From assembly GCA_031280685.1 (NCBI GenBank), contig JAITGM010000035.1, positions 107,282-171,281 of the forward strand: a DNA stretch of 64,000 nt. The letters are read 5' to 3'. How positions within the stretch are numbered: the stretch's first letter is position 1; each line of letters opens with the position of its first letter. The notes beneath the pieces were generated by a model that saw only the letters and a list, made by a program, of their open reading frames with translations, did no database searches and was not told the origin of the DNA. A program made the position numbers and the translations under genes. Positions 1 through 64,000 of the stretch are shown piece after piece. This stretch comes from Christensenellaceae bacterium (GTDB lineage: Bacteria; Bacillota; Clostridia; Christensenellales; UBA1750).

Positions 1-564
1 TTCCTTCTTTTGAAGGAGGGCTTTTTTTGTTTCTTCTTCGATTTCAAAGCCCAGCGTGGCCGAAAAGCGCAGCGCCCGCAGAATGCGCAGAGCATCCTCC
101 TCAAAACGCAGGGAAGCTTCACCCACGCAGCGAATCCTTGCGCTTTTGATGTCTTCCCAGCCGTGAAAAGGGTCTATGAAGCCTTCCTTCGGGTGGTAAG
201 CGATCGCGTTGCAGCAAAAATCGCGGCGTGCAAGGTCTTTTTCGATGGCTTGCTCAAAGCGCACGGAATCCGGATGGCGGTGGTCTGCATAGCTGCTCTC
301 AGAGCGGAAGGTCGTCACTTCTATGGGCTGGCCCTGCCAAACCGCCGTGACCGTACCGTGCGCAAGGCCCGTCGGGTGCACGGCAAAGCCCACGCCCTTC
401 AGCGCTTCCGTGCTCTGCTCAGGCCGCGCCGCCGTCGCGATATCATAATCGTGGGGGGGAAGAGCCATGAGAAAATCCCGCACGCAACCGCCCACCACAT
501 AGGCCGGGAAGCCAGCGGCATTGAGCGCGCCCAGCGCGAGGGCGGCATAGGGGGGCAAATCCAT
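1..564 (-). CDS. cca: CCA-adding tRNA nucleotidyltransferase, N-terminal part (rest of gene lies left of the window)
   Basis: Own minus-strand translation from ATG at 564: MDLPPYAALALGALNAAGFPAYVVGGCVRDFLMALPPHDYDIATAARPEQ...RRDFCCNAIAY. It has the GGxVRD and DxD nucleotidyltransferase motifs and AAGGAGG 7 nt upstream. It is absent from the ORF track because there is no stop in the window. Confidence 0.8.
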   Translation of the reverse strand, partial: MDLPPYAALALGALNAAGFPAYVVGGCVRDFLMALPPHDYDIATAARPEQSTEALKGVGFAVHPTGLAHGTVTAVWQGQPIEVTTFRSESSYADHRHPDSVRFEQAIEKDLARRDFCCNAIAYHPKEGFIDPFHGWEDIKSARIRCVGEASLRFEEDALRILRALRFSATLGFEIEEETKKALLQKKE

Positions 565-696
565 CGGCCTTCCTCCTTTTTCGTTCCAGGCCATTATAGC
601 AGAATTTTGCCGCGCTTGCCCACAAAAAAAGAGAAAAAAGGCGCGAGGGCGAGCAAAGCGAAGAAAACGCGAGCAAGCACAGTGCTTTCTCGTAAC

Positions 697-762
697 TTAG
701 ACCTTTAATTGACTTATAATTACTTTGACTTACTTAGACTTTAAAGCTATACTGAAGTCAAA
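697..762 (+). promoter_or_regulatory. hsp20 promoter overlapped by CtsR-box-like heptad repeats
   Basis: TTGACT (725-730), 17-nt spacer, TATACT (748-753). TTTGACT-TAC-TTAGACT (724-740) is the reverse orientation of the CtsR consensus RGTCAAA-NAN-RGTCAAA with one mismatch. Extra TTAGACC/ATTGACT copies lie at 697-714 and a forward AGTCAAA at 756-762. Confidence 0.5.
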
Positions 763-810
763 GAACGGGAGCTAAAGGTTCCCGAAAGAGCTTTAAAGGA
801 GGACAGCAAG

Positions 811-1254
811 ATGAGCAATATGCTGCCGTTGCGCGCGCAGAGAGGGCTTCGCCTCAATCGTTCCCTGTTTGATCCCTTTTTTAACCCCTTCCCTTTTTTT
901 GAAACAAGCTCCAACCCTGTGAACGAGGGCTTCCGCGTCGATGTGAAGGAGGAGGACGCTTCCTACCTGCTGGAAGCCGAATTGCCGGGCATAGAGCAGG
1001 ATAAGATCGAGCTTGCCGTCGAGCAGGGCACGCTGCACATCTCGGCGAGCCTGGAGCGCGAGGAGAAGAAGGAAGACGGCGGCTACCTTTATGCCGAAAG
1101 GCGCGTGGGGAGCTTTAAACGCAGCTTTTCGCTCGAAGGGATCGACGAAAAGGCCATTACGGCGGCCTATAAGGATGGAATCCTGCGCGTGACATTGCCC
1201 AAGTTGCAGGGCGAGGAGCGCCCTGGCCGCAGGCAGATCGAGATCGGGGAATAA
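811..1254 (+). CDS. small heat-shock protein, Hsp20/alpha-crystallin family
   Basis: 147 aa. Alpha-crystallin core FRVDVKEEDASYLLEAELPGIEQDKIELAVEQGTLHISA...GSFKRSFSL...GILRVTLPK. AAAGGAGG RBS upstream of the ATG. Confidence 0.9.
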   Translation: MSNMLPLRAQRGLRLNRSLFDPFFNPFPFFETSSNPVNEGFRVDVKEEDASYLLEAELPGIEQDKIELAVEQGTLHISASLEREEKKEDGGYLYAERRVGSFKRSFSLEGIDEKAITAAYKDGILRVTLPKLQGEERPGRRQIEIGE

Positions 1255-1271
1255 GAGTCAATCTCCCCCAC

Positions 1272-1304
1272 AAATGCCCCCGCACAGGCGGGGGCATTTC
1301 TTTT
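1272..1304 (+). terminator. intrinsic terminator after hsp20
   Basis: AAATGCCCCCGC / GCGGGGGCATTT 12-bp stem, ACAG loop, followed by CTTTT. Confidence 0.6.
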
Positions 1305-1371
1305 GCTTATTTCCCCTTGCTTTGGCCTGGAATTTGCCATATACTTTGCACATGTAGGAGGAAGAAAAAGG

Positions 1372-2260
1372 ATGAAAATCGAAAGGCTAAAGAAGGGCGA
1401 TATCATCGGCATCGTTTGCCCAAGCATGATTCCGAATCCGGAACGGCTTGAGCGCAATAGGCGGACGCTGAACGCATTGGGGTACCGCGTGCAATTCGGC
1501 GAGAACGTATTGAAAAAACATCCACGGCTACCTGGCCTCAGAGCGTGAACGGGCTGATGATTTCAACTCGATGGTAGCCGATGAAGATGTAAAAATGGTG
1601 CTTTTCGGCGGCGGCGAGGGCGGAAACGAACTCCTTCCGCTGCTGGACTATGAAAAGATCCGGCGCAACCCGAAGTTCTATTGCAGCTTCAGCGACGGGA
1701 CGACGATTCTGAACGTGGTCCACGCGCAAACCGGGCTCCCTGCATACTACGGGCAAGGTCCGGGCATGTTCTACGGCCTTAGATACTATGACTATGCGCA
1801 GTTCCTTGCCCATTTCGCCGAAAGCGGCCCGAAGGAGCGCCTTAAAAACAGCGATTGGCGCACGCTGAGTGGCGGAAGAGGCGAAGGCCTCCTTATCGGC
1901 GGCTATTTGCGCAACTTTGCCCTGCTCCTTGGCAGCCGTTATTTTTATTACGATGGCCAAGAAGACTACCTCTTGTTTTTGGAGGATCATGAGCGGTTCA
2001 GCAACGTCGCAAAACTGAGTTCCTTTCTTTCGCACATCGAGCAGAACGACTTCATCCGGCGGGTTTCTGGGTTAATCTTTGGCCATTACGCGGAAAGCGT
2101 GCCGGGCGACCTGCTCAGGCGCCTGGAGCGCTTTGGGGAAAAGCATGGCATTCCCGTGGTCTATTGCGACGATTTTGGACACGACGTGAACCACGCCATC
2201 TTCCCGATCGGCAGGCGCGCCGCGCTGAACGCGGAGGAGCAAAGCCTGCGCTACGGCTGA
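1372..2260 (+). pseudogene. LD-carboxypeptidase (peptidase S66, LdcA/MccF-like) split by a frameshift in an A6 run
   Basis: The N-terminal frame (MKIERLKKGDIIGIVCPS...GENVLKK) stops at 1548. The next frame reads IHGYLASERERADDFNSMVADEDVKMVLFGGGEGG...SFSDGTT to 2260. The junction lies in AAAAAA 1513-1518, and removing one A gives a continuous ORF. Confidence 0.75.
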
Positions 2261-2377
2261 GCTTTGCGCCGCCCCGCTTCAAGATCAATCCAAAGGCAGA
2301 AAAAGCAAAAAGCGGCGCTTTGCGGGCGGTGCTTTTTTTGATACAATGGAGCAAAACAGCGCGAGGAGGCTTTGCCT

Positions 2378-3562
2378 TTGGACGAGATTTTGAACCTGCA
2401 CATCAACGAGATGGCGGGCGCGGAGTTTGACTGCAGCTGCGGCCGCCGCCACGGCTTCCCCATCCGGCACCTGCACATCGGCCCTGGCGTTTTGCCTGAG
2501 CTTTTAGGCGTTCTTCGGCCATTTTTGGGCAAGAAGCTCTTCATCTTCGGCGATGGCAACACCTTCAGGGCAGCGGGCGAGAGGGTCGTGGCGCTGCTGA
2601 GGGGCGCCGGGCACGACCTTGACGAGTTTTGGTTCCAAACCGGCGAAAACGAGGCCTTGATCCCCAACGAAAGCGCGCTTGGCCGCCTTTTGATGGAGAT
2701 GGGCCAGGCCGAACTGATCCTTGGCGTGGGTTCTGGCACGATCAACGACCTGGGCAAGTTCATTTCGCGCCAGTCGGGCCGCCCGCACATCATCGTCTGC
2801 ACGGCCCCCTCGATGGACGGCTATGTTTCTGACTCTTCCGCGCTGACCAACGCGGGCAGGAAGATTTCCTACCCCTCGGCCCTGCCCTTTGCCGTGATCG
2901 CCGATGCCGAAATCTTAAAAAACGCGCCGCAGCGCCTCGTGCAGGCCGGCTTTGGTGATGTTTTGGGCAAGCTGACGGCGCTTGCCGACTGGCGGCTTTC
3001 GAAGGAACTAACCGGCGAGTATTATTGCGAAAGCTGCGTAAAGCTCGTGCAAAAGGCGCTGAAAGCCGTGACGAAAAACGTGGACGCCATCCGCGAGCGG
3101 CGCGACGAGGGCATCGACTACCTCATTCAGGCGCTGGTGCTCACCGGGGTCGCAATGTCTTTGGTCGGGGTCTCGCGGCCTGCCTCGGGCGCCGAGCACA
3201 TGCTCTCGCACCACTGGGAGATGGACTTTCAAAAGCGCGGCCTTTTCGCCGATCTGCACGGCATCAAGGTCGGGGCCGCCACGCCGGTGGTGGCCGAGCT
3301 TTTCGAGCTGCTCAAGGATGAGCTTCCCAAAGAGGCGCTGGCCCTCGCGCCGACCAGGGCGGAATGCGAAAGGCTGCTGCTTGCCGTAGGCGCGCCGGCT
3401 TCGCCCAAGGATGTGCACATTGACCGCGAGCTGTTTCAGCAAAGCCTGCACGAAGCCTACACGATCCGCAAGCGCTACTCGATCCTGCAGCTTGCCATCG
3501 AGAAGGGCAGGATGGACGAAATCGCTGCCGCTATGACGGAGCGCATCTACGGCAAGGCCTAA
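2378..3562 (+). CDS. sn-glycerol-1-phosphate dehydrogenase-like protein (AraM/EgsA family, iron-ADH fold)
   Basis: GVGSGTINDLGKF...CTAPSMDGYVS...AGFGDVLGK..ALADW...GAEHMLSHHWE. The TTG at 2378 sits 8 nt after GGAGG; the ORF-track start 2372 is too close to the RBS. Confidence 0.65.
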   Translation: MDEILNLHINEMAGAEFDCSCGRRHGFPIRHLHIGPGVLPELLGVLRPFLGKKLFIFGDGNTFRAAGERVVALLRGAGHDLDEFWFQTGENEALIPNESALGRLLMEMGQAELILGVGSGTINDLGKFISRQSGRPHIIVCTAPSMDGYVSDSSALTNAGRKISYPSALPFAVIADAEILKNAPQRLVQAGFGDVLGKLTALADWRLSKELTGEYYCESCVKLVQKALKAVTKNVDAIRERRDEGIDYLIQALVLTGVAMSLVGVSRPASGAEHMLSHHWEMDFQKRGLFADLHGIKVGAATPVVAELFELLKDELPKEALALAPTRAECERLLLAVGAPASPKDVHIDRELFQQSLHEAYTIRKRYSILQLAIEKGRMDEIAAAMTERIYGKA

Positions 3563-3592
3563 ACCATCCAAAAGAGAAGGCGAGGTGATTCC

Positions 3593-5254
3593 ATGGGCGT
3601 TTTGCTTGGCGTTGATTTTGGCACGCTCTCGGCCAGGGCGGTCCTGGTTTCGGCCAAGGATGGCGAAATCCTGGGCGAATCCTCCTTCAGCTACCCCCAT
3701 GGCGTGCTCGACCGCGAGCTGCCGGGCGGCATTGCCCTGCCGGCAGACTGGGCGCTGCAGCACCCGAACGACTACCTGCTGGCCCTGCGCGGGGCAATCG
3801 CAGGGGCGCTCAAAGCCGCCAGGCTCACGCCGCGCAATGTCGTGGGGCTGGGGATCGATTTTACCTCCTGCACGGCGGTCGCGGCGGACGGGGAGGGCGT
3901 GCCGCTATGCTTAAAGGCGGAGTTGCAAAACCGGCCCCATGCCTACCCAAAGCTCTGGAAGCACCACGCCGCCCAGCCCCAGGCAGACCGAATGACGGCC
4001 CTGGCCAGGGAGCGCGGCGAGCCTTGGCTACCCCTCTATGGCGGCAGGATTTCATCCGAGTGCCTTTTGCCAAAGGCTCTGCAGGTCTTGGAGGAAGACC
4101 CCGAGGTCTATGCGGCGGCGGAGCTCTTTATCGAGGCCGGGGACTGGATGACCTTCTTGCTGACCGGCGAGCTTGGCCGTAATGCCTGCATGGCTGGTTA
4201 CCGCGCCCTTTGGGACGGCGCGTACCCTTCGCCCGAATTCTTCGGCGCGCTTAACCCGGGCTTTGAAGGCATCGAAGGCAAGCTTCAGGGGGCAGTTTTG
4301 CCGCTGGGCAGCCAGGCCGGGCAAATCGGCGCGCGCGGCGCCGCCATTTCGGGCCTGCTGCCCGGCACGCCGGTGGCCGCCGCGGTCCTGGACGCGCACG
4401 CCGGCATGGCGGCCGCCGGCATCGCCCAAACGGGCAAGCTCTTGCTCGTGATGGGCACATCGACTTGCCACCTGGTGCTGGGGGACGCGCAAAGGGCCGT
4501 GCCCGGCATCTGCGGCGCGGTGAAGGATGGCATGATCCCTGGCTTTTATGGTTTTGAGGCGGGGCAGAGTTGTGTGGGCGACGCCTTTTCGTGGTTCCTG
4601 CAAAACTGCCTGCCCGGGGAGCTGCAAAGGGAGGCCGAGGGCAGGCAGATCAGCCCCCACGCGCTGCTGCGCGAGCGCGCCCTGGGGCTGCTCCCCGGCG
4701 AGAGCGGGCTGTTGGCGCTGGATTGGTGGAACGGCAGCCGCACCCCGCTCATCGACGGGGACTTGAGCGGCGTGCTCTTCGGGCTGAGCCTGCGCACGAG
4801 GCCCGAGGAAATCTATCGCGCCCTAATAGAGGGCAGCGCCTTTGGGACGAGGAAGATCATCGAGAACTACCGCGAAAACGGGGTCGCGGTTAGCGAACTC
4901 ATCGCTTCTGGCGGCATCGCCCATAAGGATCCGATGATGATGCAGATCTATGCCGACGTCTGCGGGCTGCCTCTGCGCGTGGCTCAAACGCGGCAGGGCG
5001 GGGCGTTGGGCGCCGCGCTCTTCGCCGCGGTCGCTTCCGGCGAGCACGGGGATCTTTTTGCCGCCATGAAGGCTATGGTGAAGCCGCCAACCGCGGAATA
5101 CCGGCCGGTTTCGCGCAACCACAAGCTTTATGGCAAGCTCTACGCCCAGTATCTGCGGCTGCACGATCTCTTCGGGCGGGGCGAAGACGGCGCGGTGAAG
5201 GCGCTGCGCGCGATCTCTCGCGAGGCGGCCGCGCTCAGCAAGATTAGGGAATAA
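3593..5254 (+). CDS. araB: L-ribulokinase (FGGY carbohydrate kinase)
   Basis: 553 aa. GVDFGTLSARAVLV...LPADWALQHPNDY...GIDFTSCT...PHAYPKLWKHHAAQPQADR...YGGRISSE closely tracks the Bacillus AraB N-terminal pattern. Confidence 0.8.
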   Translation: MGVLLGVDFGTLSARAVLVSAKDGEILGESSFSYPHGVLDRELPGGIALPADWALQHPNDYLLALRGAIAGALKAARLTPRNVVGLGIDFTSCTAVAADGEGVPLCLKAELQNRPHAYPKLWKHHAAQPQADRMTALARERGEPWLPLYGGRISSECLLPKALQVLEEDPEVYAAAELFIEAGDWMTFLLTGELGRNACMAGYRALWDGAYPSPEFFGALNPGFEGIEGKLQGAVLPLGSQAGQIGARGAAISGLLPGTPVAAAVLDAHAGMAAAGIAQTGKLLLVMGTSTCHLVLGDAQRAVPGICGAVKDGMIPGFYGFEAGQSCVGDAFSWFLQNCLPGELQREAEGRQISPHALLRERALGLLPGESGLLALDWWNGSRTPLIDGDLSGVLFGLSLRTRPEEIYRALIEGSAFGTRKIIENYRENGVAVSELIASGGIAHKDPMMMQIYADVCGLPLRVAQTRQGGALGAALFAAVASGEHGDLFAAMKAMVKPPTAEYRPVSRNHKLYGKLYAQYLRLHDLFGRGEDGAVKALRAISREAAALSKIRE

Positions 5255-5277
5255 AAAAGCAAAAGGGGAAGGAAAAC

Positions 5278-5739
5278 ATGCAAAAAAGCATCTTAATCGG
5301 CTGCGATAACGCGGCCACGAACCTAAAAAAAACGGTGAGCGACTTTTTGGCGGCCCAGGGTTACGAAATCGAGGATATTGGCTGCGACGGCCCCGGCGAC
5401 CTGACCGTTTACCCCGAAATCGCCCGCAGGCTCTGCGGGAAGATGCAGGCGGAAGGCTTTTCGCGGCGCGGAATCCTGCTCTGCGGCACGGGGCTGGGCA
5501 TGTGCATAAGCGCCAACAAGTTCAAGGGCGTCCGCGCGACCGTCTGCCACGATGCCTACTCGGCCGAGCGCTCGATCCTTTCGAACGATGCGAATCTCCT
5601 CTGCATGGGCGAGCGCGTCGTGGGGCCCGAGCTGGCCAAGAAGGTCGTGGGCGAGTGGATTTCGCTGAGCTTCAAGGATGGCAGCTCGACCGAGAAGGTC
5701 GAGGCCATCAAGGCGATCGAAGGGGAAATGATGAGGTAA
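5278..5739 (+). CDS. rpiB: RpiB/LacA/LacB family sugar-phosphate isomerase
   Basis: 153 aa. CGTGLGMCISANKFKGVRA..CHD.YSAERS..SNDANLLCMGERVVG. Confidence 0.85.
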   Translation: MQKSILIGCDNAATNLKKTVSDFLAAQGYEIEDIGCDGPGDLTVYPEIARRLCGKMQAEGFSRRGILLCGTGLGMCISANKFKGVRATVCHDAYSAERSILSNDANLLCMGERVVGPELAKKVVGEWISLSFKDGSSTEKVEAIKAIEGEMMR

Positions 5740-5778
5740 GTGCAGCCGCCAAGGGGCAGCAACAAGGTGCGGTGCAAT

Positions 5779-5821
5779 GCAAAAACCCGCCGCCGGGAAC
5801 TTCCCGGCGGCGGGTTTTTGC
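5779..5821. terminator. bidirectional terminator between rpiB (+) and a lipoprotein gene (-)
   Basis: AAAAACCCGCCGCCGGGA / TCCCGGCGGCGGGTTTTT, a perfect long stem flanked by A-run and T-run. Confidence 0.75.
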
Positions 5822-5833
5822 ATTGGCAGGGAA

Positions 5834-6592
5834 TTAGGGCTTCTTCGTGGCCGCAGCGGAAGCTGAGGGCGCCGAAGCGGCCGCGTTCACGCCCATTTCG
5901 GCCTTTGCCGAGCCGTACTCGATGCCCTCGGCCATGGGCTTGCCGCCCCAGCCTTCGAGCTTTTTATCGTTGATGTAGAGATAGATCTTTTTATCGCTCT
6001 TCAGCTCGAAGCAATGAGGCTCCACATCGCTATAGTAAATATTGTCAAAGCTGGGGTCTCGCTTGACGAAGATCAGGTACTGGTTACCCTTCACCGGCGC
6101 GATGAAGGTGGAGATCATGGTGTAATCTTTATCGTTCTTACCTTTTGAGCGGTAATAGAGGTTGTATTGGATGGCATCACCCTTTTTGTAGCTGCCCTTT
6201 AAGCACTCATCGATCTGGAACTTGTAGGACATGTCCATCTCGAAAAGCTCGGTACTCTCTTTCGTCAGGTCATTCAGGTCGCGGATCTGGTTCCATTCCT
6301 TGCCCTCGTCCATCACGGTGCCCAAAACCACGATATCGGCCTGGGCATAAAGCGTATCAAAGCCAGCATCGGAGGGAGCGTAGGAGCTGAAGGTTTCGTC
6401 GATGCTCTCGGAAACGGCCGGCGAGGGAGTGGGTTCGAGCGTGGGGGAGGCGGAAGGCTCCGCGGAAGGCGTCGCTGCCAAGCTGGCGGTGGGTTCGTCG
6501 CTCACCAGATCCGGCGAAGGGCCGGTTTGGCCGCAGGCTGCGAGCGCGAGCACCATGAGGCCTGACAGGGCAATCATCATGAACTTTTTCAT
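5834..6592 (-). CDS. hypothetical lipoprotein
   Basis: Start reassigned to MKKFMMIALSGLMVLALAAC (lipobox LAAC) with AAGGAGG upstream. A Pro/Ser/Thr/Ala-rich linker is followed by a globular domain. I recognise no family. Confidence 0.65.
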   Translation of the reverse strand: MKKFMMIALSGLMVLALAACGQTGPSPDLVSDEPTASLAATPSAEPSASPTLEPTPSPAVSESIDETFSSYAPSDAGFDTLYAQADIVVLGTVMDEGKEWNQIRDLNDLTKESTELFEMDMSYKFQIDECLKGSYKKGDAIQYNLYYRSKGKNDKDYTMISTFIAPVKGNQYLIFVKRDPSFDNIYYSDVEPHCFELKSDKKIYLYINDKKLEGWGGKPMAEGIEYGSAKAEMGVNAAASAPSASAAATKKP

Positions 6593-6802
6593 CGTTGTTT
6601 TTGTTCCTCCTTGTGAATCGAATGCGAGGCATTCGGGTTTTATGTGGGGAAATATGCCCTTGCGGGGCTCCCCGCAAAAGCTGAAACCTAGTATAGCCGA
6701 AAAACGATGGCTTGGCAAGCCAAGGCGGCCCTTCTTCGCGCTTTTTATGCAAATCGCGGGTTTTTGGCCAAAACTGTGCGGAATCCTCCGAAGAAAAGGA
6801 AG

Positions 6803-6831
6803 TTGACTGCGGCAGGCTTTGCCGCTATGAT
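6803..6831 (+). promoter_or_regulatory. sigma-A type promoter upstream of metA
   Basis: TTGACT (6803-6808), 17-nt spacer, TATGAT (6826-6831). Confidence 0.5.
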
Positions 6832-6885
6832 GGCCCTAACGCAAATAACGCCGCGCCGGCGCGCCCGAAGGGAAGATGCAAGCCC

Positions 6886-7824
6886 ATGCCCGTCAAGGTT
6901 CAAGACAATCTGCCAGCCAGGGAGATTTTACAAAACGAGAACATCTTCGTGATGACCTCGTCCAGGGCCGATATGCAGGATATTCGCCCCCTTTACATCG
7001 CGGTTTTGAACCTGATGCCCACCAAGGAGGTCACCGAAACGCAGCTTCTGCGCGTGATCGGCAACACGCCGCTTCAGGTCGAGCTCGTCTTTTTGCACAC
7101 GGCCACCCACGTTTCTAAAAATACCCCGCGCGAGCATCTTTCGGCCTTTTATAAGACCTTTGACGAGGTGAAAGACCGCAAGTTCGACGGGCTGATCATC
7201 ACCGGCGCGCCCGTGGAACAGCTCGAATACGAGAGCGTGAACTATTGGCAGGAACTGACCACCATCATGGATTGGGCGCAAAAGCACGTTTTTTCCACGC
7301 TTTATATTTGCTGGGCTGCGCAGGCCGGGCTGTATTACCGCTATGGCGTGCCCAAATACCCGCTTGAAAGCAAGATGCACGGCGTTTTTGCCCATAAGGT
7401 GCTCGACCGCCGCGCGCCCCTGCTGCGCGGCTTCGACGATGTCTTCAACGCGCCGCATTCCAGGCACACTGAACTGCGCCAGAGCGACATCGAAAAAATC
7501 AACGAGCTGCAAATCCTCAGCGTTTCAGAGGAAGCCGGGGTGTATCTCGTCGTTTCAAGGGACGGCAAGCAGGTCTTCGTCACCGGCCACAGCGAATACG
7601 ACGCGGATACGCTGAAGAAGGAGTATGAGCGCGACCGCGCGAAGGGGCTGGGCATTCCGGTGCCCCGGCATTATTTCCCGAACGACGACCCGTCGCGGGA
7701 GCCGCTGGTGACCTGGCGCTCGCACGCGAACCTGCTCTTTGCCAACTGGCTGAACTACTACGTCTACCAAGAAACGCCGTTTGACCTGAACGCCGTCGGT
7801 TCGGCGGGCGAAAACGCGACATAA
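6886..7824 (+). CDS. metA: homoserine O-acyltransferase MetA
   Basis: Start moved to [23 protein letters not shown]...[16 protein letters not shown]; 312 aa. The ORF-track start 6712 adds an implausible leader. Confidence 0.9.
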
Positions 7825-7888
7825 AAAGCAAAATACAGGCTAAAAGGGACGGAGGCGGCAAGGAGAAGAAATTTCTTTAGCCGCCCTG

Positions 7889-7939
7889 TTGCATTTTCGG
7901 CGTGGGCGGGGTATACTATGGTAGTCAAAGATAGTCAAA
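7889..7939 (+). promoter_or_regulatory. ctsR operon promoter with perfect CtsR operator
   Basis: TTGCAT (7889-7894), 17 nt, TATACT (7912-7917). The direct repeat AGTCAAA-GAT-AGTCAAA (7923-7939) follows immediately. Confidence 0.85.
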
Positions 7940-7958
7940 GTCAGAATGGAGTGACGGC

Positions 7959-8414
7959 ATGACGGGCGGGATCAGTGACAGCATCGAGCGCTTCATCAAA
8001 GAGCTGCTGCGCGCGCAAGGCGAGGTGCTCGACCTGCAGCGGAACGAGTTGGCTGCCCAGTTCCGCTGTGCGCCATCGCAAATCAACTACGTGCTCTCTA
8101 CGCGCTTCACGGCGGACCACGGTTACCGGATCGAGAGCCGCAGGGGCGGCGGCGGCTATATTCGCATCGTCCGCATCGATATCGACAAGGCTTCCAAGCT
8201 CAAGGCACTGGCCGAAGGCATGAGCGAATCCCTCAAGGCCGAAGAAAGCGCGGCGCTGCTGCTCGGGCTGCTGCGGGCCGGGCTGCTCGGCCCAAGGGAG
8301 GCTGCGCTGGTGCAGAGCATGCTGGCGGAAGAGCTTCTGCCCGGCGAAGCGGGCGAAAGGCTGCGGGCGCGGCTTCTCAAAAGCGCGCTGGGCCTTTTGC
8401 AGAACCATCAATAA
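7959..8414 (+). CDS. ctsR: class III stress-gene repressor CtsR
   Basis: 151 aa. SDSIERFIKELL...SQINYVLSTRFT.DHGYRIESRRGGGGYIRI. Confidence 0.9.
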   Translation: MTGGISDSIERFIKELLRAQGEVLDLQRNELAAQFRCAPSQINYVLSTRFTADHGYRIESRRGGGGYIRIVRIDIDKASKLKALAEGMSESLKAEESAALLLGLLRAGLLGPREAALVQSMLAEELLPGEAGERLRARLLKSALGLLQNHQ

Positions 8415-8480
8415 AAGAGGGCCAAAACGGATTCAAACAAAAAAGAGGGCGAAAGGCCTGAAAAGGGAGGGCGAAAAAGG

Positions 8481-8963
8481 ATGCTGTGTGAGGAATGCGG
8501 AATCAACACGGCCAATGTGCGCTTTACGACCGTGATGGGCGGCAAGGTTTATGAAAAGAGGCTTTGCGCGCAGTGCCTGGCGAAGAAAAAGCACGAGCTT
8601 GCCGAGGGGATCTCGGTTGGCGATCTTCTTTCCGGCTTTTTGCACGAAAGCGCTGCCATGCAGGAGGAAAACCTCGTCTGCCCGGGCTGCAAGATGAGCT
8701 ATGAGGACTTTAAGCGCGGCGGCCGCTTCGGCTGCGCGCGCTGCTACGAGAGCTTCAAACCCTATTTGGAGCCGATGCTCTCGAAGATACACGGCAGGGT
8801 CAAGCACGCAGGCAAGGTGCCAAGGGCGCACGCCGTGCGCCAGAGCGACGAAGAGGTCTTGCAGATCCTCAAAAGCGAAATGGAGCGAGCCGTCGAGGTT
8901 GAGGACTTTGAGCGGGCGGCCAAGCTTCGGGATGAGATCAAGGAATTCAAGGGGGAAGGCTGA
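8481..8963 (+). CDS. mcsA: McsA, activator of protein-arginine kinase (zinc-finger plus UVR domain)
   Basis: MLCEEC...CAQC / CPGC...CARC cysteine pairs, and a C-terminal UVR-like EDFERAAKLRDEIKEFK. Confidence 0.85.
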   Translation: MLCEECGINTANVRFTTVMGGKVYEKRLCAQCLAKKKHELAEGISVGDLLSGFLHESAAMQEENLVCPGCKMSYEDFKRGGRFGCARCYESFKPYLEPMLSKIHGRVKHAGKVPRAHAVRQSDEEVLQILKSEMERAVEVEDFERAAKLRDEIKEFKGEG

Positions 8964-8965
8964 GC

Positions 8966-9952
8966 ATGGCGGAGCACGCAATCGCGCTTTCATCCAGGGT
9001 GCGCCTGGCGCGCAACTATGGCGAAATCCCCTTCCCCGCGGGCATGAGCGCCGCGAACGCCGCCCGTGTGGCCGAAAAGGTCATGGGCAGCCTGGCCGGC
9101 TGCTCTGGGCTTGAGCCCATCCACAAGGTGAACATGGCCGAACTTTCGGCCGTGGCCAGGCAGGAGCTCGTCGAACGCCATATGATTTCGACAGAGCTCG
9201 CCAATAAAGACGAGGGCTTCCTGGTCGAGATTTTGAACGGCCAGATCTGCCTGATGGTCAACGAAGAGGATCATTTGCGCATCCAGGCCATTTTACCGGG
9301 GCTGGAGCTTGGCCGGGCCATGGACTTGGCCAACAAGGTGGACGACGTGCTCGAGGAGGGCGGCTACGCCTTCGACGGCAGGCTAGGCTACCTCACCGCA
9401 TGCCCCACGAATACGGGCACGGGCATGCGCGCCTCGGTGATGCTGCACCTGCCGGCGCTGACGATGCTCTCGCAGATGGGGCCCATCATTCGCACGGTTT
9501 CGCGCATCGGGCTGACGGTACGCGGCCAGTACGGCGAAGGCTCGGAGGCGAGCGGCAATCTCTATCAGCTCAGCAACCAAATCACGCTCGGCCGCAACGA
9601 GAGCGAGATTCTCCACCTCTTGGGCGAGTCCGCCATCCAGGTCATCGCCAAGGAAGCCGAGGCCAGGCGCGAGCTGCTGAACAAGAACGCCCTGAGCCTG
9701 GAAGACCGCCTCATGCGCTCTTACGGCATCTTCAAAAACGCCAGGCGCATGGACGTGAAGGAGTTCATGCAGAGGATTTCCGACATTCGCCTGGCCGCGG
9801 ACCTGGGCTTTTTGGACTTGGCGCAGCGGGAGCTGGATACACTACTGCTTGCCGCGCAGCCGGCCGCCATTCAGCGCCGGCTGGGACCGGAAGCCAGCAA
9901 GGAAGAAATTGATTTTGAGCGGGCGAAGCTCATTCGCCGCTCGCTCGCATAA
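8966..9952 (+). CDS. mcsB: protein-arginine kinase McsB (ATP:guanido phosphotransferase)
   Basis: 328 aa. SSRVRLARN...NEEDHLRIQ...[15 protein letters not shown]...LSNQITLG. Confidence 0.9.
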
Positions 9953-9978
9953 GCTTTTTGATAAGGGAGGATATGAAC

Positions 9979-12447
9979 ATGGCTGCTTTTTTCGATAAAT
10001 TCACCAAAAACGCACAAAGGGTGCTCTATGTGGCCCAGCAGGAGGCAAAAAGGCTGGGGCATAACTACGTGGGGACCGAGCATATCCTGCTTTCTATCGT
10101 CAAGGAAGAGGGCATGGCGGGCGATGTGCTGCACCAGATCGGGCTGAGCGACGAACTCGTCAACGAATCGATCCTGCACCTGATCGGCAAGGGTAACTAC
10201 CAGTTTTCGGATGCCTTCGGCTACACCCCGCGCACCAAGAAGGTGCTGGAGCTGAGCATGAAGGAAGCAAAGAACGTAGGCGCCTCCTATGTGGGCACCG
10301 AGCACATCCTGCTTTCGCTCTTCAAGGAAAACGAAGGGGTGGCGGCGCATGTGCTGCGCGAGCTGGGAGCCGATCCCAAGCAGCTTTACGGCCAACTGAC
10401 CGAGGCTCTTTCGCAAAACGGCGGCGGGCACGGCCAGGGCAGGCAAGAAAGTGGCGAGAGCGCGGAGCAGGGCGGAGACACTCCGGTGCTCAAAAAGTAC
10501 GGCCGCGACCTGACCGAGGCCGCGCGCAACGAGGAGCTTGACCCGGTGATCGGCCGCGCCGAGGAGATCGAGCGCATCATCCAAATCCTTTCGCGCAGAA
10601 CGAAGAACAACCCGGTGCTCATCGGCGAGCCCGGCGTGGGTAAGTCTGCGGTGGTCGAAGGGCTGGCCCAGCGCATCATCGATGGGAACATCCCCGAGCT
10701 GCTGCGCGGCAAGCGCGTCATCACCCTTGACCTGCCAGGCATGCTCGCCGGCGCGAAATACCGCGGCGAATTCGAAGAAAGGCTTAAGGGCGCGCTCGAA
10801 GAACTCAAGCGCAGCAAAGAGAGCATCCTCTTTATCGACGAACTGCACACCATCGTGGGCGCAGGCGCGGCCGAGGGCGCGATCGACGCCGCAAACATCC
10901 TAAAACCCGCGCTGGCGCGGGGCGAAATCCAGTGCATCGGCGCCACGACCATAGACGAATACCGCAAGCACATCGAAAAGGATTCGGCGCTCGAGCGCAG
11001 ATTCCAGCCCGTGACCGTGGGCGAGCCGAGCCTTGACGAAGCGATCGCCATCTTAAAGGGTCTGCGCGACCGTTACGAGGCGCACCATAGGGTACGCATC
11101 ACCGACGAAGCCATCCAGGCTGCCGTTACCCTCTCAGATCGCTATATTTCCGACCGGTTTTTGCCCGATAAGGCCATCGACCTGGTCGATGAAGCCTGCT
11201 CCAGGCTCAGGCTCAAGTCCTTCACCACCCCGCCGGACATGAAAGAAGACGAGGTGAAGCTTGAAGAACTCAAGAAGGAAAAGGACGAAGCCATCGCCCA
11301 TCAGCGCTTCGAAGAGGCCGCAAGCGTGCGCGACGAGGAGCAAAAGCTGAAGGCGCAGATGGAGGAAAGGCGCAAAGAATGGGAAAACAGCGTCAACACC
11401 TCCACTCGTGAGGTCGGCGAGGAAGAGATCGCGCAGATTGTGGCGCTTTGGACCCACATTCCCGTGATGAAGCTGACCGAGAGCGAGTCCGAACGGCTCC
11501 TGAACCTCGAAAGCATCCTGCACGACAGGGTCGTCGGCCAGGGCGAGGCGGTTTCGGCTGTGGCGCGTGCCGTGCGCAGGGCCCGGGCAGGGCTAAAGGA
11601 TCAAAAACGGCCAATCGGCTCCTTCATCTTCCTTGGCCCCACCGGTGTGGGCAAGACCGAACTTTGCAAGGCGCTGGCCGAAGCGATGTTCGGCGATGAG
11701 GACGCGCTTGTGCGCATAGACATGTCTGAGTACATGGAAAAGCACGCGGTTTCGCGTATGATCGGCTCGCCACCAGGCTACGTGGGCTACGACGAAGGCG
11801 GCCAGCTCACCGAGGCCGTGCGCCGCAAGCCTTATTCGGTCATCCTCTTTGACGAGATAGAGAAGGCCCACCCGGACGTGTTCAACATCCTGCTGCAAAT
11901 CCTTGAAGACGGCAGGCTGACCGACTCGCAGGGCCGCACGGTGGACTTTAAAAACACCATCACCGTCATGACCTCAAACGTCGGCGCGTCTGCCGTGGGC
12001 AAGGCCCGCGCGATGGGCTTCAACAGCGGCGACGAGAGCCAGCAGGGTTACGAGCGGATGCGCGACGTAATGATGGAGGAGCTCAAGCGCGCCTTCAGGC
12101 CCGAGTTCATCAACCGGGTCGATGAAATCATCGTTTTCCACCAGCTCGACCAAGGGAATATCCACTCCATCGCCTCTTTAATGCTCAAAACCGTCGCCAA
12201 GCGCTTAGCTGAACGCGGCATCGAACTCGAATGGGATGAAGAGGTGTTGAACTACCTGGCGAAGGAGGGCTTCGACGAACTCTACGGCGCAAGGCCGCTG
12301 CGCAGGGCAATCCAGCGCAAGGTAGAGGACGCTTTGAGCGAGGAAATCCTCTCGGGCCGCATCGAACTTTCGAGCAGGGTCGGGATGACAGTCGAGGAAG
12401 GGGAGCTTAAGTTCCGCGCGCTCGAGAAAATCGAGGCGGTCGGCTAA
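9979..12447 (+). CDS. clpC: ATP-dependent Clp protease ATPase subunit ClpC
   Basis: N-terminal Clp repeats (VGTEHILLS twice), Walker A motifs GEPGVGKSA and GPTGVGKTE, and a UVR-like middle region. The start could be 9958, 9973 or 9979; 9979 has the best spacing from GGGAGG. Confidence 0.93.
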
Positions 12448-12458
12448 TCCAAAAGAGC

Positions 12459-12495
12459 ACGCCCGGAGCCCCAAAAAAGGCTCCGGGCGTTTTTG
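12459..12495 (+). terminator. intrinsic terminator after clpC
   Basis: ACGCCCGGAGCC / GGCTCCGGGCGT stem followed by TTTT. Confidence 0.75.
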
Positions 12496-12518
12496 CCCAA
12501 AAGAGGAGGGATCTGGCC

Positions 12519-13348
12519 ATGATTGAACTACCCGAAGCCACGACGCTGGCCAAGCAAATGAGCGAAACCCTGAAGGGCAAGCGCATCGCGGAAGCGGTCG
12601 CGGGCTTTTCGCCGCACAAGTTCACCTGGTATTGGGGCGATCCGGCAGAGTACGGCACGCGGCTTGAGGGGAAGGTGATCGAAGGGACGCAAGCCTTCGG
12701 CGGCCGCGTGGAGCTTGACCTGGGCGATGTCGTGCGGACATGCTGGACGGCGCGAACCCGCGCTTTTACGCCGAGGGCGAGACTCTGCCGGCCAAGCACC
12801 AGCTCCTTATTCGTTTTAATGACGGCTCTGCGCTGGCTGCAACGGTCGCGATGTATGGCGGGTTGCAGTGCTTCCCCAAGGGCGCGCCAGACATGGAAGA
12901 GAACTTTTACTATTTGGCGGGAAAGTGCGCGCCTTCGCCGCTGAGCGACGCCTTCGACTACGCATACTTCACAAAACTGCTTCAGGGCAGTGAAAGGCTG
13001 AGCGCGAAGGCCTTTTTGGCCACGGAACAGCGAATTCCGGGCCTGGGCAACGGCATCTTGCAGGATATCTTGCTCGCTGCCGGCGTTCACCCCAAGCGCA
13101 AGATGCTCGACCTTAGCCAAGCCGAAAGAATGAAGCTTTTCGATTGCCTAAAGGCCCTGCTGCGCAAAATGACGCAAGCCGGCGGGCGCGACACCGAGAA
13201 AGATCTCTTCGGCAGGCCAGGGGGCTACAAAACGAAGCTGAGCCGCAATAACACGCTGCTGATTTGCCCAAATTGCGGCAGCCCGGTGCAAAAGCAGGCC
13301 TATCTTGGCGGCAGCGTCTATTTTTGCGAAAGCTGCCAGCCACTCTAA
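12519..13348 (+). pseudogene. Fpg/Nei-family DNA glycosylase-like gene, frameshifted near 12719-12745
   Basis: Frame A (MIELPEATTLAKQM...GGRVELDLGDVV) continues as Arg-rich nonsense. Frame B resumes MLDGANPRFYAEGE...EQRIPGLGNGILQDILLAAGVHP (H2TH) ...CPNCGSPV...YFCESCQ (zinc finger) to 13348. Confidence 0.7.
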
Positions 13349-13395
13349 GGAGCTTGGCGATCAAAAAGATTTTTGTAAAAAATAGGCGCATGGGC

Positions 13396-13424
13396 TTGAC
13401 AGCAAAAAACAAACGCTATATAAC
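13396..13424 (+). promoter_or_regulatory. sigma-A type promoter upstream of the amt leader
   Basis: TTGACA (13396-13401), 17 nt, TATAAC (13419-13424). Confidence 0.5.
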
Positions 13425-13437
13425 TATTGCAAGCAAA

Positions 13438-13471
13438 GATGCTTTCCCGATGAGGGAAGGCGTCTTTTTTT
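13438..13471 (+). terminator. terminator-like hairpin inside the amt 5' leader (possible attenuator)
   Basis: GATGCTTTCCC / GGGAAGGCGTC 11-bp stem (two G-U pairs), GATGA loop, then T7 (13465-13471). It lies between the predicted promoter and the amt RBS (GAGGAG ~13492). Confidence 0.55.
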
Positions 13472-13508
13472 ATTGCTTAGATTAAGAAATGAGGAGAAAG
13501 AGTAGCTC

Positions 13509-15257
13509 ATGAACATGACTATGATCATCGACACTTTTTGGGTGTTCCTCGCGGCCATCTTGGTGTTCTTTATGAACCTTGGCTTTGCAGCGGTCGAATC
13601 CGGCTTTGCTAGGGCGAAAAACACGGTCAACATCCTCTCGAAAAACTTCATCGTTTTCGCCGTTTCGGCAGTCGGCTTCATGCTGCTGGGCTGGGGCTTG
13701 ATGTTTGGCGGAGCGAACCCCTTCGTCGGCACCGAGAACCTGTTCATCCTTTGGAATTCTGATCTCAGCTTTTATGATAATACGCTGACATCTAACGTTC
13801 CCTTTTGGGGCAAGTTCTTCTTCCAACTGGTCTTTTGCGGCACGGCGGCGACCATCGTTTCTGGCTCGGTAGCAGAGCGCGTCAAGTACATTTCCTTCAT
13901 CGTCTTTTCGCTCGTGCTCACCCTCTTCATCTACCCAATCGTCGGTCACTGGATCTGGGGCGGCGGCTGGCTGGCGAGCCTTGGCTTCCTCGATTTTGCT
14001 GGCGACACGGTCGTGCACTCGGTGGGTGGCTGGGCCGCGCTTGCGGGCGCGCTCATCCTCGGCCCGCGCATCGGCAAATACGGTTCCGACGGCAAGGCCC
14101 ACGCCATCCCCGGGCACAACATGTCGCTGGCAGTCATCGGCCTGTTCGTGCTTTGGATCGGCTGGTTCGGCTTTAATCCGGGTTCCACGATGAGCTTCCA
14201 AAACCCAGCGGATGTAATGCACATCCTGGTCACGACCAACACCGCGGCCATCGCCGCCGTGATTACCTCCACCGCGGCTTCGTGGATCTTCATCGGCAAG
14301 CCAGATCTTGGTATGACGATCAACGGCTGCCTGGCGGGGCTTGTGGCAATCACCGGCGGCTGCGCCTATGTCAGCGTGGAAAGTTCGTTGATCATCGGCG
14401 CGATCGCCGGCGTGATCGTGGTATTCGCCGTTCTTTTCTTCGATAAGGTCAGGGTGGACGATCCGGTCGGCGCGACCTCGGTTCACCTCGTCTGCGGCGT
14501 GTTCGGCACCATCGCAATCGGCCTGTTCGCTCAGGAGGGCGTGACGAGCCTTTCCTCGGTTTCCGGCCTGTTCTTCGGCGGCGGCTTCAATTTGCTCGGC
14601 ACGGAGCTGCTGGGGATCGCTGCCGTTGGCGCCTTCGTCTTTGCCAGTACTTCACTCGTGTGGTTGGTTCTTAAGCACACCATCGGCATCCGCGTTTCGC
14701 GCGAGGAAGAAACCGCGGGCCTCGACATCGGCGAGCACGGCAACGCCGCCTATCCGGACTTTGAAGCGGCTGTGCCCGTGCTTGGGCAAGACGGCGCCCC
14801 GACTCCGAATATTCCCGCTCCGGCTCCGCTGCCCATGGACGCGGTTGCCCCGCATGTGGCCGTCGAGGTCGAAAACAGGGCGCAGCCCGGCGCGAAGATC
14901 ACGAAAGTCACCATCATCACCAAGCAGAGCAAGTTTACCGACCTGCAGGTCTCCTTAGATAACCTGGGGATCACCGGCCTGACCGTCACCAACGTGCTCG
15001 GCTATGGAATGCAGAAGGGTCACGAGGAATACTACCGCGGCCTGCCCGTGGAAACCAGGCTTTTGCCCAAGATTCAGGTCGATATCGTGATCTGCAAGAT
15101 TCCGACTTCGATTCTGGTCGAAACCGTCCAAAAGGCGCTGTATACCGGCCACGTGGGAGATGGAAAGATTTTCATCTACGACGTCGAAAACGTCGTGAAG
15201 ATCCGCACCGGCGAGCAGGGCTACGATGCCTTGCAGGATGAGGAACTCAACGCGTAA
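13509..15257 (+). CDS. ammonium transporter (Amt) fused to a C-terminal PII (GlnK/GlnB) domain
   Basis: 582 aa. The Amt core has multiple TM helices (FAGDTVVHSVGGW, VHLVCGVFGTIAIG). A Pro/Ala linker is followed by KVTIITKQSKFTDLQ..L..LGITGLTVTNVLGYGMQKGHEEYYRG...GDGKIFIYDVENVVKIRTGE, a PII fold with T-loop. Confidence 0.88.
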   Translation: MNMTMIIDTFWVFLAAILVFFMNLGFAAVESGFARAKNTVNILSKNFIVFAVSAVGFMLLGWGLMFGGANPFVGTENLFILWNSDLSFYDNTLTSNVPFWGKFFFQLVFCGTAATIVSGSVAERVKYISFIVFSLVLTLFIYPIVGHWIWGGGWLASLGFLDFAGDTVVHSVGGWAALAGALILGPRIGKYGSDGKAHAIPGHNMSLAVIGLFVLWIGWFGFNPGSTMSFQNPADVMHILVTTNTAAIAAVITSTAASWIFIGKPDLGMTINGCLAGLVAITGGCAYVSVESSLIIGAIAGVIVVFAVLFFDKVRVDDPVGATSVHLVCGVFGTIAIGLFAQEGVTSLSSVSGLFFGGGFNLLGTELLGIAAVGAFVFASTSLVWLVLKHTIGIRVSREEETAGLDIGEHGNAAYPDFEAAVPVLGQDGAPTPNIPAPAPLPMDAVAPHVAVEVENRAQPGAKITKVTIITKQSKFTDLQVSLDNLGITGLTVTNVLGYGMQKGHEEYYRGLPVETRLLPKIQVDIVICKIPTSILVETVQKALYTGHVGDGKIFIYDVENVVKIRTGEQGYDALQDEELNA

Positions 15258-15276
15258 ACCCTTGGCAGAGGCTGCG

Positions 15277-15313
15277 CGGCCCGGCTCCATGAAGGGGAGC
15301 TGGGCCGTTTTTT
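15277..15313 (+). terminator. intrinsic terminator after amt-PII
   Basis: CGGCCCGGCTCC / GGAGCTGGGCCG 12-bp stem followed by TTTTTT. Confidence 0.8.
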
Positions 15314-15336
15314 CTTGCTGTGTATCCGCCTTTTGA

Positions 15337-15365
15337 TTGAAAAAACCTGAAAAGCGTGCTATACT
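15337..15365 (+). promoter_or_regulatory. extended -10 promoter driving the ORF-free structured region
   Basis: TTGAAA (15337-15342), 17 nt, TGC-TATACT (TG extension at 15357-15358, -10 at 15360-15365). Confidence 0.6.
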
Positions 15366-15371
15366 GGCACA

Positions 15372-15998
15372 AGATTGGTGGTGCAGTATCCTAGTCGGGG
15401 AAATCGCTTCTGAAGGCGGGGCTAAAAATCCGCCAAAGGGCACATCGATGAAGCTTCTGGTGTTGGCTTTGAACGCCCAGTTTGGGGTTGATGCTGGAAG
15501 ATAAGAGGGAAGGGCGATCCGCAACGGCATGTGGGCGTAGACCCTTCTTTCGTGGAGGCCTCTGTGCGGTGAGTGGCCTAAAAATCACTTACTCCTGAGG
15601 ATTAAACCTGCAATGCGGTGATCAAAAGCTGTGTGCAGCGTAGCCTGCCTTGAGCGGCTGAAATGGGATTGGGGAAAATGCCTTGGGCGCGGCCGATGAG
15701 CTCGGGCCTGCCCGCGTGGAATCGCCCCATGAAAATGAAGACGCAAAAGAGGCTAGGACGCGATGGAACTGCTGAGGAAAGCTCCTAGGCTGAAATGGTA
15801 TGCCGGGGATTACAGTGTGGTCTAAGTGGCAATCCGGTCATGCGCGCGGTAACGCCGCTTGGCGCGCTTCAAAGGGAAACCGCCCCTGCGGCGACGGGGG
15901 GCAGCGCGCCGGGAAATCCTACCGGACCTCATGCCGCAAGGTTTATCCGGCATATCACCACCATATTCATGACTTAAGGGGTGCTTTTTGCGCCCTTT
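15372..15998 (+). ncRNA. ole: OLE (ornate, large, extremophilic) RNA candidate; boundaries approximate
   Basis: A ~630-nt stretch with no credible ORF, its own promoter and many long-range complementary segments (e.g. 15861-15868/15903-15910, 15931-15936/15948-15953). It is followed immediately by an OapA-like membrane ORF and dxs-tlyA-nadK-argR-recN, the known OLE synteny. It was not compared to the Rfam model. Confidence 0.7.
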
Positions 15999-16022
15999 CG
16001 CAAGTAAAGAAGGGCTTGTAAC

Positions 16023-16571
16023 TTGGCTAAGGCAAAAAAGAAGGCGAAAAAGTCCGGCAGCGTATGGATTGTGATCGTATTCCTCCTTTCGTTTTCGCTC
16101 TCGATGCTCATGAGCTGGTCTTCCTCCATGGCTCTGGCCGGCGCGGGTATTGTTTTGGCCGCCCTGACGGTTCTGCTCATCGTGTTCTTCGGCATTTTGA
16201 GCGATACGGTCGGCCTTGCCGTGGCCACTGCTTCCGAGGCGCCGATCGCCGCGATGGCGGCCAAAAAGGTGCGCGGCGCGAAGCGGGCGCTGTGGCTGCT
16301 CAAGAATGCGGATCGGGTTTCCAGCGTATGCAACGATATGGCCGGCGATATTTGCAGCGTCGTTTCCGGCTCGGCCGGGGCGGCGCTGGTTTTGCGCCTT
16401 GCCCAAATCCTGAGCGCGGAAACCGACTTCATGCTGGGCATCCTGGTTTCGGCGCTGATCGCCGCGCTGACCGTAGGCGGCAAGGCCCTGTGCAAGGGCA
16501 TTGCCATTGGCAAGGCCAAAGAGGTCGTGCTGATGGTGGGTTTTGCGCTCTCGTTGTTTTCAAAGGAATGA
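16023..16571 (+). CDS. oapA: small integral membrane protein, OLE-associated protein A (OapA) candidate
   Basis: 182 aa with a TTG start 8 nt after GAAGGG. Lys-rich N-terminus (AKAKKKAKKSG), about four hydrophobic helices, and a position immediately 3' of the structured RNA and 5' of dxs. Confidence 0.65.
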   Translation: MAKAKKKAKKSGSVWIVIVFLLSFSLSMLMSWSSSMALAGAGIVLAALTVLLIVFFGILSDTVGLAVATASEAPIAAMAAKKVRGAKRALWLLKNADRVSSVCNDMAGDICSVVSGSAGAALVLRLAQILSAETDFMLGILVSALIAALTVGGKALCKGIAIGKAKEVVLMVGFALSLFSKE

Positions 16572-16587
16572 AGTTTGGAGTGTGTGC

Positions 16588-18441
16588 ATGCCCGGTTTAA
16601 GCGAACTTACGGGGCCGCGCGATCTGCGGCGCCTGAATATGGCGCAGCTCAACGCCCTGGCGGCTGAAATGCGCGCAGAGATCACCAAAACCTGTCTTGA
16701 GCGCGGCGGGCATCTTTCTTCGAACCTTGGGGTGGTGGAACTGAGCATCGCCCTGCACCTGGTTTATGACGCGCCACGCGATAAGATCCTGTTTGACGTG
16801 GGGCACCAAAGCTACGCCCATAAGCTTTTGACGGGTCGCTTTGGCGGCTTCGCTTCGTTGCGCACGGAAGGCGGCCTTTCAGGCTTCCCATTGCGGAGCG
16901 AGAGCGAGTACGACGCCTTCGGCGCGGGGCACGCGGGCACGGCGGTGGCTGCGGCGCTGGGCTTTGCCCGGGCCGCCCGCATTCGCGGCGAAACGCTCCA
17001 TTGCGCCGCCCTCGTTGGGGATGGTTCCTTCATGAACGGCCCGAATATCGAGGCGGTGAACGATTTGGGGCAATCGAAGCTGCCGGTCGTGGTCGTGCTC
17101 AACGATAATGAGATGTCAATTTCCAAAAACGTGGGTGGGCTCTCGCGCTATCTCGCGCGGCTGCGCACGCGCCCCTCATACCAGCATCTGAAAAAAAAGA
17201 CCAAGCGCCTTTTGGATCGTATCCCCATCCTTGGCGGCTGGATCGAGCGCTTTCTGCTCTTTTGGAAGGGCATCGCGCGCTACGTCTTCGTCAACGGGGC
17301 CTTTTTTTCGAGCCTGGGCTTCGATTACCTCGGCCCGGTGGATGGCTACGACCTGCCGGGGCTCATTGCGGCGCTGAATTCCGCACGGGAAATGGAAAGG
17401 CCGGTGCTCTTGCACGTAGTCACCAAGAAGGGCAAGGGCTACAGGCCCGCCGAAGAACAACCCGAAGCCTACCACGGCATTCCCCCAAAAGGGGCTGAAA
17501 AGCCGATTTCTTACCCCAATACGGCGGGGCTTGCCCTGGCCGAGCTTGGGCGGCAGGATCCTTCCATCGCGGTGCTCACGGCTGCAATGCCGGGCGGCAC
17601 CGGCGCCGAAGCCTTCGCGGCGGCTTTCCCCGATCGATTTTTTGACGTAGGCCTGGCGGAAGAAAGCGCCGTAACCCAGGGCGCCGCGCTGGCCGCCGCC
17701 GGCCTGCGCCCGTATTTCATGGTGTATTCCACCTTTTTGCAGAGGGGGTACGACCAAATTCTGCACGACGTGGCCCTGCAGGGCCTGCCGCTGACCCTTC
17801 TGATCAGCCATGCCGGGTTGGTCGGCGAGGATGGCTGCACCCACAACGGCAATTTTGACCTTTCCTTCCTGCTGCACGTTCCGGGGCTTTGGGTTTTTTC
17901 CCCTTCGGGGCCGGAGGAGCTAAAAACCCTTCTCTTTTGGGCAAGGAAGTCCATCCCGGGCGCGCCCGTGGCCATTCGCTACGCAAAGGGGGCCATAGAT
18001 GGCGACTTCCCGGCCGTAACGCCCATGGAAGAGGTGACTTGGCCCCGCTTGCGCGAGGGGCAAGACTGCACCCTGCTCGCCGTGGGAGAACTTTGCCGCG
18101 AGGCGCTGCAAGCGGCCAAGCTCCTGCAGGCGGAAGGGATCGAGGCCGCCGTCGTCAACGCGCGGCAGCTTGCGCCCCTGCCGATGGAGGCCCTGCGTCT
18201 CTTGGCGAAGGCGCCCTTAATCACCCTTGAAGAAAACGTACTCGAGGGCGGCTTCGGCTCCAGCGTGTTGCTGGCGCTGAGCCGGGAAGGAGCCGAAACC
18301 CGAACGCTCTGCCTGGGCATCGGCAACGGCTTCGTGGCCCACGCGCCGCGAAGGAGGCAGATCGAGCTTTGCGGGCTGGACTCGGCAAGCGTCGCGCGCC
18401 GAGTTTTGGGCTTCCTGGGCAAAGCCCCGGAGGGCCGATGA
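16588..18441 (+). CDS. dxs: 1-deoxy-D-xylulose-5-phosphate synthase
   Basis: Start at MPGLSELTGPRDLRRL (GGAG RBS). GHLSSNLG, DVGHQSYAHKLLTGR, and the GDGSFMNG thiamine-diphosphate motif. 617 aa. Confidence 0.95.
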   Translation: MPGLSELTGPRDLRRLNMAQLNALAAEMRAEITKTCLERGGHLSSNLGVVELSIALHLVYDAPRDKILFDVGHQSYAHKLLTGRFGGFASLRTEGGLSGFPLRSESEYDAFGAGHAGTAVAAALGFARAARIRGETLHCAALVGDGSFMNGPNIEAVNDLGQSKLPVVVVLNDNEMSISKNVGGLSRYLARLRTRPSYQHLKKKTKRLLDRIPILGGWIERFLLFWKGIARYVFVNGAFFSSLGFDYLGPVDGYDLPGLIAALNSAREMERPVLLHVVTKKGKGYRPAEEQPEAYHGIPPKGAEKPISYPNTAGLALAELGRQDPSIAVLTAAMPGGTGAEAFAAAFPDRFFDVGLAEESAVTQGAALAAAGLRPYFMVYSTFLQRGYDQILHDVALQGLPLTLLISHAGLVGEDGCTHNGNFDLSFLLHVPGLWVFSPSGPEELKTLLFWARKSIPGAPVAIRYAKGAIDGDFPAVTPMEEVTWPRLREGQDCTLLAVGELCREALQAAKLLQAEGIEAAVVNARQLAPLPMEALRLLAKAPLITLEENVLEGGFGSSVLLALSREGAETRTLCLGIGNGFVAHAPRRRQIELCGLDSASVARRVLGFLGKAPEGR

Positions 18442-19223
18442 GAATTCGCCTGGATGAGTGCCTGGTCAAAAAAGGCCTGGCGAAAGACCTTTCCCTCGCG
18501 CAAAGTTTTGTCATGGAGGGAAGGGTCTTCCTCGGGCAGGAAAGGCTTCGGCTGCCCTCTATGCCCGTGGAACCCGATTCCGCCCTTTGGCTAAAGCCCG
18601 AAAACCCTTACGTGAGCCGGGGAGGGTTGAAGCTCGAGCGCGCGCTGGAGGAGTTTCGGATCGACCTTGACGGCAGGGTCTGCATGGATATTGGCTCCTC
18701 GACCGGCGGCTTTACCGAGTGCATGCTCAAAAATGGCGCAAAAACGGTCTATTCCATCGACGTGGGCTATGGCCTGCTCGATTGGAAGCTGCGGCAAGAC
18801 GAACGCGTGCGGGTGATGGAGCGCACAAACGCCAAAAATCTGCTGCCCGGGATGTTTCCCGAACGGGCAAGCTTCGCTTCGATGGATTTATCTTTCATTT
18901 CGGTCAAAAAGGTGCTGCCCACGGCGCTTTCTTGCATGCCGGAGGAGGCCGCGCTGGTGGTCTTGGTCAAGCCGCAATTCGAAGCCCCGCGCGGCAGGGT
19001 GGGCAAGGGCGGCATTGTGCGGGAGCGCGCCGTGCACGAGGCTGTTTTGAGTGATATTTTGGCCTTTTTGCCGAAAGCGGGACTGTATGCGCTGGGGCTG
19101 ATCCCCTCGCCCATCAAGGGCATGGATGGCAATACCGAGTTTCTGCTTCATGCCGCCCGAGGCGTGGGGCTGCGCTATAATGACTTAAATTTACAGGCTA
19201 TTTTGGACTTTGTGTGGAATTAA
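18438..19223 (+). CDS. tlyA: TlyA-family rRNA 2'-O-methyltransferase (S4 plus FtsJ domains)
   Basis: MRIRLDECLVKKGLAKDLSLAQSFVMEGRV (S4 domain) and DIGSSTGGFTE (SAM motif). Its ATG overlaps the dxs stop (ATGA). Confidence 0.85.
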   Translation: MRIRLDECLVKKGLAKDLSLAQSFVMEGRVFLGQERLRLPSMPVEPDSALWLKPENPYVSRGGLKLERALEEFRIDLDGRVCMDIGSSTGGFTECMLKNGAKTVYSIDVGYGLLDWKLRQDERVRVMERTNAKNLLPGMFPERASFASMDLSFISVKKVLPTALSCMPEEAALVVLVKPQFEAPRGRVGKGGIVRERAVHEAVLSDILAFLPKAGLYALGLIPSPIKGMDGNTEFLLHAARGVGLRYNDLNLQAILDFVWN

Positions 19224-19226
19224 GCC

Positions 19227-19255
19227 TTGTATGGCCATGCACAAGTGGTTATAAT
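19227..19255 (+). promoter_or_regulatory. internal sigma-A type promoter upstream of nadK
   Basis: TTGTAT (19227-19232), 17 nt, TATAAT (19250-19255). Confidence 0.45.
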
Positions 19256-19304
19256 TAATTGGTAAGAGCAAGGGGATTTTGCTGCGCGGGAGGTGTGAGC
19301 GCCT

Positions 19305-20165
19305 TTGGCGGAAAGAGCTCGGCATATTACCTTTTTATTTGGTAGCGAGGGAATCGTGGGCCGCTCCGAGGTTCTGGACGCGGCAAAGCTCTCACAAGAG
19401 CTGGGCATGCAGCCCAGTACGGACGAGCCCGCGCTCGCAAGTGCCCTGCATATTCATTTAAGCGGCAGGCAGGAAGCCATTGCGCTTGCCGATGTCGTGG
19501 TCGCTTTTGGCGGCGACGGAACGATTTTAAGCGCCGCGCGCACGGCTGCCCTCTGCGGCAAGCCGGTTTTGGGCGTAAACTTTGGGCAGCTTGGCTTTTT
19601 AGCCGAGGTTTCAAGCAACGAGCTTCCATCCGCGCTGCGCAGGCTGGCGCTGGGGGAGTACGAGATCGAGCTGCGGCACATGCTGCAGGCCAGTTATGAA
19701 GGCAAAACCCTCTTTGCCCTGAATGATATCGTGGTTCGCAAGGAATCCACGCTCGATGTTTTGCGCGCAAGAATCTGCGTGGACGGCGAGCGGCTCGACG
19801 ATTATGTGGCCGACGGCCTGCTTTTTTCCACCTCGACGGGTTCGACGGCCTACTCCCTATCCTGCGGGGGGCCCATCGTTTCCCCCGGGCTTGAGCTCAT
19901 CATCTTCACGCCGATCTGCCCGCATTCGCTTCGGGCGAGGCCGGTTGTGCTCAGCGAAAACCAGCCCATTTCAGCCCTGGTTTATGAACGCTCCCTGCCG
20001 GCCATCGCGGTGGCTGACGGGCGCGAGATCCTTCAGATACGCTCCGGGCAGGCGCTCGAAATCCGCCGCGCGCCCTTTGATGCCTGCCTGATCCGCCTTG
20101 GCGGGCAACCTAGCGGCTTTTTCACGAAGGTGCACCAAAAATTGGTCGATAGAACCCAGGCTTAG
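19305..20165 (+). CDS. nadK: NAD kinase
   Basis: DVVVAFGGDGTILSAAR, GVNFGQLGFLAE, STSTGSTAYSLSCGGPIV. TTG start as in the ORF track; the exact start is uncertain. Confidence 0.85.
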   Translation: MAERARHITFLFGSEGIVGRSEVLDAAKLSQELGMQPSTDEPALASALHIHLSGRQEAIALADVVVAFGGDGTILSAARTAALCGKPVLGVNFGQLGFLAEVSSNELPSALRRLALGEYEIELRHMLQASYEGKTLFALNDIVVRKESTLDVLRARICVDGERLDDYVADGLLFSTSTGSTAYSLSCGGPIVSPGLELIIFTPICPHSLRARPVVLSENQPISALVYERSLPAIAVADGREILQIRSGQALEIRRAPFDACLIRLGGQPSGFFTKVHQKLVDRTQA

Positions 20166-20229
20166 TGATCGAAATCCTTTAATCCTTTATATTAAGGCAT
20201 TTAAAGCCAAGAGTTGAGGAGGAAACAAC

Positions 20230-20679
20230 ATGAAAGCCGCGCGCCATGCCCTGATTCAAGAAATTATTGAAAGGCAGCGTATCCAGACCCAGGAGGAATT
20301 GGCGAACTTGCTAAAGGAGTGCGGCATTTTGGTGACGCAGGCCACCGTTTCGAGGGATATTAAAGAGCTTCGCCTACTGAAGGTGCTCACAGAGGACGGC
20401 AGCTACCGCTACGCCACGGCCGACAAGGCGGAGGGCAATATGGCCGACCGCTTCATCAGAATGTTCCACGATTCCGTGCTTTCGGTTTCCCAGGCGGGCA
20501 ACCTTTTGGTGCTAAAAACCCTTCCCGGCAGCGCGAATGTGGCGGCCGAAACCATCGACACGATGCGCTGGTCCGAGGTCGTGGGCACGATTGGCGGCGA
20601 CAATACGATTTTGGTGATTCTCAGCAACGAGGAGGACGCCACCGAGATCCGCCAGAAATTCCTGAAGATGATGCGCTAA
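20230..20679 (+). CDS. argR: arginine repressor ArgR/AhrC
   Basis: 149 aa. RHALIQEII..Q.IQTQEELA..L...G..VTQATVSRDIKEL.L.K. Confidence 0.9.
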   Translation: MKAARHALIQEIIERQRIQTQEELANLLKECGILVTQATVSRDIKELRLLKVLTEDGSYRYATADKAEGNMADRFIRMFHDSVLSVSQAGNLLVLKTLPGSANVAAETIDTMRWSEVVGTIGGDNTILVILSNEEDATEIRQKFLKMMR

Positions 20680-20704
20680 GGGCCGGGCGCAGGGGGAAGG
20701 CCGC

Positions 20705-22396
20705 ATGCTGTTCCAGTTAAAGGTGCAAAATATCGCGCTGATCGAAGAGCTCGTCATCGAATTCGGTGAAGGGCTCAATGTTTTGACCGGCGAAACCGGC
20801 GCGGGCAAGTCCATCGTGATCGACGCTATGAACCTTGCCTTAGGCGAAAGGGCGGATCGTGACCTGATCCGCAGCGGCGAGCAAAAAGCCCAGGTTCACG
20901 CCTTATTTGACATTTCTGCGAGTAAAAAGGCGAAGGCGCTGCTTGACGAAAATGGGATCCCCGCCGAAGATGGCGAACTCGTCGTTTCGCGGGAGCTTTT
21001 GCTTTCTGGGCGCAACGTGGTGCGCGTCAACGGTAGCCTGGCGCCCCTTGCGCTGCTCAAGCAATTAAGCGCCCTGCTCGTGGATGTGCACGGCCAGCAC
21101 GAGCACCAATCCTTGATGGATGAAAGCCGCCATTTGGCCTTTTTAGACGCTTTTGCCGGGGAGGCGCTCGATTCCGCGCGCGCCGAGGTCGCCGCGCTCT
21201 ATGCCGCCTGGCGCGAGCTTTCGCAGCGGCTTGCTCAAATCCGCGGCGGCGCGCAGCAGCGCGCGCAAAGGCTCGATATGCTTCAGTACCAGGCAACGGA
21301 AATCGAAAGCGCCAGGCTTCGCCCCGGCGAAGAAGAGGAATTGGCCGAAAAACGCTCGCTTTTTCGCAATGGTGAACGAATTGCGGCCGCCTTGGGCGGT
21401 GCGCTCCAGGCGCTGGAGGGCGGCGAGAGCGCGCCCGGAGCGCTGGACGCGGCCCGGCAGGCGCTCACGCTGCTAGGTGGCATCGCAAAGCTCTCGAAGG
21501 AGTTTTCCACGCTCGAAGAAGCTCTGGCCGATGCGGTCTATGGCCTTGAGGATGTCGCTTCCCAACTCTTTGATCAAAACCAGGGGCTCGAATTCGACCC
21601 GAAGGAGCTTGAACGAGCCGAAAACCGCCTCGATCTCATCAAAAACCTCAAGCGCAAATACGGGGCCGACGTTAGCGCCGTATTGGCCTATCTCGACCAA
21701 ATCAGCGGGGAGCTTCAGCAGCTCAAGTCCGGAAATGACGACTCAGCGGCCCTTGAAGCGGAGCTGAAAAGGGCAGAAGAAGCCCTTCTGCAGGCCGAAC
21801 TGCGGCTCAGCGCCCTGCGCCGCGAGTCGGGCAAGCGCTTTGAAGCAGGCCTTTTATCGGAATTGCAGGATCTTGGCATGGCCGGTGCCCGCTTCATGCT
21901 CGAATTCAACGAGATTCCAAGCGAGTCTTCCGCCCTTCGCGCGCTGCACAGCGCGGATGGGCTAGACCGCCTGCGCTTTTTGCTCAGCGCCAACCGGGGC
22001 GAGGATCTCAAACCACTTTCGCACACGGCATCGGGCGGCGAGCTTTCGCGCATCATGCTGGCCTTTAAGGCGCTCTGCGCGGGTGAGGTGCGCACGATGG
22101 TCTTCGACGAGATCGACACCGGGATTTCCGGGCACATGGCGCAGGTGGTGGGCGAAAAGATGTGCGCCATCGGCGGCGAAAGGCAGGTCATCTGCGTAAC
22201 GCATCTGCCGCAGATCGCGGCGCTCGGGCATAGCCACCTTCTGGTGCAAAAGCGCGAGGAGGGAGGCCGCACCATCACCTTTGTGGAGGGCTTAACGGCC
22301 GAGCAGCGCGTGGTGGAGATCGCTCGCATGATCGGCGGCAAGGAGATTACGAGCTCCGCGCTCGAACACGCTCGGGAGATGCTCAGCCCTTCTTGA
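20705..22396 (+). CDS. recN: DNA repair protein RecN
   Basis: 563 aa. Walker A GETGAGKSI, a long coiled-coil middle region, and C-terminal SGGELSRIMLA...VFDEIDTG. Confidence 0.95.
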   Translation: MLFQLKVQNIALIEELVIEFGEGLNVLTGETGAGKSIVIDAMNLALGERADRDLIRSGEQKAQVHALFDISASKKAKALLDENGIPAEDGELVVSRELLLSGRNVVRVNGSLAPLALLKQLSALLVDVHGQHEHQSLMDESRHLAFLDAFAGEALDSARAEVAALYAAWRELSQRLAQIRGGAQQRAQRLDMLQYQATEIESARLRPGEEEELAEKRSLFRNGERIAAALGGALQALEGGESAPGALDAARQALTLLGGIAKLSKEFSTLEEALADAVYGLEDVASQLFDQNQGLEFDPKELERAENRLDLIKNLKRKYGADVSAVLAYLDQISGELQQLKSGNDDSAALEAELKRAEEALLQAELRLSALRRESGKRFEAGLLSELQDLGMAGARFMLEFNEIPSESSALRALHSADGLDRLRFLLSANRGEDLKPLSHTASGGELSRIMLAFKALCAGEVRTMVFDEIDTGISGHMAQVVGEKMCAIGGERQVICVTHLPQIAALGHSHLLVQKREEGGRTITFVEGLTAEQRVVEIARMIGGKEITSSALEHAREMLSPS

Positions 22397-22468
22397 GCCA
22401 AAATGCCGTGAATGGTTAAAATTTGCCGTCAAAACGAGCAGTAAATTAACGAAATTTAATGGTTGTTG

Positions 22469-22497
22469 TTGCAATCTCCTGGGTTAAGTATTATAAT
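22469..22497 (+). promoter_or_regulatory. sigma-A type promoter upstream of a small HTH gene
   Basis: TTGCAA (22469-22474), 17 nt, TATAAT (22492-22497). Confidence 0.55.
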
Positions 22498-22533
22498 GTG
22501 AAGCAAGCAAAGAACTCAGGAGGAGGTTTCGCG

Positions 22534-22845
22534 ATGAATCGGGAGGAGTATATCAAGTTTAAGATCAAAGAAAAGGGCTTTACGATCAAGGAGTATGCCA
22601 GAACCATCGGGATGCCCTATTCCTCGCTGCTTTCCATGCTCTCGGGGAACCTGGGCGGCGCTTCGCTCGATAATGTGGTGCGCATCTGCACGGGACTTGG
22701 CTTCAACCTTTCCGTGCTGCAAAAGAAAGATGGTATTTTGGACGACCTCTCATCCTACGACCTAAGCCTCGGCGAAATGGACGTGATTCGGGCCTACCGC
22801 GCCCTACCCCGGATGCAGGAAGCCGTAAAGAAGATATTAGCTTAA
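22534..22845 (+). CDS. small XRE-like helix-turn-helix protein
   Basis: Start moved to MNREEYIKFKIKEKGFTIKEYARTIGMPYSSLLSMLSG (AGGAGGAGG RBS). 103 aa. Confidence 0.65.
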   Translation: MNREEYIKFKIKEKGFTIKEYARTIGMPYSSLLSMLSGNLGGASLDNVVRICTGLGFNLSVLQKKDGILDDLSSYDLSLGEMDVIRAYRALPRMQEAVKKILA

Positions 22846-22875
22846 GCAATGCTCTAGTTCGTACGCAAGATCATT

Positions 22876-22905
22876 AAGGGGGCGGCTCAATAAGCCGCCC
22901 CTTTT
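22876..22905 (+). terminator. intrinsic terminator after the HTH gene
   Basis: AAGGGGGCGGC / GCCGCCCCTT stem followed by TT..TTT. Confidence 0.7.
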
Positions 22906-23058
22906 CGTTTGCCGCGGGGCCGATTTATGAACCGATGGCGAACAAATTGCAAATTCGGAGCCTGACGGGGCAAAAGGGGGCGCGGAATGCTTCCAAAGAA
23001 GCGCCTTGCGGGGTATAATGCAAAGCAAAGGATGAAACCACGATGAGGAGGCGCACGA

Positions 23059-25341
23059 ATGACGGGTTTGCGCGGCGCTGAGCTGCTCGCCCCTGCAGGC
23101 GATTTCGAAGCGCTAAAGGCGGCCGTGCAAAACGGTGCGGATGCGGTCTATCTGGGCGGCAGCGCCTTCGGCGCGCGGGCGCAGGCAGCCTTTTTCGCGG
23201 AGGAAGCCTTGAAAGAGGCGGTTGCATACTGCCACCTTCGCGGCGCGCGGCTCTATATTACGCTCAACACCTTGGTGAAGGATGCTGAGTTTGAGGCCTT
23301 TTACGCCATCGCCAGGGAAGCCATCCTGGCCGGGGTGGACGCCGCCCTGGTACAGGATCTCGGCGCGATTTCCCTGTTGCGCGAGAGTTTCCCCGGTCTT
23401 GAGCTGCATGCCAGCACGCAGATGAGCATCAACAACGCGAGCGGTGCCCGCATGGCGGCGGAGCTTGGCCTAAAGCGCGTCGTGGCTGCGCGGGAATGCT
23501 CGCTTGATGCGCTTGCCGGCATGGCGCAAAGCGGGGTCGAGGTCGAAGCCTTTTGCCACGGCGCGCTCTGCGCCGGGTTTTCGGGCCAATGCCTGCTCTC
23601 GTCCTTCATCGGCGGGCGGAGCGGCAACCGCGGGCGTTGCGCGCAGCCCTGCCGCCATGCGCTTACCCTGGACGGGCGGGCGGGCTACCACTTGAGCACC
23701 AGAGATCTTTGCTCCTTCGCCTCGCTGAGCGAGCTGCTTTCTGCCGGCGTTTCCGCCTTTAAGATCGAAGGCAGGCTCAAGCGCCCGGAATACGTCGCCA
23801 TCGTCACGGCGGCCTACCGCCGCGCCCTCGATTTGGCGCTGGAAGGCCGCCAAACGCCCGAAGAAGAAGCCTTGCGCACCTTGAGCGCGCTTCAGGGCGT
23901 GTTCAACCGCGGCGGCTTTACTGAGGGGTATGCGGGCGGCTCGCGCGACGCAGCCATCTACTTTGCCGAAAGGCCGAATCACCTCGGCCTTCCCGTGGGC
24001 ACCGTGCTCCGCGCGGAAGGCGGCCGCGCGCTGATTGCAGAGAGCGCGGCACTGCACCCGGGCGACGGCCTTGAGGCCCGGATCGGAAGCGAGTCTGTCG
24101 GCCTGACGGTCGAAGGTGTCGATCGCGGCCCTTTCGGCGCCTGGATTCGCGCACCGAAAGGGCTACGCGCCAAGATGAGCCTGCACCGCACCAGCGATGC
24201 GCTTCAGCTTCAGGCAGCGCGCCAAAGCTATGCGGGCGAGCGCAGGCGCCACAAAATCAAGATCTGGTTTCGCTGCTTGGCCGGCGAAAAGACGGCCCTG
24301 CGCCTGGACGAAATCGAGGTGTTCGGCGAAGCTCCGCGTGAAGCGGTTCAGCACGCGCTGCGCGAAGATCAGCTACGGCGGCAGCTCGAAAAGCTGGGGG
24401 ATTCCATCTTTGAAGCGGGTGAAGTCCAAATCGAGCTGGGCGAAGGACTGTTTTTGCCCCTTTCCGCCATCAACGCGCTCCGCCGCGAAGCCGCGGCCGG
24501 TCTTGAGGCCAAGATCCTCGCTCAAGCGCTGCCTAGTCAAGAGCTCTTGCCGTATTCGCCCACCAAACCGGCTCAAATCAAAGAGACTAGGCCGAATGCG
24601 CCCCTGCGCGTGCGCAGAAGCGGCAGCATCCAAGAGCTGCTTTCGTCCGAAGCGGACGAGCTCGAGTACGCCCCAGTCGATTATACCCTGCCTTCGCTGC
24701 GCGCCGCGCTGCTGCGCCTGCAAGGGGCAGTAAAGGGCAAGGTCAGGCTCAGCCTGCCGCCCTTTTTGGAGGAGGGAGAGCTACAGGGCATCGCCGCCCT
24801 CTTAAAGGAAACGGGCACGGCGGCCGTTGCCAACAACCTCTCGCAGCTCTATGCCCTGCGCGGCACGGATCTTACGGCGGGTTTCGGGCTTAACGTCTTC
24901 AACACCAGAACGGCCCTCACACTGCAAGGGCTCGGCGCCGCGCGTCTGCGCCTAAGCCCCGAATGCACGCTGGGAATGGCCGCCGAAATCGCAAAATCGG
25001 TGCCTGCGGAGCTATTCATCCAAGGGCGGCTCCCCGCGATGGTTCTACGCAGCTGCCCCCTGCGCGCAAGGGAAGGGCTGGGCGGCGAGGGCCGAGAGCG
25101 CTGCATGCTCTGCAAGCGAGAAGGCTTTTTTTTGAAGGATCGCAAGGGCGCGTCGCTGCCCCTCCTGCCGTACTTCACCCAAAAGGGCTGCACCATCGTC
25201 GCGCACAACCCCTTCCCCCTGGATATCGGCAGCAACGGCCGCGAAAGGCTCAAAACGATGCCATTTTCGGCCATCATTGAGGAAACCCTACCGGAAGGCG
25301 GCCAGCGCACGCGCGGGCACTTCTTCCGGGGCGTGGAATAG
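23059..25341 (+). CDS. peptidase U32 family protein (long form with C-terminal extension)
   Basis: 760 aa. ELLAPAG..E.LKAAV.NGADAVYLGG and the U32 signature EAFCHGALCAGFSGQCLLSSFIGGRSGNRGRCAQPCR. Confidence 0.85.
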   Translation: MTGLRGAELLAPAGDFEALKAAVQNGADAVYLGGSAFGARAQAAFFAEEALKEAVAYCHLRGARLYITLNTLVKDAEFEAFYAIAREAILAGVDAALVQDLGAISLLRESFPGLELHASTQMSINNASGARMAAELGLKRVVAARECSLDALAGMAQSGVEVEAFCHGALCAGFSGQCLLSSFIGGRSGNRGRCAQPCRHALTLDGRAGYHLSTRDLCSFASLSELLSAGVSAFKIEGRLKRPEYVAIVTAAYRRALDLALEGRQTPEEEALRTLSALQGVFNRGGFTEGYAGGSRDAAIYFAERPNHLGLPVGTVLRAEGGRALIAESAALHPGDGLEARIGSESVGLTVEGVDRGPFGAWIRAPKGLRAKMSLHRTSDALQLQAARQSYAGERRRHKIKIWFRCLAGEKTALRLDEIEVFGEAPREAVQHALREDQLRRQLEKLGDSIFEAGEVQIELGEGLFLPLSAINALRREAAAGLEAKILAQALPSQELLPYSPTKPAQIKETRPNAPLRVRRSGSIQELLSSEADELEYAPVDYTLPSLRAALLRLQGAVKGKVRLSLPPFLEEGELQGIAALLKETGTAAVANNLSQLYALRGTDLTAGFGLNVFNTRTALTLQGLGAARLRLSPECTLGMAAEIAKSVPAELFIQGRLPAMVLRSCPLRAREGLGGEGRERCMLCKREGFFLKDRKGASLPLLPYFTQKGCTIVAHNPFPLDIGSNGRERLKTMPFSAIIEETLPEGGQRTRGHFFRGVE

Positions 25342-25375
25342 AAACGAATTACGAATTACAGATAGGATGGAAGCC

Positions 25376-27733
25376 ATGCGGGAACGCTCTTTACTGGTAC
25401 TGGAATTTGACAAGATCAGGGCGCAGCTCGGCGCCCTCGCGGTCACGCCGCCTGGCAGGCGCTTTTGCGAGGCCCTCGTGCCCTCAAACGCCATCCGGGA
25501 GGTCGAGCGCGCCCAGGCGCTGACGGAAGAAGCCGTGGTTCTGCTCTCGTTCACCGGGGGCGGACTGATCGCCCCTTTTGACGAGTGCGACGCGGCGATT
25601 TCCCGCGCTGCGGTCGGTTCCACGCTTTCGCCGCGCGAGCTTTTAAACGTAGGCTCGCTGCTGCGCGCGGCGCGCTCCGCCCGGCAGGCGATCCTATCGC
25701 ACGAGGAAAGGGCGCCACAGATCCCGCTCCTGCGCGAGATGGCGCAGGGCCTTCTCGCCTTGCGCGGCCTTGAAGACGAGATCTTTTCCGCAATCCTTTC
25801 AGAAGACGAGATCGCGGATCAGGCAAGCCCCGCACTCGCCTCTTTGCGCAGAAAGATGCGCGCCTCAAACGAGCGTGTGCGCGAAAGGCTTAACGGCCTT
25901 TTGCATTCACTGGGCAAATACCTGCAGGAGCCCATCATCACCATCCGCTCGGGGCGCTACGTGCTGCCCGTGAAGGCCGAAAACCGCCAGAGCGTGCCTG
26001 GGTTGGTGCACGACCAATCAGGCTCGGGTGCAACGCTCTTCATCGAGCCTATGGCTGTGGTTGAGATCAACAACGAATTGCGCGAGATGGCGGCGCAGGA
26101 GCGCGAAGAGATCGAGCGCATCCTGGCCGCGCTCTCTTCCGCCGTGGCTGTGGAAGAAGGCCCTTTGCTCGTGAACGCACAGATCCTTGGGGAAATGGAT
26201 TTTTGCTTTGCCAAGGGCGCGCTGTCGCGCGCCATGGGGGCCTCGCAGCCCAAAATCAACGAAAAAGGCAAAATCAACATCAAGCGCGGCCGCCACCCGC
26301 TGATTGCAAGGGAAAGCGTGGTGCCCCTCGACCTTTGGGTGGGCGAGGAGTTCACGAGCCTGGTCGTCACCGGCCCGAATACCGGCGGCAAGACCGTGAC
26401 GCTAAAAACCGTGGGGCTCTTCACCCTGATGATGCAGGCAGGCTTGCAGTTGCCGGCCGACCTTGGCACCGAACTTTCGCTCTTTGACGAGGTTTTTGCG
26501 GATATCGGCGACGAGCAGTCCATCGAGCAGAGCCTTTCGACCTTTTCATCGCACATGACCAACATCGTTTCGATTTTAAGTGAGGTCACGAGCCGTTCCT
26601 TAGTGCTCTTTGACGAACTTGGCGCGGGAACCGACCCCACCGAGGGCGCTGCGCTGGCCATGGCCATTTTAGACACTCTGGCGGCCAGAAAGACCGTCAC
26701 CCTGGCCACCACGCACTACTCCGAGCTCAAGGCCTACGCGCTGACGCACCCCGGGGTGAGCAACGCGAGCGTGGAATTCAACGTAGAAACCCTTCGGCCG
26801 ACCTACAGACTCTCGATTGGGGTGCCGGGGCGCTCGAACGCCTTTGAGATCTCGAAAAGGCTTGGGCTTTCAGACGGCATTATCGAAAAGGCGAGAGGCT
26901 GGCTCAGCGGCGAGCAGATTCGCTTTGAAGACGTGATTTCAACGGCCGAGGGCGAAAGGCAGCTCGCAAGGCGCGAGCGCGAATTGGCCGCGGAGGCGAG
27001 AGCCAGGAGCCAAAGCCTGCTGGACGAAGTCGAGCGCGAGCGCGAAGCGCTCAAAAACGCAAGGCAAAAGCTCATACAAGAAGCGCGCGAGGAGGCGCGG
27101 CGCGTGGTGCGCTCGGCGCAAGCAGAGGCCGAGAACGTGATCCAAAGGCTCAAGGAAGCGGACGAAGGTGAAAGGGCAAGGGCAGCGCAGCAGGCCCGCC
27201 AAAGCCTGCAAAAGGGCTTGAACGAGCTGCGCGACCAGACGCAGGAGGCGCCACCCGCCGGCAAGCCGCTCGGCGAGCTGCGTGTGGGGCAGAGCGTGCT
27301 CATCGCGCACCTCGGGCTGGAGGCGACGGTGCTTGAACTGCCAGACAGGAACGGCGAAGCGCTGCTGCAGGCCGGCCTGATGAAGCTCAAGCAGCCGCTT
27401 TCGGCCCTGCGCGAGCCAAAGGGCACCGCAAAAACCCAAAAAGGCGGCGCGCAGGGGCAAAGGCGCGCGGTCGCGCCCAGAAGCACCGTGGTTTCGCTCG
27501 AAATCGACGTGCGTGGCCGCCTGCCCGAGGAGGCGCTCGAAGAGGTCGATAAATATCTGGACGACGCCGTACTGGCAGGGCTGAGCGAGGTTTCGGTGGT
27601 GCACGGCAAGGGCACCGGCGTGCTGCGCGACGAGATCGGCAAGCTTTTGCGCAGGCACCCGCACGTGGCCGAATACAGACTGGGCCGCTTTGGCGAGGGC
27701 GAAAGCGGCGTGACGATCATCAAGCTAAAATAG
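25376..27733 (+). CDS. mutS2: endonuclease MutS2 (MutS domain V plus Smr)
   Basis: LEFDKIRAQL, Walker A GPNTGGKTV, a charged coiled-coil region, and a C-terminal Smr domain (VHGKGTGVLR). The start is 25367 or 25376. Confidence 0.9.
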   Translation: MRERSLLVLEFDKIRAQLGALAVTPPGRRFCEALVPSNAIREVERAQALTEEAVVLLSFTGGGLIAPFDECDAAISRAAVGSTLSPRELLNVGSLLRAARSARQAILSHEERAPQIPLLREMAQGLLALRGLEDEIFSAILSEDEIADQASPALASLRRKMRASNERVRERLNGLLHSLGKYLQEPIITIRSGRYVLPVKAENRQSVPGLVHDQSGSGATLFIEPMAVVEINNELREMAAQEREEIERILAALSSAVAVEEGPLLVNAQILGEMDFCFAKGALSRAMGASQPKINEKGKINIKRGRHPLIARESVVPLDLWVGEEFTSLVVTGPNTGGKTVTLKTVGLFTLMMQAGLQLPADLGTELSLFDEVFADIGDEQSIEQSLSTFSSHMTNIVSILSEVTSRSLVLFDELGAGTDPTEGAALAMAILDTLAARKTVTLATTHYSELKAYALTHPGVSNASVEFNVETLRPTYRLSIGVPGRSNAFEISKRLGLSDGIIEKARGWLSGEQIRFEDVISTAEGERQLARRERELAAEARARSQSLLDEVEREREALKNARQKLIQEAREEARRVVRSAQAEAENVIQRLKEADEGERARAAQQARQSLQKGLNELRDQTQEAPPAGKPLGELRVGQSVLIAHLGLEATVLELPDRNGEALLQAGLMKLKQPLSALREPKGTAKTQKGGAQGQRRAVAPRSTVVSLEIDVRGRLPEEALEEVDKYLDDAVLAGLSEVSVVHGKGTGVLRDEIGKLLRRHPHVAEYRLGRFGEGESGVTIIKLK

Positions 27734-27748
27734 AAAGGGGAATTGAAT

Positions 27749-28435
27749 ATGGATAAGTCCCGCGTGCTCATCGTGGATGACGACCCCAATATCGGCCAGC
27801 TTGTCAAGCTCTACCTCGACAAGGAGGGTTTCGAAACCGAGATCGCCTTGCGCGGCGACGAAGCGGTGAACGCCTTCCGCAAAACCCCGCCGAACATCGT
27901 CCTGCTCGACCTCATGCTCCCCGGCATGGATGGCTGGCAGGTCTGCCGCGAGATCCGCAAGATTTCGGCCATCCCCATCATCATGCTCACCGCCAAGGAT
28001 GAAACCTTCGACAAGGTTCTGGGCCTAGAACTGGGCGCTGACGACTACGTGACCAAGCCCTTCGACCCCAAGGAGCTGATCGCGCGCGTAAAGGCCGTTC
28101 TGCGCAGGACGCAGCCCGTCACTTCGCCCGAAAAGGAGCTTGCCTTCCCCAACCTTGTCATCAACCTTTCGACCTATTTGGTCACCTACGCAGGCCGCGA
28201 AATCGAGATGCCCCCGAAGGAGATCGAGCTGCTCTATTTCTTGGCGGGGCATGCCAACAAGGTCTTCACCCGCGATCAACTCCTAGAGCAGGTCTGGGGC
28301 TTTGACTATTTTGGCGATTCCAGAACCGTCGATGTCCACGTCAAGCGCGTGCGCGAAAAGCTAAGCGGCTGCGAGGAATACGGCTGGCAGATCAAGACGG
28401 TCTGGGGCGTCGGCTACAAATTCGAGGTTAAATGA
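27749..28435 (+). CDS. OmpR-family response regulator
   Basis: VLIVDDDPNI...DLMLPGMDG...LTAKD receiver domain and a winged-helix C-terminus ...VWGVGYKFE. Confidence 0.9.
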   Translation: MDKSRVLIVDDDPNIGQLVKLYLDKEGFETEIALRGDEAVNAFRKTPPNIVLLDLMLPGMDGWQVCREIRKISAIPIIMLTAKDETFDKVLGLELGADDYVTKPFDPKELIARVKAVLRRTQPVTSPEKELAFPNLVINLSTYLVTYAGREIEMPPKEIELLYFLAGHANKVFTRDQLLEQVWGFDYFGDSRTVDVHVKRVREKLSGCEEYGWQIKTVWGVGYKFEVK

Positions 28436-29898
28436 TGCCATTCAGAAGGCTTTTTACCCGAATCTTCTTCAATAGCATGCTGGCGCTTTTTGCGGCGCTC
28501 GTGGCGTTGGGCTCGGTCTTTTTAAACTACGTCTGGCACAGCGAGTACGAAAACGGCAAAAACCGGATGCTTGCTGAAACCGAGGCGATCGCGAAATACT
28601 ACCTCTATTGCACCGAAGGCAAGATCCTGCCCTCCGTGCTGATGGAGATGATCAAAGACTCGCGCGTGGACTCCGACGTGTGGCTGATCGGGCTCAACGG
28701 CGTGGCTATTCAGCTCAGCGGCCTGCCCAGCGACCTTGGCCCCAAAGGCGAAAACATCCTGCAGACCGAAACGGTGGCGGCCTACCTTCGCCGTGCCCTT
28801 ACCGGGGGCAAGAGCTTCACCCTGGAAGGCGATTTCGACACGACCTTCGGCGGTGTGCCCATCGTCACGGTGGTCGCGCCGCTTTACGCGCGCGACGGCG
28901 CGGTGGGCGCGGTGTTTTTGCACCGCAAGCTCGATCTCGTCCGCGCTGACCTGCAGGCGCTCTATCGGGGCACGAACCCAGCCATTCTGGTGGCGGTCTT
29001 CGTGGGGCTGCTGCTCTCATACATGACCTCGATGCGCATCACCAGGCCGCTCAGCGAGATGGCGCGCGCCGCCAGGCGCCTGGCCGACGGGGATATGAGC
29101 ACCCGCGTGCACGTCTATAGCACCGATGAGATCAACGAGCTGGCCAGCGCCTTTAACTCCATGGTCGAGGATCTTTCCCGCATGGAGGATGTGCGCCGGG
29201 GCTTTGTGGCCAACGTTTCGCACGAGCTGCGCTCGCCGATCACCTCCATCGCGGGCTATCTGCAGGGGATGCTCGACGGCACCATCCCCGAAAACGAGTA
29301 TAAGCGCTATATGAAGGTGGTTTTGGATGAAACCCAGCGGCTTTCGCGCTTGATTCGCGACCTGCTCGACCTGAGCCGCATCGAATCCGGCGCCTTCCCG
29401 CTCAACGTGGTGGATTTTGAGCTCAACGAGCTGCTCCGGCGCGTGCTCATCAAGTTCGACGGCCGCCTGGAAGAAAAGAACATGAAGGTGGAGCTCGACT
29501 TTTGCGAGGATCCTCTGCGCGTGCGGGCAGACATCGACCGAATCGAGCAGGTTCTATCGAACCTGGTCGATAACGCACTCAAATACTGCGGCCAGTACGG
29601 CTCGCTGAAGATCGAAACCAAATCCCTTGGCAAGAAGATCGAGTGCGTGGTGGCGGATGATGGCGCGGGCATCGCCCAAGGCGACCTGCCGCACGTTTTC
29701 GAGCGCTTCTATAAGGCCGATAAGGCCCATACGGCCGGCCTTGGCACGGGGCTCGGGCTCTCGATCGTGAAGAAGATCATCGAGCAGCATGGCGAGAGCA
29801 TCATGGCCCAGTCGCGGGAAGGGGAGGGGGCCGTTTTCCGCTTCACGCTCGAGAGAGCGCAGACACTCCCGGTAAAAAAAGGCGATGAAATTCCCTGA
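28432..29898 (+). CDS. sensor histidine kinase (2 TM, HAMP, HisKA, HATPase_c)
   Basis: H-box FVANVSHELRSPITSI, N-box LVDNALKY, and G-boxes DDGAGI / GTGLGLSIVKKIIEQHG. It overlaps the regulator stop (ATGATG). Confidence 0.9.
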   Translation: MMPFRRLFTRIFFNSMLALFAALVALGSVFLNYVWHSEYENGKNRMLAETEAIAKYYLYCTEGKILPSVLMEMIKDSRVDSDVWLIGLNGVAIQLSGLPSDLGPKGENILQTETVAAYLRRALTGGKSFTLEGDFDTTFGGVPIVTVVAPLYARDGAVGAVFLHRKLDLVRADLQALYRGTNPAILVAVFVGLLLSYMTSMRITRPLSEMARAARRLADGDMSTRVHVYSTDEINELASAFNSMVEDLSRMEDVRRGFVANVSHELRSPITSIAGYLQGMLDGTIPENEYKRYMKVVLDETQRLSRLIRDLLDLSRIESGAFPLNVVDFELNELLRRVLIKFDGRLEEKNMKVELDFCEDPLRVRADIDRIEQVLSNLVDNALKYCGQYGSLKIETKSLGKKIECVVADDGAGIAQGDLPHVFERFYKADKAHTAGLGTGLGLSIVKKIIEQHGESIMAQSREGEGAVFRFTLERAQTLPVKKGDEIP

Positions 29899-29994
29899 AA
29901 ATTCATGCCTAGTTCATGGCTTTGATAAAAATGCGGTTTATACTCAGTCCAGAAGCAATCAAAGGCAGTTGCCCTTACGAAGGAGGAACCTTAC

Positions 29995-31215
<1,221 letters not shown>

Positions 31216-31238
31216 CCAAAAAAGCTGCGGTTTTTGAT

Positions 31239-31314
31239 CAAAAGCGGGCCGAAACGGCCCGCTTTTGGTTTGCCTTCGCCCGCTTTTGCATATACATGCA
31301 AAAGCGGGCGAAGG
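31239..31314 (+). repeat. two adjacent hairpins built from four copies of one 11-mer in alternating orientation
   Basis: CAAAAGCGGGC (31239-31249) / GCCCGCTTTTG (31257-31267) form hairpin A. GCCCGCTTTTG (31278-31288) / CAAAAGCGGGC (31299-31309) form hairpin B, extended to a 19-bp perfect stem (31273-31291 / 31296-31314). Hairpin B abuts the spmA RBS. Confidence 0.7.
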
Positions 31315-31324
31315 GGGCGTGAGG

Positions 31325-31924
31325 ATGGAAAAGCTCTTCGTTTGGGGCATCGTCTTGGCTGCGCTGATAGCGCTCTTTACGGGCAGCGCCGAGGAAACCG
31401 GCGCCGCGCTGCTTTCTGGCGGGCAGGCCGCGGTGGCGCTGGGGCTTTCGCTGGCCGGGGCGTACTGCCTTTGGTGCGGCGTGCTCAAGGTCATGGAGCT
31501 TTCTGGTTTAACCACAAAGGTAGCGCTGCTCTTCCGCCCGCTTTTGCGCCTATTAATGCCCGGAATCGAACAAGATGCGGAGGCTTCCGAGGCGGTGAGC
31601 CTGAATTTCGCAGCAAATCTCCTGGGCATGGGCAACGCGGCCACGCCGGCCGGCCTTAGGGCCATGCGCGCGATGCAAAAGCTCGCGGGTGGGGCGCGGC
31701 TGCCCACGGAAGCTATGTGCATGTTTTTGATCATCAATAGCTCCAGCCTGCAGCTCGTTCCCACCACACTGATCTCGCTTCGAGCCGCGGCCGGTTCCGC
31801 CGCGCCTGGCGACATCCTGCTGCCCGCGCTTCTTAGCACGCTTTGCACGAGCCTCTTGGCGGTTGGCCTAACGTTTCTTGTGCAGCGGGTGGGGAAGAGG
31901 AGCAAAAAGGGGCGTGCGGCATGA
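31325..31924 (+). CDS. spmA: spore maturation protein A (nucleoside-recognition domain membrane protein)
   Basis: Start at MEKLFVWGIVLAALIALFTG. Polytopic membrane protein paired with spmB. Confidence 0.75.
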   Translation: MEKLFVWGIVLAALIALFTGSAEETGAALLSGGQAAVALGLSLAGAYCLWCGVLKVMELSGLTTKVALLFRPLLRLLMPGIEQDAEASEAVSLNFAANLLGMGNAATPAGLRAMRAMQKLAGGARLPTEAMCMFLIINSSSLQLVPTTLISLRAAAGSAAPGDILLPALLSTLCTSLLAVGLTFLVQRVGKRSKKGRAA

Positions 31925-32418
31925 TCGTGCTCCTGCTGACTGCCTGCGCCTTTTTCTATGCCGCGTTTTCGGGCAAGGCGGTGTATTCCGCCTTCGTCGA
32001 TGGCGCGATGGAGGGCCTGAAAACGGCCGCGAAGGTCGTCCCTTATGTGGCGGCGGCGCTCTTGCTGATCGGCGCGTTGCGCGCCTGCGGCGCTCTTGCC
32101 GCCTTGGGGGCTCTGCTCGCGCCCGTCACGGGCCTTCTGGGCATCCCCGAGGAGCTTTTGCCCCTTCTCATGCTGCGGCCGCTTTCCGGTTCCGCGGCGC
32201 TGGCCGAGCTTGATTTGCTGATCGCTGAATTCGGCCCGGATTCCTACATCGTGCGCACTGCCTGCGCTATGATGGGCTCATCGGAAACCATTTTGTATAC
32301 CATCGCGCTGTATCTAGGCTCTATTCAGGTCAAGCGCAGCCGGTATATCCTTCCTATCGGGTTGATTGCCGGCCTGTTTAGCGCCATTTTCGCAGCTTTT
32401 TTTTGCAGATTCGCCTAA
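31921..32418 (+). CDS. spmB: spore maturation protein B
   Basis: Start at MIVLLLTACAFFYAAFSG, overlapping the spmA stop (ATGA). ...MLRPLSGSAALA... Confidence 0.75.
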   Translation: MIVLLLTACAFFYAAFSGKAVYSAFVDGAMEGLKTAAKVVPYVAAALLLIGALRACGALAALGALLAPVTGLLGIPEELLPLLMLRPLSGSAALAELDLLIAEFGPDSYIVRTACAMMGSSETILYTIALYLGSIQVKRSRYILPIGLIAGLFSAIFAAFFCRFA

Positions 32419-32554
32419 AAAGGCATGCAAGGATCTTGCATGCGCGTGGATTTATGCTATACTGCTAAACAGTACACGGTCGCTTTTGAGAATAAAGAGA
32501 CCAAAGTCGTATTTTCAAGACGGCATGAACCCCGATCCTGCAGGGAGGCACGAA

Positions 32555-33277
32555 ATGTTTATCGACGTATACGCAACCGCTCGAGCGATCGAGAAGGATC
32601 TCAAGGAGCATCTCGTCATCGTGGTGGATGTGCTCCGCGCGAGCTCCGTGATGATCACCGCAGTCGAAAACGGCTGCAAGAGCTTGATTCCCGTGCTCGA
32701 GGTGGAGGACGCCGTGGCAGTTTCGCGCCGCTTTGGCAACGAAAAGGTTCTTCTTTGCGGCGAAAGGGGCGGCGCGCAGATCAGCGGCTTCCACCTTTCG
32801 AACTCGCCGAAGGAGTTTACGAGCGATCATGTTTCGGGCCGCATGCTGGTGATGACCACCAGCAACGGCACGCGGGCGATTTTGGAAACCGGGGAATGCA
32901 AAAAGCTCGTGATTGGCGGCTTTTTAAACGCGAAGGCCGTGGCGCAGTTCGCGAGCGAGGAAGGCCTTGACGTCGCGATCGTCTGCGCGGGCACCAACGG
33001 GCGCTTTTCGCTCGACGACGTGGTCTGCGCGGGCTCGATCATCAGCCGCATCTACGAACGCAGCGGCGAGCACTCGCTCTGCGATCTTTCGCTCACCGCC
33101 CTTTCGCTTTACGATACCTTCCGCGAAGATCTCTATGCGGGTCTGACTGGGAGCCTGCACTTTGAGCGCCTGCGCGCCCTAGGCCTTGAAGACGACCTTC
33201 GGTATTGCCTGCGCGAGGATGTGATGAACGCCATCCCCCAGTATCAAAACGGCGTTATCCGTGCCATGCAGGCTTAA
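32555..33277 (+). CDS. 2-phosphosulfolactate phosphatase (ComB) family protein
   Basis: Start at MFIDVYATARAIEKDLKEHLVIVVDVLRASS (GGGAGG RBS). ...LLCGERGG..I.GF.LSNSP. Confidence 0.7.
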   Translation: MFIDVYATARAIEKDLKEHLVIVVDVLRASSVMITAVENGCKSLIPVLEVEDAVAVSRRFGNEKVLLCGERGGAQISGFHLSNSPKEFTSDHVSGRMLVMTTSNGTRAILETGECKKLVIGGFLNAKAVAQFASEEGLDVAIVCAGTNGRFSLDDVVCAGSIISRIYERSGEHSLCDLSLTALSLYDTFREDLYAGLTGSLHFERLRALGLEDDLRYCLREDVMNAIPQYQNGVIRAMQA

Positions 33278-33285
33278 AAACAAGT

Positions 33286-33321
33286 AAAAAGGCGCCGCCA
33301 CGGCCGTGGCGGCGCCTTTTT
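33286..33321. terminator. bidirectional terminator between convergent genes
   Basis: AAAAAGGCGCCGCCACGG / CCGTGGCGGCGCCTTTTT, palindromic with an A-run and a T-run. Confidence 0.75.
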
Positions 33322-33351
33322 ATAGCTAAGCGATGGGTGAAAATCAGAGCT

Positions 33352-34209
33352 TTAGCCGAATAGATCGAGCAAAAAGCGCGCCACGCCATCCCCGTCGTTG
33401 GAGCGCGCGGCGAGCTTGGCGGCCGCCCTGACCTCGAGCAGGGCATTTTCGACCGCAACGCCGAAATCCGCGGCGCGCAGCATGCCTAAATCGTTCAAGT
33501 TATCGCCAAAGCAAAATAGATACTTGGCGCCGAGCAGCTTCTTCACGCGCAGGGCGCCGCGCTCCTTCGTGGCCTCCTCGCGCATAATCTCGAGCCAATA
33601 GTATGGGGGGCGGTAGGTATCCGGCATGAAGTTCGCCCGAAGCCCCCCGATCCTTGGGATCTCTTCAAAGATGGGGGCGAGGAATTCTGGCTCCATCAGG
33701 CAAGAGAGGTAAAAGACCTCACCATCGAAGAGTGAATCCCAATTCTCGGCCATGCGCAGGCGTGGGTCGCCTTTTTGGCGCACGGTATAATGCTCGATAG
33801 ACTGGCCCCGCGCCGTGCGCAGGAAGCTCACGCGCTCGCGGCCTTCGAGCATGGAATAGCACACAAAGTCGATGCCACGGCTACGGAAAAGCTCCGATGC
33901 GGCCCCATACTGCGCGGGGCTCAGGGGAGAACCCTCGACGATCTCGCCGCCCCTTGGCTCGACGATGTGCGCGCCGTTGTGCGTAATGGCAAAGGCCGAG
34001 GGCACAAGCCCGCCCAAGGCCGGCATGGCGGTAACGAAGCTGCGCGCCGTGGCTATGGTGAAGCGCAGCCCAACTTCCATGAGCGCCTTTAGGCTTTGAA
34101 GGCTGAACGCAGAAAGCCGCCCCTCGGAGTTTAGCAAGGTGCCGTCCAGATCCGTGACGAAGACGCTGTTGCTCGGACTCAGATCGCCGGGCAGCGGAAA
34201 CTCTTGCAT
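33352..34209 (-). CDS. Cof-type HAD-IIB family phosphatase
   Basis: 285 aa. VFVTDLDGTLLN (motif I), TIATAR (motif II), FGDNLNDLGML (motif IV). Confidence 0.85.
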   Translation of the reverse strand: MQEFPLPGDLSPSNSVFVTDLDGTLLNSEGRLSAFSLQSLKALMEVGLRFTIATARSFVTAMPALGGLVPSAFAITHNGAHIVEPRGGEIVEGSPLSPAQYGAASELFRSRGIDFVCYSMLEGRERVSFLRTARGQSIEHYTVRQKGDPRLRMAENWDSLFDGEVFYLSCLMEPEFLAPIFEEIPRIGGLRANFMPDTYRPPYYWLEIMREEATKERGALRVKKLLGAKYLFCFGDNLNDLGMLRAADFGVAVENALLEVRAAAKLAARSNDGDGVARFLLDLFG

Positions 34210-34364
34210 AAAGATCGCTCCTCTCGCTCAAAAAGCTGCGCCTTAGCATAGCATAAATCCTCGTAAAAGCAAAGGCGCCGCGCTTGCGCGGCGCGGCAGG
34301 CGGGCCTATACTGCCCACAAGGGAAAAACCCAAGAAAAATAGGGATGAGAAGGGGGCGAAGCCG

Positions 34365-35216
34365 TTGACGGATCGGTTCAGGACGGCAATTTTGGGCCTT
34401 GGGCTCATGGGGGGCTCGCTGGCCTACGCGCTGAGGGGCTTTAAGGACGGCATAATCGTCGGCTATGATCCGGACGAGGCCACGCAAAAAGCCGCGTTAA
34501 AGGCCGGTGCGGTCGATGCCATCGCGTTCTTGCCCGAAGAGGCGGTGAAAAAAGCAGACCTCGTTCTGTTTTGTTCCGCGCCCAGCGGCATTTTTGCGAA
34601 TATGCCGCGATGCTTTCCTCATTTGAAGCCGGGCGCCGTGGTTTCTGAGATCTGCGGTGTGAAGGGCGAAATGCTGCGCTTTGTCCAACAGCATCTGCCG
34701 AGTCACGCCCGCTATGTTGGCCTGCATCCGATGGCCGGCAAGGAAATCGGCGGCTTCGCGAACGCCGAGGGCGCGCTCTTTCAGGGCGCGGGCTTCATCT
34801 TGGTGCCGCCCGAACCCCATGATGAAAGCGCCCTGGCACTGCTGCGGGCGCTTTCGGCCTATGTGGGCGCGGGGCGCGTGGTGGTCAACGACGCGGCCGC
34901 GCACGACCTGCTCATAGGCTATTCGAGCGACCTGATGCACATCGCGGCCACCGCCCTGGTCGAAGAATACCCCTGCGGCCTGAGCCTTGCGCACACGGCG
35001 GGTGCCTTCCGCGACTGCACGAGGGTGGCGCGCATCGACGCGAAGCTCTGGCGCGAGCTACTGCTCGGCAACGCCGAAAGCATCACACCGCATCTGGATG
35101 CGCTCGCGGCGCGGCTTGCGGCCTTTTCGGCCGCGCTGAAGGCAGGCGATGGCGCGTTCATCGAAAGCTTTTTGAGCAGGGCAAACGAAAACAGGCTCAG
35201 GATCGACAAACTATAG
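34365..35216 (+). CDS. tyrA: prephenate dehydrogenase
   Basis: Rossmann motif ILGLGLMGGSLA, then ...HPMAGKE..G...A...LF. The TTG at 34365 (8 nt after GGGGG) is preferred over ORF-track start 34284; the start is uncertain. Confidence 0.78.
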   Translation: MTDRFRTAILGLGLMGGSLAYALRGFKDGIIVGYDPDEATQKAALKAGAVDAIAFLPEEAVKKADLVLFCSAPSGIFANMPRCFPHLKPGAVVSEICGVKGEMLRFVQQHLPSHARYVGLHPMAGKEIGGFANAEGALFQGAGFILVPPEPHDESALALLRALSAYVGAGRVVVNDAAAHDLLIGYSSDLMHIAATALVEEYPCGLSLAHTAGAFRDCTRVARIDAKLWRELLLGNAESITPHLDALAARLAAFSAALKAGDGAFIESFLSRANENRLRIDKL

Positions 35217-35249
35217 GGCAAATGAGGGCGAAAGTGCAAAAAGACCCCG

Positions 35250-35747
35250 TCAAAGTCTCTTTTCGTAATAGAGCACTAGCGCGCCGTCTTCAATGGCAGA
35301 GCAGAGGAAGCGCCGAAAGCCCCAGTGCAGATAAATGGCGAGATTTCGCGCCTCAGCGGCTTCCACGCCGATGCTGAGCGCCCTGTAGCCTATCTCTTTT
35401 GCGCATTGCTCCATGACGCGCACCATCTTTGAGATGTGCCCCTGGCCCTCGTAGGCCTTTTCGATGCGCAGGGCGTTGATGTTGGCGACGCGCTCGCCGT
35501 CGGCCAGTTCCAGTCTGCCGCCAATCGCGCCGCATTCGGGCGAATACAGCAGCGTACCCTCGCCGATTGGCTCATCCTCGACCAAAATGACGAAGGTCCG
35601 GCAGCGCCCAAGGCGGTTATCTTCCAGGTATTGGGCCTTCCACGCAGGCCATCGGCCGTCGCCCGGGTGCGCTGCGATGTTCCTATCCCAACGGCGGATC
35701 AACTCTGATTCCGTGGCCGGTTTATAGTAAAAATCAAGCTCATTCAT
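35250..35747 (-). CDS. GNAT family N-acetyltransferase
   Basis: 165 aa. ...LRIEKAYEGQGHISKMVRVMEQCAKEIGY acetyl-CoA-binding motif-A-like segment. Confidence 0.7.
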   Translation of the reverse strand: MNELDFYYKPATESELIRRWDRNIAAHPGDGRWPAWKAQYLEDNRLGRCRTFVILVEDEPIGEGTLLYSPECGAIGGRLELADGERVANINALRIEKAYEGQGHISKMVRVMEQCAKEIGYRALSIGVEAAEARNLAIYLHWGFRRFLCSAIEDGALVLYYEKRL

Positions 35748-35824
35748 GCCATTTTTCCTCCTCTTTCAGCCCCAAGCAGGGCCTGAAGGTTTCTTGGGAA
35801 CACCGCCGCATAAAAGGGCTTATT

Positions 35825-36523
35825 TTACGGGCAAACAAACTGGCAGCCCGTGCAGCCGATCAAAGCGTTGTGCCAAGCGGGTTCCGCCCAGGCCGGGAAG
35901 TCCCCGGGCTGCTCGTTGATTAAGGTCAGGCAGCGGTCGATTACGACCAGCTCGCTTTTCTCGCTGAGCGCGCCGCTCGGGCAAGCCTTTAGGCAAAGCT
36001 GGCAGCCCGCGCAGCATTCGGCCCAGGCGAAGGGCTCGAAGCGCGCGCTGTCCGCGGGCAGATCCGAAAAGAAGAGGCTCAGAGTCAAAAAACTGCCCAT
36101 GCCCTCGACCAAAACGGTGTTGTTGCGGCCATTGCGGCCAAGCCCGGCGTGCGCCGCGATTGCCTTGGCCGGCAGGCGCGGGGCGGCGATGAGCGAAAAG
36201 CCGCCTTCGCGCAAAAGCGCGCCCAGGTAGCCCAAGAGCCTTTTTTGCGTGTGCTCAAAATCGACGTAGGCGGCGGGAATATCGACCGCCTTGACCCTGC
36301 CGCCGAGGCTGAGCTTCAGCGTGGCGGCCGGGCTAGGCGTGGCGACCACAAGGACTGAGCGAGCAGTAAAGCCGAGACCCTCCCTTGGGCCAAAGTCAAA
36401 AAAGAGAGAGGTATCCAGCCCAAAGCGCTCGAAATCGAGCTTGACCTCGGGGAGATGGCGGGCAGCAAGCAAGGCAAGCCGGTCGCCGTGGCGTGTCGCC
36501 GCCTCCCGCAGGGCATGAAACAT
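35825..36523 (-). CDS. 4Fe-4S cluster protein related to epoxyqueuosine reductase/reductive dehalogenase C-terminal region
   Basis: 232 aa. CAGCQLCLKACPSGAL and CTGCQFVCP ferredoxin-type motifs, with a preceding HAGLG.NGRN segment. Confidence 0.55.
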   Translation of the reverse strand: MFHALREAATRHGDRLALLAARHLPEVKLDFERFGLDTSLFFDFGPREGLGFTARSVLVVATPSPAATLKLSLGGRVKAVDIPAAYVDFEHTQKRLLGYLGALLREGGFSLIAAPRLPAKAIAAHAGLGRNGRNNTVLVEGMGSFLTLSLFFSDLPADSARFEPFAWAECCAGCQLCLKACPSGALSEKSELVVIDRCLTLINEQPGDFPAWAEPAWHNALIGCTGCQFVCP

Positions 36524-36705
36524 AAAGGGAACCCTCCTTTTACGTCTCTTTCCGCTTTTTCCCTATGATATAGCGCAAAAACCGTCCAGTCAACCGCAAA
36601 AGCCCCTGCCCGCGCCCGCCGGCTTGCATTTTTATGCCTAATCTGCTAAAATGAGATCAACAAAACGATGGTTTTGCAAATACACAAAAGAGGTGGAAAA
36701 AAGGC

Positions 36706-37863
36706 ATGAATCTGCGCAAATACGGAAAGAAGCTGGGCTACGAGGTTTCGGCCCTGGGCCTTGGCTGCATGCGCCTGCCCCGCAAGACGGACGCGGAGGG
36801 CAAGATGATCGTGGATCGCGAAAAGGCCTACGAGCTGATTCGCTACGCGGCCCAGAACGGCATCAATTACTTCGATACGGCCTATGGCTACCACAACCAA
36901 ACGAGCGAAGAGGTTCTGGGCGAAGCGCTCGAGGGCGGACTGCGTGAAAAGGTTAAAATCGCCACAAAGCAGCCCTTCAACGTGATGACCACGCAGGGCG
37001 ACATCCGCAGAAACCTCGAAAACACGCTGAAAAAGCTCAGAACCGACTACATCGACGTGTACTTAATCCATAACATTCAGGCGCCCTTTTGGGATGAGAT
37101 TAAGCGCCGCAAGGTGATTGAAGAATACGAAAAGTTCCGCGCGGAAGGGCTGATTCGCGGCATCGCCTTCTCGTACCACGGGGAATTCCCCTGCTTTAAG
37201 GACGTGCTCTCGTTCTATGACTGGGATATGGCCCAAATCCAGCAGAATCTGGTCGATATCGACCACGAGGCCACCGAGGAGGCCATCCGCATGGCGGGCG
37301 AGAAAGGCACCGCGATGGTGATCATGGAACCCCTGCGCGGCGGCGGGCTGGCCCTGCCCCCGGCACCGGTCAAGAAGATCTATGACGAGGTTGCCCCCGG
37401 CCGTTCCGGCGTGGAGTGGGCCTTCCGCCACCTGCTGAACTACCCTGAGGTCAGCACGATCTTGAGCGGCATGACCACCATGGAGCAGCTTAAAGAAAAT
37501 ATAGCCATCTTTTCAAAGCCGGACGCGGTTGCGGGCTGCTTAAGCGCCGCCGAAAAGCAGGCGCTGCTCCGCGCGAAGACGACCTATGAATCCATGACGG
37601 CGGTGCCCTGCACGGGCTGCGAATATTGCCTGCCCTGCCCGCAAGGCGTGTCGATCCCCGGCGTGTTCTCGGGCTATAACGAAGGGTTCATGTTCGAGAA
37701 CTTCGCCCAACCCCAGCGCAGCTACATGTTTATGACCAGGCGCGGAGCCGACGCCTCAAAATGCGTGGAATGCGGCGCCTGTGAAGCGAAGTGCCCCCAG
37801 CAGATCGCAATCGTTGCGGAGCTGAAAAAGGCCCACGCCAAGCTCAGCGGCTGGGTGGAATAA
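36706..37863 (+). CDS. aldo/keto reductase with C-terminal 4Fe-4S ferredoxin-like extension
   Basis: 385 aa. LGLGCMRLP...GINYFDTAYGY...TDYIDVYLIHN; C-terminal CTGCEYCLPCPQGV and CVECGACEAKCPQ. The promoter-like TTGCAT-17-TAAAAT lies upstream. Confidence 0.85.
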   Translation: MNLRKYGKKLGYEVSALGLGCMRLPRKTDAEGKMIVDREKAYELIRYAAQNGINYFDTAYGYHNQTSEEVLGEALEGGLREKVKIATKQPFNVMTTQGDIRRNLENTLKKLRTDYIDVYLIHNIQAPFWDEIKRRKVIEEYEKFRAEGLIRGIAFSYHGEFPCFKDVLSFYDWDMAQIQQNLVDIDHEATEEAIRMAGEKGTAMVIMEPLRGGGLALPPAPVKKIYDEVAPGRSGVEWAFRHLLNYPEVSTILSGMTTMEQLKENIAIFSKPDAVAGCLSAAEKQALLRAKTTYESMTAVPCTGCEYCLPCPQGVSIPGVFSGYNEGFMFENFAQPQRSYMFMTRRGADASKCVECGACEAKCPQQIAIVAELKKAHAKLSGWVE

Positions 37864-37876
37864 AAAAGGCGTTAAA

Positions 37877-37921
37877 AGCTGGGATTTTGGGTTCTTTGCC
37901 CAAAATCCCAGCTCTGTTTTT
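37877..37921 (+). terminator. intrinsic terminator after the AKR gene
   Basis: AGCTGGGATTTTGGG / CCCAAAATCCCAGCT 15-bp stem followed by CTGTTTTT. Confidence 0.8.
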
Positions 37922-38057
37922 GAGAGGAGTTCAAGTTTTACGCCATAGAATTTCCTGATGCGCAGCCCTTGGGTTTTTGGTATACTGGCAGGGAAGGATT
38001 TGGGGGGACGGGGCGACGCTGCCCGCACCACAATTGGGGGAAGAATGAGGGGGAAGC

Positions 38058-39137
38058 ATGGCGGTTGTACTGATCCCAGCCTATAGGCCGGCGCATAAGG
38101 AAGGCCCGCGCGATGCGGCTAAGCCCAGCGAGTCGATGCAGGATCTGCTCGACGAGCTTTTTGCCCTTGGTGGCTTTGAAGCCGTCGTCATCGTGGACGA
38201 CGGTGGGGGGGAAGCCTACGCCGCCGAGTTTTCCCAGGCGGAAAGCAAGGGCGCGCTGGTGCTTCGGCACGCGGTGAATCGGGGAAAGGGCCAGGCATTG
38301 AAGACCGGGCTGAATTTCATCCTCGAGCGCTTCCCCGGGCAGGGCATTGTTGCCGCGGATTGCGACGGCCAGCATACCCCGGGCGATATTCTGCGCCTGT
38401 GCAGGCTGCTGGACGAAGGCGAAGCCGCGCTGGTTCTGGGCCGCCGCGTTTTGCCTAAATCAAGCCCCTGGAAGAGCCGCGCGGGCAACGCAGTCATGCG
38501 CGCGAGCTTCCACCTTTCGACCGGGGTCAAGGTGCACGATACCCAAACCGGCCTTCGGGCCTTCCCGGCCCAGATGCTGCCGCGGCTGATGACCATCCCC
38601 GGCGACCGCTATGAATACGAGATGAACATGCTGCTGCGCCTGGCGCAGGAGGGCGTTTTGATCAAGGAAGTACCGATTGAAACGGTCTATATCAACAACA
38701 ATATGGGCTCGCACTTCAATCCCGTGCGCGATGCCCTGCGCGTGTTTTCGCGCATCTTCGCCTTCATGGCCTCATCGCTCTTTTGCTATGCCGTGGATTA
38801 CGGCCTGTACGCTCTGCTGCTTTCAAGCGGCGCCCACGCCTGGCTGGCGCATGGCTGCGCGCGCGCGGTTTCCTCCGCGCTCAATTTCGCCCTTAACCGC
38901 AATTACGTCTTTGGTGATACGCGCCAGCCGCTGCCGGTGCAGATCCTTAAATACGGGGCGTTGGTGCTTTTCATTTTGGGGCTTGGCGTCGGAGCGCTGG
39001 CGGCCGGGGAAGCCGCTCACCTAAATGCCTACGTTTTGAAGCCCGCCCTTGACTTCCTCCTGCACTTTGTTTCCTTCGCGGGGCAGAGGCTGCTGGTCTT
39101 TAGCGTCGCGCGCAAAAAAGAGGAGATTCGAGGCTGA
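38058..39137 (+). CDS. family-2 glycosyltransferase fused to a GtrA-like membrane domain
   Basis: 359 aa. VIVDDGGG...ADCDGQH (DxD-type GT2 core), then four hydrophobic helices with ...SALNFALNRNYVFG (GtrA signature). Confidence 0.8.
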   Translation: MAVVLIPAYRPAHKEGPRDAAKPSESMQDLLDELFALGGFEAVVIVDDGGGEAYAAEFSQAESKGALVLRHAVNRGKGQALKTGLNFILERFPGQGIVAADCDGQHTPGDILRLCRLLDEGEAALVLGRRVLPKSSPWKSRAGNAVMRASFHLSTGVKVHDTQTGLRAFPAQMLPRLMTIPGDRYEYEMNMLLRLAQEGVLIKEVPIETVYINNNMGSHFNPVRDALRVFSRIFAFMASSLFCYAVDYGLYALLLSSGAHAWLAHGCARAVSSALNFALNRNYVFGDTRQPLPVQILKYGALVLFILGLGVGALAAGEAAHLNAYVLKPALDFLLHFVSFAGQRLLVFSVARKKEEIRG

Positions 39138-40459
39138 TGGATTTATTCAGCGCCAATGAAGAAAAGGCAAAGCCGCTGGCCGACAGGATGCGCCCCTCCA
39201 GCCTGGACGATTTCCTCGGGCAGGAACATATCGTGGGCAAGGGCACGCTTTTAAGAAGGGCCATTGAGGCCGACCGCCTCACATCATCCATTTTTTTCGG
39301 GCCACCGGGCGTGGGGAAGACAACGCTCGCCTCCATTATCGCGGGCACGACCTCCTCGGCCTTCGTCAAGCTCAACGCGGTCACCAGCGGCGTGGGCGAG
39401 GTGCGCGAGGTGATCGCCAAGGCCAAGGAACTCATTCGCCTGCACGGCAAGAGCAGCTACCTGCTGCTGGACGAATGCCATCGCTGGTCAAAGGCCCAGT
39501 CCGACTCCATTCTGCCCGCCATCGAAAGCGGCTCCATTCGCTTCATCGGCTCGACGACCGAAAACCCGGTCATCGCCATGACGCCGGCCATCGTGAGCCG
39601 TTGCAGGCTATTTGAATTCAGGAGCCTTACCGTTCAAGACGTAAAAAAGGGCGTTTTGCGCGCGCTTCACGATAAGGAGCGCGGCTTTGGCCTGTATGAC
39701 GTGGAACTGCAGGAGGCGGCGCTGGAGCACATCGCCTCCATCGCCAACGGCGATGTACGCAACGCGCTGAACGCGCTGGAACTGGCCGTGCTGACCACTA
39801 CGCCGGGCAAGGACGGCAAAATCGTCATCGACGAGGAGGTTGCCGCGCAGTCCATCCAGCAAAAGGTGCTGGCCATGGATGAAAGCTATTTTTACGATAT
39901 GCTCTCGGCCTTCTGCAAGTCCCTCCGCGGCTCAGACAGCGACGCTGCCCTGGCCTGGTTTGCCCGCATGGTGCAAAGCGGGGTGGATCCGCGCATCATC
40001 GTGCGCAGGGTGGTGGTGCACGCCAGCGAGGATGTGGGCCTGGCCAACCCCCAGGCCATGCTCACGGCCGCCGCGGCCTGGCAGGCGCTCGAATCCATCG
40101 GGATGCCGGAAGCCCGCATCCCCATCACGCAAGCCATCTTGATGGTCTGTGAAAGCCCGAAGTCCAATTCCGTGGTCATGGCCATGGACGCGGCCTTTTC
40201 AGCCGCCCAAAGGGCCGAAAACGCGCCAGTGCCCACGCATCTGCGCGATACGCACTACAAGGGCGCAACCAAAAAGCTGGGCAGGGGCGAGGGGTATCTT
40301 TACCCGCACGATTTCCCCGGGCACTGGGTCGAGCAGCAATACATGCCGCAGGATGCCTTGGGCGAGCAATATTACTTCCCCAGCGAGATGGGCTTTGAGC
40401 AGCGCATCCGCCTTTCTCGCGAGGCGAGGGGCGGCAAAAAGGGGCCAAAAGAGGACTAA
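39137..40459 (+). CDS. rarA: replication-associated recombination protein A (AAA+ ATPase)
   Basis: 440 aa. PLADRMRPSSLDDFLGQEHI, Walker A GPPGVGKTT, LLLDECHRW, and a MgsA C-terminal domain. Its ATG overlaps the upstream stop (TGATG). Confidence 0.9.
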   Translation: MDLFSANEEKAKPLADRMRPSSLDDFLGQEHIVGKGTLLRRAIEADRLTSSIFFGPPGVGKTTLASIIAGTTSSAFVKLNAVTSGVGEVREVIAKAKELIRLHGKSSYLLLDECHRWSKAQSDSILPAIESGSIRFIGSTTENPVIAMTPAIVSRCRLFEFRSLTVQDVKKGVLRALHDKERGFGLYDVELQEAALEHIASIANGDVRNALNALELAVLTTTPGKDGKIVIDEEVAAQSIQQKVLAMDESYFYDMLSAFCKSLRGSDSDAALAWFARMVQSGVDPRIIVRRVVVHASEDVGLANPQAMLTAAAAWQALESIGMPEARIPITQAILMVCESPKSNSVVMAMDAAFSAAQRAENAPVPTHLRDTHYKGATKKLGRGEGYLYPHDFPGHWVEQQYMPQDALGEQYYFPSEMGFEQRIRLSREARGGKKGPKED

Positions 40460-40480
40460 ACGGCAAAACGAAGGGGGCGG

Positions 40481-41685
40481 CTAGTTGGCCGCCCCCGGTT
40501 TTTCGGAGCTTTGCACCGCGTTGATGATCCTAATCGCGGCGCCGAACCAAAACGGCTCCATGCGCCGCGCCACGGCACCGAGCGCCTTTGTGATTTCGAT
40601 CTGCTGCGGGCAGTGCCTTTCGCATTTGCCGCATTTTACGCAGTGGCGCGCCGTGTAGTTCTGCCCGCGGTTGGCCGCCGTACTGGTGATGTATTGGGTC
40701 AGGCCGGTGACGAAACCGTTGGCGTAGGAGGCGTTATAGGCGGCAAAGCAGCCCGGGATGTTGACGTTCTGCGGGCAGGGCATGCAATAATTGCAGCCCG
40801 TGCAGGGGATCTTATAGGCAGCTTCAAAGACCGACTTTACGGCCTCGATCGCGGCGCTTTCTTCCCGCGAAAGGCAACCCGGGCCCGCGCTTTGAGCCGC
40901 CGCGATGTTTTCTTCTAACTGCTGCTCCGCGTTCATGCCCGAGAGCACGACGGTGACCTCGGGCTGGCTAAAGAGCCAGCGAAGCGTCCAGACCGCAGGA
41001 CTGTATGCCGGGTTCGCGTCGCCAAAGATCTTCAGCCCACTTTGGGGCACGCCGCTTGCGAGCCTGCCGCCTAGGAGCGGCTCCATCACGATGACGGGCA
41101 GCCCTTTTTTGGCGGCTGCCAGAAGCCCGGCGCGGCCTGCCTGGTAGGTTTCATTCATGTAGTTGTATTGAATTTGGCAAAAATCCCAGTTGTACGCTTC
41201 AAGCAGCTCAAAAAAACCGCCCTGGGCGCCGTGGAACGAGAAGCCGACCTGCCGAATCGCACCGCTCGCCTTCTTTTCGGCGATCCATTCCTCAATGCCC
41301 ATCGCCACGAGTGCCCGCCATAGATCAGTCGAGGAGATATTATGGATGAGGTAATAGTCGATGTAATCGGTCTTCAGACGCTGAAGCTGGGTAGAAAAAA
41401 ACGTTCAAAATCCGCGCAGCTCTTGCAGAGCTGGAAGGGCAGCTTCGTCGCGATCCTGACCCTTTCGCGCAGCTCGTTGCGCAGGAGGATCTGGCCCAGG
41501 GTTTCCTCGCTGCCCGCGTATAGGTAGGCGGTATCGAAATAGTTGATGCCCCGCTCGATCGCCGTCCGCACCAGCTTTTCGGACTTTGGGTAGTCGAATT
41601 TCCCATTCAGGCCGCGCGGAAAGCGCATGCAGCCAAAGCCCAGAACCGAGAGTCTTTCGCCGTGCCTTTCCTCACGATATTGCAT
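40481..41685 (-). pseudogene. second aldo/keto reductase-4Fe-4S gene, split by a frameshift in a T7/A7 run
   Basis: The N-terminal piece MQYREERHGERLSVLGFGCMRFP...GINYFDTAYLY...ADFERFF stops at 41374. The next frame reads STQLQRLKTDYIDYYLIHN...MGIEEWI... to 40481 with CTGCNYCMPCPQ and CVKCGKCERHCPQ. The junction is the A7 run at 41395-41401 (plus strand); one extra base restores the frame. Confidence 0.75.
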
Positions 41686-42107
41686 GGCCCATCCTCCGTA
41701 AAACCGCTTGGCGAGCAGCGCACCTGCCCGTTCAAATGCAAGGTAATACAAAGGAGCAGGCTCTGTCAATCCCTTCATGCCCGCTTTTCGTCGCGCAAGG
41801 CGCGTAAAAAGAGAAAAAGAGGCGGAGGCGCCCTCTTTGGCGGCAACGATCACGCTCCGCCCTCGCATGAGCCTTTGTGCAGACCGAGCTTTTTGGAACT
41901 ATGAAGCAATCACGCCAAATAGACGCCAAAAGCTCGGCATTTCGTGGCAATCTTGACGCAAGAGCTTCCTCATTATAATGCTGCGCTTCCATCCCCGAAA
42001 CGGCCTGAAATTCCCCCTTCAAAAAGCGCCAAAAGCCATCAACTGCCAGTATCTTTCGCCTTCCCGGGGCCACAATAAGCTCATCAAATCAAGGAGGTGA
42101 ATCTGAG

Positions 42108-42314
42108 ATGAACAAGAACACTTCGAGCAAGATCGGTGCTTCCGAGGCCAAGCAGGCTCTGAGCAACATGAAGTTTGAGATCGCGAACGAATTGGGCGTG
42201 AACCTCAAGCAGGGCTACAATGGCGACATTTCTGCCCGTGACGCCGGCTATGTTGGCGGCTACATGGTCAAGCGCATGATCGAGGATTACGAGCGCCAGA
42301 TGAGCGGCAAGTAA
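42108..42314 (+). CDS. alpha/beta-type small acid-soluble spore protein
   Basis: 68 aa. ALSNMKFEIANELGV...GDISARDAGYVGGYMVKRMIE, the classic SASP motifs. AAGGAGG RBS. Confidence 0.9.
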   Translation: MNKNTSSKIGASEAKQALSNMKFEIANELGVNLKQGYNGDISARDAGYVGGYMVKRMIEDYERQMSGK

Positions 42315-42517
42315 TCCCCGCGAAACCAAAAAGGAGATAAGCCAAGCCCTTTGCGGCTAGTTTATCTCCTTTGGTTTTGCCTTATGAGCGAAAAAACGAG
42401 CACGGCGCTAAGGAAAAAATCGGAACCGCGTTACCGCGGCCACGGCGGGATTAAGCGCCTGCCGCAAGGGTAAACTACAGGAAAGCTAAAAAGCGAATTC
42501 GGGGGAGAGGACGCAAG

Positions 42518-43369
42518 ATGAAAAAAAGGGAATGGTTCGTGCTGCTGCTGACTGCCCTGGCGCTCGCCGCCCTGCTCTCGCCCGGCGAGGAAACGCCGCC
42601 CGGCGAAACCGCGTTGGTCGCCCGGCGCACGATTGAAAAGAAGATCGAGGCCGTCGGCATCGTGCAGAACGAGAAAATTTACCCTGTCGCCCCCTTGGCG
42701 AGCGGAAAACTGCGCCTTTTCGTAAAAAACGGCGAGTTTGTGCGCAAGGGGCAGGCTTTGTTTGAGATAGAGAACGCGGATTATGAGGGGCTGTCTTCCC
42801 TGATTGCGGAGGGGAAGGCAAGCGAGCCCAACCGGACCGCTTCGGAGCTTTACGCGCTGAACAGCGCTCCAAGTCCGGCGGCGGGGAGCATCGTGGAATT
42901 GAATGGCTATGACGGCATGGTAGCCATCAGCGGCACGCCGCTGATGGCCGTGGCTTCGCGCGAGCTGCTGGTGAGCTTTCTCCTGCCGCAGGCCCAGCGC
43001 GAAAACCTAAAAATAGGGCAAAAAATCTTCGTGAACCGCGGCAGCCTGAGAACCGAGGGGGAAATCCTCTCGATTCTCCCGTCGGATACCCAGGGCCAAT
43101 ACAGGGCGGAGGCGAGCATTCCCGCCACCTCTTCACCTGAATTTCTTCCCGGCATGCAGGTCGATCTGCAGATCGTTCTGGATTCGGTTACCGCCCCCAG
43201 CGTGCCTCTGAGCGCGATAAAAAACGGCAAAATCTATTGCGTGCTTCCACAGGGCATTGAGGAAGTTCCTGTGCACACCGGCCTTTGCGATGAATTGTTC
43301 ATTTCGCTGCTCTATGGCCCGGTCGAGGGGACGAAATTGCTGCTGAACGCGGAAGAGGCCGCCTCGTGA
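42518..43369 (+). CDS. HlyD/MacA-type periplasmic adaptor (membrane-fusion) protein
   Basis: 283 aa. N-terminal anchor MKKREWFVLLLTALALAAL and the lipoyl-like hairpin G.L.LFVKNGEFVRKGQALFEIE. Confidence 0.7.
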   Translation: MKKREWFVLLLTALALAALLSPGEETPPGETALVARRTIEKKIEAVGIVQNEKIYPVAPLASGKLRLFVKNGEFVRKGQALFEIENADYEGLSSLIAEGKASEPNRTASELYALNSAPSPAAGSIVELNGYDGMVAISGTPLMAVASRELLVSFLLPQAQRENLKIGQKIFVNRGSLRTEGEILSILPSDTQGQYRAEASIPATSSPEFLPGMQVDLQIVLDSVTAPSVPLSAIKNGKIYCVLPQGIEEVPVHTGLCDELFISLLYGPVEGTKLLLNAEEAAS

Positions 43370-44532
43370 GGTGGCTGAGCCTGTGCTCGCAGGCCATAAC
43401 AAGCCTTAAACTCAACAAAATTCGCAGTTTTTTAACGATTTTAGGCCTAGCCGTGGGCGTGGGGGCCATCGTGGCGATCGGCTCGCTCGGCTTTGCCGGT
43501 ATGGGCGAGGTAAGCTCGGAGCTCAAGCGCTTCGGGATCGACAGGCTCTGGCTGGAGGCAGATTCGCCCGGCATCGAGCTTGGCGAAGCGCAGTTGCGCC
43601 TTCTTTCGAAAAAGGCACCCGAGCTGCTCTTTTGCCCCCTGCGCTATGCGGTTCTTCCGGCCGGTTCCGGGAATGAAAACCGGGCCGCTCAGGTCGTGGG
43701 TACCCTCTCGAGCTATTTGCAGATCGAAAACCTGCCAATTGCCAGCGGCAGATTCCTATTGCAGCAGGATCAGGAAAACTCCCTGCGCGTGGCGGTCATT
43801 GATGAAAGGTTAGCGCAGGATCTAAAGATCGCGGAGCCAGTCATCGGCCAGCGGCTGCGACTTGGTGCGGGAAGCTTCGTCATCGTTGGCCTGATTCAAA
43901 GCGTCGGCGCCACATTTTTAGACGGCGGCGCTTCAGAGCTCCCGAAGGTCTACCTACCGCTGACTTCCTTTGAGCAATATATCGGCCTTGGTGCGGCAGA
44001 CGAGATTTCCATCCGCGTGCCCGGCGGGATAGATGAAGGCATCGCGACGCTTCGGCGAGCTTTGACCGAAAGCTTCCCAAACCAGCACTTTACAATCAGC
44101 TCCCTGCGCGCGCAGATCGAGTCCGCAGACAGGGTCATGAACATTTTTCAGTTGATCCTGCTCTGCGTGGGCGCAATCTGCATGCTGACTGGCGGCATCG
44201 GCGTCATGAACGTGCTGCTTTGCGCCGTGCGCGAGCGCAAGCGCGAAATCGGCATTCGAAAGGCGCTCGGCGCGAAAGATTCCGACATCGCGGAGCAATT
44301 CGTCTTTGAAGCGCTGCTCTATGGCCTTGCCGGCGCCGTCGCCGGGCTCTTCCTCGGCGCCGTTTTTACCCGCTTGGGCGCGGATGTGGTCCAGATCCAT
44401 GCCCCGATCTCGCCTTCGATGACGCTCTTGGCCGTTTGCTTTTCCTGTCTGGTTGGGCTGGTTTCCGGGGTCTATCCGGCGCTTCGGGCCTCCAAAATCC
44501 CCCCGGTCGCCGCAATGCGCTCGGGTTCTTGA
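43366..44532 (+). CDS. MacB/FtsX-type ABC transporter permease
   Basis: 388 aa. SLKLNKIRSFLTILGLAVGVGAIVAI, a large extracytoplasmic domain, and a C-terminal FtsX region (REIGIRKALGA). It overlaps the adaptor stop. Confidence 0.8.
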   Translation: MRWLSLCSQAITSLKLNKIRSFLTILGLAVGVGAIVAIGSLGFAGMGEVSSELKRFGIDRLWLEADSPGIELGEAQLRLLSKKAPELLFCPLRYAVLPAGSGNENRAAQVVGTLSSYLQIENLPIASGRFLLQQDQENSLRVAVIDERLAQDLKIAEPVIGQRLRLGAGSFVIVGLIQSVGATFLDGGASELPKVYLPLTSFEQYIGLGAADEISIRVPGGIDEGIATLRRALTESFPNQHFTISSLRAQIESADRVMNIFQLILLCVGAICMLTGGIGVMNVLLCAVRERKREIGIRKALGAKDSDIAEQFVFEALLYGLAGAVAGLFLGAVFTRLGADVVQIHAPISPSMTLLAVCFSCLVGLVSGVYPALRASKIPPVAAMRSGS

Positions 44533-44696
44533 GCTTTCGTAATAATCTTGCAAAGCCTTTGTGTGCTTTTACAGAAAATCAGAAGAACAATTTGTGAAAA
44601 AAAACAGTGGATTATTCCTCTCGCGCACGATATAATGGCTACAATAGACATGAGCGCGCGAAAGCGCGCCCACAATAAGCGGGAGGTAGAAGCAAA

Positions 44697-45815
44697 ATGG
44701 CAAGCGTATCCTTGCAGCATATCTACAAGGTCTATGCGGGCGGCGTAACTGCGGTAAGCGATTTTACCCTTGAGATCGAAGATAAGGAATTCGTCGTGCT
44801 CGTCGGCCCGTCCGGCTGCGGCAAATCCACCACCCTTCGCATGGTGGCAGGCCTTGAAGAAATTTCCGACGGCCAGCTCTACATCGGCGACAAGCTCGTC
44901 AACGACGTGGCCCCCAAGGATCGCGACATCGCGATGGTGTTCCAGAACTACGCCCTCTACCCGCACATGACGGTTTACGACAACATGGCCTTCGGCCTAA
45001 AACTGCGCAAGACCCCCAAGGCCGAAATCGACCGCCGCGTGAAGGAAGCCGCAAAGATTTTGGACATTGAGCATCTTCTCACCCGCAAGCCTAAAGCGCT
45101 TTCTGGCGGCCAGCGCCAGCGCGTCGCTCTTGGCCGCGCCATCGTTCGCGAGCCCAAGGTCTTCCTGATGGACGAACCGCTTTCTAACCTCGATGCCAAG
45201 CTGCGCGTGCAAATGCGCGCCGAAATCACCAAGCTTCACCAGAAGCTACAAACCACCTTCATTTACGTTACCCACGACCAGACCGAGGCCATGACGATGG
45301 GCTCCCGCATCGTGGTCATGCGCGACGGCTTCGTGCAGCAGGTCGATACCCCGCAGAACCTTTACGATTTCCCCACTAATCTCTTCGTTGCGGGCTTCAT
45401 TGGCACCCCGCAGATGAACTTCATCGACGCGACCTTGGAGCGTCGCGGCGACGGCGTCTGGGCGCTTTTTGGCGAGAACCAGGTCAAGGTTCCAGATGGC
45501 AAGATCCAGAAATTCAAGGGCGACTATATGGGCAAGACCGTAAAGCTCGGCGTTCGCCCGGAAGATATCCACGACGAGCAGCTCTTCATCCAGAACAGCC
45601 CGGATTCCACCGTGAGCATGGATGTGGATCTAGTCGAATTGATGGGTTCCGAAACCTACCTCTATCTGCGCACCACCGGCACGGACGCGATGCTGACCGC
45701 CCGCGTGGATGCCCGCTCGGTTTCCCGCACCGGCGACAAGATCAAGGTGGCTTTCGATGCCAACCACTTGCACTTCTTCGATATCGACACCGAGGAGACC
45801 ATCTTGGATCGTTAA
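44697..45815 (+). CDS. sugar ABC transporter ATP-binding protein (MsmX/MalK/UgpC type)
   Basis: 372 aa. [34 protein letters not shown], and a C-terminal TOBE-like regulatory domain. Confidence 0.9.
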
Positions 45816-45901
45816 TCCCAAGCAGCGGGGCTGTAAAATAAACGATGCGCCGCGGCAGCTTTTTTGCCGCGGCGCATTTCAATGGTTTTGGGGTAAGAAA
45901 A

Positions 45902-46933
45902 ATGCAAAATCAAGCTTTTAATCGTTTCCTTAGCGAACTCGAAGGCACGCGGCTTCCATTTGGCGTCTATGCCCTGTCCGGCGAAGCGTTGCACCAGAAG
46001 GATGCCGAGGATCTGCCGCCCGCCCTTCGCTTTGACGGCGAATTTGCCCGCATAAAGGGCAATCTTTACGCAAAAACGGGGGATGGGCTCATCCTGGCCC
46101 TCCCTGAAAGGGTGCCGATCGCGGAAGCGATGCTGCGCCTGGCGCTCGCCTTGGCGCACAGCCTTTTGGGCGCGCAGTCTGAGCACGACGGCAAGGAGGA
46201 TCTGCTGCGGCAGCTCCTAACCAAAGGGCTGAATGCCGCGGGACTGGATCTGCTTGCCGCCGAAACCGGAATCGACCCACAGGCGGAGTGCTGTACGGTG
46301 CTCTTCCAGGTCAGCGGGGACGCGGACGCCGTTGCCCAAGCCCTGCGCGAAACCCTGGGCGGTACGGGCGGGGGGAGGGCGACCTGCCTTGGCCCCGATT
46401 TGGTCGCCCTTTTGCATCCGATGAGCGGCATGCGGCAGGCCGAGCTCCTGGAGTTTGCCGAGGCCTTCGCGCTGACCGCGCAAGAAGAGGCCGGAAGTAG
46501 CTTTTGGGCGGGCATCGGCGAGCCACGGCAAGGGCTTGCCCAGGCGCGCCTTTCTTTTGACGAAGCGCGCAGCGCCCTTGAGCTTGGGCGCGTCTTCAGG
46601 CCGCAGCAAAGCGTATTTTGTTACCGAAATCTCTTAATCGAGCGCTTTATGGGCGAGATCCCCGCCGCCGTGGCCAAGCGCTACCACGAGCTGCTCTTTA
46701 ACCGCCGAAACTCCCGCGTGCTCAACGAAGAAATGATGAAGACCATCACGACCTTTTTTGATTGCCACCTGAACATCTCAGAATCCGCGCGACAGCTCTA
46801 TATCCACCGCAACACCCTCGTTTACCGGCTAGATAAGGTTCAGGCCTCGACGGGGCTCGATCTTCGCACCTTTGACAATGCCATCATCTTTAAGCTATTA
46901 TTCATGCTGGGTAAGCGAGAAGAAACGATGTGA
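45902..46933 (+). CDS. PucR/CdaR-family transcriptional regulator
   Basis: C-terminal HTH NISESARQLYIHRNTLVYRLDKV. Start moved to MQNQAFNRF because ORF-track start 45845 lies inside the msmX-like terminator hairpin (45845-45877). Confidence 0.7.
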   Translation: MQNQAFNRFLSELEGTRLPFGVYALSGEALHQKDAEDLPPALRFDGEFARIKGNLYAKTGDGLILALPERVPIAEAMLRLALALAHSLLGAQSEHDGKEDLLRQLLTKGLNAAGLDLLAAETGIDPQAECCTVLFQVSGDADAVAQALRETLGGTGGGRATCLGPDLVALLHPMSGMRQAELLEFAEAFALTAQEEAGSSFWAGIGEPRQGLAQARLSFDEARSALELGRVFRPQQSVFCYRNLLIERFMGEIPAAVAKRYHELLFNRRNSRVLNEEMMKTITTFFDCHLNISESARQLYIHRNTLVYRLDKVQASTGLDLRTFDNAIIFKLLFMLGKREETM

Positions 46934-46944
46934 GGCGGTCAGCT

Positions 46945-48171
46945 ATGAAACGATACCTTTCCATTTTCATTTACTCCATTTCCCTGGTGCTCACCACGGC
47001 GATCTGCACCTTTTTCGTTACGGCCCTGTTCTTCAGCGCGAGGGCTTCCGGCGGGAAGGAAACCGTGACGATCCCCTTAGAGGAATACCGCATCCTGCAG
47101 GGCTACGAAAAGCTGGGAACCCTCAGGCAGGGCATCCACCAATACTTTTACCAGCCCGTGCAGGACGATACCTTGAGCGAGGGCGCCTATTACGGCATGG
47201 TCGAAAGCCTGAAGGATCCGTACTCGAGCTATTTGAGCGCCGAGCAAATGGAAGCCCTGAAGGAAGCCGATTCCGGCATCTATATCGGCATCGGGGCGAC
47301 CTTCCTGACCGACCCCAACAGTGGCCTTTTGACCGTCACCCGCATCTATCCCGGCAGCCCCGTAGCGGGTTCCGGCGTGGCGGTGGGCGATACGCTCTAT
47401 TCCGTCAACGGCACCCTCGCAGCCGGGCTCGATTTGCCCACCATCACCGCGATGATCCGCGGCGAGGAGGGGAGCACCGTCACCGTGGAGATGCAGCGGG
47501 GCGACCAAGTAAAGGAATACAGCTTCACGCGCGAGCGAATCGAGATTGTGGATGTTGAAACCAAGATGCTCGATGGCGATATCCTTCTTGTGCGGCTCTA
47601 TGCCTTCTCTACGCGGGCCGATCAGGCCTTCGCTGAGGCCCTCGCGCAGGGGCTCAGGAACAACATGAAGGGCCTGATCGTCGATCTGCGCGGCAACGGC
47701 GGCGGCAGCGGCGCCATCGTGCAGAACATCGCGGATGAGCTCCTGCCCGAAGGGCTGATCTTCTACGCAGAAGACAACCAAGGCCTGCGGGAAGAGTATA
47801 AGTCCGACGCAAAGCGGCTCGACCTGCCGCTTGCCCTCCTGACCGACGGCGGCTCGGCCAGCGCGAGCGAGATCCTCGTCGCCGCCGTGCAGGATTACGG
47901 CGTGGGCAGCGTAATCGGCCAAAAAACCTTTGGCAAGGCCATCGGCCAGGCCACGCTGCCCATCTTCGATGATGGCTCGGGGCTTTATATTACAACGGTC
48001 GGGGTTTACTCGCCAAAGGGCAGGACCTGGCACGGCACAGGCCTGCAGCCTGATCAATCGGTGGAATTGCCTCAGGAGTTGATCGATAACCCCTTGCTTT
48101 TAACCGGCGACAGCGATACCCAGCTGCAAGCCGCCCTGGAGCTTCTGCGAAGCGGCGGCGCTGCGAACTGA
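46945..48171 (+). CDS. S41 family C-terminal processing peptidase (membrane anchor, PDZ)
   Basis: MKRYLSIFIYSISLVL anchor, PDZ (GDTLYSVNG), catalytic region LIVDLRGNGGG...GGSASASEI...GQKTFGKA. Confidence 0.85.
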   Translation: MKRYLSIFIYSISLVLTTAICTFFVTALFFSARASGGKETVTIPLEEYRILQGYEKLGTLRQGIHQYFYQPVQDDTLSEGAYYGMVESLKDPYSSYLSAEQMEALKEADSGIYIGIGATFLTDPNSGLLTVTRIYPGSPVAGSGVAVGDTLYSVNGTLAAGLDLPTITAMIRGEEGSTVTVEMQRGDQVKEYSFTRERIEIVDVETKMLDGDILLVRLYAFSTRADQAFAEALAQGLRNNMKGLIVDLRGNGGGSGAIVQNIADELLPEGLIFYAEDNQGLREEYKSDAKRLDLPLALLTDGGSASASEILVAAVQDYGVGSVIGQKTFGKAIGQATLPIFDDGSGLYITTVGVYSPKGRTWHGTGLQPDQSVELPQELIDNPLLLTGDSDTQLQAALELLRSGGAAN

Positions 48172-48212
48172 AGCCCGAATCAAGGGCCTGAAAGGGGGAT
48201 GTCTCCCTGAAT

Positions 48213-48864
48213 TTGCGCCTGCAGTTTAACGAGGATCCTGAGGGCTACGAGGCCGCGCGCCCTGGCTACCCGAAGACGCTTTTTGAGGACGTCATTCGCT
48301 TCGCCGCCTTGGACGCTTCCAAGGCGGCGCTCGAGATCGGCATCGAAACCGGTCGGGCAACCCTGCCTTTTTTACAGACCGGCTGCAGGCTGACCGCCAT
48401 CGAGATTGGCATTCGGCCACGGCCTTCCACTGGATTGCGCCTGAAATCGGCCTGCCGAAGGTTTTGCGCTGCCTAAAGCGCGGCGGGGCCTTCGCCTGGT
48501 TCTCAACCCATCCCTCTCCGGCCCCCGAGAGCTTAAAATGCAACGAAGAGATTCAAAACGCCTACGCCAAGTACACGGATTGGGACACGCCCCCGGCGCA
48601 CACGGCGAGGAAGCGGCCCAAAAACGCGCCGGGTTCGTCAAGGCATATGGCTGTGCCGGTGTGCACAGCGCGCTCTATCAAACGACGGCCGGGTACGATG
48701 CCCAAGGCTGGATTGAAAGGCTCAATACCAATTCTGATCATCGCGCCCTGCCCGAAAAGCGGCGGCTCGCCCTCTTTGGCGCGATTGAAGACGCGATCAA
48801 CGCATTCGGCGGCCGCTACACCGTCACCAACACCTCGATTCTTTGCCTTGGCAGGAAGCCCTAG
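48213..48864 (+). pseudogene. class I SAM-dependent methyltransferase remnant (internal deletion plus frameshifts)
   Basis: FNEDPEGYEAARPGYP...LEIGIETGRATLPFLQTGCRLTAIEIG jumps directly to AFHWIAPEIGLPKVLRCLKRGGAFAW in another frame. The tail ...GWIERLNTNSDHRALPE...RYTVTN is in a third frame. The motif I-to-post-II segment is missing. Confidence 0.6.
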
Positions 48865-48921
48865 CAAAACGCACAAAAAGCCCCGCATAAGCGGGGCTTT
48901 TTGTGCGTTAAGGGGCCGTTT

Positions 48922-49944
48922 TCAGGGCAACCGAACCGGCTTGCCGGCCCTTGCAGATTCATACACGGCCAAGATGACCGCAAGCGGCTTCCTGGCCTCC
49001 TCCCCGGTGACGAGGGGCGCGCGGTCATCTAAAATGGCCTGCGCCACGTCCGCGATCTGCCTTTGGTGCGAAAGCCCGAAAATCACGGCCGAGCTTGCGC
49101 CGCTGGGGCCGCCCAAGGCTTCGCTCGCGGGGGCGGGCAGGCCCTCGAGTTTCCACTCCTTGACCACGTCATTTTCGATGATGACGCCGCCCTTTTGGCC
49201 ATACACATCCAGGCGGGTGACGAAGCCCGGGTATGCGGTGGTGTTGCCCTCGATGACGCCGATTGCGCCGGACCTAAAGCGCACCGCAGCCACCGCGACA
49301 TCCTCGACTTCGATGCGCTCGTGCGCCAGCGTCGCGCAATAGGCCTGCACTTCCTCGATTTCGCCGCAGAGATGCCGGAGCATATCGACATAGTGCACGG
49401 ACTGGTTCATCAGCGCGCCGCCGCCGTCGAGCGCCCAGGTGCCGCGCCAGTCGCCCGAGTCGTAATAGTCCTGCGAGCGGTACCATTTGGTGTGGGAGGC
49501 GCCGAAGCTGATGCGCCCCAGATGCCCTTCGTCGATGGCGCGCTTCAAATAGGCGATATCGGGATCGAAGCGGTGCTGCGAGATGCACGAGAGCTTCACG
49601 CCGGCCTCGCGGCAAGCCTTGATGAGCCGATCGGCGTTTTCAAGGCTAACATCAATCGGCTTTTCGGTCAGTACGTGCTTGCCTGCCTTGGCGGCCAGGC
49701 AGCCAAAGTCCGCGTGCATCCCTGAAGGCAGGCAGATATGCACCAGGTCGATATCGTCCCTGGCGATGAGCTTAGCAAAGCTCATGGTGTAGGCACAACT
49801 ATACTGCTCGGCATAGCTTTTGGCCTTTTCTTCGTCCAGGTCGCAGACCGCGATCAGCTCGGCCTGCTCGACCTTCGTGATGGCGTCAAGATGCAGCGGG
49901 CCGATCTGGCCCAGGCCCACGACGCCGCAGCGAACTTTTTTCAT
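48922..49944 (-). CDS. Gfo/Idh/MocA family NAD(P)-dependent oxidoreductase
   Basis: Start at MKKVRCGVVGLGQIG (GAGGAGG RBS). ...EKPI... Confidence 0.85.
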   Translation of the reverse strand: MKKVRCGVVGLGQIGPLHLDAITKVEQAELIAVCDLDEEKAKSYAEQYSCAYTMSFAKLIARDDIDLVHICLPSGMHADFGCLAAKAGKHVLTEKPIDVSLENADRLIKACREAGVKLSCISQHRFDPDIAYLKRAIDEGHLGRISFGASHTKWYRSQDYYDSGDWRGTWALDGGGALMNQSVHYVDMLRHLCGEIEEVQAYCATLAHERIEVEDVAVAAVRFRSGAIGVIEGNTTAYPGFVTRLDVYGQKGGVIIENDVVKEWKLEGLPAPASEALGGPSGASSAVIFGLSHQRQIADVAQAILDDRAPLVTGEEARKPLAVILAVYESARAGKPVRLP

Positions 49945-49958
49945 GGTAAAGTTCCTCC

Positions 49959-50699
49959 TCATATATGGATTGGCGGGTTCCTGCGGAAGGCATACAGGCC
50001 GATGCCCGCCGCGACCGAGAGATTCAGCGAATCGATTTGGCCGGAATGCTCGATGCGCACGCCGCGCTCGGGGAGTTCTAGCTCAGGCGGGAGGCCCGCG
50101 GCCTCATTGCCGAAGACCAGGGTGCGCGGGGCCTGCGAAAGGCCCAAAAGCGCCGCGCTAAGCGGCTCCGCGTTGCGCAGGCGGAAGAAGAGGAGCTCGC
50201 GCCCCTGAAAACGGCCCGCATACTCGTCAAAATGGCCGAGCAACGCGAGGTTTAGGTGGAAAACCGCCCCCATCGAAGCGCGGATCACGCGGGGATCGAA
50301 AGGATCAACCCCGGGGCGCACGATGAGCAGATCCTTATAGCCAAGGCCCAGGGCACTGCGTAAAATCGTGCCCGCGTTGCCCGCATCCGATGGGTTGTGC
50401 AAAAGGACGTGATCCATAGACGGGTCGATTGTGGCTTCGTACTTTTCAAAAACCAGCGCGGCATGGCAGTTTTCCTTGCCTGAGATGCGCTGCAGCGCCC
50501 TTGGCGCCTCCTCAATGGGAAGCCTTAGGCTTTCGCAGGCCTCGATCAGCTTTTTGAGGCCCTCGCCGGGGTTTTTGAGCGAGCCTGCCAGCAGCGCCCG
50601 GATTTGGCCCGGCCGCCCGCGCAAAAGCTCCATTGAGGGGTAAAGCCCCAGCGCGTAGCTGTGGGTATCCTCTTTATGGTAGGCGCCGTATTTGGGCAT
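49959..50699 (-). CDS. TrmH/SpoU family RNA 2'-O-methyltransferase
   Basis: 246 aa. NPSDAGNAGTILRSA, VFGNEAAGL, IDSLNLSVAAGI (SPOUT motifs 1-3). Confidence 0.85.
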   Translation of the reverse strand: MPKYGAYHKEDTHSYALGLYPSMELLRGRPGQIRALLAGSLKNPGEGLKKLIEACESLRLPIEEAPRALQRISGKENCHAALVFEKYEATIDPSMDHVLLHNPSDAGNAGTILRSALGLGYKDLLIVRPGVDPFDPRVIRASMGAVFHLNLALLGHFDEYAGRFQGRELLFFRLRNAEPLSAALLGLSQAPRTLVFGNEAAGLPPELELPERGVRIEHSGQIDSLNLSVAAGIGLYAFRRNPPIHI

Positions 50700-51550
50700 C
50701 AGCCTAAACCCGCCAGCAGGGAGCGTAGGGCCTTCGTAGCCGTGGCGAAGCGCTCAAATCCGGTTTCGCCAAAGAGAGTGGTGGCCGAGAGGTGCGGCTC
50801 GATCGACAAAAAGCCTTCGTAGTCTTCGTCATCCAGCCTGCGCAGAATGTATTCCAGCTCTCCGTCGCCAAGGCCAGCAGGGCGGTGCGCGTCACTGATG
50901 CCCTCCGCGCCTCGGTCACGCCGCGGCAGCTTATCTTCCACTAAGGAATCCTTGATGTGCACATAGCGCAAATAGGGCAGCAGCGCTTCGAAGGCCAACA
51001 GGTTGTTAACGCCGCACTGCACGAAGTTCGAGGGGTCGTAGGTGGCGAAAATCTCGCCGGGAAAGGCCTTAAGCAGCGCCAGACAGCGGGAGGGAACGTC
51101 GCCATAGATAGCCTTTTCATTCTCGTGCAAAAGGGTGATGCCGCTGCCGCGCGCGGCACCCACGAAGGCGCCCATGCGGCGCAAAACTTCGCCCGTATGG
51201 GCTTCAGGGTCGCCGCCATCTGGCATGAAGAAACTAAAAAGGCGGATATATGGGGCATTTAGGATTCGCGCGAGCTCCAGCACATTCTTGAAAAGGCCGA
51301 GATGCGGCTCGAAGGGCTCCTCGATGCCAATCTTGCCGATCGGCGAGCCGATGGCAGAAACGGCGATGCCCGCGTCGCCGAGCCTTCGGGCCAAAACCCG
51401 CGCCTGCGCCGGATTGTAGTCCGCGATGTTCCTGCCATCCGCCACGCGGATCTCCAAATGCCCGATGCCAAGACGCGAAAGGCCTTCGATTTGGACGTCA
51501 AGCGCCGGGTCGATCTCGTCGGCAAAGCCGCTGAGCGTGAATTTCGCCAT
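50699..51550 (-). CDS. sugar phosphate isomerase/epimerase (xylose isomerase-like TIM barrel)
   Basis: 283 aa. ...LGIGHLEIR...YIRLFSFF...LLHENE...SIEPHL. Its stop overlaps the TrmH start (TGATG). Confidence 0.8.
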   Translation of the reverse strand: MAKFTLSGFADEIDPALDVQIEGLSRLGIGHLEIRVADGRNIADYNPAQARVLARRLGDAGIAVSAIGSPIGKIGIEEPFEPHLGLFKNVLELARILNAPYIRLFSFFMPDGGDPEAHTGEVLRRMGAFVGAARGSGITLLHENEKAIYGDVPSRCLALLKAFPGEIFATYDPSNFVQCGVNNLLAFEALLPYLRYVHIKDSLVEDKLPRRDRGAEGISDAHRPAGLGDGELEYILRRLDDEDYEGFLSIEPHLSATTLFGETGFERFATATKALRSLLAGLG

Positions 51551-51662
51551 GAACTAGCCCCCTTTGTAAAGCGCTTTTGATTGCCTTCAGTATACACGAA
51601 GAGACTGCCATGTTACAATACTCCAAACCCCTGGAGGAACTCAGGTAGGAGGGGGGAAGCCG

Positions 51663-51902
51663 GTGAAGCTTTCGGTTTGCGGCATTGATTGCGACGCCTG
51701 CAGGTTTGCGAGCGAGCGAAACTGCCCGGGCTGCCGCGCGCAAGAAGGGAAGCCCTTTTGGGGGAGCTGTGCGCTCTACGCCTGCGCGGCGGAAAAAGGC
51801 CTTCCGCACTGCGGGAAGTGCGGCGAATTCCCCTGCTCCACGCTGCGGGAGTGGGCGTCCGCCGAGAATCCGGAGCGCATAGACAACCTAAGAAAGTCAT
51901 GA
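51663..51902 (+). CDS. small cysteine-rich protein (DUF3795-like)
   Basis: 79 aa, GTG start after GGAGGGGGG. CGIDCDACRF...CPGCR...C..YAC...GL.HCGKCGEFPC. Confidence 0.6.
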   Translation: MKLSVCGIDCDACRFASERNCPGCRAQEGKPFWGSCALYACAAEKGLPHCGKCGEFPCSTLREWASAENPERIDNLRKS

Positions 51903-51922
51903 TGGAAAAGGGGAGGAGTCCA

Positions 51923-52472
51923 ATGCGGTATTCCAAGGTTCACAAGCTGAAAAAGGGCGGCGAAACGATCGAGCTGCGCAGTGCGGGCGCAGGGGACGCG
52001 GAGGCGATGATCGCGCTGCTGAACAGGGTCGATCGGCAAACGAAATACCTTTCGCGCGAGCCTGGCGAGTTCCTCGCCAGCTTGGAGGATGAGGCAAATT
52101 GGCTCAGAAACACCGAAAACGATGAAAAAAGCCTGCAACTCATCGCTTTTTATGGGGACGAGGCCGTAGGTGCCTGTGGAATTTCGCCCATTTCGCTGAA
52201 GCGGCGCTTTTTGCACAGGGCCAGCCTTGGCATGATGGTGGAGCAGAGCCTTTGGGGGCGAGGCCTTGGCCGCCTGATGCTGGAAGAGAGCATCGAGCTT
52301 TGCAAAAAGGCTGGTTTTGAGCAGGTTGAGCTCGAGGTGACGGCGGGAAAACCTGCGGGCGATCGCGCTGTATTTAAGCTGCGGTTTTGAAGTGCTGGGG
52401 CGGATACCAAACGCGCTGAAGTATGCGGACGGCAGCCGGGCAGCACTCTATTCTATGGTGAAGACGCTTTAG
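51923..52472 (+). pseudogene. GNAT N-acetyltransferase with a C-terminal frameshift in an A4 run
   Basis: MRYSKVHKLK...GRGLGRLMLEESIELCKKAGFEQVELEVTAG, then a stop at 52390. The alternate frame reads NLRAIALYLSCGFEVLGRIPNALKYADGSRAALYSMVKTL, ending at 52472. The junction is at GGAAAACC (A-run 52348-52351). Confidence 0.7.
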
Positions 52473-52484
52473 CTTCATAAAGCA

Positions 52485-52514
52485 AATCCCCCTTCGTGCA
52501 AGCGAAGGGGGATT
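52485..52514. terminator. bidirectional terminator between the GNAT gene (+) and cysK (-)
   Basis: AATCCCCCTTCG / CGAAGGGGGATT 12-bp stem. Confidence 0.7.
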
Positions 52515-52544
52515 CTTTGCTGATATAAGGCGCCGCAGCCGGCT

Positions 52545-53480
52545 TTAAGCCTCTTGGAACAAGGGGGTAGAAAGATAGCGCTCGCCGGTATCGGGCAGGA
52601 TGACCACGATGGTCTTGCCCGCGAACTCGGGGCGCTTGGCAAGCTCGGTGGCCGCGTGCAGCGCCGCGCCAGAGGAGATGCCGACCAGCAGGCCCTCTGC
52701 CTTAGACAGCGCGCGGGCTGCCTTGAAGGCGTCTTCGCTCGCGACCTTGAGGACCTCGTCATAGACTGCGGTGTTCAGTACGCCGGGCACGAAACCCGCA
52801 CCGATGCCCTGGATCTTATGCGGGCCGGGATTGCCGCCGGAAAGCACCGGGGAATCGGCCGGCTCGACAGCAAAGACCTGAACGGAAGCCTTTTTGCTCT
52901 TTAAATATTCGCCCACGCCGGTCACCGTGCCGCCGGTGCCGACGCCTGCTACGAGAACATCCACGGCGCCATCGGTATCTTCCCAAATTTCGGGGCCGGT
53001 GGTTTCCTTATGCACCTTGGGGTTTGCGGGATTGTCGAACTGGCTGGGGATGAAGGAGTTCGGGATCTCGCCAGCCAGCTCCTGGGCCTTGGTGATGGCG
53101 CCCTTCATACCCTTAGCGCCCTCGGTCAGAACGAGCTCCGCGCCATAGGCCTTGAGCAGGTTGCGTCGCTCGACTGACATGGTTTCGGGCATGGTGAGGA
53201 TGATCTTATAGCCGCGCGCCGCCGCGACGGCGGCCAGACCAATGCCGGTATTGCCCGAGGTCGGCTCGACGAGGGTGGCGCCGGGCTTTAGCGCGCCGCT
53301 TTTTTCGGCATCGTCGATCATCGCCAGGGCGATGCGGTCCTTCACGCTGCCGGCCGGATTGAAGTATTCGAGCTTCGCCACGATCTTCGCGCCGTAGACT
53401 TGGGTCTTTGCGTAGCCCTTAAGCTCGAGAAGGGGGGTCTTGCCGATGAGTTCCGTCAGGCTGCCATAGATTTTTGCCAT
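52545..53480 (-). CDS. cysK: cysteine synthase A (O-acetylserine sulfhydrylase)
   Basis: 311 aa. [14 protein letters not shown] (PLP lysine), [20 protein letters not shown]. Confidence 0.93.
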
Positions 53481-53500
53481 GTTATCGTCCTCCTTGACAC

Positions 53501-53528
53501 ATAAGCATATCTTATAGATATGTCTTAT
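53501..53528. promoter_or_regulatory. imperfect palindrome in the cysK leader (candidate Rrf2/CymR operator)
   Basis: ATAAGCATATCT-TAT-AGATATGTCTTAT. The arms differ by one inserted base. It lies between the predicted cysK -10 and its RBS. Confidence 0.4.
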
Positions 53529-53545
53529 ATGAATTATTTGCTCCC

Positions 53546-53574
53546 AGTATATGCGCCGGCCATTGCTTTGTCAA
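53546..53574 (-). promoter_or_regulatory. sigma-A type promoter for cysK
   Basis: On the minus strand: TTGACA (53574-53569), 17 nt, TATACT (53551-53546). Confidence 0.55.
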
Positions 53575-53614
53575 CCCCATTAATGCGGATTAAACATACT
53601 CTTTCGCCAGAGTA

Positions 53615-53653
53615 TTGACAGTGCGGCATAAAAAACTTATAATCACATATAAG
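53615..53653 (+). promoter_or_regulatory. promoter of the Rrf2 regulator gene with overlapping palindrome
   Basis: TTGACA (53615-53620), 17 nt, TATAAT (53638-53643). The palindrome CTTATA-ATCAC-ATATAAG (53636-53653) shares the CTTATA/TATAAG half-sites seen at 53501-53528. Confidence 0.5.
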
Positions 53654-53677
53654 CTTTATGGGAAAAGAGGTTAAGCG

Positions 53678-54115
53678 ATGCGAATTTCCGCAAAGGGGCG
53701 CTATGCCTTAGCCGCAACGGTCTTCATGGCCCAGCAATATCCAAAGAAGGAGCCCATCACGGTCATCTTCATGTCCACAGCGCTGGGGATTTCAAAGATT
53801 TACTTAGAGCAGGTCTTTTCGCTGCTGAAAAAGGCCGGGCTGGTGCGCTCGGTCAAGGGCTCGCAGGGGGGGTATCAATTGAACGGCGAGCCCGCGCAAT
53901 TGACCGCCTACGATGTTCTTTTGGGGGTGGAAGGCGCGCTCTTTGAGCCGGCAAGCCCTGCGGTCGCCGAGTTCGCGCCCGAAATCGACCGCGCAATCCT
54001 GGATGCGGCCTTCACCCCCGCGGATGCAGCTTTGAAAGAGGCCCTGGGCGCCGTGACGCTTGAGCGCCTGGCGCTTGAAGCCCAGCGCGGACAAAGCCCG
54101 ATGTACTACATTTAA
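53678..54115 (+). CDS. cymR: Rrf2-family transcriptional regulator, CymR-like
   Basis: 145 aa. MRISAKGRYAL......I....GIS..YLEQVFS.L.KAGLV.S.KG..GGY.L. It has no Cys triad (unlike IscR), its C-terminus ...MYYI resembles Bacillus CymR, and it is adjacent to cysK and C-S lyases. Confidence 0.65.
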   Translation: MRISAKGRYALAATVFMAQQYPKKEPITVIFMSTALGISKIYLEQVFSLLKKAGLVRSVKGSQGGYQLNGEPAQLTAYDVLLGVEGALFEPASPAVAEFAPEIDRAILDAAFTPADAALKEALGAVTLERLALEAQRGQSPMYYI

Positions 54116-54153
54116 GAGAGCCATCGGGCAGACGATGGCCAGGAGGGGAAACC

Positions 54154-55290
54154 ATGGAGTTTGAAACGCTTTGCGTGCATGGCGACGAAAAGGCCTATGA
54201 GCCGACCGGAGCGCTGAGCATGCCCATCTACCAAAGCGCGACCTTTTCGCACCCGGGGCTTGGGGTAAGCTCCGGCTATGACTACTCGCGCCTGCAAAAC
54301 CCCACGCGCGAGCACGCCGAGAACCTGCTGTGCAAGCTGGAGGGCGGAGTGGACGCCCTCGCCTTCTCATCCGGAATGGCCGCGATCGCCGCGCTGATGG
54401 AGCTGTTTTCCCCGGGCGAGCACTTCATCTTTTCGGATGATATCTATGGCGGCTCCTACCGTCTTTTTTCGAGCATCAACCGAAAGAACGGCCTAAAAAG
54501 CAATAGCGTGAACACCTCGGACTTTGAGGCGGTCGCGGCTGCGATCCGCCCAAACACCAAGGCGATCTTCGTGGAAACGCCCACAAACCCGATGATGCAG
54601 GTCAGCGACATCGCGCGGATTGCCACCCTTTGCAAGCAAAAGGGGCTTCTCCTCATCGTGGATAATACCTTTTTAACGCCCTACTTCCAGCGCCCGCTGG
54701 AAATAGGGGCGAGCATCGTGGTGCACTCAGCGACGAAGTACCTGGGCGGGCATAACGACACCTTGGCCGGCTTCTTGGTCGCGGGCAGCGCGGAACTTTC
54801 TGAAAAATTGCGTTTTATCTTCAAGACGACGGGAGCGGGCCTCGCCCCCTTTGATAGCTGGCTGATTGCCAGAGGCATCAAGACCCTGGCCGTACGCATG
54901 GATCGCCAGCAGGAAAGCGCCTTGCGCCTGGCCGGCTGGATGCGCGGGCAGAGGAAAATCCGAGCGGTGCACTATGTGGGGCTGCCCGAGCATCCAGGCT
55001 ACGCCATCTCAAAAAAGCAGGCGAGCGGCTTTGGCGCGATGATCTCGTTCGAGCTCGACTCTCAAGAGAGCGCCAAGCGGGTTTTGGAGAGCGTGCGGCT
55101 CATTCGCTTTGCCGAAAGCTTGGGCGGCGTGGAATCCCTCGTCACCTACCCCTATTTGCAAACCCATGCCGATATTCCCGTGGAAACCCGTAAGGCGAAG
55201 GGCATCGGCGATACGCTCCTGCGCCTTTCGGTCGGCCTTGAATCGGCAAACGACCTGATCACGGACCTTGACGCTGCCCTAAACGGCTAA
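54154..55290 (+). CDS. Cys/Met-metabolism PLP enzyme (cystathionine gamma-synthase/gamma-lyase/beta-lyase family)
   Basis: 378 aa. ...PIYQSATF...YSRLQNPT...HSATKYLGGHNDTLAG (PLP lysine). Confidence 0.85.
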   Translation: MEFETLCVHGDEKAYEPTGALSMPIYQSATFSHPGLGVSSGYDYSRLQNPTREHAENLLCKLEGGVDALAFSSGMAAIAALMELFSPGEHFIFSDDIYGGSYRLFSSINRKNGLKSNSVNTSDFEAVAAAIRPNTKAIFVETPTNPMMQVSDIARIATLCKQKGLLLIVDNTFLTPYFQRPLEIGASIVVHSATKYLGGHNDTLAGFLVAGSAELSEKLRFIFKTTGAGLAPFDSWLIARGIKTLAVRMDRQQESALRLAGWMRGQRKIRAVHYVGLPEHPGYAISKKQASGFGAMISFELDSQESAKRVLESVRLIRFAESLGGVESLVTYPYLQTHADIPVETRKAKGIGDTLLRLSVGLESANDLITDLDAALNG

Positions 55291-55311
55291 AACATGCCCG
55301 GAGGAAAAGCC

Positions 55312-56484
55312 ATGCCCTTTGATTTTGACAGAATCACCCCGCGGAAAGGCACCGCGTCGCTCAAATACGACTTTCACGAGCGCCGAGGCAAGCCGAAGGA
55401 TGCCCTGCCCCTTTGGGTGGCGGATATGGACTTTCCCGCGCCGCCGGCTGTGCTGCAGGCCTTGCGGGCGCGCGTGGGGCACGGTATCTTTGGCTATACC
55501 CAGCCCGGGCCCGAGTATTTCCTTACCCTTAAGCGCTGGTTTTCGGGGCGTTTCGGCTGGGAAGTGGAGGAGGACTGGCTCGTCAGGACGCCAGGGGTCG
55601 TCTTCGCCCTCTCGATGGCGGTGCGTGCCTTCACAAAACCCGGCGAAGCGGTGCTCATCCAGGAGCCCGTTTATTACCCATTCTCAAGCGTGGTGCACAA
55701 AAACGGCAGAAAGCTCGTCGTCAACCAGCTCGCCTTCGACGGCGAGCGCTACTCCATCGACTTTGACGATTTCGAGGGGAAGATCGCCGCCGAAGGCGTG
55801 AAGCTCTTCATCCTTTGCAATCCGCACAACCCGGTCGGCCGGGTTTGGCGCGAGGAGGAACTGCTTCGCCTGGGTGAAATCTGCAAGCAGCACGGCGTTT
55901 TGGTCGTGGCTGACGAAATCCATCAGGACTTCGTTTACGAGGGGCACCGGCACCTCGTTTTTGCGGCGCTAAGGCCCGAATTTTCCTCCTTTAGCCTAAC
56001 CTGCACCGCGCCTACGAAGAGCTTCAACCTGGCAGGCCTGCAGATTTCGAACATCTTCATTCCAAACGGGGAACTGCGCCAAGCCTTTGCGCGGGAAATC
56101 GACGCGACCGGCTATGACGAGCCCAGTCTCATGGGGGTTCTGGCCTGCATGGCTGCCTATGAGCAGGGCGGCCCCTGGCTGGATGAGCTGAAGGCCTATT
56201 TAAAGGGAAATCTCGAGTTTTTGCGGGCCTTCTTGACGAAAATGCCGCAAACGCGGCTCATCGAGCCTGAAGGCAGCTATTTGGTCTGGCTGGACTTTCG
56301 GGCGACGGGTATGGAGGGCGAGAAACTCGACCGTTTCGTGCTCGAGGAAGCCGGTCTTTGGCTCGATGCGGGCGAGATGTTCGGAAAGGGCGGCGAAGGC
56401 TTCCAGCGCGTGAACATCGCCTGCCCGCGTGCCCTGCTGCAAGAGGCGCTTGAGCGCCTTGAAGCCGCCCTACGGCGGCTCTGA
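55312..56484 (+). CDS. patB: MalY/PatB-type C-S lyase (class I/II aminotransferase fold)
   Basis: Start at MPFDFDRITPRKGTASLKYDF (GGAGGA RBS). ...LWVADMDF...NPHNPVGRVW...TKSFNLAGL. Confidence 0.8.
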   Translation: MPFDFDRITPRKGTASLKYDFHERRGKPKDALPLWVADMDFPAPPAVLQALRARVGHGIFGYTQPGPEYFLTLKRWFSGRFGWEVEEDWLVRTPGVVFALSMAVRAFTKPGEAVLIQEPVYYPFSSVVHKNGRKLVVNQLAFDGERYSIDFDDFEGKIAAEGVKLFILCNPHNPVGRVWREEELLRLGEICKQHGVLVVADEIHQDFVYEGHRHLVFAALRPEFSSFSLTCTAPTKSFNLAGLQISNIFIPNGELRQAFAREIDATGYDEPSLMGVLACMAAYEQGGPWLDELKAYLKGNLEFLRAFLTKMPQTRLIEPEGSYLVWLDFRATGMEGEKLDRFVLEEAGLWLDAGEMFGKGGEGFQRVNIACPRALLQEALERLEAALRRL

Positions 56485-56516
56485 CGCCGGCGCGAAAAAC
56501 GAGGAGAGTTTTGCGA

Positions 56517-57046
56517 ATGCCCCTGCCTATTTCCATCGAACTGCATTTTGATCCCCAATCCACGGCCCCAACCCAGGCCTATATCGAACAGGCGGCGGAG
56601 ACCAGCGGGAACGACTACATGCCGCAGCATCGCATTCCCCCGCACTTGACGCTGGCCTTCTTTGGAAACCGACCAATTGGGATTGCCCTCGAGCAGGTCG
56701 TGGCGCGCAAGGGGCTCTTTCGCGCAGAACGGCTCGTTTTCCCCGTGATTGCGGCGTTCGTGCCCAGCATGCTCTTCCTGGTCCCTAAGCAGAGTGAATG
56801 CCTTGCGATGCTCAACCATGAGATTTGCACTGGTTTGGGCGAAATCGCAAGCCCCGCCGACCCGTTTTATTTGCCCAAAAGCTGGGTTCCGCATCGCTCG
56901 ATCGCGGTTCGGCTTGAGTGCGTGCGCTAGGCTCGGCGTTTGCAGCGCTCGCCGGGCGGTTCAGGCCGCTGGCCGCGACGATCGCGAGCGTTTCGGTCAT
57001 CAAATGCGAGCCCTATAGCGAAACGGTTTGGGAGTATAAGCTATGA
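56517..57046 (+). pseudogene. 2H phosphoesterase (LigT-like) gene with a frameshift near 56918-56930
   Basis: Two HxT/S motifs (PPHLTLAF, VPHRSIAV), then a stop at 56930. The C-terminal VRALGSAFAALAGRFRPLAATIASVSVIKCEPYSETVWEYKL continues in another frame to 57046. The junction sits in GTGCGTGCGC. Confidence 0.5.
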
Positions 57047-57218
57047 GATGGCGCGGGAGGCGTCTTGCTCCGCGTCTTTCCGCCGCAGGCTGCCGATCTA
57101 GCCGCAGGCTGCTCTTCTCGCGCGGGCGATGCGCACCCTTCGGCTTTTCAGCGTTGTTACGACGGATCTGCGACCCCGCCTCCTCGGCTGACTTTGGTGT
57201 GGTTCACGCCCCGCAAAA

Positions 57219-57247
57219 CTTGACGCGCCGCGCGCTTTCGATTATGA
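57219..57247 (+). promoter_or_regulatory. sigma-A type promoter upstream of a small ORF and murG
   Basis: TTGACG (57219-57224), 17 nt, TATGAT (57242-57247). Confidence 0.5.
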
Positions 57248-57464
57248 TGGCGGAGGAAAAGCCCATTGTAAGATTGAATGCGCGCGATTTTTTGCGTGTT
57301 TCCGCATCCTTTTGAAGGGAGAAGAGCGCCATGGCGAGCAAGAACAAGACGAGCTTGAACGAGGGGGCGAAGAATGCTGCGGCTTTGCGCGGCATAAGCC
57401 TGTTATTGAAAGGCGGCAACGGCCCTTTGATCCTACTACAAACAGCGTAAAGGAGATTGCGCCA

Positions 57465-58529
57465 TTGAAACGCATCGTGCTCACCGGCGGCGGGACCGCC
57501 GGGCATGTCACCGCAAACCTCGCCCTGATTCCCCATCTGCTGCAGCGGGATTGGGAGATTCACTATATCGGTTCCGAAAACGGCATGGAAAGGGAGCTGG
57601 TTTCGCAGGTGCAAGGCGTGGAATATCACGCCATCGCCACGGGCAAGCTGCGCCGCTATTTTGACTTAAAGAACCTTTCGGATCCCTTCCGGGTCATCAA
57701 GGGCGCGGCGCAGGCGGCTTCCCTTTTGCGCAAGCTGAAGCCTGATTTGGTGTTTTCCAAGGGGGGCTTCGTTTCGGTGCCGGTGGCGCTCGGAGCCTTT
57801 TTCAATGGCGTGCCGCTAATCTGCCATGAATCCGACCTGAGTCCAGGCCTTGCCAACAAGCTTTGCCAGCCCTTTGCCAAGAGGGTTTGCACGGCCTTCC
57901 CAGAAACGGCAAGGCTTTTGAAAAAGGGCGTTTATACGGGCACGCCGCTGCGCGACGAGCTCTTTTTTGGCACTAAAAAAGAAGGGCTGGCCCGCTTTTC
58001 GCTCGATGAAGGCAAGCCGGTTTTAATGGTCACGGGCGGCAGTTCGGGCGCGCTTGCCATCAACAACGCCCTGCGCGAGGCGCTACCATCCCTTTTGCAG
58101 GAATTTCAGGTGCTGCACCTCTGCGGCAAGGGAAACCACTCCGCGCTTTCGATGCGCGGTTACGTAGAGCTTGAATACCTGAGCGACGGCATGGCGGAAG
58201 CCTTCGCCTGCGCGGATCTGCTGGTTTCGCGGGCTGGGGCAAATACGCTCTGCGAGATTTTGGCGCTTCGCAAGCCGAATTTGCTGATCCCTTACCCGAA
58301 GGGATCAACGAGCAGGGGCGACCAAATCGAAAACGCGGCTTCGTTCGAGCAGCGCGGCCTTTCGATGGTGCTGCGGCAAGACGAGCTCAGCGCCGAAACC
58401 CTGGCCGCCGGGGTAAGGGCCCTTTATGCGGGGCGCGAAGGCTTCATCAACGCGATGTGCCGCGAACCCTCGGGCAACGGGCTGAACGCCGTGCTTGAGA
58501 TCATTGAAGAGAGCGCCAAGAAAAGGTAG
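57465..58529 (+). CDS. murG: UDP-N-acetylglucosamine--N-acetylmuramyl-(pentapeptide) pyrophosphoryl-undecaprenol N-acetylglucosamine transferase
   Basis: TTG start 9 nt after AAGGAG. KRIVLTGGGTAGHV, ...HESD..PGLANK..., ...RAGA.T..E. 354 aa. Confidence 0.9.
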   Translation: MKRIVLTGGGTAGHVTANLALIPHLLQRDWEIHYIGSENGMERELVSQVQGVEYHAIATGKLRRYFDLKNLSDPFRVIKGAAQAASLLRKLKPDLVFSKGGFVSVPVALGAFFNGVPLICHESDLSPGLANKLCQPFAKRVCTAFPETARLLKKGVYTGTPLRDELFFGTKKEGLARFSLDEGKPVLMVTGGSSGALAINNALREALPSLLQEFQVLHLCGKGNHSALSMRGYVELEYLSDGMAEAFACADLLVSRAGANTLCEILALRKPNLLIPYPKGSTSRGDQIENAASFEQRGLSMVLRQDELSAETLAAGVRALYAGREGFINAMCREPSGNGLNAVLEIIEESAKKR

Positions 58530-58625
58530 AGGCGAAGGAGAAAAGGGCTTGCACGGCCAAATCGAGCGAGACGCCGCGTATTTGCGCCGCCTGAAGGGTT
58601 TCATCTAAAAAGAATACGGGATTAA

Positions 58626-58964
58626 TCGAGCGGGAGGACTTTTTCGACCAGCCGTGCGGAGTTCTTCTTTCAGCAATGGAACGGCTTGCGGGAAAACCCG
58701 CGCGATGGGGCGACTGCCCGCATAGACGCGCTTTCTTCAAGGAACCGATCAAGGATCCTGGGGCGGGCCGGAAGGCTTGCCCTATTTTCTTGCCGCTGCA
58801 AGGGCGAGGATGCCGACTTTTGCATCACCCACGGCGATGCCGGGGGGCAATGTCGTCACAAACGGAAAGCGGCACTTCCTCGTGGATTGGGACGCGCCGC
58901 AATCGAAGAGTATTTTGACTGTTGGATTGAAGACGATCTTCGCTTTGCCGACCAACTGCCCTGA
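58626..58964 (+). pseudogene. remnant of an APH/choline-kinase-type phosphotransferase gene
   Basis: The catalytic-loop text is spread over two frames: ...GEDADFCITHGDAGG then NVVTNGKRHFLVDWDAP, then back to AAIEEYFDCWIEDDLRFADQLP*. There is no intact N-terminal lobe, RBS or start. The frame switch lies in a G-run (58843-58848). Confidence 0.45.
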
Positions 58965-59050
58965 AGCGCGAAAAGAGTGCGGGGACGGAAAGGTTCTGCC
59001 CGCCCCCATGCCGTATGATGGAAGCATCCTAAAGGGAAGGGGGAAGGGCG

Positions 59051-60364
59051 ATGGGGGCAAGCGAAATCATTCGCTGGAGCCTGGACTTCATCGAAAGCAC
59101 ACTTAAGGCCGAAATCAGCCCGCGGGAGCTGGCCGAAAGGGCGGGCTATTCCCTGCGGCAGTTCGGCGGCCTGTTTTTGCGGGCAACGGGTTTGCCGCCG
59201 AAGAGCTACATCGTAAAAAGGCGGCTTTACCATGCCATCATTGAGATTTCGGCCGGGCGCACGGCTGCCGACGTGGCCGCGGAATACGGCTTTGGCAGCT
59301 ACGCTGGGTTTTACAAGGCCTTCGTCCGGGGCTATGGTTGCTCCCCAAGGCGCTTCCTCGCCCTATATGGGAAAGTTGCGCCAAAGGAGGAAGACAAGAT
59401 GGAAAAGAAGGCATTGAGCGAGGCAGAGCTGCGCGCGGCATTGGCGAGTTGGGGGCTTGCACAAGATCTGCCCATTCGGGAAGTGATGGTTATGGGCGGC
59501 ACAAAAGCCGCCGGCGATGTTTGGGCGATCGGGAAGGAATACATCTTGAAGGCGGGGGACAGGGAAAGGCTGCAAAGAGGCCTTTTCATCGCAAACGCGC
59601 TGAAAGCGCATGGATTTTTGGCGGTGATTCCGATCAAAACCAGCGATGGCGCGGAAATGACCGAGGGGAAGCCCGCTTTCACCCTTACGCGAAAGCTGAA
59701 GGGGATGCCGCTTTCGCCAGCCAAGCGACTTGGCACCGGCCGGGAGGGCTATGGCGAGGAGTATGGGCGAGGGCTGGCGAAGCTCCATCTTGCCTTGGCT
59801 GCCATCGAGGAGGAGATTCAGCCCATGGAAGAGGATCTGGCCAAGCAGCTCACGGGTTGGGCGCTGCCCGCGCTCCGCCTGCAAAACGAGCAATGGAAGA
59901 TGGGGCTAAACGATGGCTTTTTCGAAGGCTTCGCCGCCGAAATTGGCGAATCCCTCCCCGCCCTGCCAAAGCAGCTCATTCACCGCGACCCGAACCCGGG
60001 TAATCTCCTCTTTGAGAAAGGGAAGCTGAGCGGCTTTATCGACTTTGAACTTAGCGTGCGGGGAATCAGGCTTTGGGATCCTTGCTATTGCGCCACTGGG
60101 ATCTTGAGTGAAGCCGAGAGCCTGCCGGAGGCGGAAAGGGGCTGGATTGAGCTTTTGCGTGGGATCTTGCACGGCTATGACGAGATAAACCCACTGACCG
60201 CAGCCGAAAAGCGCTCGGTCTTCCCCGTGCTGTGTTCCATTCAGGCGATTTGCATCAGCTACTTCGAAAGCCGGGAGGAATTCAGGGAGCTTGCGAAGAA
60301 AAGCAGGGAAATGCTGCGCTTCATCGTAGGCGTTGAGGAAAAAATCCGGCAAATTCCCTCTTAA
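59051..60364 (+). CDS. fusion protein: N-terminal AraC-type HTH domain plus C-terminal APH-like phosphotransferase (kinase-fold) domain
   Basis: 437 aa. HTH_18-like ISPRELAERAGYSLRQFGGLF....G..PKSYIVKRRL..A...I....T..DVAAEYGFGSYAGFYKAF....G.SPR.F; then ...VWAIGKEYILKAG... and the catalytic loop LIHRDPNPGNLLF...GFIDFE. Confidence 0.75.
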   Translation: MGASEIIRWSLDFIESTLKAEISPRELAERAGYSLRQFGGLFLRATGLPPKSYIVKRRLYHAIIEISAGRTAADVAAEYGFGSYAGFYKAFVRGYGCSPRRFLALYGKVAPKEEDKMEKKALSEAELRAALASWGLAQDLPIREVMVMGGTKAAGDVWAIGKEYILKAGDRERLQRGLFIANALKAHGFLAVIPIKTSDGAEMTEGKPAFTLTRKLKGMPLSPAKRLGTGREGYGEEYGRGLAKLHLALAAIEEEIQPMEEDLAKQLTGWALPALRLQNEQWKMGLNDGFFEGFAAEIGESLPALPKQLIHRDPNPGNLLFEKGKLSGFIDFELSVRGIRLWDPCYCATGILSEAESLPEAERGWIELLRGILHGYDEINPLTAAEKRSVFPVLCSIQAICISYFESREEFRELAKKSREMLRFIVGVEEKIRQIPS

Positions 60365-60481
60365 ACCGAGAAGTTTTGGGCTATGGGCGCGCTCGGAATT
60401 GACTTCCGGGCGCGCTTCTTGTATCATAATGAGTGAACTTTTGCGCGATGCTTTTGAGTTTTGCCGTGGAGGAAAAATGTA

Positions 60482-61018
60482 TTGAACCTGCCAAACGCGC
60501 TAACGGTTTTGAGGCTTTTGCTAGTGCCCGTGGTGCCGATCCTGTTCGCCCGCGCGGAACTCCTCTGGGCGCTTTTCGTGTTCCTGCTGGCCTCGCTGAC
60601 CGACCTGCTCGACGGCTACCTGGCAAGGAGGCTGAACCAGATCACGACCTTTGGCCAGCTTTGCGATCCCCTGGCCGATAAGCTCATGCTCATCGCCGTG
60701 CTGGCGAGCCTATATTGGGTGGGAAACATCCCGCTTTGGCTGGCGATTGCGACCATCGTGAAGGAACTCACCATGATCGTGGCGGCTTCGCTGCTCTATC
60801 ACGAAGGCGGCGTAATCCCGGCGAACTGGTTAGGCAAGGCCGCGACCATTGCCTTTTTACCGGCCGTGCTCTCGGCTTTTTTTGCAGCGTATTTGGCTCC
60901 GTGGCACATCGTACTGCTCGCGCTGGCGACCCTGTTGGCTTACGTGGCTATGACGCAGTATGGCATCCTGTTTTTAAAGCTCATGCGGCGAAAAAGGGGC
61001 GGCGATCATGGCGCTTGA
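60482..61018 (+). CDS. pgsA: CDP-diacylglycerol--glycerol-3-phosphate 3-phosphatidyltransferase
   Basis: TTG start (MNLPNALTVLRL) 8 nt after GGAGG. CDP-alcohol phosphatidyltransferase motif DLLDGYLARRLNQITTFGQLCDPLADK. Confidence 0.88.
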   Translation: MNLPNALTVLRLLLVPVVPILFARAELLWALFVFLLASLTDLLDGYLARRLNQITTFGQLCDPLADKLMLIAVLASLYWVGNIPLWLAIATIVKELTMIVAASLLYHEGGVIPANWLGKAATIAFLPAVLSAFFAAYLAPWHIVLLALATLLAYVAMTQYGILFLKLMRRKRGGDHGA

Positions 61019-61514
61019 GATCCGCGCGCCGCTGGAAAGGGAGCTTTTTGACCTGCCAAATCTTTATTTAAGATGCTGGCAGAGCACTTACCGAGGGATA
61101 TTCCCCCAAAACTACTTGGACTCCCTGACGCAAGGCGATATGCAGGAAGAATACTTGGGTGAAGAAAACGCACCGAACACCAAGGTGCTGGTCGCTCTGG
61201 ACGACGGAAAAATGGCCGGCGTTTCGACCTACGGCCCACCGCGCGAGGAGATGCCGCCTGGGTATGGGGAACTGAAATCGATCTATCTGCTGCCCGAGCA
61301 TCGGGGCAAGGGAATTGGCCAGGCCTTGCTGCACCGGGTTTTGCAGGCCCTGCGGAATGAGGGCTATTTTTGGGCCTTTCTTTATGTGCTTGAAGAAAAC
61401 CGCGGGGCAAGGCGCTTTTATGAGCGAGAGGGCTTTTGCGCTAAGGGGGAACGGCACCTATTTGAAATCGAGGGCGAGCGCCTTTTTGATTTGACCTATG
61501 AAACCAAACTATAG
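61008..61514 (+). CDS. GNAT family N-acetyltransferase
   Basis: 168 aa. LLPEHRGKGIGQALLHRVLQALRNEGY...NRGARRFYEREGF. Confidence 0.8.
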   Translation: MALEIRAPLERELFDLPNLYLRCWQSTYRGIFPQNYLDSLTQGDMQEEYLGEENAPNTKVLVALDDGKMAGVSTYGPPREEMPPGYGELKSIYLLPEHRGKGIGQALLHRVLQALRNEGYFWAFLYVLEENRGARRFYEREGFCAKGERHLFEIEGERLFDLTYETKL

Positions 61515-61549
61515 AACCCGGCAATGACCGGAGCCGAAGGGAGAGCGCT

Positions 61550-62761
61550 ATGAAAAAGAGAAAACGGGGCTTGTTGATCGGGTTGTGCGTGGGCGTTGGG
61601 CTGCTGCTCGCATGCGGCATCACAGTCTTTGCCTTCGCAAACTACATTCAAAATCCCGAAAACGCTTTCAGCGAGCTGGAAATTCGGGCGACACCAACGC
61701 CGGAGCTTACCGCCGAGCCAACAATAGCCCCTTTGGCATCTTCCACGCCGGAGGCAACCGCTACGCCGGATCCTCCAGAAACCCCGCCGGACTACGAATT
61801 CGAAAAAAAGCGCATCAATATCTTGCTGTTGGGCGCGGATTCTTCGGTGGAGCGCGTAGAGGCTGGCTTGAACTTCAGAACGGATACGATGATCCTCGTT
61901 TCGGTAAACTTCACCGATAAAAAAGTTGATATGATCTCGATCCCCAGGGATAGCTATGTACGCATCAACGGCGGCAACACGCGCAATAAGATCAACGCAG
62001 CCTTCACCTTCGGCGGAGGAGCCAAAAAGGATGGCTACCAGTACGCGATGAACACCGTCAAGGAAGTCTTGGGCGTGCAGGTCGATTATTACGTCGGCTT
62101 TGGCATGAATGTGGTCAAAAAGGTTGTGGACGCGGCGGGCGGCGTGGATTACGATGTAGACATCGCCTTCACCATGAACGGCCGCAGGCTGGAAAAAGGC
62201 CTGCAGCACTTAGACGGCCAGCAAGTGCTCGACTACTGTCGCTTCCGCCACAGCGGACGGGGGGATGTGGATCGTGTCGAGCGTCAGCAAAAGATTCTCT
62301 TCGCACTATTCGAGCAGATGCTGAGCACGAAGCAGATCATGAACATCCCCAAGATCTATCAGGCTGTGCAGGAGGAGATCGACACCAACCTGGACTTCAC
62401 TCAAATCGCCACGCTTGCCTATTTCGCAAAGGATCTTTCTATGGCGGATCTTCAGCGCTACATGCTGCCAGGCGATGGCCGCTATATCGGCACGACCTCG
62501 TACTATATCATCTACCAGGAACAAAAAAACAAGATGGTGAAGGAAATCTTCGGTATTGAGGGCCCCTTTGACTCCTCCATGACCTTAGCTGCCATCGAAA
62601 GCGCCTATTTAGCCTCGCATCCGGAGCAAGACCCCGAGGCATCTTCGCCGGGTGCGGAAGGAGAGCCAGAAAATCCCGGCGCTATGCCGCCGCCAGATGA
62701 TGGCTACATCTTCGAACCGGATCCGCCTGAAGAGGGCGGCCAAGGGGGTATAGCGAATTAA
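61550..62761 (+). CDS. LytR-CpsA-Psr (LCP) family cell-envelope phosphotransferase
   Basis: 403 aa. TM anchor, INILLLGADS....R.DTMILVS......K.DMISIPRDSYV, ...LDGQQVLDYCRFRH...GD.DR..RQQ. Acidic Pro-rich tail. Confidence 0.88.
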   Translation: MKKRKRGLLIGLCVGVGLLLACGITVFAFANYIQNPENAFSELEIRATPTPELTAEPTIAPLASSTPEATATPDPPETPPDYEFEKKRINILLLGADSSVERVEAGLNFRTDTMILVSVNFTDKKVDMISIPRDSYVRINGGNTRNKINAAFTFGGGAKKDGYQYAMNTVKEVLGVQVDYYVGFGMNVVKKVVDAAGGVDYDVDIAFTMNGRRLEKGLQHLDGQQVLDYCRFRHSGRGDVDRVERQQKILFALFEQMLSTKQIMNIPKIYQAVQEEIDTNLDFTQIATLAYFAKDLSMADLQRYMLPGDGRYIGTTSYYIIYQEQKNKMVKEIFGIEGPFDSSMTLAAIESAYLASHPEQDPEASSPGAEGEPENPGAMPPPDDGYIFEPDPPEEGGQGGIAN

Positions 62762-62775
62762 CTAGGCTGTTGAGC

Positions 62776-62819
62776 GATTCTGCGCCCGAGATCCCTCTCT
62801 GGCGCAGAATCCTGTTTTT
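62776..62819 (+). terminator. intrinsic terminator after the LCP gene
   Basis: GATTCTGCGCC / GGCGCAGAATC 11-bp stem followed by CTGTTTTT. Confidence 0.75.
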
Positions 62820-62877
62820 AGCGAAAATTAGCCTTTTTTTCGCTCCTTGATAAATGAAAAGGGTTAGAAAAAAGACC

Positions 62878-62906
62878 TTGACAAACCATTTTTGCTTGGG
62901 TATAAT
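62878..62906 (+). promoter_or_regulatory. consensus sigma-A promoter of the tRNA cluster
   Basis: TTGACA (62878-62883), 17 nt, TATAAT (62901-62906), with an A-rich UP-like tract upstream. Confidence 0.75.
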
Positions 62907-62938
62907 ATCGCTTGTCGTTGTGTTGAAGACGCGCGCTG

Positions 62939-63014
62939 GGGAGCATAGCTCAGCTGGGAGAGCACTTGCCTTACAAGCAAGGGGTCACAGGTTCGAGCCC
63001 TGTTGTTCCCACCA
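62939..63014 (+). tRNA. tRNA-Val (anticodon TAC), CCA encoded
   Basis: Hand-folded cloverleaf: acceptor GGGAGCA/TGTTCCC, anticodon loop CTTACAA, T-arm ACAGG-TTCGAGC-CCTGT, 3' ACCA. Confidence 0.9.
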
Positions 63015-63019
63015 AATGT

Positions 63020-63096
63020 GGCCCGGTAGTTCAGTTGGTTAGAATGCCAGCCTGTCACGCTGGAGGTCGAGGGTTCGAGCCCCTTCCGGGTCGCCA
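63020..63096 (+). tRNA. tRNA-Asp (anticodon GTC), CCA encoded
   Basis: Acceptor GGCCCGG/CCGGGTC, anticodon stem-loop CCAGC-CTGTCAC-GCTGG, T-arm GAGGG-TTCGAGC-CCCTT, 3' GCCA. Confidence 0.9.
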
Positions 63097-63101
63097 AATA
63101 A

Positions 63102-63177
63102 GCCTGGGTAGCTCAGTTGGTAGAGCAACAGACTGAAAATCTGTGTGTCGATGGTTCAATTCCGTCCCTAGGCACCA
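63102..63177 (+). tRNA. tRNA-Phe (anticodon GAA), CCA encoded
   Basis: Acceptor GCCTGGG/CCTAGGC, anticodon stem-loop ACAGA-CTGAAAA-TCTGT, T-loop TTCAATT, 3' ACCA. Confidence 0.9.
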
Positions 63178-63182
63178 TGTAT

Positions 63183-63257
63183 GCGGTAGTAGCTCAGTGG
63201 TAGAGTGCCACCTTGCCAAGGTGGATGTCGCGAGTTCGAATCTCGTCTACCGCTCCA
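63183..63257 (+). tRNA. tRNA-Gly (anticodon GCC), CCA encoded
   Basis: Acceptor GCGGTAG/CTACCGC, anticodon stem-loop CCACC-TTGCCAA-GGTGG, T-arm GCGAG-TTCGAAT-CTCGT, 3' TCCA. Confidence 0.9.
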
Positions 63258-63316
63258 AAAGGCAGAGGATTGCCCGCGTTGTTTTTACGTGGGCAATCTA
63301 AATCTTGATAAAAAAC

Positions 63317-63390
63317 GGTGCCATGGCCAAGTGGTAAGGCAAAGGTCTGCAAAACCTTCACCGCCGGTTCAAATCCGGCTGGCACCTCCA
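63317..63390 (+). tRNA. tRNA-Cys (anticodon GCA), CCA encoded
   Basis: Acceptor GGTGCCA/TGGCACC, anticodon stem-loop AAGGT-CTGCAAA-ACCTT, T-arm GCCGG-TTCAAAT-CCGGC, 3' TCCA. Confidence 0.9.
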
Positions 63391-63394
63391 CATC

Positions 63395-63474
63395 GCCGCG
63401 AGCTGAGTTAAAGTTCGCGGCGTTTGATTTCCTTTTCGCCTTCGCCGCGAACCAGGCTGGTTCGCGGCGTTTTT
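63395..63474 (+). terminator. two successive terminator hairpins sharing the same stem sequence after tRNA-Cys
   Basis: CGCCGCGA...TCGCGGCG (63395-63422) followed by TTTGATTT. CGCCGCGAACCA/TGGTTCGCGGCG (63443-63469) followed by TTTTT. Confidence 0.75.
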
Positions 63475-63611
63475 GGCAGACGGGGGAGCGACTTCATTGC
63501 GGCATAAGACAAGAGCGTGCTTCGTGTCAACCTTTGCTGGGAGAGCGAATCATTATGAGCGGTCATTCGCAGTGAATGAATAGAAAAAACGCTGTTGTTT
63601 TACAAAAACTA

Positions 63612-63640
63612 TTGAAAATATAGGCAAAGCAACGTATAAT
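63612..63640 (+). promoter_or_regulatory. sigma-A type promoter in the AT-rich spacer upstream of cas3
   Basis: TTGAAA (63612-63617), 17 nt, TATAAT (63635-63640). Confidence 0.55.
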
Positions 63641-63675
63641 AAAATATATAATGAAGTGAAGCGAGGACGAAGAGC

Positions 63676-64000
63676 ATGGAACTCACTGCTCTGGATGCGT
63701 TATGGGCAAAGACAGCGGATGGTCGCCGCGAGGCACTCTCTCTGCTTGATCATATGCGCGAGACGGGCGAAGTTGCCCAAAAGATGTGGCGGGAATGGCT
63801 GCCTATTGGCCTAAAAAGCTTTCTTGCACGCCTATCGGGCATTGAAACAGCCGAAAAGCTCTTTTTTTTCCTAGCCTTTTGCCACGACCTCGGCAAGGCT
63901 TCGCCCCCGTTTCAACTTAAAAAGGCTCCTAATATTGATCCTGAGCTGCGCGAGCGGGTGCTCGACGCCGGCTTTTCAGATCCTATTTTGGAAGATGCCG
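63676..64000 (+). CDS. cas3: CRISPR-associated Cas3, N-terminal HD nuclease domain (gene continues beyond the right edge)
   Basis: Own translation: MELTALDALWAKTADGRREALSLLDHMRETGEVAQKMWREWLP...AEKLFFFLAFCHDLGKASPPFQLKK. The W-A-K-T ... L-x-x-H ... hydrophobic-HD-x-GK ... FQ layout is typical of Cas3 HD domains. Not in the ORF track (no stop in window). Confidence 0.7.
   Translation, partial: MELTALDALWAKTADGRREALSLLDHMRETGEVAQKMWREWLPIGLKSFLARLSGIETAEKLFFFLAFCHDLGKASPPFQLKKAPNIDPELRERVLDAGFSDPILEDA

Follow-up and report, generated by a model that had tools for sequence, protein, structure and literature searches.

Six disrupted non-core genes in a 64-kb window of an uncultured Christensenellaceae bacterium are probably genuine pseudogenes

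The 64,000-nt stretch of DNA analyzed here, which we refer to as the window and which belongs to a 181-kb contig of an NCBI MAG labelled 'Christensenellaceae bacterium', contains six disrupted homologues of known gene families. These are most probably true pseudogenes, carried by the dominant genotype of this uncultured bacterium. The decay in this window is ordinary, mostly recent pseudogenisation of non-core genes; it involves no new mechanism and is of a kind that is already known. An earlier note had listed seven disrupted genes in this DNA. Six of them were found where the note had placed them and are supported by family homology and by repair edits, but the seventh, a claimed APH remnant, was left without homology support. 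In all six genes the frame is interrupted compared to full-length homologues, a premature stop follows each shift, and significant homology is collinear on both sides of the lesion, which is not the case for the seventh region. For five of the six (the LD-carboxypeptidase, Fpg/Nei-like, AKR, GNAT and 2H genes), one single-base edit each restores a full-length ORF free of stops, and the Pfam family match of each repaired protein forms one collinear stretch that spans the lesion.

We infer that the mutations arose by replication slippage, that the underlying cause is relaxed selection, and that the affected genes are no longer functional. In each of these five genes, function would have been abolished by a lone single-base indel at a short repeat, as slippage typically leaves behind (A5 to A6, T8 to T7 and A3 to A4, a change in a GTGC tandem repeat, and probably GGG to GG). 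Since the five genes are otherwise pristine, their inactivation would be recent. The methyltransferase would be an older case, in which a deletion of about 110 nt and a second frameshift have built up. Within these 64 kb, housekeeping genes would be kept clear of such lesions by purifying selection, and broken non-core genes would be tolerated until they are removed by deletion. The roles presumably affected by the single-base lesions are peptidoglycan recycling (LD-carboxypeptidase), base-excision repair (Fpg/Nei-like), redox chemistry (AKR-FeS), acetyl transfer (GNAT) and phosphoester hydrolysis (2H).

Table 1. Position in the window, strand and supporting evidence of the disrupted genes and of related features.
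Feature	Position	Strand	Evidence
LD-carboxypeptidase (S66) pseudogene	1372..2260	+	Pfam Peptidase_S66 N+C on repaired protein
Fpg/Nei-like ('endonuclease VIII') glycosylase pseudogene	12519..13348	+	Pfam H2TH + Fapy_DNA_glyco
Intact AKR + 4Fe-4S paralogue	36706..37863	+	Uninterrupted 385-aa ORF, precomputed Aldo_ket_red + Fer4 domains
AKR + 4Fe-4S reductase pseudogene	40481..41685	-	Pfam Aldo_ket_red + Fer4
Class-I-like methyltransferase pseudogene	48213..48864	+	phmmer homologues; two-block alignment
GNAT acetyltransferase pseudogene	51923..52472	+	Pfam Acetyltransf_1, residues 54-156 of repaired protein, one stretch
2H phosphoesterase (2'-5' RNA ligase-like) pseudogene	56517..57046	+	Pfam 2_5_RNA_ligase2, residues 23-161 of repaired protein, one stretch
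Claimed 'APH remnant', non-coding-like	58626..58964	+	Two-frame HGD...N/DWD motif alone
Intact AraC-HTH + APH-domain gene	59051..60364	+	Pfam HTH_18 + APH; MDR2515215.1

Lesions in the individual genes

The LD-carboxypeptidase gene carries one additional A at positions 1513-1518 (A5 to A6), which leaves fragments of 58 and 229 aa. In an alignment with nine homologues (61-70% identity) none has an extra residue at the lesion, and removal of one A yields a stop-free ORF of 295 aa. In the Fpg/Nei-like gene one base is absent at about 12734-12736 (GTGCG_GAC, read as GTG CG_ GAC), giving overlapping ORFs of 141 and 202 aa; with one base added, the product is collinear with homologues of 275 aa (58-63% identity). 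The absence of the catalytic Pro2 from its N-terminus (MIELPE) was considered as a sign of decay and rejected, because the whole subfamily normally begins with ML/IE(I/L)PEA. The AKR lesion shortens a T8 run on the coding strand to T7, corresponding to a loss of one base from A8 to A7 at 41395-41401, and addition of one base gives an ORF of 401 aa. The repaired protein aligns without gaps across the lesion to the intact paralogue 2.6 kb away (41% identity, E=3e-93), which may provide functional redundancy for the broken copy. The GNAT product is cut to 155 aa by one additional A at 52348-52351 (A3 to A4, a direction suggested by the fit of the motif and by the one-base repair), and the truncation removes the C-terminal N-x-x-A-I-x-L-Y-x-x-x-G-F motif; without the extra A the ORF comprises 182 aa. 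The three homopolymer lesions previously described (A6, A7 and A4) were confirmed, with the direction of change at 1513-1518 and 41395-41401 taken from the alignment of homologues. The 2H gene lacks one base inside the GAGTGCGTGCGCTAG repeat (GTGC repeat, 56916-56930), downstream of both HxT/S motifs, and one base added at 56924 or 56927 results in a complete ORF.

The methyltransferase gene has two lesions. At 48410-48413 about 110 nt (3n+1), coding for about 37 residues, have been lost from the interior of the gene, where 'TAIEIG' and '(Y)SATAFHWI' now flank the gap; the other lesion is a frameshift at about 48600-48645. Its best match in a phmmer search of 1.84 billion representatives is a protein of 265 aa (E=4.8e-50, 45% identity). 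Its homologues are 250-265 aa long, and the alignment falls into two blocks, with query residues 4-76 and 67-220 matching residues 2-74 and 102-264 of the protein. Pfam gave a weak Methyltransf_11 match, covering motif I alone. The combination of this deletion with a second frameshift is impossible as a base-calling error. Judged from the sequences, loss of function would be expected where the GNAT motif is gone, where the LD-carboxypeptidase is split at residue 48 of 295, and where the methyltransferase lacks the segment after motif I. The label 'small', which had been given to the disrupted genes, proved to be loose, as the AKR-FeS gene, with 1205 nt, exceeds the median length of the intact genes (about 900 nt).

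The claimed APH remnant lies between murG and the AraC-HTH + APH-domain gene, which is directly downstream. It had no Pfam match at E<=10, none in the PDB and none among 5.8 billion proteins, and it does not resemble the APH-domain gene next to it. Its GC3 is 0.60 versus 0.70-0.81 in genes, and no gene was called there on the Logan contig. Its identity as an APH remnant was not confirmed, the sole support being a motif spliced from two frames. Elsewhere in the window, a 372-nt gap at 51.5 kb was rejected as a missed pseudogene, an intact DUF3795 ORF being located there, and two further gaps (41.7-42.1 kb and 57.05-57.45 kb), searched for missed pseudogenes, gave no family match. For a short QueG/RDH-like Fer4_16 protein and a short HlyD protein there was no basis for calling either truncated.

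Several of the fragments are annotated in the public MAG as separate 'hypothetical proteins' (MDR2515170/71, MDR2515202/03), and the truncated GNAT (MDR2515208) is publicly annotated as a normal enzyme. Such pseudogene fragments should be merged and flagged, and metabolic reconstructions should leave them out.

Assembly support and the possibility of error

Logan provides an independent k=31 assembly of run SRR14710902, the reads of which are shared with the MAG. Its contigs match the window with 0 mismatches over 32,929 bp (intervals 1-5731, 7175-10629, 33293-42769, 44941-49446, 53204-57075 and 57101-62988). The LD-carboxypeptidase, AKR, methyltransferase and 2H lesions are present in Logan at the DNA level, and the exact fragment proteins of Fpg (202 aa) and GNAT (155 aa) are recorded there. 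The contigs identical to the window include SRR14710902_127325, on which both LD-carboxypeptidase fragments are called, SRR14710902_49397 with the AKR fragments of 275 and 103 aa, and SRR14710902_7648 with the 137-aa 2H product. Contig SRR14710902_150392 equals window positions 44941-49446 without mismatch and spans the methyltransferase lesions. The 202-aa Fpg fragment is also recorded in IMG, the 141-aa fragment in NCBI (MDR2515170.1), and the 155-aa GNAT product in both NCBI (MDR2515208.1) and IMG. Because the Logan assembly carries all six lesions, these are not assembler or polishing artefacts. Looking up the exact proteins in a separately made assembly of the run, as here, quickly sorts assembler artefacts from read-supported frameshifts.

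Since Logan and the MAG share reads, a systematic read-level error would recur in both. It is conceivable that errors in the reads or the consensus account for some or all of the five single-base lesions and that the cells carry intact genes; in that case only the methyltransferase, and perhaps the remnant at 58.6 kb, would be a real pseudogene. Two lesions do sit in A6/A7 runs, the most error-prone sites, and apart from a single lesion each, the five genes are perfectly conserved. We nevertheless regard error as an unlikely explanation, since every lesion is reproduced by the k=31 assembly and three of the five are located outside long homopolymers, in runs of at most 4 nt or in a non-homopolymer repeat. 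Of at least seven lesions, only two fall within homopolymers of 6 nt or longer, and intact genes contain 61 runs of at least 6 nt that are read in frame, among them five 8-mers (in rpiB, dxs, U32, spmB and cas3). Homopolymer error would place lesions only in long runs and at a similar rate in all genes, a pattern that was not observed. The other 53 genes look intact, with 0 lesions in 52 kb of intact coding sequence; the ORFs that were scanned cover their Pfam profiles end to end and the remaining ones have matching precomputed domains, in agreement with the previous statement that the large genes are uninterrupted. The identifiers of the Logan contigs (reaching above 470,000) and their error-free lengths of 3-16 kb would suggest a short-read or HiFi metagenome. 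The earlier preference for genuine pseudogenisation over random error is thus borne out by the Logan contigs, the methyltransferase deletion and the in-frame homopolymers.

It had also been argued that random errors would strike the big genes first. The bias is indeed in the expected direction, but with hits proportional to length the five single-lesion genes gave P values of 0.04-0.09, which is weak evidence on its own, and this marginal result leaves room for the error explanation. The term 'dispensable' for the affected genes is a label that was given post hoc.

An independent sign of relaxed constraint was sought in the LD-carboxypeptidase and Fpg genes, and no excess of unique substitutions was found in either. 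At otherwise invariant columns, the LD-carboxypeptidase has 8 unique substitutions versus 9 and 9 in equally divergent homologues, and Fpg has 5 versus 5 and 5. The lack of such a sign is compatible with error, but it fits recent inactivation equally well, and therefore this test does not discriminate between recent decay and error.

A different possibility is that the lesions are real but polymorphic, the consensus having taken the frameshifted allele from mixed strains in which intact alleles co-exist, so that the species keeps the genes. The young age of the lesions would fit this, and branching of the assembly graph might be why the Logan contigs are fragmented (3.5-15.7 kb) and end outside repeats, for example at 57075/57101. 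Yet no intact, near-identical LD-carboxypeptidase or Fpg allele (at least 90% identity) was found among 5.8 billion proteins, which include the Logan gene calls for SRR14710902, and this absence also speaks against read error. Moreover, the lack of any mismatch between the MAG and the Logan contigs over 32.9 kb argues against much strain diversity. Polymorphism is thus a quite improbable account, and we favour genuine pseudogenes in the dominant genotype.

The comparison of orthologues that had been proposed was attempted, with relatives that turned out to be too distant. No close relatives are present in the databases (amino-acid identity of at most 70%; best homologues at 70% for the LD-carboxypeptidase and 63% for Fpg), and orthologue comparison consequently cannot date the events. 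With PatB as the query, GTDB species genomes yielded matches of no more than 61% identity, and no synteny that could be used. Exact look-ups placed the organism in one sample only, and a literature search found no mention of run accession SRR14710902 and nothing specific on Christensenellaceae among termite MAGs.

Comparison with known systems

At the AKR lesion the upstream frame contains a slippery heptamer, U_UUU_UUU, which fits the X_XXY_YYZ pattern perfectly and at which a -1 shift would give a collinear protein. In this respect it resembles programmed -1 frameshifting, examples of which are dnaX and IS1/IS3. One or more frameshifts might accordingly be decoded into full-length protein by programmed ribosomal frameshifting or by transcriptional slippage at A/T runs, as reportedly described by Tamas et al. 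in 2008 for the rescue of endosymbiont poly(A) tracts. The likeness ends there. Because the LD-carboxypeptidase and Fpg homologues and the AKR paralogue are single, uninterrupted full-length ORFs, the recoding site is not conserved. The 95 nt downstream of the heptamer contain no stable structure (-19.2 kcal/mol, z = -0.43), and the LD-carboxypeptidase and GNAT lesions would require a +1 shift. Efficient transcriptional slippage is tied to runs of 9-10 nt or more, and the runs in the window are shorter. With both a stimulatory structure and site conservation absent, we rejected programmed frameshifting at the AKR heptamer, and recoding of any of these lesions is extremely improbable. Phase-variable loci are surface or restriction genes with a long simple-sequence tract, typically of at least 8-9 units, in the promoter or the 5' part of the coding region. 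The tracts in the window (A4, A6, A7, GG and 2x GTGC) instead lie in cytoplasmic enzymes, mostly mid-gene or near the 3' end, and do not make up a phase-variable contingency locus.

Two of the +1/-1 changes, which split an ORF in two at A6/A7 runs, look like the homopolymer indel errors of draft or long-read assemblies. They differ from such errors in that the lesions are reproduced by k-mer assembly, fall mostly outside long runs, leave 61 runs in frame and include a deletion of 110 nt.

The pseudogene-rich, recently host-restricted bacteria include Mycobacterium leprae, Sodalis and Shigella. The window shares with them several recent inactivations lying close together, which affect, among others, a glycosylase of DNA repair and an enzyme of cell-wall recycling. 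Genome-wide reductive evolution is characterized by an elevated pseudogene fraction, often with IS expansion and AT drift. With about one in ten window genes recently inactivated, among them the base-excision-repair glycosylase and the peptidoglycan-recycling enzyme, the lineage might be at an early stage of genome erosion. Were such erosion to extend over the whole genome, it would suggest that the effective population size has recently fallen or that the lineage has moved into a restricted niche, for instance a host-bound one. We consider this rather doubtful. Unlike the host-restricted bacteria, the window has a GC content of 0.59 (59%), a normal coding density, intact sporulation, stress and regulatory genes, and 0 IS elements.

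A close match to our preferred reading, recent slippage pseudogenes, is found in free-living bacteria, where comparative surveys by Lerat and Ochman in 2005 and by Kuo and Ochman in 2010 are said to have documented pseudogenes generated by slippage. The window departs from the free-living norm in density, with 6 of about 60 genes broken; this figure of about 10% does not represent a genome-wide estimate, since the single 64-kb window was flagged for these very lesions. The sequence that was read comprises the window and 9.2 kb upstream of it. The pseudogene share usually quoted for free-living bacteria is 1-5%. Decay of this 'use it or lose it' kind is expected, and would be of interest only if the 10% density held genome-wide. 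Otherwise the pattern resembles that of free-living bacteria: single-base indels at short homopolymers or tandem repeats affect non-core, often paralogous genes, most pseudogenes are young and bear a single lesion, a few are older and bear deletions, and the housekeeping genes are spared.

Lesions in the disrupted genes

All seven gene disruptions claimed in the earlier note were visible in three-frame translation, and six of the seven pseudogenes were verified by Pfam or phmmer homology. The count stops at six because the 'APH remnant', located between murG and an AraC-APH gene, has no support: it gave no match in Pfam even at E<=10, none in the PDB and none among 5.8 billion proteins, and it did not resemble the APH-domain gene next to it. 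Its GC3 of 0.60 is non-coding-like, the genes having values of 0.70-0.81.

The lesions were defined from homologue alignments, from repair experiments on the sequence and, for an AKR + 4Fe-4S reductase (AKR-FeS), from its intact paralogue. In five genes, namely those for an LD-carboxypeptidase (LDcp), an Fpg/Nei-like glycosylase (Fpg), AKR-FeS, a GNAT protein and a 2H phosphoesterase (2H), exactly one single-base edit gave a complete stop-free ORF, and each spliced protein produced one collinear Pfam match across the lesion. All five lesion sites are short repeats, as would be expected if the single-base changes were produced by replication slippage. The spliced product of the sixth gene, a class-I-like methyltransferase (MT), gave nothing convincing in Pfam; a phmmer search against 1.84 billion representatives returned 2,726 homologues, the best of them 250-265 aa long (top match E=4.8e-50, 45% identity). 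These align in two blocks, with about 37 residues skipped between 'TAIEIG' and '(Y)SATAFHWI'.

Disrupted genes and other features of the window (family matches of disrupted genes are Pfam matches of the repaired proteins)
Feature	Position (strand)	Lesion	Lesion position	Family match
LDcp	1372-2260 (+)	+1 A (A5 to A6)	1513-1518	Peptidase_S66 N + C domains
Fpg	12519-13348 (+)	-1 base in GTG CG_ GAC, plausibly GGG to GG	about 12734-12736	Fapy_DNA_glyco + H2TH
AKR-FeS	40481-41685 (-)	-1 T (T8 to T7, coding strand)	41395-41401	Aldo_ket_red + Fer4
MT	48213-48864 (+)	~110-nt deletion (3n+1); another frameshift farther downstream		
GNAT	51923-52472 (+)	+1 A (A3 to A4; direction from motif fit and one-base repair)	52348-52351	Acetyltransf_1
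2H	56517-57046 (+)	-1 base inside GAGTGCGTGCGCTAG	56916-56930	2_5_RNA_ligase2
'APH remnant'	58626-58964 (+)			
AraC-APH gene	59051-60364 (+)			
AKR-FeS paralogue	36706-37863			
OLE RNA	15362-15977 (+)			RF01071, 476 bits, model positions 1-616
Probable oapA membrane-protein ORF	16023-16571 (+)			
232-aa protein	35825-36523 (-)			Fer4_16
HlyD-like adaptor and permease	42518-44532 (+)			MacB_PCD/FtsX (permease)
MalK/MsmX-type ATPase	44697-45815			TOBE domains
Cys-rich ORF, 79 aa	51663-51902 (+)			DUF3795, E=3e-12
Five tRNA genes	62939-63390 (+)			
Cas3 ORF, extending past the window end	63655-64000 (+)			Cas3 HD domain, PF18019, E=2e-19

As a result of its frameshift, AKR-FeS has a perfect U_UUU_UUU slippery heptamer in the frame upstream of the lesion, and slippage by -1 at this heptamer would give the full protein again. 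A single 6-bp hairpin lies 8 nt downstream, in a region no more structured than shuffled sequence (z = -0.43). Programmed frameshifting was rejected: the homologues are single ORFs, no notable RNA structure follows the AKR heptamer, and the LDcp and GNAT lesions would require +1 shifts. Phase variation was likewise rejected, the tracts being too short and in the wrong type of gene.

Read support and alternative explanations

Exact-protein look-ups detected the organism in one other data source only, the Logan contigs, an independent k-mer assembly of run SRR14710902; contig numbers of up to 471,137 suggest that this run is a metagenome. Six Logan contigs correspond to window positions 1-5731, 7175-10629, 33293-42769, 44941-49446, 53204-57075 and 57101-62988, without a mismatch over 32,929 bp in total. 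The lesions of LDcp, AKR-FeS, 2H and MT (both) are present on these contigs, and the exact 202-aa Fpg and 155-aa GNAT fragments are recorded from Logan. The lesions are therefore read-supported and were not introduced when the MAG was assembled, binned or polished. Co-existence of intact alleles with the broken ones in the population is improbable, the Logan sequence showing no mismatch to the MAG.

Since Logan and the MAG share the same reads, a systematic error at the read level would be compatible with this agreement. Such an error is nevertheless an unlikely source of the lesions: three of the five single-base changes lie outside long homopolymers, whereas 61 homopolymers of at least 6 nt are in frame within intact genes (including five 8-mers, in rpiB, dxs, U32, spmB and cas3), and base-calling cannot produce the MT deletion. 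Moreover, the 5.8-billion-protein collection contained no intact, nearly identical allele for either LDcp or Fpg. The independent assembly and the lesion types thus support genuine decay of non-core genes, the reading preferred in the earlier note.

These two lines of evidence are stronger than the gene-length bias on which that note drew. When random hits were modelled as proportional to gene length (59 mapped genes, 56.8 kb of coding sequence), the chance of hitting a set of five genes this short was P about 0.04 (mean length) to 0.09 (maximum length), so that the bias runs in the predicted direction and is weak. With all seven genes the same test gave 0.003-0.03, a result inflated by the two among them that survive as shortened remnants. 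The description of the affected genes as small is also imprecise, AKR-FeS exceeding the median gene length.

Intact genes and genomic surroundings

As had been claimed, the large genes are uninterrupted. All other ORFs scanned fill their Pfam profiles almost end to end, among them clpC, dxs, recN, U32, mutS2, amt-PII, the histidine kinase, htrA and murG, and for genes not scanned with Pfam the precomputed domains on Logan contigs agree. A search of the window gaps revealed no convincing further pseudogenes. The 372-nt gap 5' of GNAT contains an intact small Cys-rich ORF that was missing from the earlier list; the other gaps searched gave no matches, and the 400 nt between 2H and the likely murG start (57047-57446) had zero family matches on both strands. 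Next to two copies of a short direct repeat, GCCGCAGGCTGC, one Logan contig stops at 57075 and another begins at 57101, a break that could stem from local variation or from branching of the graph.

GC content is about 0.59 all along the window, and the gene content (ctsR-mcsA-mcsB-clpC, OLE RNA with oapA, dxs, recN, mutS2, spmA/B, SASP and murG) is that of a spore-forming member of the Clostridia. The OLE RNA is full-length and is followed by the probable oapA ORF and then dxs. Just beyond the tRNA cluster (Val(TAC), Asp(GTC), Phe(GAA), Gly(GCC), Cys(GCA)), the Cas3 HD domain opens an ORF that probably marks the start of a CRISPR-Cas locus. The HlyD-like adaptor (283 aa, short for its family) is translationally coupled to the permease; the pair has no gene for a MacB-type ABC ATPase beside it, and the ATPase that comes next is of the MalK/MsmX type. 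The 232-aa protein ends exactly at its Fer4_16 domain and covers positions 131-242 of 337 in the QueG model and 86-277 of 314 in the reductive-dehalogenase model, both far under the cut-offs; the two readings are a short protein of QueG/RDH-like type and a truncated one. At L002 6631-7203, some 2.0-2.6 kb before the window begins, the SpoIIIAF of the spoIIIA operon has only 61 aa and aligns with 9-43 of the 185 positions in the Pfam profile; its stop codon is followed directly and in-frame by the ATG of a 128-aa ORF that resembles an abbreviated SpoIIIAG. Either truncation of a sporulation gene or a naturally short version could account for this.

On the 181,242-bp MAG contig that holds the window, locus tags run from LBD02_08205 onward and proteins from MDR2515170 to MDR2515215; the MAG is also in IMG. 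Its NCBI record lists the Fpg (MDR2515170/71) and MT (MDR2515202/03) fragments as separate hypothetical proteins and the truncated GNAT (51923-52390) as a normal GNAT, MDR2515208, with no pseudogene flag for any of these products. A practical use of the present data is thus correction of the MAG annotation.

Redundancy and age of the pseudogenes

The intact paralogue (41% identity) makes redundancy of AKR-FeS appear evident, and two other GNAT genes in the window make it plausible for GNAT. A search for relatives found none that is close: top amino-acid identities were 70% (LDcp), 63% (Fpg) and, among GTDB species genomes, 61% (PatB). At otherwise invariant alignment columns, LDcp and Fpg had no excess of unique substitutions over equally divergent intact homologues; with one lesion each, they would be recent inactivations. 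MT is probably older than these, because it carries both the deletion and a further frameshift. Pseudogene density was roughly 10%, a value that holds for this window only and gives no basis for genome-wide extrapolation, the analysis covering the window and 9.2 kb upstream.

Taken together, this is ordinary bacterial pseudogenisation and no new kind of feature. Bacterial pseudogenes are reportedly mostly young, older ones being removed by deletion, and the apparent mixture of young and older pseudogenes in the window would match these known dynamics.

What the first reader, a model, noticed from the sequence alone, without database searches (positions are those of the whole stretch)
63391..64000. 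A CRISPR-Cas module begins at the right edge, directly after the tRNA cluster
Seen: after tRNA-Cys and two terminators the sequence turns visibly A/T-rich (63590-63675) and carries a TTGAAA-17-TATAAT promoter. An ORF then opens at 63676 whose first 108 residues show the Cas3 HD-domain layout (LWAKT...LLDHM...FFLAFCHDLGKASPPFQ). Established: type I systems are marked by Cas3, and tRNA genes are frequent borders of acquired islands. Inference: the rest of cas3, the Cascade genes and probably a CRISPR array lie just beyond the window. Subtype and completeness cannot be judged here.
Basis: partly seen in the sequence, partly recalled or inferred. Interest (0 to 1): 0.55.

Follow-up and report, generated by a model that had tools for sequence, protein, structure and literature searches.

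The report
Start of a type I-E cas3 gene
The last 325 bases of the window are the start of an ordinary cas3 gene of the type I-E kind of CRISPR-Cas immune system. It sits just after a tRNA gene cluster, and the rest of the system very probably lies beyond the window edge.

Summary
An ORF opens at ATG 63676 and runs off the window end after 108 codons. It matches Pfam Cas3_HD (71 bits, cut-off 23.1) and TIGR01596 (45.1 bits, cut-off 43.45). His26 and His70-Asp71 align with His37 and His83-Asp84 of Thermobifida fusca Cas3.

The subtype can be proposed as I-E. The best defence-system profile is Cas3e. All four Cas3 hits among solved structures match proteins I know as type I-E. All eight full-length relatives tested are Cas3e.

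The true downstream DNA could not be retrieved. In 160 related loci:
- 130 of 132 with enough sequence continue into the helicase.
- 97 of 97 carry the other I-E genes.
- 55 of 61 show a CRISPR array, in the seven I checked about 9 kb after the cas3 start.

The fragment's third-position G+C is 0.52 against 0.76 for host genes, which fits horizontal acquisition.

A decayed cas3 stub cannot be excluded, since such stubs exist among the relatives (about 2-5%). This is a divergent (at most 52% identity) but ordinary member of a well-known family. Interest is low.

The parts
62878..62906 (+). Promoter of the tRNA operon, TTGACA-17-TATAAT (12 of 12). This is context, not part of the cas module.
62939..63390 (+). 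tRNA cluster Val(tac)-Asp(gtc)-Phe(gaa)-Gly(gcc)-Cys(gca). It forms the left border of the low-GC3 cas3 region.
   Evidence: The same cluster, in the same order and 90% identical, lies 3.2 kb upstream of a type I-E cas3 in locus L071.
63394..63432 (+). First intrinsic-terminator-like hairpin after tRNA-Cys: 11-pair stem, 7-nt loop, tail TTTGATTT.
   Evidence: It folds at -21.4 kcal/mol, z -5.0.
63443..63474 (+). Second terminator-like hairpin: 12-13-pair stem, tail TTTTT. Both stem arms are near-copies of those of the first hairpin (TCGCCGCGAG/TCGCCGCGAA on the 5' side, GTTCGCGGCGTTT identical on the 3' side).
   Evidence: It folds at -23.0 kcal/mol, z -4.1.
63590..63675 (+). A/T-rich (32.6% G+C) upstream region of cas3. 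It holds a sigma-70-like promoter (-35 TTGAAA 63612-63617, -10 TATAAT 63635-63640) and a Shine-Dalgarno GAGG at 63663-63666.
   Evidence: for the promoter scan, for G+C, for the sequence. Promoter function is inferred, not shown.
63676..64000 (+). 5' end (108 codons) of cas3: the N-terminal half of the Cas3 HD nuclease domain, of type I-E kind. The ORF is cut by the window edge.

Best explanation
Window 63676-64000 encodes the first 108 residues of a Cas3 nuclease-helicase of a type I-E CRISPR-Cas system. This is the N-terminal part of its HD metal-dependent nuclease domain.

The gene has its own A/T-rich sigma-70-type promoter and ribosome-binding site. Two tandem terminators insulate it from the upstream tRNA operon.

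By analogy with every sufficiently long related locus, the ORF should continue for about 850-1000 codons into an SF2 helicase. It should then be followed on the same strand by cas8e, cas11e (cse2), cas7e, cas5e, cas6e, cas1e and cas2e. A CRISPR array would be expected about 9-10 kb beyond the window end.

Mechanism, from established knowledge of type I-E systems: Cascade carrying a crRNA binds a matching protospacer and forms an R-loop. Cas3 is recruited, nicks the displaced strand with the HD site, and degrades the DNA processively using the helicase.

Shown here: gene start, HD-domain identity, conserved metal-ligand residues, Cas3e affinity and atypical composition. Inferred: everything beyond base 64000, promoter activity, and that the system is functional.
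For: - **Curated profiles.** Pfam Cas3_HD scores 71 bits against a cut-off of 23.1. TIGR01596 scores 45.1 against 43.45.
- **Subtype profile.** The best PADLOC profile is Cas3e at 49.8 bits. The best profile of any other subtype (Cas3b) scores 18.9 bits.
- **Solved structures.** The Cas3 hits are 4q2c (E 1.4e-9), 4qqw/6c66 and 3sk9. I know all of these as type I-E proteins.
- **Metal ligands.** His26, His70 and Asp71 align with His37, His83 and Asp84 of T. fusca Cas3, counted from the 6c66_G alignment. They are invariant among the 11 aligned relatives.
- **Full-length relatives.** The eight tested (846-1005 aa) all score 574-704 bits on Cas3e.
- **Closest genome relative.** L002 carries cas3-cas8e-cas11e-cas7e-cas5e-cas6e-cas1e-cas2e(DEDDh fusion), and every gene is confirmed by a profile.
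- **Survey of 160 related loci.** 130 of 132 continue into the helicase. 97 of 97 with >=9.5 kb carry >=6 of the 7 other I-E genes. 55 of 61 loci of >=19 kb have a CRISPR array; it starts about 9.2-9.5 kb after the cas3 start in the seven inspected.
- **Composition.** GC3 of the fragment is 0.519 against 0.758 +/- 0.039 for 28 host ORFs. None of 376 host 108-codon windows is as low.
Against: - The real downstream sequence was not obtained. The helicase, Cascade genes and array are inferred from relatives that are only 33-52% identical over about 100 residues.
- The 64 kb of the window upstream holds no CRISPR array.
- Three related loci show that a cas3 5' stub can persist alone. L123 has a 134-aa Cas3_HD stub followed by heme/cobalamin genes. 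L126 is frameshifted. L060 has the HD part only, next to a run of N.
- The subtype call rests on 108 residues.
- The promoter is only a consensus match.
Confidence: 0.85

Rival explanations
1. The ORF is a decayed remnant or an orphan. On this view it is a truncated cas3 5' end, or a lone cas3, with no working Cascade genes or array behind it, left after loss of the system.
For: - Precedents exist among the relatives. L123 has a 134-aa ORF matching only Cas3_HD profile positions 1-78, followed directly by hemB, cbiK, hemC and hemD-type genes.
- L126 has a frameshifted HD part with no helicase within 3 kb. L060 has the HD part only, with no cas genes in 7.7 kb, but it contains 300 N.
- The window shows only the part of the protein that survives in such stubs.
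- No CRISPR array lies in the 64 kb upstream.
Against: - Such cases are rare: 2 of the 132 loci with >=3 kb after cas3 lack the helicase, plus L123, which that count missed. None of the 97 loci with >=9.5 kb lacks the operon.
- The 108 codons are intact, with a clean start, a Shine-Dalgarno sequence and a promoter.
- All conserved residues are present.
Confidence: 0.08
2. The ORF encodes a stand-alone HD nuclease (Cas3'', the split-cas3 arrangement), or a Cas3 of another type I subtype (I-A, I-B, I-C, I-G and so on), rather than a fused I-E Cas3.
For: - TIGR01596 is named 'Cas3'' endonuclease'.
- Generic Cas3-HD profiles of PADLOC score nearly as well as Cas3e: 46.8 and 45.1 bits against 49.8.
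- Only the HD part is visible.
Against: - Subtype-specific profiles other than Cas3e score at most 18.9 bits.
- All eight full-length relatives tested are fused HD-helicase Cas3e.
- 130 of 132 related loci continue into the helicase, and every operon recovered is I-E.
- All Cas3 hits among solved structures are I-E proteins.
Confidence: 0.04
3. The ORF is a chance reading frame, or a generic HD-superfamily phosphohydrolase unrelated to CRISPR.
For: The general Pfam HD model gives a weak hit of 18.8 bits, below its cut-off of 22.
Against: - Cas3_HD scores 71 bits, E 1.9e-19, far above its cut-off.
- The tested relatives are all Cas3.
- The Cas3-typical WAK and HDxGK motifs are invariant.
Confidence: 0.01

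Closest known systems
Type I-E Cas3 (Cas3e): E. coli YgcB-type HD nuclease fused to an SF2 helicase. Solved examples are Thermobaculum terrenum Cas3 (PDB 4q2c) and Thermobifida fusca Cas3 (4qqw, and 6c66 with Cascade).
   Same: - N-terminal HD domain with the same motif order: W-A-K, then His (motif I), then H-D-x-G-K (motif II).
- His26, His70 and Asp71 align with T. fusca His37, His83 and Asp84.
- The best subtype profile is Cas3e.
- cas3 is the first gene and has its own promoter, as in the related loci.
   Different: - Only 108 residues are visible.
- Identity to any representative protein is at most 52%, and at most 48% to a full-length one.
- Similarity to solved structures is modest: E 1.4e-9 for 4q2c and 5e-3 for T. 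fusca.
- The helicase and C-terminal domain are unseen.
Cas3'' stand-alone HD nucleases (TIGR01596 family; for example Thermus thermophilus TTHB187, PDB 3sk9)
   Same: It shares the same HD fold family. TIGR01596 is passed at 45.1 bits against a cut-off of 43.45, and 3sk9 is hit at E 0.022.
   Different: The relatives of this fragment are almost all fused to the helicase: 130 of 132 loci and all eight full-length relatives tested.
Defence islands next to tRNA genes
   Same: - cas3 begins 285 nt after tRNA-Cys, and its GC3 is 0.52 against 0.76 for host genes.
- L071 has the same five-tRNA cluster, followed by BREX remnants (the C-terminal half of PglZ and an N-terminal stub of BrxL) and then a full I-E system.
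- L045 has tRNA-Cys 208 nt before its I-E cas3.
   Different: - No integrase, and no direct repeat of the tRNA 3' end beyond 10-nt chance matches, is seen in the 610 bases available.
- Only 11 of 125 related loci, several of them redundant, have a tRNA within 1 kb upstream of cas3. The association recurs but is not defining.

Membership tests
Cas3 HD domain (Pfam PF18019 Cas3_HD; NCBIfam TIGR01596 cas3_HD) | Profile score above the curated cut-off | tested here: met
   PF18019 scores 71 bits against 23.1, covering profile positions 1-88 of 207. TIGR01596 scores 45.1 bits against 43.45, covering positions 1-58 of 178. Both matches stop at the window edge, not inside the protein.
Cas3 HD domain (Pfam PF18019 Cas3_HD; NCBIfam TIGR01596 cas3_HD) | Metal-ligand residues of the HD site: motif I His and motif II His-Asp | tested here: met
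   His26 and His70-Asp71 align with His37 and His83-Asp84 of T. fusca Cas3. They are invariant in alignment A1. That these residues bind metal in T. fusca Cas3 is from my own knowledge of the published structure.
Cas3 HD domain (Pfam PF18019 Cas3_HD; NCBIfam TIGR01596 cas3_HD) | The remaining HD ligands (later His, His-His and Asp motifs) | not testable with these tools
   They lie beyond residue 108, outside the window. The source contig could not be retrieved.
Full-length Cas3 (signature protein of type I CRISPR-Cas) | SF2 (DEAD/DEAH-type) helicase continuation after the HD domain | not testable with these tools
   The window ends at codon 108. By analogy, 130 of 132 related loci with >=3 kb continue into the helicase.
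Type I-E CRISPR-Cas | Cas3 of the I-E clade (Cas3e profile best) | tested here: met
   PADLOC Cas3e scores 49.8 bits, and the next subtype-specific profile (Cas3b) scores 18.9 bits. All eight full-length relatives tested score 574-704 bits on Cas3e. The call rests on 108 residues.
Type I-E CRISPR-Cas | Cascade genes cas8e (cse1), cas11e (cse2), cas7e, cas5e and cas6e, plus cas1e and cas2e, next to cas3 | not testable with these tools
   These would lie beyond the window edge. The upstream ORFs inspected (55294-62761) look like ordinary cell-envelope and metabolic genes. In relatives, 97 of 97 loci with >=9.5 kb have at least 6 of the 7 genes. L002 is fully annotated.
Type I-E CRISPR-Cas | CRISPR array (repeats of about 28-29 nt, period of about 61 nt) at the locus | tested here: inconclusive
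   No array is present anywhere in the 64-kb window. In all seven inspected related loci that carry an array, one starts about 9.2-9.5 kb after the cas3 start, which here would be outside the window.
tRNA-flanked horizontally acquired island | Base composition or codon usage deviating from the host | tested here: met
   GC3 is 0.519 against 0.758 +/- 0.039 for host ORFs. None of 376 host windows of equal length is as low. Total G+C is 0.531, in the lowest 2.1% of host windows. The sample is only 108 codons.
tRNA-flanked horizontally acquired island | Integrase gene and a direct repeat of the tRNA 3' end marking the island borders | tested here: inconclusive
   Neither is seen in 63391-64000. 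The far border would lie outside the window.

The most novel reading that the evidence does not exclude
This Cas3 N-terminus has no relative above about 52% identity among 1.84 billion representative proteins. It has none above 47% in the 160 genome and metagenome loci fetched. It could therefore head a divergent branch of type I-E with a non-canonical gene set. It could also be a cas3 recruited into a different defence island inserted at the Val-Asp-Phe-Gly-Cys tRNA cluster, a site that also borders a BREX-remnant plus I-E island in L071. Nothing seen here points positively to either; they are simply not excluded, because the downstream DNA is missing.
Probability: 0.04. Interest if true: 0.35.

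Novelty: new member of a known kind. Interest (0 to 1): 0.1.

Why it matters
It matters little beyond annotation. The finding tells us that this organism very probably carries a type I-E CRISPR-Cas system. The organism appears to be an anaerobic Bacillota-like bacterium, judging from the OLE RNA and the closest relatives. The system was probably acquired horizontally and placed next to a tRNA operon. That is useful for host-phage linking through spacers once the contig is extended. It opens no new question.

Tried and rejected
**Attempts to recover the real downstream sequence all failed.**
- A word-indexed protein search with the 108-aa fragment found nothing.
- Back-translated peptide scans of genome contigs and metagenome contigs found no copy.
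- Looking up the last complete upstream gene (the LytR-CpsA-Psr protein, 61550-62761) gave only a 5.9-kb Logan contig from SRR14710902. That contig ends about 227 nt after the gene, near the start of the tRNA cluster. A 50-200 kb contig is on record but was not returned.
- A literature search for that run accession found nothing.

**Searches for a CRISPR array inside the window were all negative.**
- Tandem Repeats Finder.
- Direct-repeat search at up to 120 nt spacing.
- My own k-mer spacing scan.

**Ideas considered and dropped.**
- The two terminator hairpins as degenerate CRISPR repeats. There are only two copies 47-49 nt apart, each followed by a T tail, directly after a tRNA operon. They behave as tandem terminators.
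- Synteny between the window and L071 upstream of the shared tRNA cluster. No significant protein matches were found.

**Not attempted.**
- Structure prediction of the fragment. Half a domain would give an unreliable model and would add nothing to the profile evidence.

Full report
**1. The observation**

The region reads as the first-stage reader described it.
- ARAGORN and Rfam both find five tRNA genes on the + strand: Val 62939-63014, Asp 63020-63096, Phe 63102-63177, Gly 63183-63257 and Cys 63317-63390.
- A perfect TTGACA-17-TATAAT promoter at 62878-62906 drives them.
- Two terminator-like hairpins follow tRNA-Cys, at 63394-63422 and 63443-63469. They fold at -21.4 and -23.0 kcal/mol, better than all 200 shuffles in each case.
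- Both stem arms of the two hairpins are near-copies (TCGCCGCGAG/TCGCCGCGAA, and GTTCGCGGCGTTT twice), so they look like a local duplication.
- The stretch 63590-63675 is 32.6% G+C in a 59.2% G+C window. It holds TTGAAA-17-TATAAT at 63612-63640, matching 11 of 12 positions.
- GAGG at 63663-63666 lies 9 nt before ATG 63676. An in-frame TGA at 63652-63654 with no other start codon between fixes the start.

**2. What the ORF is**

The fragment passes the curated cut-offs of both Cas3 HD models.
- Pfam PF18019 scores 71 bits against 23.1, E 1.9e-19, over profile positions 1-88 of 207.
- TIGR01596 scores 45.1 bits against 43.45.

Among defence-system profiles the best is Cas3e at 49.8 bits. The best profile of another subtype (Cas3b) reaches 18.9 bits.

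Among solved structures, four of the five hits are Cas3 proteins:
- 4q2c, E 1.4e-9.
- 4qqw and 6c66, both Thermobifida fusca Cas3.
- 3sk9, Thermus thermophilus TTHB187.

From my own knowledge these are all type I-E proteins.

Counting along the 6c66_G alignment, His26 pairs with His37, and His70-Asp71 with His83-Asp84, of T. fusca Cas3. From my own knowledge of that structure these are metal ligands of the HD site. They are invariant, together with W10, K12, G73 and K74, in an alignment with ten relatives. The later ligand motifs lie beyond the window.

**3. Relatives**

An exhaustive HMMER search of 1.84 billion representative proteins gives 668 relatives at E<=1e-3. The best is a 162-aa fragment at 52% identity. 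The best full-length ones (846-1005 aa) are 41-48% identical. All eight full-length ones tested score 574-704 bits on the Cas3e profile across the whole protein. The gene is therefore a fairly divergent but unmistakable member of the I-E Cas3 clade.

**4. What lies beyond the edge**

I could not obtain the true continuation.
- The fragment has no copy in the word-indexed protein collection, in one genome per GTDB species, or in the JGI metagenomes.
- The last complete upstream gene is found only on a 5.9-kb Logan contig that ends near the start of the tRNA cluster.

I therefore asked what follows cas3 in relatives. I fetched 80 genome loci and 80 metagenome loci, which are 33-47% identical to the fragment.
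- The closest genome locus, L002 (a Eubacteriaceae MAG), carries cas3, cas8e, cas11e, cas7e, cas5e, cas6e, cas1e and a cas2e-DEDDh fusion in a row. Each gene is confirmed by a profile.
- Using these proteins as tblastn probes, 130 of 132 loci with >=3 kb after the cas3 start continue into the helicase.
- 97 of 97 loci with >=9.5 kb carry at least six of the seven other I-E genes.
- A simple spacing scan finds a CRISPR array in 55 of 61 loci of >=19 kb. In the seven inspected it starts about 9.2-9.5 kb after the cas3 start.
- The window itself has no array. That fits a layout with the array downstream.

The exceptions set the size of the main rival.
- L123 has a 134-aa ORF matching only the first 78 positions of Cas3_HD, followed by hemB, cbiK, hemC and hemD-type genes.
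- L126 is frameshifted.
- L060 shows only the HD part, next to a run of N.

A stub like that of L123 would look exactly like what the window shows, so a remnant cannot be excluded. Its frequency among relatives is about 2-5%.

**5. Island context**

- Third-position G+C of the fragment is 0.519, against 0.758 +/- 0.039 for 28 long ORFs of the window. None of 376 host 108-codon windows is as low. This supports foreign origin, with the caveat of a small sample.
- tRNA adjacency recurs but is not general. 11 of 125 related loci, several of them redundant, have a tRNA within 1 kb upstream of cas3.
- L071, a Clostridia MAG, has the same Val-Asp-Phe-Gly-Cys cluster, 90% identical. The cluster is followed by BREX remnants (the C-terminal half of PglZ and an N-terminal stub of BrxL) and then a complete I-E system with an array.
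- L045 has tRNA-Cys 208 nt before its cas3.
- No integrase or tRNA-end repeat is visible in the 610 bases available.

**6. Mechanism**

From established knowledge of type I-E systems, crRNA-guided Cascade forms an R-loop on a matching target next to a PAM. It then recruits Cas3. The HD site nicks the displaced strand, and the helicase reels in and degrades the DNA.

The visible part here is the first half of that HD site. A separate promoter for cas3, upstream of the Cascade operon, is the usual I-E arrangement. The promoter here is only a consensus match.

**7. Verdict**

I can also add the subtype (I-E) and the composition evidence. This is a new but ordinary member of a very well-known family. 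Nothing in the visible sequence is surprising, and interest is low.

Noticed in passing
window 15362-15977 (+): There is a full-length OLE (Ornate Large Extremophilic) RNA here: Rfam RF01071, 476 bits, model positions 1-616 of 616. From my own knowledge OLE RNA is restricted to anaerobic or extremophilic Bacillota, so it hints at the host lineage.
   Followed up: no
window 63267-63298 (+), in the 59-nt spacer between tRNA-Gly and tRNA-Cys: A strong 13-pair hairpin lies here: -22.5 kcal/mol, z -5.4, with none of 200 shuffles as stable. It has no T tail on the + strand. In L071 the same two tRNAs are only 5 nt apart, so the hairpin is an insertion in this lineage. Its role is unknown.
   Followed up: partly
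window 63393-63425 and 63442-63472 (+): The two terminators after tRNA-Cys have near-identical stem arms on both sides (TCGCCGCGAG/TCGCCGCGAA, and GTTCGCGGCGTTT twice), 47-49 nt apart. They look like a tandem duplication of one terminator.
   Followed up: partly
L071 6376-12739: The same Val-Asp-Phe-Gly-Cys tRNA cluster as in the window is followed here by BREX remnants on the minus strand. These are the C-terminal half of PglZ (profile positions 385-855 of 855) and an N-terminal stub of BrxL (positions 5-161 of 680). A complete type I-E system with an array comes next. This tRNA cluster may be a recurrent border of defence islands in related Clostridia.
   Followed up: partly
L123 9998-15805: A 134-aa remnant of the Cas3 HD domain sits directly upstream of heme/cobalamin biosynthesis genes (ALAD, CbiK, porphobilinogen deaminase, HemD-methylase), with no other cas gene in 10 kb. 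It is an example of a decayed I-E locus.
   Followed up: partly
L002 18241-19116: In the closest genome relative, Cas2e is fused to a DEDDh exonuclease domain: 291 aa, Cas2e profile on residues 1-117 and DEDDh on residues 130-286. This is a fusion I know from some type I-E systems. Whether the window's system has it is unknown.
   Followed up: no
window 61550-62761 (+): The LytR-CpsA-Psr protein just upstream of the tRNA cluster occurs with identical sequence on a Logan contig from run SRR14710902. That sample therefore holds the same or a very close strain and could be used to extend the locus.
   Followed up: partly
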